Shown: positions 1 to 39,162 of the stretch, one piece after another
Layout: each line of letters opens with the position of its first letter
How positions within the stretch are numbered: the stretch's first letter is position 1
DNA from: Candidatus Desantisbacteria bacterium CG1_02_49_89
Lineage (GTDB): Bacteria; Desantisbacteria; UBA1551
Direction: 5' to 3'
NCBI GenBank assembly: GCA_001871075.1
Contig: MNUP01000075.1
Span: 1 to 39,162 of the forward strand
DNA length: 39,162 nt
The notes under the pieces: generated by a model
Databases searched by the model: none
Seen by the model: the letters and a program-made list of their open reading frames with translations, nothing else
Told to the model about the DNA's origin: nothing
Position numbers and translations under genes: made by a program

Positions 1-546
<546 letters not shown>

Positions 547-622
547 GCTTGCAATTTGTAGTCAAAAAAATCAAAAAGGAAAATTTTTCATTTTTAATTT
601 TATGTTACTAATTGAATACAAT

Positions 623-742
623 GTCCCAGTGATGATAGCGAAGGTGACACACCCGTTCCCATTCCGAATACGGAAGTTAAGCCCTTCAGCGCCGATGGTA
701 CCTCCCTGGAAGCGGGGTGGGAGAGTAGGACATTGCTGGGAC
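623..742 (+). rRNA. rrf: 5S rRNA
   Basis: CACCCGTTCCCATTCCGAATACGGAAGTTAAG, GCCGATGGTAC and GGGAGAGTAGG motifs; terminal stem GTCCCAG/CTGGGAC. Confidence 0.97.
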
Positions 743-809
743 TTTTTCTTATTTTATATATAATAAATAGTAAAGTAATTAAATAGATATATGAGTATTT
801 GAGGTATAT

Positions 810-1556
810 ATGTCGGGACATTCCAAGTGGGCCAGTATAAAACACAAGAAAGCCGATCTTGATGCCCAGCGCGGCAAGGCATTCACAAAGATCATCAAGG
901 AGATCGTCACGGCGGCAAGGCAGAGCGGGGGAAACCCCGATAGCAATCCAAGGCTCCGGCAGGCTATTGCGGATGCGAGAGAGAACAACATGCCCTCCGA
1001 AAACGTGAAAAAAGCTATTCAAAGGGGAACAGGCGAGCTTCCGGGGATCTCGTACGAAGAATCGGTTTTTGAGGGTTACGGCCCGAATGGAGTGGCCGTA
1101 ATGGTCAAGGTGCTTACTGATAACAAGAACCGTGCAACTTCAGAGGTACGCAAGATATTCATGCGCAACGGCGGTAACCTTGGGGAAGCAGGTTGCGTGA
1201 ACTGGATTTTTTCGCAGAAAGGCCTTATTTACATAAGTAAAAAGAGAGTTACCGAAGAAGACCTGATGACGATCGCGATCGAAAACGGCGCGGAAGACGT
1301 GCAGGCAGACGATAAGGAGATGTACCATATAATAACGGAAACAAAAGATCTGGAGAAGATAAAAAAATCATTTGAAAAAATAGGCACGGATAAAGCCGAG
1401 GTTACCATGATCCCTTCAAGCTACGTAAAGCTGGAAGGCGGAAAAGCCGAGCAGATGATCAGGATGATGAACGAGCTGGACGAACAGGATGACGTGCAGG
1501 AAGTATTTGCTAATTTTGATATCCCTGACGAAATATTCGAGAAGGCGATGCCCTGA
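810..1556 (+). CDS. yebC: YebC/PmpR family protein
   Basis: MSGHSKWASIKHKK N-terminus, EGYGPNG, DDVQEVFAN; SD GAGGT; upstream of ruvC. Confidence 0.96.
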   Translation: MSGHSKWASIKHKKADLDAQRGKAFTKIIKEIVTAARQSGGNPDSNPRLRQAIADARENNMPSENVKKAIQRGTGELPGISYEESVFEGYGPNGVAVMVKVLTDNKNRATSEVRKIFMRNGGNLGEAGCVNWIFSQKGLIYISKKRVTEEDLMTIAIENGAEDVQADDKEMYHIITETKDLEKIKKSFEKIGTDKAEVTMIPSSYVKLEGGKAEQMIRMMNELDEQDDVQEVFANFDIPDEIFEKAMP

Positions 1557-2041
1557 TGGTGGTACTTGGTTTTGATCCAGGCATAGCAAGAACCGGATAC
1601 GGTATTATAGAAAGCAATGGAAGCCTGAAGGTCCTTGGTTACGGAACCATAGAAACCAAACCGGGGGATCCATTCCACCGGCGTATCCTGAATCTTTGCA
1701 GGCAGGCTGAAGAGCTTGTAAATAATCACAAGCCCGACATAGCAGTTATAGAGAAGGTCTTTTTCAACAAGAACATCAAGACAGCGATAATTACGGGAGA
1801 AGTTATAGGAGCGATCATCCTGACCTGCGCAAGACTTTCGATAGACGTAGTGGAATACACCCCCCTGCAGATAAAACAGGCTATCGTCGGCTACGGGCGT
1901 GCGGAAAAGGTCCAGGTGCAGAAAATGCTGCAATTGCTTCTGGGATTGGAAGAGATACCCAGGTCAGATGATGCGGCGGACGCTCTCGCAGCCGCGCTTA
2001 CGCATATCAATTTGACAAAGTATGATAAATTAATAAAATAG
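1556..2041 (+). CDS. ruvC: Holliday junction resolvase RuvC
   Basis: LGFDPGIARTGYG, IEKVFF, GYGRAEKVQV, DDAADALA motifs. Confidence 0.96.
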   Translation: MVVLGFDPGIARTGYGIIESNGSLKVLGYGTIETKPGDPFHRRILNLCRQAEELVNNHKPDIAVIEKVFFNKNIKTAIITGEVIGAIILTCARLSIDVVEYTPLQIKQAIVGYGRAEKVQVQKMLQLLLGLEEIPRSDDAADALAAALTHINLTKYDKLIK

Positions 2042-2051
2042 CGGGAATTAA

Positions 2052-2633
2052 ATGCTGGATTATATATCAGGGAAGCTTGTTTTTAAATCGCAGAAATACG
2101 CGGTTATTGACGTTCACGGATTAGGATTCCAGGTATTCGTGCCTCTTTCCACGTATAGTAGGCTGCCTGAAACAGGAAGCAATATCAAGCTTTCGGTTTA
2201 CATGCAAGTAAAAGAAGACGGTTTTGCGCTGTATGGATTCCTGACAGAGACCGAGATCGAGGCGTTCAAAGCGCTTATAACGGTTTCAGGGGTCGGGCCA
2301 AGGGTTGCCACCAGCATCCTTTCCGAATTATCAGCAGGCGAGCTTAAATCAGCGGTGCTTGACGAGAACTTGAAACTGCTCACTTCCATACCGGGCATAG
2401 GGAAGAAGATAGCGCAGAGGATAATCCTTGAAGCAAGGGAAAAAATAGGCGGAATGCCCGTTGAGGGCAAAGCAAGCGCAAGGGAAGTGTTGAATGACGC
2501 GGTTTCCGCTCTTGAGTCCCTGGGTTACTCACTGAATACGGCAAAAGAAGCGGTTGAAAAAGCCGCGAAGGCATTCCGGGGAGAACTCGATCTTGAAAAA
2601 TTGATAAGGAGATCCCTTGAAATCCTGAGGTGA
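2052..2633 (+). CDS. ruvA: Holliday junction branch migration protein RuvA
   Basis: [13 protein letters not shown] and [12 protein letters not shown] HhH motifs; C-terminal ALESLGY. Confidence 0.96.
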
Positions 2634-3661
2634 CAAGGATGAAAGAAAAGAACATCACAAGCCCCAGGGCTAAAAAGGAAGAAGCCGAGATAGAAAATAA
2701 GCTCAGGCCTTCCACTTTCGGTGAATTCACGGGACAGGAAAAGATCAAGAACAGCCTATCAATTTTTATAGAAGCCGCAAAAAACAGGAATGAGCCCGTG
2801 GACCATATTTTGCTGTCCGGTCCGCCGGGACTGGGTAAAACAACCCTGGCGCATATAATCGCGAATACCGTAGGCAGGCCGATACGAAGCACAACAGGCC
2901 CTGCCATTGAAAAAACCGGCGATCTTGCCGCAATACTTACAGGTCTGGGTAAGGGCGACATTCTTTTTATTGATGAAATTCACAGGCTTCCTGTGGCAGT
3001 TGAGGAAATGCTTTATCCCGCGATGGAAGATTACAGCCTGGATATCATAATAGGCAAGGGGCCAGGCGCCAGGTCGGTTAAGCTGAACCTGCCGCGTTTT
3101 ACACTTATTGGCGCGACAACAAGATCAGGCCTTCTGACATCACCGCTGCGCGAAAGGTTCGGTATAGTGAACCGCCTGGGATTTTATCCCGAAAGCGACC
3201 TGCTGAAGATAACCATACGCTCGGCGGCAATACTGAATATTGAGATAGAAGAAAGCGCAGCAAAGGAAATAGCGGGGCGCTCCCGGGGAACGCCCAGGAT
3301 AGCGAACAGGTTACTAAGGCGGATACGCGATTACGCGCAGGTTAAATCGGCCGGCCGCATCAGCAGCGAGGTATGCCTGGAAGCCCTTGATATGCTCGAT
3401 GTGGACAAACTCGGCCTGGACGAGATGGACCGAAGCATCATGCTGACGATACTTGAGAAATTCAGCGGCGGTCCAGTGGGCCTGGAAAGCCTGGCAGTGG
3501 CGGTAAACGAGGAATCCGACACGATCGCCGATGTTTACGAGCCTTTTCTGATACAGATAGGTTTTATAAACCGGACCCCGCGCGGAAGGGAAGCAACCAG
3601 AACCGCTTTTGATTACTTCCGCGGGCGAGGGTCTTTGCCGGCAAATTGCGAAAAAGGATAG
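2630..3661 (+). CDS. ruvB: Holliday junction DNA helicase RuvB
   Basis: [12 protein letters not shown], Walker [37 protein letters not shown]. Confidence 0.98.
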
Positions 3662-3728
3662 ATAAAATAGCTCAATAGCAGCGGATCAGGACAGCAACAA
3701 AAGAAGGATCATGACGGGAGGTACAAGA

Positions 3729-4001
3729 ATGGCAGAAGAAGAGATGGAGATAGACAACGAGGAACAGCCGCCGGTTGACAAAACAATATCTGTCAGCGAG
3801 TTCCGTACCATCAGGAAGGGGAAAAGATGGTGGTCAGCGGTTGCCCTGGTTAAAAGCTTCGGCCGCAACCAGGTAGCTTTTTACCTGTGGCAGAGAAAGA
3901 ACGACAGGTGGGCAAGGAAGCAGAAATTCGTCATACACAACAGGGGTCAGTGGGAGACAATCCTCAACAGCGTTGAGGAATTTCTTCCCGAACTTAAATG
4001 A
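3729..4001 (+). CDS. Hypothetical protein, Trp/Lys/Arg-rich, possibly PC4-like nucleic-acid-binding fold
   Basis: SD GGAGGT before ATG 3729; stop overlaps the queH start (ATGA-type coupling region); fold is inference only. Confidence 0.75.
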   Translation: MAEEEMEIDNEEQPPVDKTISVSEFRTIRKGKRWWSAVALVKSFGRNQVAFYLWQRKNDRWARKQKFVIHNRGQWETILNSVEEFLPELK

Positions 4002-4540
4002 ACCGTGTACTGCTTCATGTTTGCTGCGGAAACTGCGCCTGTTTTCCTTTAGAGGTGCTGAAGGAAAAGGGATATTCGGTTACTGCTTTCTGGTATAATC
4101 CCAACATCCATCCCCTAAGCGAATACCGCAAGAGGATGGATGCTTTCCTTGCTTTCACTGACAGCCAGGGGATTGAAGCGATCCGCGACGAGTCCTATTC
4201 TGTCAGGGAATTTATAGGGAATCTTGGCGGTGAGCTGGCTTTCCCGAAGAGATGCGCGGCATGCTGGGCTCTGCGGCTCAGGGAAACCGCAAAAACGGCA
4301 AAGGAACGGGGTTTCGGCAGTTTTACCACAACCCTTTTATACAGCATTTATCAGGATAACGGTTTGATCAGGAAAATAGGCGAGGAGACGGCGGGGGAAT
4401 ATGGTCTGGAATTTTATTATTCCGATTTCCGCAGCGGCTGGCAGAAAGGGATAGATATTTCAAAGAAACTCGGGTTATACCGCCAGAATTACTGCGGCTG
4501 CATTTTCAGCGAGGAAGAAAGAAACCTGAAACACAGATGA
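3998..4540 (+). CDS. queH: Epoxyqueuosine reductase QueH (DUF208)
   Basis: LLHVCCGNC, WYNPNIHP, RCAACW, FTTTLL, YRQNYCGCIFS. Confidence 0.93.
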   Translation: MNRVLLHVCCGNCACFPLEVLKEKGYSVTAFWYNPNIHPLSEYRKRMDAFLAFTDSQGIEAIRDESYSVREFIGNLGGELAFPKRCAACWALRLRETAKTAKERGFGSFTTTLLYSIYQDNGLIRKIGEETAGEYGLEFYYSDFRSGWQKGIDISKKLGLYRQNYCGCIFSEEERNLKHR

Positions 4541-4758
4541 ACTTTAATGCACTGGGACGCACATTTATCATACTTGGGGTCCTGCTGGCGATACTCGGGT
4601 TCGCTTTAGTTGTCATGCACCGTATGCCAGGAACAGGTAAACTGCCCGGTGACATATACATCCAGAAGAAAAATTTCAGCTTTTTCTTTCCTGTAACAAC
4701 CTGCCTGATAATCAGCGCCGCCATTTCCCTTCTGATAAACCTTCTTGGGAAAAAGTAA
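4537..4758 (+). CDS. DUF2905 family small membrane protein
   Basis: GKLPGDI and FFFPVTTCLIIS motifs; usual ruvB-queA neighbourhood. Confidence 0.88.
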   Translation: MNFNALGRTFIILGVLLAILGFALVVMHRMPGTGKLPGDIYIQKKNFSFFFPVTTCLIISAAISLLINLLGKK

Positions 4759-4760
4759 TA

Positions 4761-5927
4761 ATGAAGTCACATCGTATTTCACTACTGTTCACATTTCTTG
4801 TTTCGTTTTCCTTGAGCTGCCCGGCGTACGAACTTGTAAGGGTAAGACTGCTGACGGGACAGCAAAGCGTGAATATATTATGCGCTGAAACGACTTCTCT
4901 CTACGACCCATCCACGGCCCAGGATATTGCGGTAACGCCTTCTTTCGCGGAATATTCGATCACTCCTTCGGACCAGGGCCTCAGGCTTATACAGACAAGC
5001 ATCGATGGCGGAGGTTTTTCCTTTAACCTGCCGTATGAGGTGGTAATTGAGCCCAGGGGTAACGGGACAGTGTCCGTAAACGGACGAGAATACCGCGGAA
5101 GCATTTTTATAAAACTGAAAAACGGCGGCGTTCAGCTGCTTGATGTAATAAACATTATTTCTATCGATGATTATGTCAGGGGAACGGTAAAAGTGGAAAT
5201 ATCGCCGGACTGGCCCGAAGAGATGATCAAGGCACACGTTGTGGCAGCCAGGACTTATGTTTTTTACCAGATGCAGAACAGGGCCGAGCTTGATTTTGAC
5301 GTGGAATCCGGTATAATGTCCCAGGTCTACTGGGGCGTTAACGGAGAAGACAGCGCTTCAAACCGGCTGGTATCCGAAACGGCCGGAGAATACCTGGTTT
5401 ACAGGGATGCGGTCGCGCAGGTGTTTTACCATTCCTGCTGCGGCGGCTACACTGAAGACTCAATGGATGTATGGGGCATTTCAATCCCGTATATCACTAA
5501 TGTCAGATGTCCGTTTTGCAGGAACAGCCCCAGGTACAGTTGGGAAAAGAAATTCAGCACCGGTCAGATCCAGGAAGCTTTGAAAAAAAATGGTATCGAC
5601 ATAGGCAAGATACTGGGGATCTACCTGCTTAAAAAGTCAAGAACCGAAAGGGTGCAGGAGCTTTCAATAAAGGGCGCCGGCGGGGAAAAAAAAATGAGCG
5701 GTGACAGCTTCCGCAGGATCATGGGATATTCTGTCATTCCCAGCACAATGTTCACGGTTGAGCAGAAGGTCAGGGACGAATTGATCTTCAGGGGCAGGGG
5801 ATACGGTCATGGCGTCGGGCTGTGCCAGTGGGGCGCAAAGGAAATGGCGGTAAACGGATACGATTACAAGGAGATCCTGAAATTCTATTTTCCCGGAACA
5901 AAAGTCAAGAAACTTACGAATGATTAG
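4761..5927 (+). CDS. SpoIID/LytB-domain lytic transglycosylase-like protein
   Basis: Signal peptide, YRGSI, KAHVVAARTY, YHSCCGGYT, GRGYGHGVGLCQWGA, ILKFYFPG. Confidence 0.92.
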   Translation: MKSHRISLLFTFLVSFSLSCPAYELVRVRLLTGQQSVNILCAETTSLYDPSTAQDIAVTPSFAEYSITPSDQGLRLIQTSIDGGGFSFNLPYEVVIEPRGNGTVSVNGREYRGSIFIKLKNGGVQLLDVINIISIDDYVRGTVKVEISPDWPEEMIKAHVVAARTYVFYQMQNRAELDFDVESGIMSQVYWGVNGEDSASNRLVSETAGEYLVYRDAVAQVFYHSCCGGYTEDSMDVWGISIPYITNVRCPFCRNSPRYSWEKKFSTGQIQEALKKNGIDIGKILGIYLLKKSRTERVQELSIKGAGGEKKMSGDSFRRIMGYSVIPSTMFTVEQKVRDELIFRGRGYGHGVGLCQWGAKEMAVNGYDYKEILKFYFPGTKVKKLTND

Positions 5928-5969
5928 TGGCCAGTTACCAACCAGCTACTAATGCCGGCACACTACATA

Positions 5970-6992
5970 ATGGATAAAAAAGATTTTGATTACAACCTAC
6001 CTAAGGAATCTATAGCGCAGGAACCGGCCTCAGAAAGGACCGGATCAAAGCTGATGGTCCTTCATATCTGCAACAAAAAAATAGAACACCGCAGTTTCAG
6101 GGATCTGTCCGAATACCTGAACGCGGGCGATGCCCTTGTTTTCAATAATACCAAGGTCATACCTGCAAGGATCAGGGGCACTAAAAAAGACGGACAGAAA
6201 ATAGAGATACTCCTGGTCCGCGAGATCAGCAGGAACGCATGGGATGTCCTTGTCAGGCCCAGAAAAAAAGTATCTGAAGGCGATGTAATTTATTTTCAGG
6301 GAAAGTTAACAGGTAGAATAAGGGAGCTAAACCCCGTAAGAAGCATAGTCGAGTTTGATTCAAAAGACGATCTCATCAATATCCTTGATGAGATCGGAGA
6401 AATGCCGCTGCCGCCATACATAAAACGTCCTTATTCCGTTTCGGACAAGAGCAGGTACCAGACTGTCTACGCTGAAAAGGAAGGAGCGATCGCAGCTCCG
6501 ACAGCCGGCCTGCATTTTTCAAATGAGTTCATGCGCTCTCTGAGCGCCAAAGGGGTAGAGACCCTTCCCCTGACGCTTCATATAGGCCTGGGTTCGTTCA
6601 TCCCCGTGAGGGAAGAAGACGTTACCCGGCACAAAATGGGCGCGGAGCATTTCACTATACCAGAAGATATATATGCGAATATATTGAACCGCCGTAAAGA
6701 AGGCAGAAGGATAGTCGCTGTCGGCACGTCCACTGTCCGGGCTCTTGAAACAGCGTTTTCAATCCCGGGTTTTAAAGGCGGGAACGCAATTGCCGGCATT
6801 TTTATCTATCCGGGTTTCAATTTCAGGGTAGTTGACTCCATGGTAACAAATTTTCATATGCCTATGTCCACACCCCTTTTGCTGACATGCGCTTTTGGAG
6901 GAAGGGAACTTATACTGAAGGCATACAGGGAAGCCGTGGAAAAGGGATACCGTTTCCTGAGTTACGGGGATTCGATGGCTATCTTTTCTTGA
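5970..6992 (+). CDS. queA: SAM:tRNA ribosyltransferase-isomerase QueA
   Basis: DFDYNLP..IAQEP, NNTKVIPAR, PLPPYI, YQTVYA, AAPTAGLHF, YRFLSYGD. Alternative start 5952. Confidence 0.96.
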   Translation: MDKKDFDYNLPKESIAQEPASERTGSKLMVLHICNKKIEHRSFRDLSEYLNAGDALVFNNTKVIPARIRGTKKDGQKIEILLVREISRNAWDVLVRPRKKVSEGDVIYFQGKLTGRIRELNPVRSIVEFDSKDDLINILDEIGEMPLPPYIKRPYSVSDKSRYQTVYAEKEGAIAAPTAGLHFSNEFMRSLSAKGVETLPLTLHIGLGSFIPVREEDVTRHKMGAEHFTIPEDIYANILNRRKEGRRIVAVGTSTVRALETAFSIPGFKGGNAIAGIFIYPGFNFRVVDSMVTNFHMPMSTPLLLTCAFGGRELILKAYREAVEKGYRFLSYGDSMAIFS

Positions 6993-7101
6993 TCCCCCCT
7001 ACTTTCTTGCGAAAGTAACAGGGGGGACCTACACCCGCCAATATTCGTGGCGGGTTTCGGCACAGGGACCTACGCCCGCCAATAACCGTGGCGGGCTACG
7101 G
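6993..7101. repeat. Hairpin followed by two 37-nt direct repeats, each containing a CCCGCCA-N8-TGGCGGG palindrome
   Basis: Hairpin 6993-7027; repeats at 7024-7060 and 7065-7101. Confidence 0.85.
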
Positions 7102-7169
7102 TCGGGATTAAGCTGCTGGGGTCTGCGTCTCTGGGTTCATAAGTGTGGTTTTTAAGTGTAGTTTTTCCC

Positions 7170-7197
7170 TTGACTTTTTCTTATGTTTTGATATAAT
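7170..7197 (+). promoter_or_regulatory. Putative sigma70 promoter for secG
   Basis: TTGACT-16 nt-TATAAT with an extended -10 TG; SD GGGAGG before ATG 7232. Confidence 0.65.
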
Positions 7198-7231
7198 ATA
7201 GTTTAAAAAATATATTATATGGGAGGATAAC

Positions 7232-7549
7232 ATGCTAATTTTTATTCTGGTATTGTTCATCCTTTCCTGCATAGTGCTGATTTTTTCGGTTATGCTCCAG
7301 ACAGGCCACGGAGGAATTGGGGACGTTTTCGGAGGCAGCGGGGAGCGGGCGCTTTTCGGCGGGACAGGTGCAAAGGGTTTGGTCGTCAAGATCACTATAA
7401 TTTCGGCGGTTGTGTTTTTTGCAACATCCCTGATCCTATCAGTGCTGTATTCAAGGCAGGGCAGGGTTAGCACCGCACCTCAGGTTCCGGTCGAGCAGCC
7501 GGTTGCGCATGTTGGCGGTTCAACGACTGCAATACCGCAGGGTCAGTAG
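7232..7549 (+). CDS. secG: Preprotein translocase subunit SecG
   Basis: Two TM helices separated by LQTGHGGIGDVFGG..LFGG. Confidence 0.9.
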   Translation: MLIFILVLFILSCIVLIFSVMLQTGHGGIGDVFGGSGERALFGGTGAKGLVVKITIISAVVFFATSLILSVLYSRQGRVSTAPQVPVEQPVAHVGGSTTAIPQGQ

Positions 7550-7556
7550 TGTCTAA

Positions 7557-9194
7557 ATGAGACTCAAGAAAAGGGCCAAAACAAAAGGGACCTGTATTCT
7601 TTTTCTTTGCCTGTTTTTAGCAGGAGGATGCGCAAAAAAAACAGTCAGGGATTCATCCGAAGAAGCAGGGGCGTTTTCATACGGCGATGCGCTGGTTACG
7701 CCTTCCATAGCGGACGCGATCCAGTTAAACCCTGTTCTTTGCGCGGACAGTTCTTCCGGGGATATTGTGGGCCTTTTGTTCAACGGGCTTGTGAAATATG
7801 ATAAAGACATAAAGCTTACCGGTGATCTCGCCCAGTCCTGGAAGGTTACCGAGGGCGGCCTGGTCATAACGTTCTATCTGAGAAAAGGGGTCAGGTGGCA
7901 TGACGGCAGGGAATTCACCAGCGAAGACGTTAAATTCACTTACGAGCGCCTTATCGACCCAAAGGTAAAGACGCCTTTTTCAAGCGATTTTGAAAGAGTA
8001 AAAAGCCTGGAAACACCGGATAAATACACGGTGGTGGTCACATACAAGGAGCCGTTTGCCCCGGGGCTTGCAAGCTGGGGCATGGGGATCGTTCCGAAGC
8101 ATCTTTTTGAAAAAGGCGATTTTAACACGAATCCATGCAACAGGCGCCCCGTAGGCACAGGGCCCTATATTTTTAAAAAATGGGTTACGGATGAAAAAAT
8201 AGAGCTTGAGGCAAATCCTGATTATTTTGAGGGGAAGCCGTTTATCTCTAAATACATATACAGGATAATATCCGACCAGAGCGTTCAGCTTTCAGAGCTT
8301 GAGAAAGGCACTGTTGACTACATGGGGTTGAACTCCTTTCAATATTCGACCGAGAGCCGGACCCTGCCGGAAAAATACCAGATAAACGTTTTCCGCTATC
8401 CCTCGATCAATTCCTACACCTATCTTGGTTACAATATCGAGAGCCCTTTTTTCAAAGATGTGAAAGTAAGGCAGGCCCTTGCCTGCGCGATAAATAAGAA
8501 GGATATGATCAAGGGCGTTATACAGGGATTTGGAAAGCCGATCACGGGTCCTTACCCGCCCGCGTTCTGGGCTTACAACAACCAGGCAAGGGAATACGCG
8601 TATAATCCTGACAAAGCCCGCAGGGCGCTGGAATCCCTGGGATGGAAGGATAGTGACGGTGACGGCATCCTGGAGAAAAACGGGATCCCTTTCAGGTTCA
8701 CGCTTATAACCAACCAGGGCAATAAAGAAAGAGAATTGTGCGCGACCATCATACAGGAAGATTTCAAAAAGATCGGCATAGATGTCAGCATCAGGATACT
8801 TGAGTGGAGCACCTTCCTGCAGGAATACGTCAATAAAAAGAAATTTGACGCCCTTATACTCGGGTGGAACCTGAGCCTGGACCCGGACCAGTATTCGATG
8901 TGGCATTCAAGCCAGATCGAGAAAGGGTATAACTTCGTATCTTATAAAAACAAGGAAGTCGACAGGCTTCTTGAAGAAGGCAGGAAAATATTCGATCAGG
9001 GAAAAAGAAAAAAGATCTATAACAGGATCCATGCTGTTCTGGCGGAAGAGCAGCCCTACAGCTTTCTGTATGTCAGGGATTCATTCCCGGTCATCCATAA
9101 AAGGTTCAGGGGCATTAAGGTCGAACCTGCGGGCATAGAATATAATTTCGTAAAGTGGTACGTGCCCAGATCTGAGCAGAGGTACGCTCAGTAG
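7557..9194 (+). CDS. ABC transporter peptide/nickel-binding lipoprotein (family 5, AppA-like)
   Basis: Lipobox-like LAGGC, LRKGVRWHDG, PVGTGPY, VRQAL, DGDGILEK. Confidence 0.92.
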   Translation: MRLKKRAKTKGTCILFLCLFLAGGCAKKTVRDSSEEAGAFSYGDALVTPSIADAIQLNPVLCADSSSGDIVGLLFNGLVKYDKDIKLTGDLAQSWKVTEGGLVITFYLRKGVRWHDGREFTSEDVKFTYERLIDPKVKTPFSSDFERVKSLETPDKYTVVVTYKEPFAPGLASWGMGIVPKHLFEKGDFNTNPCNRRPVGTGPYIFKKWVTDEKIELEANPDYFEGKPFISKYIYRIISDQSVQLSELEKGTVDYMGLNSFQYSTESRTLPEKYQINVFRYPSINSYTYLGYNIESPFFKDVKVRQALACAINKKDMIKGVIQGFGKPITGPYPPAFWAYNNQAREYAYNPDKARRALESLGWKDSDGDGILEKNGIPFRFTLITNQGNKERELCATIIQEDFKKIGIDVSIRILEWSTFLQEYVNKKKFDALILGWNLSLDPDQYSMWHSSQIEKGYNFVSYKNKEVDRLLEEGRKIFDQGKRKKIYNRIHAVLAEEQPYSFLYVRDSFPVIHKRFRGIKVEPAGIEYNFVKWYVPRSEQRYAQ

Positions 9195-9203
9195 GAGAGT
9201 TTT

Positions 9204-10421
9204 ATTTCAGAAAAGGCCGTTATTATCGGGTTGAAAGGACCGGGCAAAGACCTGGAAGAGATCAGGCGTCTTGTAAATTCTGCGGGAGCCTCAATAGCAA
9301 AGGAATTCACGCAGAGCAGGAGAAGAATAGATTCCGCGTATTACGTGGGCAAGGGCAAAGCCCATGAAGCCGCGGCCTTCGCCAGCGGCACAGGATGCAA
9401 TCTTATTATCTTTGATGGCGAGCTTTCCCCGGCTCAGCAGAGAAATCTTGAAGGCGTCTTTGACATGAAGGTCATAGACCGCACACAGCTTATCCTGGAT
9501 ATTTTCGCTCAAAGGGCAAGGACCAGTGAAGGCAAGCTGCAGGTTGAGCTTGCGCAGCTTTCCCACCTTCTCCCGAGGCTTACAGGGCGCGGGGTTGAGC
9601 TTTCCCAGCTTGCGGGAGGCATCGGTACAAGGGGCCCGGGAGAAACCAAGCTTGAATACGACCGCAGGCGCATCAGGAAAAAGATCAACATTCTTCAAAA
9701 AGAAACAGAAAAGATAAGAGAAAGGCGCGCCGCACAGCGCGATAGCAGGCAGTTTCCCGTAATATCGCTTGTCGGATACACGAATGCCGGGAAAAGCACG
9801 CTCCTGAATACGCTCACGAATTCCAGCGTGCTTGTGGATGACAGGCTCTTCGCAACACTTGATCCCACTACAAGAAAGATCCGGCTTCCCATACACCAGG
9901 ACGTGCTCTTATCGGACACCGTGGGATTCATACGCAAGTTGCCTCACCAGCTGATTGTCGCGTTCCGGGCAACGCTGGAAGAAATAAAGGAGGCAGACCT
10001 TCTCCTGCACGTTGTTGACGTAAGTTCGCCCGAGATGGAAAACGAGATGCACGCTGTCAGCACCGTGCTTGAAGAGATCGGGGCGGTTTCACAACCGGTC
10101 ATAACTGTTTTCAACAAGACAGACAAGTGCGGTTCGCGGGAAGCCGTAGAACGGTTGCTGCGCATCGTGCCTGACAGCGTAGCGGTATCCGCGCTTACCG
10201 GAAAAGGGCTCGATATTCTGCTTGACAGGATTATCCATTTCTTCAGCGGCAGGCGGACTCATGTAAAATTTTCCATCCCGTACGATACAGGTATAAAGTT
10301 CCTGCCGGTTTTTTTCGCCAGGGGGGAGATACTGAAAAAGGAATTCGTGAACGGGAGGATAATTATAGAAGGGATTATTGATAATGAAATAGCGAAGAAA
10401 TTTGAACGATACAGAATCTAA
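9204..10421 (+). CDS. hflX: GTPase HflX (probable ATT start at 9204; first conventional start is TTG 9231)
   Basis: DRTQLILDIFAQRA, GIGTRGPGETKLE, GYTNAGKST, LFATLD, DTVGF, NKTD. Confidence 0.95.
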   Translation: MSEKAVIIGLKGPGKDLEEIRRLVNSAGASIAKEFTQSRRRIDSAYYVGKGKAHEAAAFASGTGCNLIIFDGELSPAQQRNLEGVFDMKVIDRTQLILDIFAQRARTSEGKLQVELAQLSHLLPRLTGRGVELSQLAGGIGTRGPGETKLEYDRRRIRKKINILQKETEKIRERRAAQRDSRQFPVISLVGYTNAGKSTLLNTLTNSSVLVDDRLFATLDPTTRKIRLPIHQDVLLSDTVGFIRKLPHQLIVAFRATLEEIKEADLLLHVVDVSSPEMENEMHAVSTVLEEIGAVSQPVITVFNKTDKCGSREAVERLLRIVPDSVAVSALTGKGLDILLDRIIHFFSGRRTHVKFSIPYDTGIKFLPVFFARGEILKKEFVNGRIIIEGIIDNEIAKKFERYRI

Positions 10422-10431
10422 CGGAGGAGCC

Positions 10432-10542
10432 ATGGCAAGAAGCAAGTCCAAGCAGCAAAGGAAGAGGCATATTTTCGCCCTCAAGAGAAAGATGAAAGCA
10501 GAAAGAAAGATGATAAGGGGAATAGAGGCGAGCAAAGCGTAA
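10432..10542 (+). CDS. Small basic protein, 36 aa (MARSKSKQQRKRHIFALKRKMKAERKMIRGIEASKA)
   Basis: SD GGAGG at 10423-10427; fills the hflX-leuS gap; below the ORF-track size cutoff. Confidence 0.7.
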   Translation: MARSKSKQQRKRHIFALKRKMKAERKMIRGIEASKA

Positions 10543-10554
10543 GCATCGGGAGAC

Positions 10555-13044
10555 ATGATGGGCAGCACCGAAGAAACTGACGTCTATCCTTTTAGGCTTG
10601 CAGAAGCCAGGTGGCAGAAATACTGGGATGAACAGGGCCTTTATAATACAAAGACCGATGCTTCAAGAAAAAAGTATTATGTCCTGGAAATGTTCCCGTA
10701 TCCTTCGGCAAAACTGCATGTGGGGCATATGCGCCCTTATTCCATAACCGACGCGATAGCCAGGTTCAAGATAATGCAGGGTTATAACGTGCTGCACCCG
10801 ATCGGCTATGATTCTTTCGGTATGCCCGCTGAAATAGCCGCCGTTGAAAGAAATATCCATCCTTTCGAGTGGACCAGGAAGTGCATAGAAACCATACGCG
10901 GGCAGTTCAGGCGGCTGGGTTATTCTTACGACTGGCGCAGGGAAGTCATCACATGCGATCCCGGATATTACAGGTGGAGCCAGTATTTCTTTTTAAAAAT
11001 GTTTGAAAAGGGCCTTGCGTACAGGAAAAAATCTCCCGCAAACTGGTGCCCGAAATGCAGCACGGTCCTCGCGAACGAGCAGGTAATAGACGGCCGGTGC
11101 TGGAGATGCGGTTCTACCGTCATCCAGAACGAGCTTGAACAATGGTTTTTAAGAATAACATCTTATGCTGACAGGCTCCTTGATTTTTCAAACCTGAACG
11201 ACTGGCCCGAAAGGGTCCTGCTGATGCAGAAAAACTGGATAGGGAGAAGCGAAGGAGTCGAGATCAAATTCAGTGTCCAGTGTCCAGTGTCCAGTGTCCA
11301 GCTGAAAAATAAAGATCTAATGGTATTCACTACAAGGCCGGACACAATTTTCGGAGCAACATATGTCGTGCTTTCGGCCGGCCATCCGCTTGTCAGCGAT
11401 ATCCTTAAGATCAGCGAGAACAGTTTATTAAAGGATTTTATTGCAAGAACAGGGTCAAAGGATATAACAGTAACCACCATGATAGATATGGAAAAAGAGG
11501 GTGTTTTTACGGGTTTTTATGCTATAAATCCCGTAAATAGGGAAAAAATACCTATCTGGATAGCAAATTACGTTCTTATGGGATATGGAACCGGAGCGAT
11601 AATGGCGGTTCCCACCCATGACCAGAGAGATTTTGAGTTCGCTAAAAAATATAACCTGCCGATGAGAATTGTTATCCAGGATCCAGGATCCAGCATCCAG
11701 GATCCAGCAGAAATGAAGGAGGCTTATGAGGGCGAGGGAACGCTGGTGAATTCCGGACAGTTCAACGGTATACCGAACCTGCAGGCAATAGAAAAGATAT
11801 CGGACTGGATGGAAAAGGAAAAAATGGGCAGCAGGCAGGTCAACTACCGCCTGCGCGACTGGTGCATTTCACGCCAAAGATACTGGGGCACCCCGATACC
11901 CGTAATATATTGTAAAAAATGCGGTATGGTCCCGGTGCCTGAAAAAGATCTTCCGGTCAGGCTGCCTGAAAAGATCAATATCACGGGTAAGGGCAGTTCT
12001 CCTCTTGCCAGAGCGGAGGATTTCGTTAAATGCAGCTGCCCGAAATGCGGCGGGAGCGCGGAAAGGGAGACAGATACCATGGATACGTTTATCTGCTCAT
12101 CCTGGTATTTTTTACGCTACACCAGCGTTAATTCTGATGACGCCGCATTCCATAAAGAGGATTCGGATTACTGGATGCCGGTGGACCAGTATGTCGGCGG
12201 GGTAGAACATGCCATACTGCATCTTCTTTATTCAAGATTTTTTGTCAAATTCTTAAAAGATATCGGGGAAGTAAAGTGCGAAGAGCCTTTTGTGAACCTG
12301 CTCGCGCACGGAATGGTCGTAAAAGACGGCGCAAAAATATCAAAGTCAAAAGGCAACATTGTTGATCCGGATATTATTATCGACAGATACGGAGCCGATG
12401 TCATGCGCCTGTTCATGCTTTTTGCCGCTCCTCCTGAGCCGGACCTCGAATGGAACGATGAGGGAATAGAAGGCGCAAGCAGGTTTTTAAACAGGGTTTG
12501 GAGGCTTGTAAAGCAGTATCCAGTGTCCCGCCCAGCAAGATTGGCGGGCAAGCCCAGTATCCAGTGTCCAGCAGAAAACGACAAAAAGATACAGAGAAAA
12601 CTGCAACAGACGATAAAAAAAGTAACGGAAGACCTGGAGAGGTTTCATTTCAATACGGCGATCGCAAGCCTGATGGAAATGACTAATCTGATAGGCCAGT
12701 CTCCGTCAAAAGAAGTTCTTGAAAAAATAATCCTGCTGCTCGCGCCGTTCGTCCCGCATTTTAGCGAGGAATGCTGGGCGGTCCTTGGCAACAAACCCAG
12801 CATTTTCGGTATACCCTGGCCGGGTTACGACAAAGACGCCATCAGGGAAGAGGAATCTTTGATAATAGTCCAGGTTGACGGTAAGCTAAGGGATAGGGTG
12901 CCTGTTCCCGCAGGCGCCGTGGAGGAAGACGTAAGGAAGATCGTCCTGGCGCGTGAAAAGGTCAGCAGGTGGCTTGAAAACAGAAAGATCGCGAATATTG
13001 TATTTATCAAAGACAAGCTTCTGAACATAGTAACGTCACAATGA
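10555..13044 (+). CDS. leuS: Leucine--tRNA ligase
   Basis: MFPYPS..LHVGH, FTTRPDT, GTGAIMAVPTHDQRD, DWCISRQRYWG, KISKSKGN; contains three repeat-derived in-frame patches. Confidence 0.98.
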   Translation: MMGSTEETDVYPFRLAEARWQKYWDEQGLYNTKTDASRKKYYVLEMFPYPSAKLHVGHMRPYSITDAIARFKIMQGYNVLHPIGYDSFGMPAEIAAVERNIHPFEWTRKCIETIRGQFRRLGYSYDWRREVITCDPGYYRWSQYFFLKMFEKGLAYRKKSPANWCPKCSTVLANEQVIDGRCWRCGSTVIQNELEQWFLRITSYADRLLDFSNLNDWPERVLLMQKNWIGRSEGVEIKFSVQCPVSSVQLKNKDLMVFTTRPDTIFGATYVVLSAGHPLVSDILKISENSLLKDFIARTGSKDITVTTMIDMEKEGVFTGFYAINPVNREKIPIWIANYVLMGYGTGAIMAVPTHDQRDFEFAKKYNLPMRIVIQDPGSSIQDPAEMKEAYEGEGTLVNSGQFNGIPNLQAIEKISDWMEKEKMGSRQVNYRLRDWCISRQRYWGTPIPVIYCKKCGMVPVPEKDLPVRLPEKINITGKGSSPLARAEDFVKCSCPKCGGSAERETDTMDTFICSSWYFLRYTSVNSDDAAFHKEDSDYWMPVDQYVGGVEHAILHLLYSRFFVKFLKDIGEVKCEEPFVNLLAHGMVVKDGAKISKSKGNIVDPDIIIDRYGADVMRLFMLFAAPPEPDLEWNDEGIEGASRFLNRVWRLVKQYPVSRPARLAGKPSIQCPAENDKKIQRKLQQTIKKVTEDLERFHFNTAIASLMEMTNLIGQSPSKEVLEKIILLLAPFVPHFSEECWAVLGNKPSIFGIPWPGYDKDAIREEESLIIVQVDGKLRDRVPVPAGAVEEDVRKIVLAREKVSRWLENRKIANIVFIKDKLLNIVTSQ
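11271..11301 (+). repeat. Intragenic heptamer array (CAGTGTC)x4 in leuS
   Basis: Perfect tandem; translates as SVQCPVSSVQ. Confidence 0.92.
11674..11708 (+). repeat. Intragenic heptamer array (ATCCAGS)x5 in leuS
   Basis: ATCCAGG ATCCAGG ATCCAGC ATCCAGG ATCCAGC; translates as IQDPGSSIQDPA. Confidence 0.92.
12514..12571 (+). repeat. Intragenic heptamer array CAGTRTC interrupted by a 27-nt hairpin in leuS
   Basis: CAGTATC CAGTGTC [12528-12554] CAGTATC CAGTGTC CAG. Confidence 0.88.
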
Positions 13045-13628
13045 ACATTTGCGGGCTCTGCCTGGTCGCAGGCGGTTACATTCTTGGGTCAGTATCCCCT
13101 TCATATATTTTCTATAGGAAAAAAAGAGGAGGGGATATTAGGGAAGCAGGAGACGGGAATCCGGGGGCTGCCAATGTAGCGGCATCGTTCGGCAGCGCGC
13201 CCGGTTTTATTATTGCTTTCCTGGATTACTGTAAGGGCATAATTCCTGTATTTGCGGCAAGGATGCTGGGTGTCGGGGATTTTTACCTTATCCTGACAGG
13301 AATAGCAACCGTTGCAGGTCATGATTATTCGATATTTTTGAAATTTAAAGGGGGGAAAGGGACAATGACGTCTCTGGGCGTCCTTTCTTTCTTCCTTCCG
13401 TTTGAGACTGTTCTTGCTTTTTCTGCATGGCTTTTGCTGCATTTCGGTTTAAAGACCAGGTTTATAGGCGCGGTTATAACATTCCTGCTCGTTCCTTTTT
13501 TTACCTGGCTTATTTCCTGCAGGCTGGTCGGGGAGCCTTTGTATTATATCCTGCTCCCTCTTGGCATTCTTGCCCTGTTTTTAACGAGGATGACCGAGAA
13601 TATAGGCAGTTTTTTTAAAAAAAGTTGA
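13041..13628 (+). CDS. plsY: Glycerol-3-phosphate acyltransferase PlsY family
   Basis: YILGS, DIREAGDGNPGAANV, DYCKG, GHDYSIFLKFKGGKG. Confidence 0.88.
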   Translation: MNICGLCLVAGGYILGSVSPSYIFYRKKRGGDIREAGDGNPGAANVAASFGSAPGFIIAFLDYCKGIIPVFAARMLGVGDFYLILTGIATVAGHDYSIFLKFKGGKGTMTSLGVLSFFLPFETVLAFSAWLLLHFGLKTRFIGAVITFLLVPFFTWLISCRLVGEPLYYILLPLGILALFLTRMTENIGSFFKKS

Positions 13629-13637
13629 GGTCATCCG

Positions 13638-14687
13638 GTGGCATTTCTTCGCAGATACATGCACGTTATTATGCTGGCGATCCTTTCCCTGGCCGTATTT
13701 GTCGTGGTTTCCCGTTCGCTTGAGAATCACGCGAGAAGGGCGGATGAATATATCTACGAAAAAACAGTTCTGTCATTCACGGAATGGTTAAAGCAGCCTG
13801 AACCTTTCCGAAGGGACGTGCTGGACAGATGCTGGAACATCGGGGGGGAGCACCCATCCGTAGTGAAAATAACCTCGGGGATCACATGGATGGCTTGTCA
13901 CGGCCGCATGGGAGATTTAAAATCCCTGCGGCTCGCGACCGCAATTAATTTTTCGCTGCTTATCATGCTTGTTTATATGTTCGCGCGCCAGTTCATGGGC
14001 AGGGCCGTATCTTTGGTTTCGGGAATAATGCTGTTATGCATCCCCGCAGTAACCGAATTCGCGCATTTCGCGGAAATAAATATTAACCTTAGTTTGTTCT
14101 GGGTGCTTGCGGTATTGTTTTTCCTGAAAGGATTACGCGGCAGGAAGGCATGGGTGTGCCTTTCCGGTGTCATGGCGGGTTTTTCCCTGGGCGCAAAGGT
14201 GACCTCTTTGATCATACCAATTTCAATTTTTATCTGGCTTCTTTTGTTCAGCCGTAAAAGGCTGGCGGAGCTTTTTATTCCGTTTTTGATCACCGGGTCT
14301 GTTGCGTTCCTGTTATCGTGGCCTTCTCTCTGGCCGGACCCGGTTACGGGCTTAATAGATCATGCCAGATATCATATGGATGCCGTAGCTGCCGCAAGAG
14401 GCAGGATCTGGCACCTGGCTTTCAGTTCCTTCTTTTCGAATGTGCCAATAGGGATGACGGTGTTATTTATTCTGGGCATTATCAAGACCTTTGCCGATAA
14501 GAACAGTTCCGGATTTTTATGCCTTATAATCATTTTCCTGCTTCTCGGAATATTTTCAGCCGCTGGTATTGATTCTGATGGTATAAGGTATTTTCTTCCG
14601 GCAATACCGTTCTTCTGCGCGATATGCGCAACAGGGCTTGAATTTATCGTCAAACCAGTAATAAAAACAAACGTGATATATGTCTAA
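13638..14687 (+). CDS. Membrane GT-C glycosyltransferase (ArnT/PMT_2, GT39-like)
   Basis: DE motif after the first TM, EHP, multiple TMs, LGAK, WPSLWPDP, RYFLP. Confidence 0.75.
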   Translation: MAFLRRYMHVIMLAILSLAVFVVVSRSLENHARRADEYIYEKTVLSFTEWLKQPEPFRRDVLDRCWNIGGEHPSVVKITSGITWMACHGRMGDLKSLRLATAINFSLLIMLVYMFARQFMGRAVSLVSGIMLLCIPAVTEFAHFAEININLSLFWVLAVLFFLKGLRGRKAWVCLSGVMAGFSLGAKVTSLIIPISIFIWLLLFSRKRLAELFIPFLITGSVAFLLSWPSLWPDPVTGLIDHARYHMDAVAAARGRIWHLAFSSFFSNVPIGMTVLFILGIIKTFADKNSSGFLCLIIIFLLLGIFSAAGIDSDGIRYFLPAIPFFCAICATGLEFIVKPVIKTNVIYV

Positions 14688-16044
14688 AGGAAAAATCCTG
14701 CTCCTTGCTTCTTTCATAGGCTCGGGCCATAAGAAGGCCGCGGAAGCCGTTGAACTCGCGCTGAAGGAAAAATCCGGCAGCATTGATGTCAAGCTTGTGA
14801 ATTTTTTTGAGTTCGCGAGCCCGGGAGTATCAAAGGCCATAAGCAACCTTTATTTTAAGCTACTTCACTCAAACCCAAGGACATGGGGTTATCTTTATGA
14901 CCCGCGCGAAGGTAAGGCCAGGGTTGCGGAACTGATGGGCATAAGGGGCCTTTGGGAAGGCGCAAGGATGAAAAGGTCCTTTGAGATCGGTTTTGACAAG
15001 GAAGTGGAAAAGGACCTTTCGGAGGCTTTAAGCGATGTTTCCACGGGAGCCATGGGCATGAGAGAGCTGCTTGAGTTCCTGGGGGCTAAGCCGGAGATAG
15101 CTGAAAAGATATATGACGAGAAGAACGATAGGTTTTTATTCCCTTATTCCCTTATCGGCAGGAAGATCAGGCTTTTAAGGAAACTTGGTAGTTTCCTTTA
15201 TACCAGGATGAAGCAGCTGCTGCTGGAGTATGACCCCGGGGCAGTGGTATGCACGCAGGTCCTGCCCTGCATGTTCGTTGACAGGATAAAAGCCAGGGAA
15301 GGGCTGAAAGTCCCCCTTATAGCGGTCCTGACGGATTTCGGCCTTCATTCATACTGGTGCAAACCCAACGTAGATGCTTTTGTTGTTCCGTGCCCTGAAG
15401 TGGCAGAAATGCTTTCAGCCAAAGGCGTGGTGAAGGAGCACACGCATGATTTCGGCATACCGATAGACAGGAAATTCATATCCCGTAAGAACAAGCTGGA
15501 AATGAGGGAGAAACTCGGTTTTAACCCGCAGCTCTTCACGGTGCTGATTATGGGCGGGGGCACAGGATTCCTGGTTGACCTGTCAGCAGCCGTGAGAATG
15601 TGGGAAAAGGAAGGTCTTCCTTTCCAGCTGGCTGTGATCGCGGGGGAAAACGAAGAGTTGAAAATCAGACTTGAAGACCTGCGCCTTAAGATGAAGATCC
15701 CGGTCTTCATTTACAGCTTTATAAACAACGTCGAAGAGCTTATGGCCGCGTCAGACATTATCATAACAAAACCCGGAGGGCTGAGCATTACGGAATCTAT
15801 GATATCCTATCTTCCTATGGTCCTGGTCAAAGTTATACAGGGCCAGGAAGAGAACAATTTGCGATATCTCCTGAAGAAAAGAGCCGCGGTTGATGCGGGA
15901 ACAGGAAGAAAAATAGGCAGGATCGTCAGAGACCTTTACAAAAGTCCCGAGGAGCTCAGCGGGCTGTGGCGCAGGGCAAGAGGCCTGGTCAACGCGGATT
16001 CGGCTTCAAAGATAGCAGATCTGATACTTTCGTATCTTGGTTGA
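14680..16044 (+). CDS. MGDG synthase / UgtP-like diacylglycerol glycosyltransferase (GT28) with internal insertion
   Basis: GSGHKKAA, VLTDFGLHSYW, GIPI, LIMGGG, ITKPGGLSITE, GQEENN. Confidence 0.88.
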   Translation: MSKGKILLLASFIGSGHKKAAEAVELALKEKSGSIDVKLVNFFEFASPGVSKAISNLYFKLLHSNPRTWGYLYDPREGKARVAELMGIRGLWEGARMKRSFEIGFDKEVEKDLSEALSDVSTGAMGMRELLEFLGAKPEIAEKIYDEKNDRFLFPYSLIGRKIRLLRKLGSFLYTRMKQLLLEYDPGAVVCTQVLPCMFVDRIKAREGLKVPLIAVLTDFGLHSYWCKPNVDAFVVPCPEVAEMLSAKGVVKEHTHDFGIPIDRKFISRKNKLEMREKLGFNPQLFTVLIMGGGTGFLVDLSAAVRMWEKEGLPFQLAVIAGENEELKIRLEDLRLKMKIPVFIYSFINNVEELMAASDIIITKPGGLSITESMISYLPMVLVKVIQGQEENNLRYLLKKRAAVDAGTGRKIGRIVRDLYKSPEELSGLWRRARGLVNADSASKIADLILSYLG

Positions 16045-16052
16045 AAGCAAAG

Positions 16053-16715
16053 ATGTTCAGCAAAAGAGACCAGATAATCCTTCTGTTCCTGATAACGGCC
16101 GTGGTTGCCGGCGTTGCCGTAATGCTCATAAGGGATTACAGGCAAGGTATTTCTTATGACGGTTCTTCCAGAGTGGAAGTTCTTTTCACAGGCAGGATCA
16201 TAAGGCCGGGCCTTTACACGGTCCAGGTCCAAGATACCTTCGGAGAGATCCTGAGATCATCAGGCGCCGCAAAGGGCCTGCGAGGAGAAATAAAGGTTGA
16301 CGCTGTTGAGCCCGGCGACCAGGCATACGCGGCTGTAAACATTAACAAGGCAACGCTCCGGGAGCTTGAATCCCTGCCAGGGATCGGCCCAAAGCTCGCG
16401 CAGGACATTATTTTATATAGAGGCAAAAACGGATTTTTTTCTGACAAGGAACAATTGATGAGAGTAAAGGGGATCGGGCCTGCCAAATTCAACAGGATAA
16501 AGGAATTCATAACGCTGAACGACGAAACAGAAGGCCCGGTGCCAAAAACCATAAGACTGCTGGTAGGGGATTCAGGCAGTGTTTTGTGCGTCAGCCCTGA
16601 CTCGGGAATGCTGGTTTTGCTTGAATGCGGGGATCTGTTTTCAAACGAGGACATGGCGTCAAGAACGCAGAAACAGGACGGAGTTCCTTTAAGGCTGAGG
16701 ATGGACGTGAGATGA
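16053..16715 (+). CDS. comEA: ComEA-like DNA-binding protein (TM, SLBB-like, tandem HhH) with C-terminal extension
   Basis: VNINKAT..ELESLPGIGPKLAQDI..YR and VKGIGPAKF; stop overlaps the leuC start (ATGA). Confidence 0.85.
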   Translation: MFSKRDQIILLFLITAVVAGVAVMLIRDYRQGISYDGSSRVEVLFTGRIIRPGLYTVQVQDTFGEILRSSGAAKGLRGEIKVDAVEPGDQAYAAVNINKATLRELESLPGIGPKLAQDIILYRGKNGFFSDKEQLMRVKGIGPAKFNRIKEFITLNDETEGPVPKTIRLLVGDSGSVLCVSPDSGMLVLLECGDLFSNEDMASRTQKQDGVPLRLRMDVR

Positions 16716-17980
16716 ACATAACGGAGAAGATACTTTCGGCGCACTGCGGGAGAAGGAATGTAAGCCCGGGCGAATTCATAGAGGCGGATGTTGACCTTGC
16801 TCTGGGCAATGATATTACCGCGCCCCTTGCGATAATGGAGTTTAATAAACTTGGCCTGAAGCGGGTGTTTGACAGGAACAGGATCGTGCTTGTTTCCGAC
16901 CATTTCATTCCCGCCAAAGATATCAAAAGCGCAGGCCAGGCAAGGATGCTGAAGGATTTTTCGGAGAAACACGGCATAAAACGTTATTTTGAGCTTGGAA
17001 GGATGGGGGTGGAGCACGCACTCCTTCCCGAGCAGGGGTTTGTCAGTCCGGGAAACCTTATAATCGGCGCGGATTCCCATACCTGCACATACGGGGCGCT
17101 CGGGGCTTTTTCCACTGGCGTTGGCAGCACTGATCTTGCCGCGGTATTCGCAACAGGAAAGATATGGCTGAAGATCCCGGAAAGCATCAGGTTCATATAC
17201 CGGGGCAGGGCAGGGAAGTGGGTAGGCGGCAAGGACTTTATACTCTTTACGATCGCAAAAATAGGGGTTGACGGCGCGTCATACTGTGCGATGGAATTCA
17301 CAGGTGAGGCAATATCGTCTCTGGGAATGTCAGACAGGCTTGCGATGTGCAATATGGCGATTGAAGCTGGAGGGAAGAACGGGATTGTTCCGCCTGACAT
17401 GACTACTTTGAAATATCTTAACAAATTGAAAATTGTAAATTGTAAATTGAAAATTGTAAATTTAGGGAGCGATAAAGACGCAAAATATAAAAAGACAATA
17501 GAGATAGACGCGGCGAAGATAAGGCCGTTCGTGGCGTGCCCGCCGCTGCCTTCAAGAGGCAAACCCGCGGATGAGCTGGGAAAGGTAAAAATAGACCAGG
17601 CGTTCGTAGGTTCGTGCACGAACGGCAGGATAGAGGACCTGCGCCTGGCAGCATCGGTGCTTAGAGGGCGTAAGGTAAAGAGCGGAGTCCGTTTTATTGT
17701 AAGCCCTGCCACGCAGGCAATGTACCTGCAAGCCCTGAAAGAAGGCCTGCTCGAGCTTTTCACAAAAGCAGGAGGGACCGTTTGCACGCCAAGCTGCGGA
17801 CCCTGCCTTGGAGGCCACTGCGGGGTGCTGGGGGCAGGAGAGGTCTGTATTGCGACAACGAACAGGAATTTCATAGGCAGGATGGGAGACCTGAAAAGCA
17901 GCGTATACCTGGCTAACGCGGCTGTTGTCGCGGCTTCCGCGATCAAGGGCCGAATAACAAGCCCGGCAGAAATAATTTAG
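16712..17980 (+). CDS. leuC: 3-isopropylmalate dehydratase large subunit
   Basis: TEKIL, DH, GADSHTCTYGALG, GSCTNGR, CGPCLG, TNRNFIGRMG. Confidence 0.95.
   Translation: MNITEKILSAHCGRRNVSPGEFIEADVDLALGNDITAPLAIMEFNKLGLKRVFDRNRIVLVSDHFIPAKDIKSAGQARMLKDFSEKHGIKRYFELGRMGVEHALLPEQGFVSPGNLIIGADSHTCTYGALGAFSTGVGSTDLAAVFATGKIWLKIPESIRFIYRGRAGKWVGGKDFILFTIAKIGVDGASYCAMEFTGEAISSLGMSDRLAMCNMAIEAGGKNGIVPPDMTTLKYLNKLKIVNCKLKIVNLGSDKDAKYKKTIEIDAAKIRPFVACPPLPSRGKPADELGKVKIDQAFVGSCTNGRIEDLRLAASVLRGRKVKSGVRFIVSPATQAMYLQALKEGLLELFTKAGGTVCTPSCGPCLGGHCGVLGAGEVCIATTNRNFIGRMGDLKSSVYLANAAVVAASAIKGRITSPAEII
17423..17464 (+). repeat. Intragenic heptamer array (AAATTGW)x6 in leuC
   Basis: 42 nt, last unit degenerate; translates as KLKIVNCKLKIVNL. 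Confidence 0.92.
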
Positions 17981-18096
17981 CCACTGAATCCACTGAACAC
18001 ACTGAGTTTTGTAACTCAGGGCTTCAGCCCTGATATCAAACCTAAAGGTTTGAGTTACAGTAAAAAATTCTCAGTGAACTCAGTGTCCTCAGTGGC
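17980..18096. repeat. Inverted 3x9-mer brackets enclosing a REP-like double hairpin
   Basis: CACTGA at 17982/17991/18000; TCAGTG at 18071/18080/18089; TGTAACTCA...TGAGTTACA at 18010-18059. Confidence 0.9.
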
Positions 18097-18108
18097 AAAA
18101 GGATTGTA

Positions 18109-18645
18109 ATGAAGATCAGGGGAAGGGCGTGGAAATTTGGGGATAACGTTAATACTGACGAGATAATACCCGCGAAATATCTCAACATCTCAGACGCGGA
18201 AGAGCTGGCAAAGCACTGCATGGCAGGCATAGACCAGGGATTCTGCGCAAGGGTCAGAAAGGGAGATATTATTATCGCGGGCAGGAATTTCGGGTGCGGC
18301 TCCTCCAGGGAGCACGCCCCTCTTTCCATTAAGGCCTGCGGCGTATCCTGCGTGATAGCCAGGTCTTTTGCCCGCATATTCTTCAGGAACAGCATAAACA
18401 TAGGGCTTCCCATACTTGAATGCAGGGAAGCGGATAAAATAAAGCAGGGCGACACGGTTTCCATAGACCTTGCAAAAGGCGTTATCGAGGATCTGACAAG
18501 AAAGAAGATCTACGAGACAGCGCCTTTTCCGGCTTTCATGCAGGGCATTGTGGATGCAGGCGGGCTTATGAATTATACGGCAAAAAAAATGCAAAAGTCA
18601 AATTGCAAATTGTCCCTAAGGGATTCCCGCATCTTGTCCAGATAG
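18109..18645 (+). CDS. leuD: 3-isopropylmalate dehydratase small subunit
   Basis: GDNVNTDEIIPA, NFGCGSSREHA, SFARIFFRN; C-terminal tail is repeat-derived. Confidence 0.95.
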   Translation: MKIRGRAWKFGDNVNTDEIIPAKYLNISDAEELAKHCMAGIDQGFCARVRKGDIIIAGRNFGCGSSREHAPLSIKACGVSCVIARSFARIFFRNSINIGLPILECREADKIKQGDTVSIDLAKGVIEDLTRKKIYETAPFPAFMQGIVDAGGLMNYTAKKMQKSNCKLSLRDSRILSR

Positions 18646-18719
18646 GTAATCGGGACTGCGGGAATAAAAGTCAAATTTTTACAAATTTAATATTTGCAAT
18701 TTAAAATTTGAAATTTGAA
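18588..18719. repeat. Heptamer arrays with nested hairpins at the leuD-pilD junction
   Basis: AATGCAA AAGTCAA ATTGCAA; hairpins 18613-18665; (ATTTRNW)x5 at 18685-18719. Confidence 0.8.
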
Positions 18720-19490
18720 ATGAATATTTTGTATGGAGTGATCGTATTCGTGTTCGGGCTGACAATAGGGAGTTTCCTTAACGTCTGCATATACAGGATG
18801 CCCAGGGGAGAATCTATTGTTTCGCCCGGTTCACACTGCCCGGACTGCAATCATCCGCTGGGCGTGTGGGACCTTATACCCCTGATAAGCTTTATCGCTC
18901 TGGGCATGAAGTGCAGGTACTGTAAAAAAGAAATTTCGCCAAGATATTTTTTCGTAGAGCTGGGAACAGGGGTGATGTTTCTCGCGGTTTTCGCCAGGTT
19001 CTTCATATATGAGAATAACCCTCTGGCTTTTGTTTCGTACCTGGTGCTGTGCAGCGCCCTTATCGTTATAACTTTCATTGACCTGGAACATAAAATAATA
19101 CCTGACAAGATAACGTATCCCGGGATGATAGCAGGAATATTCATAAGCATTTTTACGCGTTCGTTCCTGCCTTCGGTGCTCGGGCTGCTGATAGGCGGGG
19201 GCATACTGCTTTTTATCGTGGTTGTATCCAGGGGAGGGATGGGCGGAGGGGACGTGAAGCTTGCCGCAATGCTGGGAGCGTTCCTGGGCTGGAAGCTTAT
19301 ATTTCTCAATCTTTTTCTTGCGTTCCTTCTGGGCGGAATAGCCGCGGTGATACTTCTTATTATGAAAAAGAAGGGCAGGAAAGATTATATACCGTTCGGC
19401 CCGTACCTTGCGATCGCGGGGATGATCACGGTTTTCTGGGGAGACCGTTTACTTTCGATCTTTTTACCATTTCTGGCGCAAACGCATTAA
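18720..19490 (+). CDS. pilD: Type IV prepilin peptidase
   Basis: GSFLNVCIYRMP, two CxxC motifs, IDLEH, GMGGGDVKL, IPFGPYL. Confidence 0.95.
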   Translation: MNILYGVIVFVFGLTIGSFLNVCIYRMPRGESIVSPGSHCPDCNHPLGVWDLIPLISFIALGMKCRYCKKEISPRYFFVELGTGVMFLAVFARFFIYENNPLAFVSYLVLCSALIVITFIDLEHKIIPDKITYPGMIAGIFISIFTRSFLPSVLGLLIGGGILLFIVVVSRGGMGGGDVKLAAMLGAFLGWKLIFLNLFLAFLLGGIAAVILLIMKKKGRKDYIPFGPYLAIAGMITVFWGDRLLSIFLPFLAQTH

Positions 19491-19549
19491 ATTTGGCTTT
19501 CTAACCTTTTTAACCATATTAGTTTTTCGTTGTATAATGGGAGAAAAAA

Positions 19550-20653
19550 ATGATAAAATTCATAACAGCGGGAGAATCTCACGGTAAGGGGATCGTAGCG
19601 GTTATAGAAGGCATACCCGCGCACCTGCGTCTGGGCGAGGAAGACATAAATGTAGAGCTCAAAAGGCGGCAGATGGGATATGGCAGGGGAGCCAGGATGA
19701 AGATAGAACTGGACCGCGCTGAGATATTAAGTGGTGTCAGGAAAGGCGAGACCCTGGGTTCGCCTATCGCTGTTGCTGTCTGGAACAGGGACTGGCACAA
19801 TAAACCGATGAGCCCGGTATTCGTTCCAAGGCCGGGTCATGCTGACCTTGCAGGCGCATTAAAATACAGCCAGCAGGATATCAGGAATGTATGGGAAAGG
19901 GCAAGCGCAAGGGAGACCGCGGGACGAGTCGCAGCCGGGGCTGTTGCCAGGAAACTGCTTGGGGAATTCGGCATAGAGATCCTGAGCCATATTGTCGGAA
20001 TAGGATATATTTCTATTGATACAACAGGAATTAGATTAGAGCTATTGAAAAAACAGATTAAATCTGCCGATAAGGCACCTGTAAGATGCGTGAACAAAGA
20101 AGCTGCCAAGGAGATGATAAGGCAGATAGACGAGGCACGGGCAAAAGGGGATACTCTTGGAGGGATGTTCGAAATTATTGCGCTGGGGGTGCCTGCAGGG
20201 CTTGGAACCTATGTCCAGTGGGACGCGCGCCTTGATATGAAGCTTGCCGGAGCCCTGATGAGCATTCCGGGCATACGCGGGGTCGAGATAGGCCTGGGTT
20301 TTGAATCAGCTGGGATGAAAGGTTCTGAAGTCCATGATGAAATTGCCTACAAGGGAAGGTTCACGCGCAAGACCAATAATGCTGGCGGGATCGAAGGCGG
20401 CATTTCAAACGGCGAACCGATAATCCTGAGGGCTGCGATGAAACCTATACCCAGTCTTGCAAAGCCGCTTTGGTCAGTGAACCTGAAAACAAAGAGATCC
20501 GCGAAGGCGCCTGTGCTCCGAGCTGATGTTTGCGCTGTGCCTGCCGCAGGCGTGGTGGGCGAAGCCATGGCCGCGATTGAGCTTGCGTCCGCTATGACGG
20601 ATAGGTTCAGTGGCGATACACTGCAGGAAATGAAAAGGCATTTTAAAGCATAG
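19550..20653 (+). CDS. aroC: Chorismate synthase
   Basis: TAGESHG, PRPGHAD, ERASARETA, NNAGGIEGGISNG, MKPIPSL. Confidence 0.97.
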   Translation: MIKFITAGESHGKGIVAVIEGIPAHLRLGEEDINVELKRRQMGYGRGARMKIELDRAEILSGVRKGETLGSPIAVAVWNRDWHNKPMSPVFVPRPGHADLAGALKYSQQDIRNVWERASARETAGRVAAGAVARKLLGEFGIEILSHIVGIGYISIDTTGIRLELLKKQIKSADKAPVRCVNKEAAKEMIRQIDEARAKGDTLGGMFEIIALGVPAGLGTYVQWDARLDMKLAGALMSIPGIRGVEIGLGFESAGMKGSEVHDEIAYKGRFTRKTNNAGGIEGGISNGEPIILRAAMKPIPSLAKPLWSVNLKTKRSAKAPVLRADVCAVPAAGVVGEAMAAIELASAMTDRFSGDTLQEMKRHFKA

Positions 20654-20655
20654 CC

Positions 20656-20805
20656 TGTCATTGCGACTTCGCCCCGATTACCATCGGGGTGAGGAAGCAA
20701 TCTAATGTTAAGAAGGGATGTTACGTTTTGTAGGGGCGTGATTCATCACTCCCGAGATGTAGCGGTGCCTGCCCGCCAGTCAGTTTGGTGGGCGATTTAT
20801 CGCAC
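20656..20805. repeat. Cluster of palindromic REP-like elements at the left edge of the AT-rich island
   Basis: TGTCATTGCGA...GAAGCAATCT with an internal hairpin (20656-20703); GTAG-headed hairpins at 20730-20753 and 20759-20805. Confidence 0.8.
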
Positions 20806-20814
20806 GTTTCCTCC

Positions 20815-20877
20815 AATAGAGCACTGGGTTATCACCAGATAGAGATTTGTTCACCCCTGGAGGTGATTGAGTCATGA
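20815..20877 (+). pseudogene. 3' remnant of a probable PIN-domain toxin gene
   Basis: Reads NRALGYHQIEICSPLEVIES*, resembling C-termini of a PIN subfamily; stop overlaps the next ATG; no plausible start, REP-like hairpins lie directly upstream. Confidence 0.55.
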
Positions 20878-21050
20878 AAGAACCAAAAGCAATGAGAGAA
20901 ATCCATGAGATAATGGAGAAGATTTACGAAGAGGAAAAGCACTTGACTCCCGAAGAAAGAGTTAAAAAAATCAATAAAGAGTCAGAAGAGTTTATTAAAA
21001 AGCATAACCTTAACTTAAAACGGGTGGCAAGAAAGCCCGTTCGTATATAA
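20874..21050 (+). CDS. 58-aa helical protein, putative antitoxin (MKEPKAMREIHEIMEKIYEEEKHLTPEERVKKINKESEEFIKKHNLNLKRVARKPVRI)
   Basis: SD GGAGGTG at 20859-20865; clean ORF; function inferred from context. Confidence 0.7.
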   Translation: MKEPKAMREIHEIMEKIYEEEKHLTPEERVKKINKESEEFIKKHNLNLKRVARKPVRI

Positions 21051-21210
21051 AAATTGTCGCCTATAAATTCCTTTTCCATATGGACGCCTTTAGGGAATAC
21101 TTTTGAAAATTAAAGTAACTCACAACTAAATACCTGACACCATAATTTTCTGAAAGCATTTTCTTTTGCAATATAACCATTCCAATCCTTAGAAGGATAA
21201 TTAAGTATTG

Positions 21211-21240
21211 TGTCCCCGGAATTTTTGTCCCCGGAATTTT
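21211..21240. repeat. Perfect 15-nt tandem duplication TGTCCCCGGAATTTT
   Basis: 21211-21225 is identical to 21226-21240. Confidence 0.9.
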
Positions 21241-21336
21241 ATTCATGGAAATATTGAAAATGAAAAAAATAAAGGAATCGATAAGTAGAATTTTATATAC
21301 AAGAAGGTTATACAGACAAGCAAAAAAGGAGAAGAA

Positions 21337-21969
21337 ATGGTTAATCACTTGATAGAGATATTTAAAGATGAAAAATTGGTAGATAAAATTAAGGTGCGTC
21401 TGCCGCATTTATTTCAGCTCGCGGAATTAGAAAGTTCAAGAGCGGGAAAAATTGGAATGGAGGTAGGATCAGTTAGAGAAAGGATAGTAGCAGCTCTACT
21501 TATTTATAAATTTGGTGAAAAAAATGTTGAAACTGAAATTCCCATAACAGAGGCAGAAGTTGATGTAAAGTTATTCGGGTCTCCGATTTCCATAAAAACA
21601 ATCACAGGGCAGAGTTTTGGAGGTGTAAAGCTTGTTTGGACTGTAGACGCTCAGAAAGCAAGAGAGTTTTTACAAAACTACCAACCTACCAGTGATATGA
21701 TATTTGTTCAAATTAATTGGAATAATGGCGGAGGTTTTTACCACATTCCTTTAGAAGTTCAAAGAGAAGTTTTCAAAAAGATGGGAAGGCAGAAATATAT
21801 CAAATTGCCGAAAGAAGGTACAAATCCGAGAGGCGCAGAAATGTCAAAAGAAGCATTGGAAGAATTGATAAAACATAAAGATACCAAAAATATCGAGATT
21901 GATTGGAAAAAACAAAAAATAGATTTTGACCCATATAAAAAATGGGTTGATTACTGGAGAGAGGATTAA
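21337..21969 (+). CDS. Type II restriction endonuclease, ThaI-like family
   Basis: ESSRAGKIGMEVGSVRE, PD-(D/E)xK-type core EVDV..ISIKT, KLVWTVD, GTNPRG; adjacent methyltransferase. Confidence 0.8.
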   Translation: MVNHLIEIFKDEKLVDKIKVRLPHLFQLAELESSRAGKIGMEVGSVRERIVAALLIYKFGEKNVETEIPITEAEVDVKLFGSPISIKTITGQSFGGVKLVWTVDAQKAREFLQNYQPTSDMIFVQINWNNGGGFYHIPLEVQREVFKKMGRQKYIKLPKEGTNPRGAEMSKEALEELIKHKDTKNIEIDWKKQKIDFDPYKKWVDYWRED

Positions 21970-21970
21970 A

Positions 21971-23077
21971 ATGTTAACTACACAAAAAAAATCAGGCACT
22001 AAAACAAGTGCTTTCGGTTCCCCGGGAAGAATTAATCATGATTCCTCTACTTTTTATAATAGTAGATTGTATGAAGGATTGCCAAAAGAAGAATTTACAA
22101 AATATTTTGAAAATCCAATTCCTTCAAAATTCTTGAATAAAATTTTATGCAAAACAAGTGAAAATATGGAAGAATTGCCGGACAATAGCGTTCACCTGAT
22201 GGTTACCTCACCGCCCTATAATGTAGGAAAGGAATATGACGAGAATTTAACTTTAGATGAATATAGGAACTTTTTAAAACGAGTATGGAAAGAAGTTAAG
22301 CGTGTTCTTGTTCCAGGAGGAAGGGTTTGTATTAATGTGGCAAATCTTGGAAGAAAACCCTATATTCCGCTTGATGGTTTTATCATAGATGATATGCTTA
22401 ATTTGGGATTTTTGATGCGAGGTGAAATTATATGGAATAAGGCTTCAAGCGGCAGTCCGTCAACTGCCTGGGGCAGTTGGCTTTCTGCCCAAAATCCAAT
22501 TTTAAGGGATATTCATGAATACATTTTGGTATTTTCAAAAGGAATGTATTCAAGAGGAAATCCAGGGAGAAAAAGCACAATTTCAAAAGAGGAATTTCTT
22601 GAATTCACAAAAAGTATGTGGACCTTTTCTGCAGAGTCGGCGCGAAAAGTAGGTCATCCGGCTCCCTTTCCGGTAGAACTTCCATACAGACTTATTCAAC
22701 TATATACTTATGAAAGAGAGGTTATTCTTGATCCATTTATAGGGAGCGGACAGGTTGCAATCGCAGCTGTTAAAACGAATCGAAATTATGTTGGATATGA
22801 CATCACCGAAGAATATGTAAAGTTAGCGGAGAAGCGAATCAAGGATTTTATCTTGACTTTTAATGCACCCAAATTATTTGAATATAAAACAGACAGAGAT
22901 GGCAAAAGTGAAAAAATTGTATACAATCCAAAACAATTGACGTTATCTGACAATCTTATAGGATATAAAAAAAGAATAGCAAAAAAGAAAAAGGTTGGAA
23001 CGAAACCTAAAAAATCAAGTTTAATAAAAGACCAACTTGCGCATCAAGGGAAAAATGGTATGAATTATCAGAAATAA
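21971..23077 (+). CDS. Site-specific N4-C/N6-A DNA methyltransferase, beta class
   Basis: VTSPPY precedes HPAPFP and LDPFIGSG; Lys-rich C-terminal tail. Confidence 0.92.
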   Translation: MLTTQKKSGTKTSAFGSPGRINHDSSTFYNSRLYEGLPKEEFTKYFENPIPSKFLNKILCKTSENMEELPDNSVHLMVTSPPYNVGKEYDENLTLDEYRNFLKRVWKEVKRVLVPGGRVCINVANLGRKPYIPLDGFIIDDMLNLGFLMRGEIIWNKASSGSPSTAWGSWLSAQNPILRDIHEYILVFSKGMYSRGNPGRKSTISKEEFLEFTKSMWTFSAESARKVGHPAPFPVELPYRLIQLYTYEREVILDPFIGSGQVAIAAVKTNRNYVGYDITEEYVKLAEKRIKDFILTFNAPKLFEYKTDRDGKSEKIVYNPKQLTLSDNLIGYKKRIAKKKKVGTKPKKSSLIKDQLAHQGKNGMNYQK

Positions 23078-23296
23078 AAACTTCAATTTTTTCTAAACTC
23101 TTTATAGATGTATCTCTCGGTTATTACATAAATCCTGAATATTTTCCTATGGACCATACTTTTTTTGGTATAGAACCCTATAAGACACAAGATAAAAGGT
23201 AAAGAGTTTTGGGAAATATAAGAAATCAAAAGAAGGAATAAACATAGATGCCCTTAAGGATATAATAATTGATAAGATTAAAAAGGAGTAGAAGGT

Positions 23297-23668
23297 ATGC
23301 AAATGCTCGGAGAATTCTATAGAGAAAAAATCCTTTCACACAAAGGAACCATTCTTAAATCGCTGGAAAATCATTCCGGAGAAATCAGGATACAGAAGGA
23401 TTTATTTGGATGGAAGCTTTATTCAGGGAAGAATTTCATTGAATGTAAGTCTGAAGAAGAGGCACGTTATTTAAAAGTCTTTCTTGAGGCAGGTTTAACT
23501 GAGGTTCGTGTTCCAAAAGACGATGAATATCTGAATAATATTCTTCCTGAACTTGAGAAATTAAAAATAAAAATTGATAAAATCATAAATTCATACCTTG
23601 AGACCATTATGAGTCGCAAAGTAAGGAATGAACTATTAGCCAAAGTTTGGGCTGACATTTTAAAATAA
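23297..23668 (+). CDS. Hypothetical protein, possibly related to the C-terminal region of type IIG R-M enzymes
   Basis: SD AAGGAG/GAAGG upstream; clean 123-aa ORF; relationship inferred from the CKSEEEARYL..G..EVRVP pattern. Confidence 0.65.
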   Translation: MQMLGEFYREKILSHKGTILKSLENHSGEIRIQKDLFGWKLYSGKNFIECKSEEEARYLKVFLEAGLTEVRVPKDDEYLNNILPELEKLKIKIDKIINSYLETIMSRKVRNELLAKVWADILK

Positions 23669-23707
23669 GCATAAATTCTAATAGGAAGAAGTAAATAAAA
23701 TATTAAA

Positions 23708-23736
23708 ATCTGTGGTTATCTGTGAAAATCAGTGTC
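23708..23736. repeat. Lone 3x10-mer arm (ATCWGTG) at the right edge of the island
   Basis: Cores at 23708/23718/23728; same pattern as 27346-27374. Confidence 0.8.
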
Positions 23737-23746
23737 AATATCTCTT

Positions 23747-24262
23747 ATGAAAAATATAATCCTTATCGGGTTCATGGGAAGCGGCAAGACCGCGGCAGGA
23801 AAGCTCATCGCGAAGAAATTAAGGATGGGTTTTATCGATATGGACCTGCTTATTGAAAAAATCACCCGGATGAAGATAAGCGATATTTTCCGCAGGCACG
23901 GCGAAAAACACTTCAGAAGGATAGAGGGCGGAATGCTTTCGGCTCTTTCTCATCTCAGCAACATAGTCTTATCAACCGGCGGCGGCATAGTGAAAAATCC
24001 CTGGAACCGCGGGATAATGAGAAGGATGGGGAACGTTATATACCTTGACGCTACCCCTGAGGCGATACTGAAAAGGATGAAGAAAACAGAAATAAAGAAA
24101 CGACCTTTGCTTGCGGGCAGCAAAGATTTGGTTAAAACAATAGCTGACATTCTTAAACCCAGGTTGAAACTTTACCGTTCCTGTTCGCACCGGGTTATCG
24201 AAACTTCAGGAAAGACGCTAAAGCAAGTCGCAAAAGAGGCGATACGTTGCGCAAGAAAGTGA
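23747..24262 (+). CDS. aroK: Shikimate kinase
   Basis: NIILIGFMGSGKT, GEKHFRRIE, STGGG, RPLL. Confidence 0.95.
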   Translation: MKNIILIGFMGSGKTAAGKLIAKKLRMGFIDMDLLIEKITRMKISDIFRRHGEKHFRRIEGGMLSALSHLSNIVLSTGGGIVKNPWNRGIMRRMGNVIYLDATPEAILKRMKKTEIKKRPLLAGSKDLVKTIADILKPRLKLYRSCSHRVIETSGKTLKQVAKEAIRCARK

Positions 24263-24948
24263 AAATAGGCGGTCTTGATTTCAAGGAGCCGCGCATCGCG
24301 GTCACATTGGCCGGCATTACCCCGAAGCTGCTCAAAACAGCAAGGATTGAGGGAGCGGATATCATAGAACTGCGCGCTGATAAAATGAAGAAGCCTGCGC
24401 CCGCGCGGATCATCAAGGCGCTTGACAGGATAAGAAAAGCCGGGTTCCCTTCGATACTGACCATCAGGAATAGGGAAGAGGGCGCGGAAAGGCATATACC
24501 GGATAAAAAGCGGCTCCTGCTTTTCAGGCAGGCCATAAAGGCGGCTGACGCGGTTGATATTGAGTATTTCAGCAGAGACATACGCGACGCGGTCATAAAG
24601 CTCGCGCGCAGGAACAGAAAGACCGTGATAGTGTCCTTCCACGCGCTGGACAGCACGCCTTCTGATTTTCTTTTCGGCAGGGTCCTGAAGCTGGCTTTCC
24701 AAAAAAAAGCTGACATCGTGAAGATAGCGGCAATGGCGAATACATTCGACGATATGGTGCGCCTGTCTTCTTTTACGTATGACAACAGGAATAAAAACAT
24801 AATAACTCTGAGCCTGGGCCAGGTCGGAAGGACCTCAAGGGTTATATTCCCAAGCTTGGGTTCCATTATGACATACGGGTTCGTGGACAGGCCGCAGGCG
24901 CCGGGCCAGATGCGCGTTTCTTTCATCAAGCGCCTTCTGAGCGCGTAA
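24247..24948 (+). CDS. aroD: Type I 3-dehydroquinate dehydratase
   Basis: DIIELRAD, TIRNREEG, VDIE, SFH, IVKIA, QAPGQ. Alternative start GTG 24259. Confidence 0.93.
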   Translation: MRKKVKIGGLDFKEPRIAVTLAGITPKLLKTARIEGADIIELRADKMKKPAPARIIKALDRIRKAGFPSILTIRNREEGAERHIPDKKRLLLFRQAIKAADAVDIEYFSRDIRDAVIKLARRNRKTVIVSFHALDSTPSDFLFGRVLKLAFQKKADIVKIAAMANTFDDMVRLSSFTYDNRNKNIITLSLGQVGRTSRVIFPSLGSIMTYGFVDRPQAPGQMRVSFIKRLLSA

Positions 24949-24957
24949 AAGGACATA

Positions 24958-26028
24958 ATGAGCCTGCAGAGGATAAAAAAATTAAGGGAGAAGATGAAGG
25001 AGCACGGCATTGACGCGCTCCTGGTATCGCATAAGGTTAACCGCGATTACCTGCTGAATATAAACTTTTTCATAGGGGGCGTTTGCCTGGTCACCTCCAG
25101 GAACGCATATTTCCTCGCGGACTTCTGTAACTATGGCGAGGTAAAGAGCAGGACCTGCGGCGATATCAATATGGTTTTGCTGAAAAAAAGTTTCATTGAG
25201 CACCTGCGGGACATAGTTAACGCGGACAAGGTTAAAAAGCTGGGCATAGAACACCAGTATATGTCGGTTGCCAAATACGATGAAATAAAGGCGCTCAAGA
25301 AAGCAAAGGCCGTGTACGCGGGCTGGCTCGTGGAAGAGCTGCGCATGAAAAAGGAAAAAGCGGAAATAGACAGCATAAGGAAGGCAAGCGAGCTTTCTGA
25401 CCTTGTTCTCAATCAGATCCCCGGGTTCTTGAAGCCCGGAATAACAGAGAAAGACGCCGCGCGCAGGATAGACCGGATCATACGCGATAACCGCGGGGAT
25501 ATTGCTTTTGACACGATCGTCGCCTCGGGTGTGCGTTCCGGGTATCCCCACGGCACTGCTTCCGATAAAGTGATAAAACCGGGGGACGCCGTTGTAGTAG
25601 ATCTCGGGGCGCAGCTCAACGGGTATTCTTCTGACTGCACAAGGACTTTTTTCGCGGGAAAGCCCGATTCAAAGCAAAAAAAGGTATACGGTATAGTAAG
25701 GCAGGCGCAGGAAAAAGCGCTAAAACAAGTTAAAGAAGGCGCCATATGTTCAAAGCTTGATTCTTCGGCGCGGGCCCTTATATCAAAAAAGGGTTTTGGC
25801 AAATATTTCGGCCACAGCCTGGGGCACGGCGTCGGAAGGGAAGTGCACGAGCTTCCGCACGTGAGCATGAATAACCTGACAGCGCTTGAGAGCGGGATGG
25901 TGATCACGATAGAGCCGGGCATATACCTGCCGGACGGTTTCGGGGTAAGGATAGAAGACCTTGTGGTGGTTACCAAAAGCGGATTTGAGAACTTGAGCAA
26001 AACAACAAAAGATATGATCTCAGTTTAA
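24958..26028 (+). CDS. Xaa-Pro aminopeptidase (M24 family)
   Basis: DLGA..GYSSDCTRT, HSLGHGVG..VHELP, TIEPGIY, GVRIED. Confidence 0.93.
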   Translation: MSLQRIKKLREKMKEHGIDALLVSHKVNRDYLLNINFFIGGVCLVTSRNAYFLADFCNYGEVKSRTCGDINMVLLKKSFIEHLRDIVNADKVKKLGIEHQYMSVAKYDEIKALKKAKAVYAGWLVEELRMKKEKAEIDSIRKASELSDLVLNQIPGFLKPGITEKDAARRIDRIIRDNRGDIAFDTIVASGVRSGYPHGTASDKVIKPGDAVVVDLGAQLNGYSSDCTRTFFAGKPDSKQKKVYGIVRQAQEKALKQVKEGAICSKLDSSARALISKKGFGKYFGHSLGHGVGREVHELPHVSMNNLTALESGMVITIEPGIYLPDGFGVRIEDLVVVTKSGFENLSKTTKDMISV

Positions 26029-26049
26029 ACAAAAATTATTAAAAATTCA

Positions 26050-26086
26050 CCCTCACCTTATTCCTCTCCCGTCCAAGGGAGAGGAA
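26050..26086. repeat. CCCTCACC...TTCCTCTCCC-N6-GGGAGAGGAA hairpin repeat
   Basis: 10-bp perfect stem; related copy at 35683-35734. Confidence 0.75.
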
Positions 26087-26113
26087 CAGGATGGAAATTA
26101 GAAGGGATAAAAA

Positions 26114-26695
26114 ATGGTTACGCCAAATGATTTCAGGACCGGAATGATAGTTATTTTTGAAAACAAACTCTATAAAGTCGTGGAGTTCCAGCACGTTAAG
26201 CCTGGTAAAGGCGGCGCGTTCGTGCGCGCGAGGCTGAAAGACGTCAGGGAGGGTTTTGTTCTGGACAGGACTTTCAGGCACCACGAGACCATGGAAGAGG
26301 TGCATGTCGAAGAAAAACCGTCGCAGTTCCTCTACAAGGAAGGCAGTAATTTCCTGTTCATGGACAAGGAAACGTACGACCAGGTTTCCTTCTCAGAAAA
26401 GCAGGTCGGCGACCAGAAGAAATTCCTTAAAGAAGGCATGGAGGTGCTGGTTGTTTATTACACGGAAAAGACAGACAGGGCAGGCACGCTTGTTCCGCTT
26501 TCGATAGAAATGCCCAATTTTGTGGAGCTTAAGGTAGTTGAATCTCCCCCGGGAGTGAAGGGCGATACGGTAGCGCTTGCTTTAAAAGAGGTTACGCTTG
26601 AAAACGGCTACAGGATCTCGGTCCCTCTTTTCATAAAGGAAGGGGACGTCCTAAAAATAAACACTGCGAATGGGGAATACGTGGAACGCGTCTGA
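26114..26695 (+). CDS. efp: Elongation factor P
   Basis: HVKPGKGGAFVR, PGVKGDT, VPLFIKEGD, GEYVER. Confidence 0.96.
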   Translation: MVTPNDFRTGMIVIFENKLYKVVEFQHVKPGKGGAFVRARLKDVREGFVLDRTFRHHETMEEVHVEEKPSQFLYKEGSNFLFMDKETYDQVSFSEKQVGDQKKFLKEGMEVLVVYYTEKTDRAGTLVPLSIEMPNFVELKVVESPPGVKGDTVALALKEVTLENGYRISVPLFIKEGDVLKINTANGEYVERV

Positions 26696-26703
26696 TAAAT
26701 ACA

Positions 26704-26768
26704 GTGTCAACGTATCAGAGTTTTAAAATATAATCACCGTAATCATCTTATATAATCACCGTAATCAT
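26704..26768. repeat. Octamer pair followed by a 19-nt direct repeat ATATAATCACCGTAATCAT
   Basis: GTGTCAAC GTATCAGA; repeats at 26728 and 26750. Confidence 0.85.
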
Positions 26769-26785
26769 TTTTAACAGGGGGAAAT

Positions 26786-27277
26786 ATGAACCTTAAGGAA
26801 GTAAAGGAGATAATAAACCTGCTTCAAAATTCGGATATAGATGAGCTTGAGATCGAAAGGGAGGGCGTCAGGATACGCGTGAAAAAAACTCCGGGCGTCC
26901 AGCATGTCCCGATCACGTCCACGAATTTACCCTCGCAGATCTTCCAGCAGCCGGTGCCTGTCACAAGCGTGCCGGTCGCGCCGCAGAACGGCGGGCAGGC
27001 AGGCCAGGCCCAGGGGGCAGTCCCGGCTGAAAAAGGCGTTATACAGATAGTGTCTCCGATGGTGGGGACTTTCTACAGGGCGCCCAGCTCTGAAGCGGAA
27101 CCCTATGTTGAAGTGGGCACGGAGGTTACCAAGGGCCAGCCTCTGTGCATAATAGAAGCTATGAAGATGATGAACGAGATAGAATCCGAGGTCAGCGGAA
27201 AGATCGTCAGGATACTGGTGGAGAACGGGCAGACAGTTGAATTCGGCCAGCCGCTCTTCCAGGTAGAAACGCAATAA
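26786..27277 (+). CDS. accB: Acetyl-CoA carboxylase biotin carboxyl carrier protein
   Basis: SPMVGTFY, IEAMKMMNEI, VEFGQPL. Confidence 0.96.
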   Translation: MNLKEVKEIINLLQNSDIDELEIEREGVRIRVKKTPGVQHVPITSTNLPSQIFQQPVPVTSVPVAPQNGGQAGQAQGAVPAEKGVIQIVSPMVGTFYRAPSSEAEPYVEVGTEVTKGQPLCIIEAMKMMNEIESEVSGKIVRILVENGQTVEFGQPLFQVETQ

Positions 27278-27286
27278 AATAATTTA

Positions 27287-27374
27287 GACACTGATTTTCA
27301 CTGATTAACACTGATGTTTGATTTTGCTGCAACATATTCATGCCTATCTGTGAAAATCCGTGCAAATCTGTGTC
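27287..27374. repeat. Inverted 3x10-mer brackets between accB and accC
   Basis: CACTGAT at 27289/27299/27309; ATCYGTG at 27346/27356/27366. Confidence 0.88.
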
Positions 27375-27385
27375 AAAAGGGTTTT

Positions 27386-28738
27386 ATGTTCAAAAAGATA
27401 CTGATAGCCAATCGCGGGGAGATCGCCTTAAGGGTGATGAGGGCGTGCAGGGAAATGGGCATAGCCACGGTCGCGGTCTATTCCGAAGCGGACCGTGATT
27501 CTTTGCACGTAAGGTTTGCCGACGAGCGTATCTGCATCGGTTCTGCCGCTCCGAGGTCAAGTTACCTTAACGTGCCCAGCATAATAACCGCGGCAGAGGT
27601 GAGCGGCGCAGAAGCGATCCACCCGGGTTATGGTTTTCTTTCGGAAAACCAGCATTTCGCCGAGGCGTGCGAGTCCTGCGGCCTGAAATTCATAGGCCCT
27701 TCATCAAAAACCCTTGGTATGGTTGGCGACAAATCCCAGACCAGGCGCATAATGATGAAAGAGGGAGTTCCCTGCATACCGGGATCCAGCGAATCGGTCA
27801 AGAACGAGGCAGAAGCGCTTAAGATCGTCCGCCATATCGGCTACCCTGTGATCATTAAAGCATCTCTTGGCGGCGGTGGGAAGGGGATGAGGGTTGTCCA
27901 GAATGAGGAAGAACTGAAGAAGAATTTTCAGATATCGTCTTCGGAGGCAGAATCGGCATTCGGCAGCAGCGCTGTGTACCTTGAAAAATACATAAGCGAG
28001 CCAAGGCACACGGAATTCCAGATACTCGCGGACGAGCACGGCAATATAGTCCACCTGGGCGAAAGAGACTGTTCCATCCAGAGAAGGCACCAGAAACTGA
28101 TAGAGGAATCGCCGTCCACCGCGATTGACCAGAGGCTGAGAAAGCTGATGGGCAGGTTCGCTATACGCGCGGCCAAGGCTGTAAATTACATCGGGGCAGG
28201 GACAGTGGAGTTCCTGCTGGACAAGGAAGGTAAGTTCTATTTCATGGAAATGAACGCAAGGGTCCAGGTTGAGCATCCCGTAACCGAGTTCGTAACCGGA
28301 GTTGATATATTAAAAGAACAGATAAAAATAGCGGGAAGCGAAAGACTGGCGCTGGCGCAGGAAGAAATAGAATTTTCAGGCCACGCGATCGAGTGCAGGA
28401 TAAACGCCGAAGACACTGAAAAAGATTTTATGCCTGTTCCGGGGAAGATCACTTTTCTGCACCTGCCCGGAGGCCCGGGCGTAAGGGTGGACACGCACAT
28501 TTACCAGGGATACCAGGTCTCGCCGTATTATGATTCTTTGCTTGCCAAGCTCATTGTTTGGGGAGGCAGGCGCGAGGATGCGATAGAGCGCATGCGCGGA
28601 GCCCTCCACGAATTTGTGATCGAGGGTATCCCGACCACGATCCCCTTCCACAAAACCGTAATGAACAACGCATTTTTCAGAAGGGGTGAGATATCCACGA
28701 ATTTTATCCAGAGGCGCATTAACGGTGAGGCTCCTTAA
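27386..28738 (+). CDS. accC: Biotin carboxylase
   Basis: MFKKILIANRGEIA, HPGYGFLSEN, GGGGKGMR, RDCSIQRRHQK, EMNARVQVEH. Confidence 0.97.
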   Translation: MFKKILIANRGEIALRVMRACREMGIATVAVYSEADRDSLHVRFADERICIGSAAPRSSYLNVPSIITAAEVSGAEAIHPGYGFLSENQHFAEACESCGLKFIGPSSKTLGMVGDKSQTRRIMMKEGVPCIPGSSESVKNEAEALKIVRHIGYPVIIKASLGGGGKGMRVVQNEEELKKNFQISSSEAESAFGSSAVYLEKYISEPRHTEFQILADEHGNIVHLGERDCSIQRRHQKLIEESPSTAIDQRLRKLMGRFAIRAAKAVNYIGAGTVEFLLDKEGKFYFMEMNARVQVEHPVTEFVTGVDILKEQIKIAGSERLALAQEEIEFSGHAIECRINAEDTEKDFMPVPGKITFLHLPGGPGVRVDTHIYQGYQVSPYYDSLLAKLIVWGGRREDAIERMRGALHEFVIEGIPTTIPFHKTVMNNAFFRRGEISTNFIQRRINGEAP

Positions 28739-28747
28739 GGGGGAAAA

Positions 28748-29086
28748 ATGATAGAGAAGAGCGAACTGGGTATCGTGAAAATATCGGGTAACGCGATCGC
28801 GGGCATCGCGGCACGCGCCGCGCAGGAGGTAAAGGGCGTGACCGGTGTCGGAGGGGGGTTTATACACACCATCCTTAAGTTATTAAAGATCGATTCGCAC
28901 CACGGCATAAGGGTTGATATACTGGCAAACGGCGATGTGATCCTGGTTGTGCCGGTAAGCATCGAATACGGCAGAGAGATCTCCGCTATATCCGTGGAGG
29001 TACAGGAAAAGGTGAAAAAATCCATCGAGGAATTTTCCGGGCTCGAGGCTATAAAAATAGACGTAAATATAGACGGTGTTCAATAA
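28748..29086 (+). CDS. Asp23/Gls24 family envelope stress protein
   Basis: LGIVKIS..AIAGIA..A..EVKGV, EYG, VQEKVK..IE..SGL..IDVNI; follows accC. Confidence 0.88.
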   Translation: MIEKSELGIVKISGNAIAGIAARAAQEVKGVTGVGGGFIHTILKLLKIDSHHGIRVDILANGDVILVVPVSIEYGREISAISVEVQEKVKKSIEEFSGLEAIKIDVNIDGVQ

Positions 29087-29098
29087 CTGGAGGAGAAA

Positions 29099-29656
29099 AT
29101 GCGCGGTTTAATTAAGTCCTTCCTGATTTTCGGTGCGGCAGCGTTTTTCGGGCTGGCTATCTACACTTTCCTTATATCAGCCAGGATCCTGGATTACGGT
29201 GACGCACAGGAGTTCCTGGTGCTGGGATTAAAGAACCTTGGACGCCTGAACTACAGGTTGATATTCGGCATCATTGCATTCCTGGCACTGGTCATAAGTG
29301 TTGTTTCTTTTTACGCTTCTTTTAAGGAGAGAGTGATAAAAAGGGATATCTCGTTCGGTAATCCTCTGGGCGAGGTCAAAATATCGCTGAGCGCCATCAG
29401 CGATTTCGTCCAAAAGCTGGGCAGCCAGATCGAGGACGTAAAAGATATAAAGCCCAGGGTGGTGGCTGGCAGAAAAGGCCTTGAGATATATAACAAGATA
29501 ACCCTGTATTCGGACAGCAACATACCGGCTGCGAGCGACAGGGTGCAGACGATCGTAAAAAGGTACGTGCAGGATGTGCTGGGCATACAGGAAGTAAGCG
29601 AGGTAAAAGTTTTTGTTGAAAAGATAATACCCCGCGAAACAGGCATTCAGGGTTAA
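29099..29656 (+). CDS. amaP: Alkaline shock response membrane anchor AmaP-like protein
   Basis: Two N-terminal TMs, GEVKISLSAI, VLGI..V..VKVFV; synteny with asp23. Confidence 0.75.
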   Translation: MRGLIKSFLIFGAAAFFGLAIYTFLISARILDYGDAQEFLVLGLKNLGRLNYRLIFGIIAFLALVISVVSFYASFKERVIKRDISFGNPLGEVKISLSAISDFVQKLGSQIEDVKDIKPRVVAGRKGLEIYNKITLYSDSNIPAASDRVQTIVKRYVQDVLGIQEVSEVKVFVEKIIPRETGIQG

Positions 29657-29676
29657 TAAGATTCCGTGGAGGGGCC

Positions 29677-29889
29677 ATGGGTGAAGAGATCAAGTTCAAT
29701 TTTAGAAGCGGGAGGGCAGCCGGCGCCCTTATAGGGTTTGCGATCGGTATACTGGTGCTCTTCTGGGTATTCCTCTGGAAGATCATATTACTGATCATTA
29801 TCGTTCTTGCGGGTTACTGTATAGGCAGGATCGTTGATAACAAGAGGAACGGGACAGTCATAGACGTTGGCCCCGGCAGGAAAGAATAA
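29677..29889 (+). CDS. DUF2273-like small membrane protein
   Basis: GALIGFAIGIL..WK..LLI..GYCIGR..D; synteny with asp23-amaP. Confidence 0.7.
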   Translation: MGEEIKFNFRSGRAAGALIGFAIGILVLFWVFLWKIILLIIIVLAGYCIGRIVDNKRNGTVIDVGPGRKE

Positions 29890-29895
29890 AAGCCC

Positions 29896-30315
29896 ATGGC
29901 GGACAGGGGGGTTGCGCGGATTATTGATGCCAATGTCAACAGGTGCCTTGAAGGCCTCAGGGTGATAGAAGATGCCGCAAGGTTCATCCTGGATGACAGC
30001 CGCATTACCGCGCGCCTTAAGAAGGTACGCCACGACACAAAGGACGCGGTAAAGAATTTGCAAGATGAGAGTGAGCTTCTGCTATCAAGAGATTCAGGGA
30101 AGGACGTCGGAGCGAAAAGCTTTACCGCAAGCGAGTCCCGCCGGAACAGCGTTGATGACATCCTCAGGGCGAATTTCAGGCGTGTTGAAGAATCATACAG
30201 GGTGCTTGAAGAATACACAAAGCTCATTGATCCGCCGCATTCCGTATGTTTCAAGAACCTGCGTTTCAGGACATACAGCCTTGAAAAAGCTATTTTCATA
30301 AAGCGCGGGATTTAG
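29896..30315 (+). CDS. Stand-alone ThiE N-terminal (ThiD2-like) helical domain
   Basis: RIIDANVNRCLEGLRVIED, RD..DVG, ANFRRVEESYRVLEE, RFRTYSLEK. Confidence 0.85.
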   Translation: MADRGVARIIDANVNRCLEGLRVIEDAARFILDDSRITARLKKVRHDTKDAVKNLQDESELLLSRDSGKDVGAKSFTASESRRNSVDDILRANFRRVEESYRVLEEYTKLIDPPHSVCFKNLRFRTYSLEKAIFIKRGI

Positions 30316-30323
30316 GGAAGGAT

Positions 30324-32150
30324 TTACTCGGCAGGCTTGGTTTCAGGCTGGGTACTGGGTCTATAAGCGCCGTTCATGTATTCAGCCCAGATCGGCAGCG
30401 CTACTGCCGCGCCGCTCATTCTGGGTCCCAGGGTTGTTTTATCGTCACGGCCGACATAGACCGTGGTGACGATCGTCGGGGTGAACCCGACAAACCACGC
30501 GTCAGTGAATTCGTCGGTTGTTCCGGTCTTGCCGGCGCATTTGTAGCGGAACCCGTAGGCAGAAAGGTATCTCGCGGTCCCGAATTCAACAACGCCGCGC
30601 ATCAGTTCAGTAACCTGCTCGCAGGTAGAGGCGTTAAGGGCGGTTTCAAACCTGGGCGATGTTTCTTCAAGGATCCTTCCCTCGCTGTCTTTCACAAGTC
30701 TTATAAAGAAGGGTTCGGTCCTGACACCGCGGTTCGCGATCGTTGAAAAAGCCTGCGTGAGCTCAAGCGGAGTTACTTCATAAGTACCGAGTGCCAGAGA
30801 AAGGTCCGCCCCAAGCGGGCTTTTAATGCCGGCCGCGGCAGCGTAGGGAATTACATTTTCGGGTCCTACGAGTTCAATTAATTTTATAGTGGCAAGGTTC
30901 AGGGACTGAGCGATGGCAACCCTTAAAGTAACAGTTCCGTGCATGATCCCGTCATAGTTCTTTGGTTCCCATTTTTTATTCTTTTCAGAAGCAGGATAGG
31001 AAACACCTGAGTCAAGAACAGTGTCGTCAGGTTTGAAGCCCATGTCCAGCGCCGCCAGATAGATAAACGGCTTGAATGCCGAGCCGGGCTGCCTGTGCGC
31101 CTGGACCGCCCTGTTGAACTGGCTCTTTTTAAAATCGCAACCGCCTATCATGGCTTTTACTTCACCGGTCGCGGGGTCTATTGACACAAGCGCTCCGTCA
31201 ATGTTTTCTTTTTTCAGTTCTTTGCGCAGTCTCTGTATATTCGCGGGAAAAACTTTTTCAGCTGTTTTCTGCATAACGGGATCAGCGGTGGTGTATATCT
31301 CAAGGCCGCCCCTGTAGAGGAGCTCGCTCCCGTATTTTTCTTCAAGGTATATGCGCAGGTATTCAATAAAGTAGAGAGGTTTTATTTCTTTGTGCATTGG
31401 CGGGCGGATCACGATATTGGTTTTGCGCGCGTCATATTCTTCTTCGGGAGTTATGTAACCAAGTTCGCGCATTTTTTTTAAAACAAGTTTTTGCCTTGCA
31501 AAGGTATTTTCGGGATTCTGGTACGGAGAGTAGTAATTACTGGGCGATCGGGGAAGGCCGGCAAGCAGCGCGCACTCGGCTGTATTAAGGTTCTGGGTCT
31601 CCTTTCCGAAGAATGTCCAGGCGGCTGAGCCTACGCCGTAGGCCCCGGACCCGTAGTAGATCTGGTTAAGATACATTTCAAGGATCTGTTCTTTGGTATA
31701 CCGGCGTTCTATCTCGAGCGAAAGCATTGCTTCCCTGAATTTTCTAATAAAGGTTTTTTTCCTTGTCAGGAACAGGGAGCGTGCGAGCTGCTGGGTTATG
31801 GTGCTGGCGCCTTCTTTCAGTTTCATATGGAGTATGTCCTGGACCGCGGCACCGAGTATCCTGTAGAAATCCACGCCTTTATGCTTGAGAAATCTTTCGT
31901 CTTCAATGGCAACCGTGGCGTTCCTTAGGTTTTCAGGCATCTGGTTAAGAGAGATCAGGGTTCTGTGTTCCTCGCCGAACTCTGACATGAGCGAACCATC
32001 CGCGTAATAGACTTTGCTTGAGAGTTTGGGCTGGTATTCCTCCAGCGCCTTCAAAGAAGGCAGCCCCGCCATTCCTATAATAAGGAATGTCACACCCCCA
32101 AGCAGTATGATAAGCAAGAGCCATAATACGAATCTCGTTTCTTTTTTCAT
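30324..32150 (-). CDS. Class A penicillin-binding protein (PBP1A family)
   Basis: EDERF..H.G, GASTITQQLAR, RQPGSAFKP, SLN, KTGTT. Confidence 0.95.
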   Translation of the reverse strand: MKKETRFVLWLLLIILLGGVTFLIIGMAGLPSLKALEEYQPKLSSKVYYADGSLMSEFGEEHRTLISLNQMPENLRNATVAIEDERFLKHKGVDFYRILGAAVQDILHMKLKEGASTITQQLARSLFLTRKKTFIRKFREAMLSLEIERRYTKEQILEMYLNQIYYGSGAYGVGSAAWTFFGKETQNLNTAECALLAGLPRSPSNYYSPYQNPENTFARQKLVLKKMRELGYITPEEEYDARKTNIVIRPPMHKEIKPLYFIEYLRIYLEEKYGSELLYRGGLEIYTTADPVMQKTAEKVFPANIQRLRKELKKENIDGALVSIDPATGEVKAMIGGCDFKKSQFNRAVQAHRQPGSAFKPFIYLAALDMGFKPDDTVLDSGVSYPASEKNKKWEPKNYDGIMHGTVTLRVAIAQSLNLATIKLIELVGPENVIPYAAAAGIKSPLGADLSLALGTYEVTPLELTQAFSTIANRGVRTEPFFIRLVKDSEGRILEETSPRFETALNASTCEQVTELMRGVVEFGTARYLSAYGFRYKCAGKTGTTDEFTDAWFVGFTPTIVTTVYVGRDDKTTLGPRMSGAAVALPIWAEYMNGAYRPSTQPETKPAE

Positions 32151-32162
32151 AAGGAATCCCTG

Positions 32163-32197
32163 AACCGGCTAACCGGAGAACCAGTTAACCGGCAAAC
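32163..32197. repeat. Octamer array (AACCRGNN)x4
   Basis: AACCGGCT AACCGGAG AACCAGTT AACCGGCA AAC. Confidence 0.8.
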
Positions 32198-32208
32198 AAA
32201 GTAATCAT

Positions 32209-32236
32209 ATTATATACTTTCTTTTTAAAATGTCAA
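32209..32236 (-). promoter_or_regulatory. Putative sigma70 promoter for the PBP1A gene
   Basis: Minus strand TTGACA-16 nt-TATAAT, about 60 nt upstream of the start. Confidence 0.7.
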
Positions 32237-32246
32237 TTATAAAGAT

Positions 32247-32282
32247 GATTACGGTGATTTAAAAAAACGATTACAGTGATTA
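32247..32282. repeat. Paired GATTACRGTGATT motif
   Basis: Copies at 32247 and 32269; reverse complement of the motifs at 26728 and 37225. Confidence 0.82.
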
Positions 32283-32312
32283 ATGCTGTAAATAAACATA
32301 TCCGAGGAGCAA

Positions 32313-33524
32313 ATGACTATTGAAGATGAACTGAAAATAATAACCAGGAACGTTGTGGATGTGCTGCCGAATAAGGAAGAGCTGAAGAAGCTGCTCCAGG
32401 AACGCAGGCCTTTAAAGATCAAGTACGGCGTTGACCCTACCGCCCCGGACATACACCTGGGCCATACCGTAGTGCTATGGAAGCTGCGCGATTTCCAGAA
32501 CCTTGGTCACATCGTTCAGTTCATACTGGGTGATTTCACAGCCATGATAGGGGATCCTTCGGGCAGGAACGAGGCAAGGAAGACGCTTCCAGAGGATGTG
32601 ATCAGGGATAACGCCAAAACATACCTTGACCAGGTCTTCAAGATACTCAACAAGGAAAAAACGGAAGTAAATCCTAACAGCAAGTGGTTTAAGCAGATGG
32701 GGCTTGACGGTTTCCTGGGACTGGCTTCCCATTACACTGTGGCAAGGGTGCTTGAACGTTCCGAATTCAAGGACAGGTTCGTTAATAAGCAGGAGATAAC
32801 GCTCCTTGAATTTATTTACCCGCTCCTGCAGGGTTATGACTCCGTAATGCTCAAGAACGACATAGAAATAGGCGGCACTGACCAGACTTTCAACCTTCTG
32901 GTCGGCAGGGATCTGCAGAAGGATTACGGCCAGAAGGAGCAGATCGTGCTGACCATGCCGCTGCTTGTCGGGACTGACGGCACCAGGAAAATGAGTAAGA
33001 CATACGGGAATTATATCGGCATAACGGACGCTGCGGAGCAGATGTTCGGAAAAGCGATGTCTATAACCGACAACCTGATATTCACATATTTCAGACTGCT
33101 TACACCCGTGCCGGAAACCAGGATCGCGGGAATGGAGCTGAAGGTCCGTTCCGGCGAAATGAATCCAAGGGATGCCAAGGCAATGCTCGCGTCAGAGCTT
33201 GTTGTCCTTTATCACGGGAAAGAAAAGGCATTAGCCGCATCGGAGGAGTTCGACAGGATATTCAAAAACAAAGAGCTTCCCAGCGAGATGCCCTCAAGCG
33301 TTTACGCGAATTCGGACAAGGTATGGATAGTGGATGCACTTGTGGACAACAAGCTCGCGAAAAATAAAACAGAGGCGAACAGGCTCATCCAGCAGGGCGC
33401 GGTCGAACTGGACGGCAGCGTTATATCGGTGCCGGATTACGACATTTCCCTTGAAAAAGAGCATATCCTCAAGGTGGGCAAGCGCAGGTTCCTGAAGATC
33501 AGGGGAGGGAAGAACACGGTATAA
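32313..33524 (+). CDS. tyrS: Tyrosine--tRNA ligase
   Basis: GVDPTAPDIHLGH, YPLLQGYDS, GGTDQTFN, KMSKT, C-terminal S4 domain ending KVGKRRF. Confidence 0.97.
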   Translation: MTIEDELKIITRNVVDVLPNKEELKKLLQERRPLKIKYGVDPTAPDIHLGHTVVLWKLRDFQNLGHIVQFILGDFTAMIGDPSGRNEARKTLPEDVIRDNAKTYLDQVFKILNKEKTEVNPNSKWFKQMGLDGFLGLASHYTVARVLERSEFKDRFVNKQEITLLEFIYPLLQGYDSVMLKNDIEIGGTDQTFNLLVGRDLQKDYGQKEQIVLTMPLLVGTDGTRKMSKTYGNYIGITDAAEQMFGKAMSITDNLIFTYFRLLTPVPETRIAGMELKVRSGEMNPRDAKAMLASELVVLYHGKEKALAASEEFDRIFKNKELPSEMPSSVYANSDKVWIVDALVDNKLAKNKTEANRLIQQGAVELDGSVISVPDYDISLEKEHILKVGKRRFLKIRGGKNTV

Positions 33525-33526
33525 AG

Positions 33527-33970
33527 ATGCCAAGAAAGCTTATTATCCTGACAGTTTTCGGCGCGGCAATGGGCTGGTGGGAAGGGGTTGTCGTTGTTTA
33601 TATCAGGAAGATCCTTCAGTTAAGCATTCCTGACCTTACCCGGATGGTTATGGGGCAGGTCCCGCGCGACCTTCTTTCGATAGAAATGACAAGAGAGGCA
33701 GCCACTATAATAATGCTTGTTGCGGTTGCCCTGATGCTTGAGAAAAATTGGTGGCGCAGGCTGGCTGTGTTCTTGTGGGTGTTCGCGGTATGGGACCTGG
33801 TTTATTATGCCGCCCTCAAAGTATTAATAGGCTGGCCGCCTTCTTTTGCCACAATAGACTGCCTTTTCCTGATCCCTGCTCCATGGATCGCGCCGGTTTG
33901 GGTGCCGGTCCTTACAATGGCGGGTTTCCTTGTGTTTTCAGGCTGGTTGTTCCTTAAAATAAAAGAATAA
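33527..33970 (+). CDS. Hypothetical integral membrane protein
   Basis: About four TMs; E..VVVY.R, REAATIIML, WDLVYY, FLIP.PW..PVW.P. Confidence 0.8.
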   Translation: MPRKLIILTVFGAAMGWWEGVVVVYIRKILQLSIPDLTRMVMGQVPRDLLSIEMTREAATIIMLVAVALMLEKNWWRRLAVFLWVFAVWDLVYYAALKVLIGWPPSFATIDCLFLIPAPWIAPVWVPVLTMAGFLVFSGWLFLKIKE

Positions 33971-34130
33971 TTATGAATTATGAGTTATGAGTTATGAATC
34001 AACTGCAAGGGTGTTTATTGTCCCAAAGGGACCCCTTCGGGGTAACTCAGGGCTTTAGCCCTGATTCATAATTTTGCCTTTCGGGCAACATTCTCGTGTG
34101 GTTTTGCAGAATGTTTTCGAATTCCATAAT
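33970..34130. repeat. Composite repeat: (RTTATGA)x4, REP-like palindrome with a nested 22-nt insert, further hairpins
   Basis: Heptamers 33970-33997; insert 34021-34042; TCAGGGCTTTAGCCCTGA 34047-34064; hairpins 34074-34116. Confidence 0.85.
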
Positions 34131-34148
34131 TTTATTTAAGGAGAAACA

Positions 34149-35021
34149 ATGCTTCAGAGTATGACAGGTTACGGGTATTGCAGGACAGGCAAAGAGGGGG
34201 TTTCGTTTTTCATAGAAATAAAATCCCTGAATTCAAAATTTCTTGACATATTCCTGAAGCTGCCGGAAGGAATGACGTTCCTTGAGGACAGGATAAAAGA
34301 GGTTATCCAGCAGAAGTTTGACAGGGGGCGGATAAGCCTTTCGATCATCGAAGAGCAGTACAGCGGTAAGGTCCTGTCGGTAGACATAGCGCAGGCAAGG
34401 AAGTATCATAATGCCTTTAAAAAGCTTAAGGAGAAACTTGATATTTCAGGAGAGATCGATATCGGATTATTCCGTGACATTCCGCATATTTTCAGGACGG
34501 GAAAAGAAGGATATTCGCTGTCCGTAATATGGCCGGCGCTCAAAAAAGGCATTGAAAAAGCAGTACTCATGCTCGAAGTTTCAAGGAACAAAGAGGGCAG
34601 GAAAATACAGCGCGCGCTCGCAAAACACGCCGCGGGTATTTCGGCGGCAGTCCTGAAAATAGAGGAGCACGCGCCCGAGGCCGTAAAATTCCACAAGGAG
34701 AAGCTCGAGCATACCCTGAAAGAATTTCTGCCCGAGCTTAACCTGAACAGCCCCAGGCTTGTGGAAGAGCTGACCCTGTTCGCAAGCCGGGTGGACATAA
34801 GCGAGGAGATGATGCGCCTTAAGGCGCACCTGCAGTCCTTCCTTGGCACCCTGGAACTTTCCGGGTCTGTCGGCAGGCGGCTTGATTTTATCGCCCAGGA
34901 AATGTCAAGGGAGATAAACACGCTTTCTTCAAAAGCCAACAGCTACGCTGTTTCGTCGCAGTCGGTCCTGGTAAAAGAAGAACTGGAAAAGATAAGGGAA
35001 CAGGTGCAGAATGTCGAATAA
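34149..35021 (+). CDS. yicC: YicC/YloC family endoribonuclease
   Basis: MLQSMTGYG, EIKSLN, DISEE..RL..H, GRRLDFIAQEMSREINTLSSK, IREQVQNVE. Confidence 0.95.
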   Translation: MLQSMTGYGYCRTGKEGVSFFIEIKSLNSKFLDIFLKLPEGMTFLEDRIKEVIQQKFDRGRISLSIIEEQYSGKVLSVDIAQARKYHNAFKKLKEKLDISGEIDIGLFRDIPHIFRTGKEGYSLSVIWPALKKGIEKAVLMLEVSRNKEGRKIQRALAKHAAGISAAVLKIEEHAPEAVKFHKEKLEHTLKEFLPELNLNSPRLVEELTLFASRVDISEEMMRLKAHLQSFLGTLELSGSVGRRLDFIAQEMSREINTLSSKANSYAVSSQSVLVKEELEKIREQVQNVE

Positions 35022-35062
35022 TTTTAAATTTAAAATTTTAAATTTTCAATTTGCAATTTAAA
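35021..35062. repeat. Heptamer array (ATTTNNA)x6 filling the yicC-gmk spacer
   Basis: ATTTTAA ATTTAAA ATTTTAA ATTTTCA ATTTGCA ATTTAAA, then ATG. Confidence 0.85.
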
Positions 35063-35647
35063 ATGAAAAAGACAGCAGACAGAAAAAAACAACTAGGAAA
35101 AATATTCGTGATATCGGCTCCTTCCGGAACCGGCAAGACCACGCTGGCAGACATACTGCTTAGATCGCGCCGGGGTTTTGTCCGGTCTGTTTCCTATACC
35201 ACGCGAAGACCCAGGGGGAATGAAAGGAACGGCAGGGATTATCAATTTATAAGCAGAGCTGACTTTTTAAAAAAGATAAATAAAAGCTTTTTCGCGGAAT
35301 GGGCTAAGGTGTATACCAACTATTATGGGACAAGCAAAGAATTCCTTGGTTGCGCTTTAAAGAGCGGTAAAAATGTTATGCTCGTTATAGATACCCAGGG
35401 CGGGTTCCAGATACACAGGATTTTTCCCAGGTCAGTCCTGATCTTCATAGCTCCCCCTTCTTTTAAAGAGCTTAAAAGGCGGCTCGCGGGAAGGGGAACA
35501 GAAAAAAGCGGCAGCATGGCAAAGAGGCTTGCCAAAGCAAGAAAAGAGATACGCGAAAGCAGGCAGTATGACCATGTTGTAATCAACGACAACTTGAAAG
35601 AAGCGTCATTTCAGCTTAAAAAAATAGTAACCAGTTATTTAAAATAA
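35063..35647 (+). CDS. gmk: Guanylate kinase
   Basis: SAPSGTGKTT, SYTTRRPRGNERNGRDYQF, NYYGTS, FIAPPS. Confidence 0.96.
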   Translation: MKKTADRKKQLGKIFVISAPSGTGKTTLADILLRSRRGFVRSVSYTTRRPRGNERNGRDYQFISRADFLKKINKSFFAEWAKVYTNYYGTSKEFLGCALKSGKNVMLVIDTQGGFQIHRIFPRSVLIFIAPPSFKELKRRLAGRGTEKSGSMAKRLAKARKEIRESRQYDHVVINDNLKEASFQLKKIVTSYLK

Positions 35648-35653
35648 TTTTCT

Positions 35654-35806
35654 ACTTGGCACCGGATACTGGTCACTGAGATCCCCCTCGCCCCGCCCTC
35701 TCCCTCAAGGGGAGAGGATTAAGGAGAGGGTGAGATTTGATTGGTTTTGTTAATTGTATTTTGATATTTTTACTGGATACTTGACACTGGTCACTGGACA
35801 CTGTAT
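35654..35806. repeat. ACTGGAY-type heptamer arrays flanking a CCTCTCCC/GGGAGAGG hairpin
   Basis: Arrays at 35654-35681 and 35772-35806 (reverse complement of the leuS CAGTRTC unit); hairpin 35683-35734. Confidence 0.8.
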
Positions 35807-35822
35807 TTAAAAGGAGGGTAAT

Positions 35823-36011
35823 TTGGAAAAAGAAAAAGTGCTTGTCGACAATATCTTGAACAGGACCGAGGACAGGTACACCCTGATAAACCTTGCCGCG
35901 AAAAGAGCAAAGGTAATTGTTGAATCCAATGACAATATGAAAATGACAGAAGCAATAAACAGGACGATCGAAGAGATCAGAGAAGGCAAATTAAGGGTAA
36001 AAACCGCTTAA
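35823..36011 (+). CDS. rpoZ: RNA polymerase omega subunit
   Basis: DRYTLINLAAKRA, EEIREGK; SD AAGGAGG; follows gmk. Confidence 0.85.
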   Translation: MEKEKVLVDNILNRTEDRYTLINLAAKRAKVIVESNDNMKMTEAINRTIEEIREGKLRVKTA

Positions 36012-36024
36012 AGGGGGAGGCAAA

Positions 36025-37140
36025 ATGAAGGTGAATAGCGGTAATTTGAGATCACTCAATACCAGGTTCAAGGGTTACCTTGAAGGCAAAAAGATCGATG
36101 AGTTCATGGAAACATTCAAGATAAATTTTGCCGCCGGTCACTGGTGCGCCGGGGGATTCACTGACAGGTTCGCTTCCGGCGGGTATAATCCCGGGCTGGA
36201 TGACTCTATAACGGCGCAGATCGAAAGGGTCGCAGAAGCCGGGGTCAAGGGCATAGAATTCCACGAACAGGTTTTTATAGATGAAAATTACCGTAAGGAT
36301 CCTTCCAAGATATCAGAAGTGAAAGACGCGCTTAAAAAGTTCAAGCTGGTCCCTACGAATATGAACACCAACCTTTTCACCGACCCTAAATGGAAGCTGG
36401 GAGGGGTTACTAACGTGAACAAAGCGATCCGCGAAGATGCTATGGCAGTGGCGCTGCAGGGCGTTGAGATCGCCAGAGAGGTTGGGTGTTCCAGCGTGGC
36501 GCTGTGGCCGGGTTCTGACGGATGGGACTACAATTTTGAGGTAAACTACGGCGGAATCCTTGAAAGGTTCATAAAGGCCTGCGTTAAGATAAACAGGAAA
36601 GCCAAGAGCCTGGGGCTTAGGTTCGGTATTGAGGCAAAGCTCCATGAGCCGCGCGAAGGGAATATGGTCATTCCCACTACACACCTTGCCGCAATGGTAG
36701 CAAGGGAAGTAAACGAGGTATGCGGGGGCAGGAACATGGGTGTTGCCGTTGATTACGGTCACGAACAGATGTATGCGGTTGACCCGGGATTCACTCTTTA
36801 CGCGGTCCAAAGGCTTGGGGTGCAGGTAGTGAACTTCCACCTGAACAACGCAAAGGTGCATTCAAACGACGAGGACCGCGTTGCGGGAACAGGGGATAAC
36901 TGGAGGCTCGCGGATTTCTGTTACGCCGCGATCGATACGGGTTACAGCGGGTGGTTCGGTGAGGACCAGTTCACTTACCGCCTGGAGCCGATAAAGGCGA
37001 TGTCACTTTCAAGGGAATTATTCGCCAATGTTATGAAAAAAGCGCTTATGATATACGCCCGGAAGGATGAGCTTGAAAAGGCGCGCGCGACAGGGGACGC
37101 GGGCAGAGTGATCGACGTTGTCAAGAAAATCCTAGTATAA
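36025..37140 (+). CDS. Xylose/L-rhamnose isomerase-like TIM-barrel sugar isomerase
   Basis: IEFHE, TNLF, WPGSDG, IEAKLHEPR, DYGHE, FHLN, DED, EDQ. Confidence 0.85.
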   Translation: MKVNSGNLRSLNTRFKGYLEGKKIDEFMETFKINFAAGHWCAGGFTDRFASGGYNPGLDDSITAQIERVAEAGVKGIEFHEQVFIDENYRKDPSKISEVKDALKKFKLVPTNMNTNLFTDPKWKLGGVTNVNKAIREDAMAVALQGVEIAREVGCSSVALWPGSDGWDYNFEVNYGGILERFIKACVKINRKAKSLGLRFGIEAKLHEPREGNMVIPTTHLAAMVAREVNEVCGGRNMGVAVDYGHEQMYAVDPGFTLYAVQRLGVQVVNFHLNNAKVHSNDEDRVAGTGDNWRLADFCYAAIDTGYSGWFGEDQFTYRLEPIKAMSLSRELFANVMKKALMIYARKDELEKARATGDAGRVIDVVKKILV

Positions 37141-37144
37141 ACTG

Positions 37145-37260
37145 CGTGTCAACGTATCAGCGTATCAACGTGTCAGAGCAACAGCAAGGAGTTTTATTGT
37201 AACTCAGGGCTTTAGCCCTGATAGATAATCACCGTAATCTCATTTATAATCACTGTAATC
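37145..37260. repeat. Composite repeat: octamer x4, REP-like palindrome, TAATCACYGTAATC pair
   Basis: CGTGTCAA CGTATCAG CGTATCAA CGTGTCAG; GTAACTCAGGGCTTTAGCCCTGA at 37199; pair at 37225/37246. Confidence 0.85.
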
Positions 37261-37265
37261 CAAAA

Positions 37266-39162
37266 ATGAAGACACAGGTAGATTTTAAATACGCATTCGC
37301 AGAACCGCACAGGTTATGCATCTGCCTTCCGGATGCAAGCAGGAAATGCCTTCTGGATGCCTCAAAAACAGGGCTGACAGTGGCCTGGACTGACGCGGAC
37401 CTGACAGGTAATCCCCTGGGCGCGCTTGCGCCCCTTATGGCTTGCTGGTGGCTGGATCTCAGCGCTGACGCTGACGGTTCCGCGCTTCCGGGAAAGGCGT
37501 GGAAACGGGTGGAGAACCGCATTCCGGCCCTGGAATACACCTGGGAAAACGAAAGCGCTTTCGTTGGCATAAAAGCGGTCGCGGTAAAAGACGCGGATGT
37601 TTTTTCTATCAGCGCTAAAAATAAAACTTCTTCATCTTCCAGGATCAGGGTTCTGGGCATCATGCGTAACCATGTTTCGAACCAGATATGGATCGACCCC
37701 GGCTCCAATATAAACGCGTTGCTGCCGACAATAGGCGATACCTCAGACAGGATGCTTTTTCTGGTTGCGGGTGCTCCCAAGCCTTCAAAACTGCCGAAAC
37801 GCGAAAGCATAGTTATCGAATGGGATATCCGGCCCGGCGGGAAAAGGAAAGCGTATCTTGTAAGGCCGCATTTTGCCATTCTGGATGACGCAAAAAAGTG
37901 GCTGTCCAGGAACTGGGAAAACGAAATTGAAAAAGGTCTGGATGCGTGGAAAGACCTGCTCAAAAAAGCACCGGAATTCTCTTTGCCGGACCCTGTTGTA
38001 GCGGACGCGTATTACGCCGGTCTTTCAGATGTGTTCGTTATGCGCGAGGAACAGTCCAACGGCAGGATCGCGCATAGCCCCGGGACAGAATGCTACCGTT
38101 CTCTGGGTTCCGGAGAAGGTTCCCTTGCCGCGGTCGTGCTTGACCAGGCCGGTTACGCGAAAGAATCCGAAGAGGGTATGCGCACGTCACTCGGTTTCCA
38201 GGAGAAGAACGGCAGGTGGGATGACCTGCGCAGGTGGGGCCATGACATGTGGGGGCTGGTTGGTTTCAAGTGCCTCGCGGTTTACCAGCATTACCTGTTT
38301 ACGCGCGACAGAAAATATCTTGCCCGTTGTTTCAGAAGGATGCTTGCGCACGCACGCTGGTCGCATAAAGAGCGGCAGAAGACCAAGATCCCTTATAAAG
38401 GAGAAAAGCCGCTTACGTGGGGGCTTATGCCGCGCGGGATGGGCGACTGCGGGCTGATGGATGGGAATGATCTTTACGGGATCTTCCTTCCCCATAATAT
38501 CTGGCATTGTTACGTTTTAAAAATAGCGCTTTGGTCAGCAAAAGAACTTGGTTTGAAAAAAGAAGCCGCGGAAGCTGAAAAATATTGCTCGGATGCTTTG
38601 CAATGTATCCTTGATTCATTGGAGCGTGGAAGCATAAAAGAAGCCAACGGGACAAGGTGGATCCCCGGTGTGCCGGGTAAAACGTGCGGAAGCAGGTGGG
38701 GAGCTGCAAATGCCATTTATCCCTGCGGGATACTGGAACCGCATCATCCTCTTGCTGACGGAACCCTGAAATACCTGGAAAAAGACCTTAGCCGAGGCGG
38801 GCTCCCGATAAACCTGGGATGGATGCCGGGCGGTTTGTGGGTATCAATAGCCACGGACAACCTTTCCTACGCGCACCTTGCAAGAGAGGAAGAGGACAAA
38901 GCGGAACAGTATCTTTACCCAACGCTCAACCACGGGACCCCGCTTTTCTCTTGGTGCGAAGAAAGAATGCCTGAGCCTGGCGCTTCGCAGGTTTCAGGGG
39001 ACAGGCAGCACGCCTGGACGCCCCTGACTGTTTCAAGGTTTATACGTGATGCTCTTATAATGGAAGACAAGGATATCTTGCATATCTGCCGGGCAACACC
39101 GAGATGGTGGCTTGAGCCAGGGCAGGAGATCAGGGTCAATAACGCGCCTACCCACTTTGGCA
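37266..39162 (+). CDS. Large protein with probable six-hairpin (alpha/alpha)6 glycosidase-like domain; runs off the window end and is absent from the ORF track
   Basis: Open frame from ATG 37266 (MKTQVDFKYAFAEPHR...) to the window end (...NAPTHFG); contains LPDP, YQHYLFTRDRKYL, GLMPRGMGDCG, WCEER, GDRQHAW. Confidence 0.8.
   Translation, partial: MKTQVDFKYAFAEPHRLCICLPDASRKCLLDASKTGLTVAWTDADLTGNPLGALAPLMACWWLDLSADADGSALPGKAWKRVENRIPALEYTWENESAFVGIKAVAVKDADVFSISAKNKTSSSSRIRVLGIMRNHVSNQIWIDPGSNINALLPTIGDTSDRMLFLVAGAPKPSKLPKRESIVIEWDIRPGGKRKAYLVRPHFAILDDAKKWLSRNWENEIEKGLDAWKDLLKKAPEFSLPDPVVADAYYAGLSDVFVMREEQSNGRIAHSPGTECYRSLGSGEGSLAAVVLDQAGYAKESEEGMRTSLGFQEKNGRWDDLRRWGHDMWGLVGFKCLAVYQHYLFTRDRKYLARCFRRMLAHARWSHKERQKTKIPYKGEKPLTWGLMPRGMGDCGLMDGNDLYGIFLPHNIWHCYVLKIALWSAKELGLKKEAAEAEKYCSDALQCILDSLERGSIKEANGTRWIPGVPGKTCGSRWGAANAIYPCGILEPHHPLADGTLKYLEKDLSRGGLPINLGWMPGGLWVSIATDNLSYAHLAREEEDKAEQYLYPTLNHGTPLFSWCEERMPEPGASQVSGDRQHAWTPLTVSRFIRDALIMEDKDILHICRATPRWWLEPGQEIRVNNAPTHFG

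What the first reader, a model, noticed from the sequence alone, without database searches (positions are those of the whole stretch)
6993..37260. Candidate system: nested micro-repeats colonising gene junctions and essential ORFs
Seen: about 18 loci built from several recurring modules. These are 7-mer arrays, 8-mer arrays, inverted 9/10-mer brackets, a paired GATTAC motif, GTAA/GTAG-headed palindromes and 22-27 nt GC hairpins. Modules recur at distant sites, combine in similar order and sit inside one another. No transposase or integrase gene is present in the window. Known: REP/REPIN elements are linked to RAYT tyrosine transposases, cyanobacteria carry heptamer STRRs, and Rickettsia RPEs insert in-frame into genes. 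Inference: this is a layered ecosystem of non-autonomous elements or empty cassette sites written by trans-acting enzymes, remodelling operon spacers and protein loops.
Basis: partly seen in the sequence, partly recalled or inferred. Interest (0 to 1): 0.85.

Follow-up and report, generated by a model that had tools for sequence, protein, structure and literature searches.

The report
Nested micro-repeats crowding gene junctions
An uncultured groundwater bacterium has filled most gaps between its genes, and loops of many core enzymes, with layered tiny DNA repeats (hairpins with a matching transposase elsewhere in the genome, palindromes whose arms are runs of 7-10-base units, and a paired motif in front of genes); it is an extreme, lineage-specific mix of known kinds of small repeat rather than a wholly new system.

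Summary
Observation confirmed. All six module types are in the window and all are enriched genome-wide. Heptamer arrays number 1043, against 36-52 in simulated genomes. 856 of 1411 spacers hold an array, and 37% of intergenic bases lie in 14-mers seen four or more times.

Three layers:
1. Palindromes of 70-110 nt whose arms are about four tandem 7-10-mers. They are copied as units: sharp ends, 4+4 units, and arm variants conserved between copies.
2. GTAAC/GTAG-headed REP and REPIN hairpins. Their RAYT transposase genes sit on contig C23, flanked by these same REPs. The REPs often lie in the centre of layer-1 elements.
3. A paired 14-mer, TAATCACYGTAATC. It is oriented and start-proximal (106 of 222 clusters) and unstructured, so it is probably a promoter or operator module.

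Stop-free arrays also sit in frame inside at least 85 long ORFs, including LeuRS, ValRS, PriA, TopA and UvrA.

The only relative held shares the REP family but lacks the heptamer arrays and the 14-mer. Several of its orthologous junctions are short and free of these modules.

Public contigs support the sequence but show no empty or filled alleles.

"Empty cassette sites" and GIY-YIG/Ssn links are unsupported. This scan had already noted the same repeat kinds on other contigs of this genome, and heptamer-armed hairpins in other phyla.

The parts
6993..7231 (+). queA-downstream spacer. It holds a C7/G7 hairpin, two tandem 41-nt units each carrying a CCCGCC..GGCGGG hairpin (7024-7060, 7065-7101), and a 13-mer repeated twice.
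   Evidence: folding gives z = -2.55
11271..11301 (+). CAGTGTC x4.4 array in frame in leuS. It encodes SVQCPVSSVQ, an insert of 7-9 aa in an editing-domain loop compared with 10 homologues.
11674..11707 (+). ATCCAGG x4.9 array in frame in leuS (IQDPGSSIQDPA). It lies in a variable stretch with no net gain in length.
12513..12578 (+). Two direct CAGTATCCAGTGTCC array pieces in leuS around a GC-rich stretch. The region is about 15 aa longer than in G001.
17423..17462 (+). AAATTGW array (21-nt period x1.9) in frame in the aconitase-family large subunit (KLKIVNCKLKIVN). It sits in a loop that also carries different repeat inserts in a G000 paralogue and in the G001 orthologue.
17981..18108 (+). 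Nested element between the large- and small-subunit genes. Inverted 9-mer arrays (17981-18005 and 18070-18094) bracket a REPIN doublet, GTAACTCA-GGGC..GCCC-TGA / TCA-AACC..GGTT-TGAGTTAC (18011-18058).
   Evidence: fold dG -51.5 kcal/mol, z = -6.7
18585..18721 (+). AAATTGC array plus a GTCCCTAAGGGA hairpin supply the last ~19 codons of the small-subunit ORF. An AAATTTG array then runs into the start of the prepilin-peptidase ORF.
20654..20860 (+). Cluster of GC hairpins and GTAG-headed palindromes at the left edge of a 3.08-kb insertion between aroC and aroK.
23705..23741 (+). 10-mer array pieces (ATCTGTGNNN) at the right edge of that insertion. They are inverted relative to 27282-27318.
   Evidence: I4, D9
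26045..26095 (+). CCTCTCC..GGAGAGG hairpin in the pepP-efp spacer. The family has 44 copies genome-wide. The G001 spacer is 17 nt long and has no such hairpin.
26696..26785 (+). Short CAGTGTC/AACGTATC array piece followed by a GATTAC pair (26731-26744 and 26753-26766), 20 nt before the accB start.
   Evidence: unstructured, z = +1.7
27278..27385 (+). accB-accC spacer forming a hairpin with 10-mer-array arms. The accC ORF as listed starts too early: Pfam and the G001 alignment both begin at residue 25. The G001 spacer is 11 nt.
   Evidence: z = -2.3
32151..32312 (.). Divergent PBP/tyrS spacer. It holds an AACCGGNT 8-mer array (32163-32197), a 12/12 sigma-70-like promoter on the minus strand (32236..32209) and a GATTAC pair on the minus strand (32247-32282).
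33969..34148 (+). AATTATG array that overlaps the stop codon, then core ATCAACTGCAAGGG, a GTCCCAAAGGGA hairpin, a GTAAC REP (34042-34064) and a further recurring module.
35020..35064 (+). AAATTTW heptamer array spanning the yicC stop and the gmk start. The G001 junction is about 10 nt.
35648..35810 (+). Direct ACTGGNC array pieces flanking a CCTCTCCC..GGGAGAGG hairpin, upstream of a likely rpoZ gene.
   Evidence: (D15)
37141..37265 (+). In order: 8-mer array (37144-37176), core AGCAACAGCAAGGA, GTAAC REP (37199-37221), GATTAC pair (37226-37260), then the next ORF.

Best explanation
The window samples a genome-wide, lineage-specific load of small repeats in three layers, shaped afterwards by selection.

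Layer 1. Palindromes of 70-110 nt whose arms are about four tandem 7-10-mers around an AT-rich loop. Many unit families exist. At least the AATTATG family spreads by copying a master element, not by slippage at each site.

Layer 2. REP and REPIN hairpins headed GTAAC or GTAG, with other GC hairpin families. They are mobilised in trans by HUH/Y1 RAYT transposases encoded on other contigs. They often sit in the loop of layer-1 palindromes or inside arrays, which gives the nesting.

Layer 3. A paired 14-mer, TAATCACYGTAATC, 21-23 nt apart, always pointing at the next start codon. It is a promoter- or operator-type module.

Selection then filters the outcome. Units with stop codons on both strands survive only between genes. 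Stop-free units survive in frame in tolerant loops of proteins, read as 7- or 8-residue periodic peptides.

Shown: the enrichment, the anatomy, the REP-RAYT adjacency, the master-copy signature, the in-frame inserts and the differences from the relative.
Inferred: actual transposition, which enzyme moves layer 1, and what layer 3 does.
For: Enrichment:
- Period-7 TRF rows: 1043, against 36-52 in simulated genomes.
- 856 of 1411 spacers hold an array, and 1170 of 1411 hold a 14-mer seen four or more times.
- 37.0% of intergenic bases lie in such 14-mers, against 2.3% of coding bases.

Layer 1:
- 289 of 1627 arrays have an inverted partner within 300 nt, against 6 for a reversed-only control.
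- 140 array-armed palindromes were found, from many unit families.
- 27 strict AATTATG copies have ends AATTATG...CATAATT. 19 of them have 4+4 units, the median length is 105 nt, the flanks are unrelated, and two arm variants are conserved between copies.
- Array lengths peak at about 4.3 units. For period 7, 283 of 1022 arrays are 30-32 nt long. The distribution is not geometric.

Layer 2:
- The genome has 10 Y1_Tnp matches.
- The two 160-aa C23 proteins score 99.7 and 94.7 bits against the RAYT equivalog (cut-off 80). Their best match among solved structures is E. coli TnpArep, 4er8.
- Both genes are flanked on both sides by tandem GTAACTCA hairpins in opposite orientation.
- The REP family has 95 copies in G000 and 172 in G001, with 0 for the reversed control and with compensated stem variants.
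- 36 of 73 array-armed cores carry the REP and 14 of 73 have a plain loop.

Layer 3:
- 222 clusters, of which 129 are pairs. Spacing is 21-23 nt in 156 of 165 intervals.
- A gene start lies within 30 nt ahead of 106 of 222 clusters, and within 30 nt behind 3 of 222.
- The module comes after the arrays in 62 of 68 spacers.
- It does not fold (z = +1.7).

Selection filter:
- Arrays with score 40 or more inside ORFs of 250 aa or more: period 7, 92 against 0 after codon shuffling; period 8, 30 against 1.
- 99 of 122 in-ORF arrays use unit families that also occur between genes.
- AATTATG (75 intergenic arrays) and AACTCAT (23) have stops on both strands and occur 0 times in ORFs.
- 18 of 20 sampled host ORFs have clear Pfam architectures: ValRS, GlyRS-beta, PriA, TopA, UvrA and others.

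Relative:
- Window 9231-37140 is collinear with G001:C3.
- Spacer lengths in G000 against G001: pepP-efp 85 vs 17 nt; accB-accC 108 vs 11 nt; PBP-tyrS 162 vs 54 nt.
Against: - No transposition event or empty/filled allele was seen. In the four runs laid, all of them contigs, the contigs simply break at the arrays. The apparent joints are other loci that share modules.
- No target-site duplication and no parent element were found for layer 1.
- No Y1 gene is tied to the array-armed palindromes.
- G001 has 172 copies of the REP but no close orthologue of the C23 RAYT. The best match is 28% identical, in an assembly that is 87% complete.
- Different heptamer units sit at equivalent positions in repeated domains of giant proteins and in the aconitase loop. 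This fits in-place turnover by slippage at least as well as repeated insertion.
- Only 289 of 1627 arrays have a detectable inverted partner, so most arrays are solitary.
- The coding versus intergenic split rests on my ORF proxy.
Confidence: 0.6

Rival explanations
1. Pure simple-sequence-repeat dynamics. Polymerase slippage, favoured for units of about 7 nt, creates and turns over arrays in place. Palindromic pairs arise by local fold-back or template switching. Nothing is mobile except the REPs.
For: - Over-representation of heptamer repeats in bacteria is in print, together with a polymerase-footprint slippage hypothesis (PMC4692102; I read passages only).
- Periods of 5 or less are almost absent, and the counts step up sharply at period 7.
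- Equivalent sites carry different units: the aconitase loop in three genes, and the ...LT[array]ADTQTE sites in giant proteins.
- Units within an array are homogenised.
- Most arrays have no inverted partner: 1338 of 1627.
Against: - AATTATG palindromes at unrelated loci share sharp ends, 4+4 units and the same internal unit variants.
- Array lengths peak at about 4.3 units instead of decaying.
- The same core, CAACAGCAAGGA, links arrays of different units.
- An in-frame array in an essential gene cannot grow one 7-nt unit at a time without passing through frameshifts.
Confidence: 0.2
2. Selected regulatory grammar. The hairpins are RNA 3'-end, processing or stability signals after stop codons, and the GATTAC pair is the lineage's promoter or operator. 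The repeats would then be maintained for function and not as selfish DNA.
For: - Fixed order stop-arrays-GATTAC-start in 62 of 68 spacers.
- The GATTAC pair points at a start codon within 30 nt in 106 of 222 clusters.
- GTAAC REPs run with the genes in 57 co-directional spacers and against them in 26.
- REP stems carry compensatory changes.
- Strong predicted folds, z = -6.7 at 17981-18108.
- A 12/12 sigma-70 consensus lies just downstream of the pair at 32236..32209.
Against: - The GATTAC 14-mer occurs 334 times in G000 and 0 times in the same-order relative. The AATTATG arrays occur 260 times against 0.
- Orthologous G001 junctions function with 11-54 nt and without these modules.
- Terminator-like sites are not enriched: 21 against 23.1 expected.
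- The same arrays sit inside ORFs.
- No Rfam family matched.
- No RNA data were available.
Confidence: 0.15
3. Assembly or binning artefact of a metagenome-assembled genome.
For: The genome is a 150-contig assembly. Public contigs break at the arrays.
Against: - The arrays are 20-45 nt long, shorter than a read.
- Contigs from four runs, three of them not flagged as a possible source, reach into or across the loci with 0-1 differences (table 8).
- 24 runs hold the stretch.
- The in-frame arrays keep long conserved ORFs open.
Confidence: 0.02

Closest known systems
REP / REPIN elements with RAYT (TnpA-REP) tyrosine transposases, GTAG-tagged superfamily (Di Nocera 2013, PMC3733652: passages read; Bertels & Rainey 2011, PMC3116915: passages read)
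   Same: - Short palindromes with a conserved 5' head, at about 100 copies and mostly between genes.
- Inverted doublets that fold, as in REPINs.
- RAYT genes flanked by the same REPs.
- Other Y1 genes flanked by long inverted repeats, as Di Nocera describes.
- REPs inside coding regions, including replication and repair genes, are also reported there.
   Different: - The head is GTAAC in G000. GTAGC variants occur in G001.
- The REPs sit mostly inside another repeat layer.
- The host belongs to a candidate phylum with only two genomes in the collection searched.
- The relative keeps 172 copies but no close RAYT orthologue was found in it.
Cyanobacterial STRR heptamers and heptameric SSRs of Nostoc and Xanthomonas, including convergent inverted pairs (Rehm 2015, PMC4692102: passages read). 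Also the nested small dispersed repeats of Nostoc (Elhai 2008, Genome Res 18:1484: recalled only; the paper is not held, and I saw only its entry in the reference list of PMC3116915).
   Same: - Intergenic tandem heptamers in large excess.
- Some form inverted pairs able to make hairpins.
- By recall, small palindromes are nested within heptamer repeats.
   Different: - Some 190 heptamer unit classes, plus 8-, 9- and 10-mers, instead of a few units.
- Arrays peak at about four units.
- At least one family has a master-copy signature.
- At least 92 strong heptamer arrays lie in frame inside long ORFs.
- The host does not fall among cyanobacteria by its kin in the collection. Its taxon label was not checked here.
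Rickettsia palindromic elements (RPE) and other repeats inserted in frame into genes (recalled; seen only in the search listing)
   Same: Repeats are read through in frame in conserved, essential proteins, at loops that tolerate insertions.
   Different: - The inserts here are mostly 21-45-nt tandem arrays that give 7- or 8-residue periodic peptides.
- Composite inserts of up to about 60 aa also occur.
- One loop of the aconitase-family protein was hit in three separate genes.
Bacterial MITEs
   Same: Small size, inverted arms, defined ends, dispersed copies, no coding capacity.
   Different: - No target-site duplication was seen.
- No parent insertion sequence with matching ends was found.
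- The arms are internally tandem-repetitive.

Membership tests
REP/REPIN-RAYT system | Short imperfect palindrome with a conserved tetranucleotide head (GTAG type) | tested here: met
   GTAAC-TCAGGGC-TTYA-GCCCTGA. The head is GTAA in G000, and GTAG in 6 of the listed G001 copies. GTAG-headed palindromes are also present in 20654-20860.
REP/REPIN-RAYT system | High copy number, mostly extragenic | tested here: met
   95 copies at up to 2 mismatches, against 0 for the reversed pattern. At up to 4 mismatches, 9 of 108 copies lie inside proxy ORFs.
REP/REPIN-RAYT system | RAYT gene flanked by its own REPs | tested here: met
   C23:3769-4248(-) and C23:1743-2222(-) each have tandem GTAACTCA hairpins on both sides, in opposite orientation.
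REP/REPIN-RAYT system | Transposase of the HUH/Y1 RAYT clade | tested here: met
   NCBIfam NF047646 scores 99.7 and 94.7 bits (cut-off 80). The HLH and Y-x3-NP motifs align to 4er8 TnpArep.
REP/REPIN-RAYT system | Inverted REP doublet that folds (REPIN) | tested here: met
   Window 18011-18058 folds as two hairpins closed by GTAACTCA/TGAGTTAC.
REP/REPIN-RAYT system | RAYT-dependent cleavage or movement of REPs | not testable with these tools
   Indirect evidence only: REPs occupy different orthologous junctions in G000 and G001.
STRR / heptameric SSR | Tandem heptanucleotide units at many intergenic loci, in excess over chance | tested here: met
   1043 TRF rows against 36-52 in simulations. 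608 of 1022 arrays are intergenic.
STRR / heptameric SSR | Copy-number variation between strains by slippage | tested here: inconclusive
   The contigs of four runs show no clean length variants at single-copy depth, and contigs drop rare variants.
MITE | Terminal inverted repeats with defined ends | tested here: met
   AATTATG...CATAATT ends in 27 of 27 strict copies. This is partly by construction of the search.
MITE | Target-site duplication | tested here: not met
   The 14-nt flanks of the 27 copies show no shared or duplicated bases on inspection.
MITE | Parent autonomous element with the same ends | not tested
   The flanks of the 10 Y1 genes show other repeats. No systematic search was made.
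Ssn nuclease / SRM (NTS-like) motifs | Genome enriched in the published SRM pattern, with SRMs flanking a small GIY-YIG gene | tested here: not met
   10 SRM matches against 8-10 in three simulations, and none in the window. The seven small GIY-YIG genes lie among tRNA genes. The supplementary data of PMC11893778 could not be seen.

The most novel reading that the evidence does not exclude
Palindromes with tandem-repeat arms are a distinct and widespread class of non-autonomous element. They would have their own, still unidentified, mobilising enzyme. The Y1 transposases of this genome that are flanked by inverted repeats are candidates. Their arms evolve by concerted evolution, which would explain the roughly 190 unit types. 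They would act as landing pads for REPINs. They would also be a regular source of 7-residue periodic inserts in essential proteins. This genome would be the richest case so far in which to work out the mechanism.
Probability: 0.3. Interest if true: 0.75.

Novelty: new variant of a known kind. Interest (0 to 1): 0.55.

Why it matters
Bacterial genomes are thought to tolerate little repetitive DNA. Here about 7% of a 2.5-Mb genome and 37% of its intergenic DNA is made of nested micro-repeats. Core enzymes (three aminoacyl-tRNA synthetases, PriA, topoisomerase I, UvrA) carry translated repeat arrays.

The case joins three strands that are usually treated apart: REP-RAYT systems, heptamer repeats of the STRR kind, and in-frame selfish DNA. 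The origin of heptamer repeats is an open question, since the paper I read says no detailed study existed. This genome makes that question testable in one place. It offers a master-copy family, filled and unfilled paralogous copies, and a syntenic relative that lacks two of the three layers.

There are practical consequences too. These repeats break short-read assemblies and shift ORF starts and ends, as at accC and the aconitase small subunit. Annotation of such lineages therefore needs repeat-aware gene calling.

Tried and rejected
- The search for related loci with LeuRS on genome contigs returned only distant phyla and gave no help with relatives.
- Reads: all 24 holders are Logan contigs. 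The joints listed (for example 11299->12561 and 12553->27276) carry other letters between the sides or join distant arrays, so they are other loci sharing modules, not deletion alleles. The indels at 26745-26751 and 21224/21225 stand at depths far above single copy, which indicates a pile-up of paralogues. Neither presence nor absence of polymorphism can be concluded.
- Ssn/SRM reading: not enriched.
- A GIY-YIG link to the window's modules: no adjacency.
- Rfam: only 23S and 5S rRNA. ARAGORN: no tRNA.
- Intrinsic-terminator reading: terminator-like sites number 21 against 23.1 expected.
- Reading the GATTAC pair itself as a -35/-10 pair: the two copies are alike, and the hexamers do not resemble TTGACA. 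I keep only "promoter/operator-type".
- CRISPR-like reading: the arrays have no unique spacers. Not pursued.
- Elhai 2008 could not be read. A search term was too long and was re-phrased.
- One row (L012) of the LeuRS alignment was a wrong-strand ORF picked by my script, and I ignored it.
- Mismatch-repair loss as a cause of the arrays was considered but not tested.
- The taxon label "Candidatus Desantisbacteria" comes from earlier notes and was not verified. The 27 papers that mention the phylum (listing only) show nothing on repeats in title or abstract.

Full report
**What is there.** The window is G000:C29:1-39162 of a 2.48-Mb, 150-contig assembly with 48.9% G+C. It begins with the 3' end of 23S rRNA and a 5S rRNA. 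It then runs through housekeeping genes that are almost all on the + strand:
- queA, an SBP_bac_5 protein, hflX, leuS, plsY and two glycosyltransferases;
- the large and small subunits of an aconitase-family enzyme, and the prepilin peptidase;
- aroC, a ThaI-type restriction-modification pair, aroK and aroD;
- an M24 peptidase, efp, accB, accC, Asp23 and ThiD2;
- a class A PBP on the - strand, then tyrS, yicC, gmk and an AP_endonuc_2 protein.

Pfam found no transposase or integrase in the 30 ORFs scanned.

Coordinates are in the observation check and the parts list.

**More than chance.**
- Genome-wide, Tandem Repeats Finder gives 1043, 530, 413 and 330 rows of period 7, 8, 9 and 10. Genomes simulated at Markov order 1, 3 and 5 give 36-52, 45-71, 51-72 and 78-85.
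- Periods of 5 or less are almost absent: 23 of 2787 collapsed arrays.
- With a greedy-ORF gene map (1943 ORFs, 86% coding), 608 of 1022 heptamer arrays are intergenic.
- 856 of 1411 spacers of 20 nt or more hold an array of period 6-12. 1170 of 1411 hold a 14-mer seen four or more times in the genome.
- 37.0% of intergenic bases lie in such 14-mers, against 2.3% of coding bases. That is 178 kb in all.
- In sampled stretches of other genomes the period-7 rows number 5 in 81 kb (G001, same order), 10 in 52 kb, 2 in 60 kb, 2 in 36 kb and 4 in 24 kb. G000 has 42 per 100 kb.

**Layer 1, palindromes with array arms.**
- 289 of 1627 arrays of 21 nt or more have an inverted partner within 300 nt at 80% identity or better. 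A reversed-only control gives 6.
- A stricter search finds 140 such palindromes from many unit families: AATTATG, AACGATG, ACGACGT, AGATCCT, 9-mers such as AAACTCTGT, and others. The median distance between arms is 43 nt.
- The commonest family has arms of AATTATG/AGTTATG around a core ATCAACAGCAAGGA ... TCCTTG..TTGA. The same core is also joined to AACGTGTC/AGCGTATC octamer arms.
- In 27 strictly defined copies the element starts with AATTATG and ends with CATAATT. It has 4+4 units in 19 copies and a median length of 105 nt. The flanks are unrelated and show no duplication.
- These copies carry two arm types whose internal unit variants recur from copy to copy. One has AATGATG as its third unit; the other alternates AGTTATG. 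That is the signature of copying a master element, not of slippage at each locus.
- Array lengths are peaked, not geometric. For period 7, 283 of 1022 arrays are 30-32 nt long. For period 8, 113 of 511 are 33-35 nt long. Both correspond to about 4.3 units.
- In the window, 17981-18108 and 27278-27385 are of this kind (folding z = -6.7 and -2.3).

**Layer 2, REPs with their transposase.**
- The hairpin GTAACTCAGGGCTTYAGCCCTGA occurs 95 times at up to 2 mismatches. The reversed pattern occurs 0 times. Stem variants are compensated: GGAC/GTCC, AAGGC/GCCTT, GACC/GGTC.
- It often pairs with an inverted partner of the AACC..GGTT type, so that GTAACTCA and TGAGTTAC close an outer stem. This is a REPIN-like doublet, as at 18011-18058.
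- The genome has 10 matches to Y1_Tnp.
- Two 160-aa genes on C23 pass NCBI's equivalog model for REP-associated tyrosine transposase (99.7 and 94.7 bits, cut-off 80). Their best match among solved structures is E. coli TnpArep, 4er8.
- Both genes are flanked on both sides by tandem GTAACTCA hairpins in opposite orientation.
- A 181-aa Y1 gene on C111 is flanked by a different hairpin family.
- Four genes of 221-231 aa are flanked by long inverted repeats (GGGGACGG.. or GGGACAG..). These repeats also occur as scattered solo copies. Di Nocera et al. describe the same arrangement for tyrosine transposases (PMC3733652, passages).
- Perfect GC-rich hairpins number 1022, against 325 in a Markov-3 genome. 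They fall into a few families with stems GCCCTGA (80 copies), CGCCCCG (63), CCTCTCC (44), AGGGGGA (39) and CCCGCCA (35). Eight lie in the window.

**Nesting.**
- Among 73 array-armed cores, 36 have a GTAAC/ATAAC REP within 45 nt beyond the core and 14 have a plain AT-rich loop.
- Small hairpins such as GCCCCAAGGGGC sit inside heptamer arrays.
- Arrays occur as direct halves around hairpins, at 12513-12578 and 35648-35810.
- Filled and unfilled states therefore coexist among paralogous copies.

**Layer 3, the GATTAC pair.**
- TAATCACCGTAATC occurs 387 times at up to 2 mismatches, against 15 in a Markov-3 genome.
- The matches form 222 clusters: 129 pairs, 15 triples, 2 quadruples and 76 singles. 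Spacing is 21-23 nt in 156 of 165 intervals.
- A proxy gene start lies within 30 nt ahead of the motif in 106 of 222 clusters, and within 30 nt behind it in 3 of 222.
- In divergent spacers two pairs face outwards.
- In 62 of 68 co-directional spacers with both module types, the arrays lie on the stop side and the pair on the start side.
- The locus does not fold (z = +1.7).
- At the PBP gene the pair lies directly upstream of a 12/12 TTGACA-16-TATAAT match.
- At efp-accB the relative has a TTGACT...TATATT-like stretch where G000 has the pair (on inspection).
- I read this module as promoter- or operator-type. This is an inference.

**Inside genes.**
- In ORFs of 250 aa or more, at least 30 codons from either end, arrays scoring 40 or more number 92 (period 7) and 30 (period 8). 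After shuffling codons within ORFs the counts are 0 and 1.
- These make 122 arrays in 85 ORFs.
- Of 20 such ORFs sampled, 18 have clear Pfam architectures: ValRS, GlyRS beta, PriA, topoisomerase I, UvrA, HypF, a V/A-ATPase A subunit, RnfC, phosphoglucomutase, glycosidases and others.
- In LeuRS, the CAGTGTC array encodes SVQCPVSSVQ. It is a 7-9-residue insert in an editing-domain loop compared with 10 homologues, including the same-order one. The other two arrays lie in variable stretches (one mis-picked row ignored).
- In the aconitase-family large subunit the array encodes KLKIVNCKLKIVN. The same loop carries a composite repeat of about 60 residues in a G000 paralogue (octamer arrays, a GTAG REP and GC hairpins). 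In the G001 orthologue it carries a different insert of about 30 residues (a GTAAC REP plus 30-nt tandem hairpins).
- 99 of 122 in-ORF arrays use unit families that also occur between genes. The families with stop codons on both strands, AATTATG (75 intergenic arrays) and AACTCAT (23), never occur in ORFs.
- A unit whose length is not a multiple of three is read in all three frames within three units. Only stop-free units can survive, so the repertoire inside genes looks like the intergenic one after that filter.

**Relatives.**
- The collection holds only one other genome of the phylum, G001 (same order, different family, 87% complete).
- Window 9231-37140 is collinear with G001:C3.
- Junction lengths, G000 against G001:

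| Junction | G000 | G001 |
|---|---|---|
| pepP-efp | 85 nt | 17 nt |
| accB-accC | 108 nt | 11 nt |
| PBP-tyrS | 162 nt | 54 nt |
| gmk-rpoZ | about 180 nt | about 15 nt |
| yicC-gmk | 45-nt array | about 10 nt |
| aroC-aroK | 3.08 kb | 35 nt |

- The junction between the aconitase-family large- and small-subunit genes is filled in both genomes, but by different hairpin families.
- G001 has a GTAAC REP between ThiD2 and the PBP gene, where G000 has 8 nt.
- G001 holds 172 copies of the GTAAC REP. It holds 0 of the GATTAC 14-mer (334 in G000) and 0 of the AATTATG triple (260 in G000).
- No close orthologue of the C23 RAYT was found in G001; the best match is 28% identical.

**Reads.**
- 24 groundwater or aquifer runs hold window 10500-20400. 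All are kept as contigs.
- I laid four of them on 10500-30499. Their contigs match with 0-1 differences and end at the arrays: 11273/11300, 12529/12548, 17433/17453 and 18693.
- This supports the sequence and shows that the array words are repeated elsewhere. It cannot show alleles.

**Mechanism.**
- Shown: the anatomy, the enrichment, the REP-RAYT adjacency, the master-copy signature, the in-frame survival filter, and gain or loss relative to G001.
- Inferred: RAYTs move the REPs as single-stranded hairpins, as in the published model. The array-armed palindromes, which extrude as long hairpins, offer loops and arrays as landing sites. Slippage and concerted evolution then homogenise and diversify arm units. 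That would explain why equivalent sites carry different units.
- Which enzyme copies layer 1 is unknown.

**Known or new.**
- Each ingredient has precedent: REP/REPIN-RAYT systems; REPs within genes (PMC3733652); heptamer repeats, including inverted pairs (PMC4692102, passages); and, by recall, nested small repeats in Nostoc and in-frame Rickettsia elements.
- I found no paper on such repeats in this lineage.
- This scan had already noted the arrays, the ATTATGA-armed palindrome, the three-armed REP and the tRNA-linked hairpins on other contigs of this genome. It had also noted heptamer-armed hairpins in several other phyla. Those notes are unchecked leads.
- What this report adds: the genome-wide counts with controls, the RAYT link for the window's REPs, the master-copy evidence, the stop-codon filter, the oriented GATTAC pair with its order rule, and the syntenic comparison with G001.

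Noticed in passing
window 20654-23731: A 3.08-kb insertion lies between aroC and aroK, which are 35 nt apart in the syntenic relative. It holds a hairpin cluster, a 57-aa ORF, a low-GC (34-35%) ThaI-type restriction endonuclease plus N4/N6 methylase pair (21337-23077) and a 123-aa ORF with no family. In run X1 its contigs have about half the depth of the flanking contigs (32.4 and 27.6 against 62.4 and 61). This hints that only part of that population carries the island.
   Followed up: partly
window 10432-10539: The hflX-leuS spacer encodes a small Lys/Arg-rich ORF (MARSKSKQQRKRH...). A similar ORF stands at the same place in G001. It is probably a real small basic protein and not a repeat.
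   Followed up: partly
window 27314-27385 and 18585-18645: Repeats distort ORF ends. The listed accC ORF starts 24 codons too early, inside a 10-mer-array hairpin. The last ~19 codons of the aconitase small-subunit ORF are repeat-encoded and have no counterpart in G001.
   Followed up: partly
whole genome G000: Genes are co-oriented with the G-rich strand in 1301 of 1344 long proxy ORFs where the local skew exceeds 0.03. This is an extreme strand bias. In the window all genes but one are on the + strand, and cumulative GC skew rises throughout.
   Followed up: no
G000 contigs C58, C21, C91, C116, C49 (giant ORFs of 898-5272 aa): At equivalent positions of a repeated domain (...NPV[LI]T-[array]-ADTQTE), different heptamer units are found: CTGGCCA, CGCTTAT, CGTTACA, GCTATCA. 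The site is the same but the unit differs. This is unexplained. It could be in-place turnover or repeated insertion.
   Followed up: no
G000 C122, C81, C55, C47, C74, C142: Seven stand-alone GIY-YIG genes of 82-114 aa lie next to tRNA genes or tRNA fragments. They are not next to the window's modules.
   Followed up: partly
G000 C13, C100, C38, C114; G001:C3 about 31960-32030: Y1 transposase genes of 221-231 aa are bracketed by inverted repeats (AAAGGGGACGGGTTC.. or ATAGGGACAGGCAC..). Roughly 15-20 solo copies of each repeat are scattered in the genome, by eye. A GGGGACAGGCTAC palindrome without a gene sits at the junction between the aconitase small-subunit and pilD genes of G001.
   Followed up: partly
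window 16052-16624: The 580-nt "spacer" between the MGDG-synthase-like gene and the aconitase large-subunit gene looks coding, by eye. It is an open frame beginning MFSKRDQIILLF..., possibly ComEA-like. My ORF list missed it as a separate gene.
   Followed up: no
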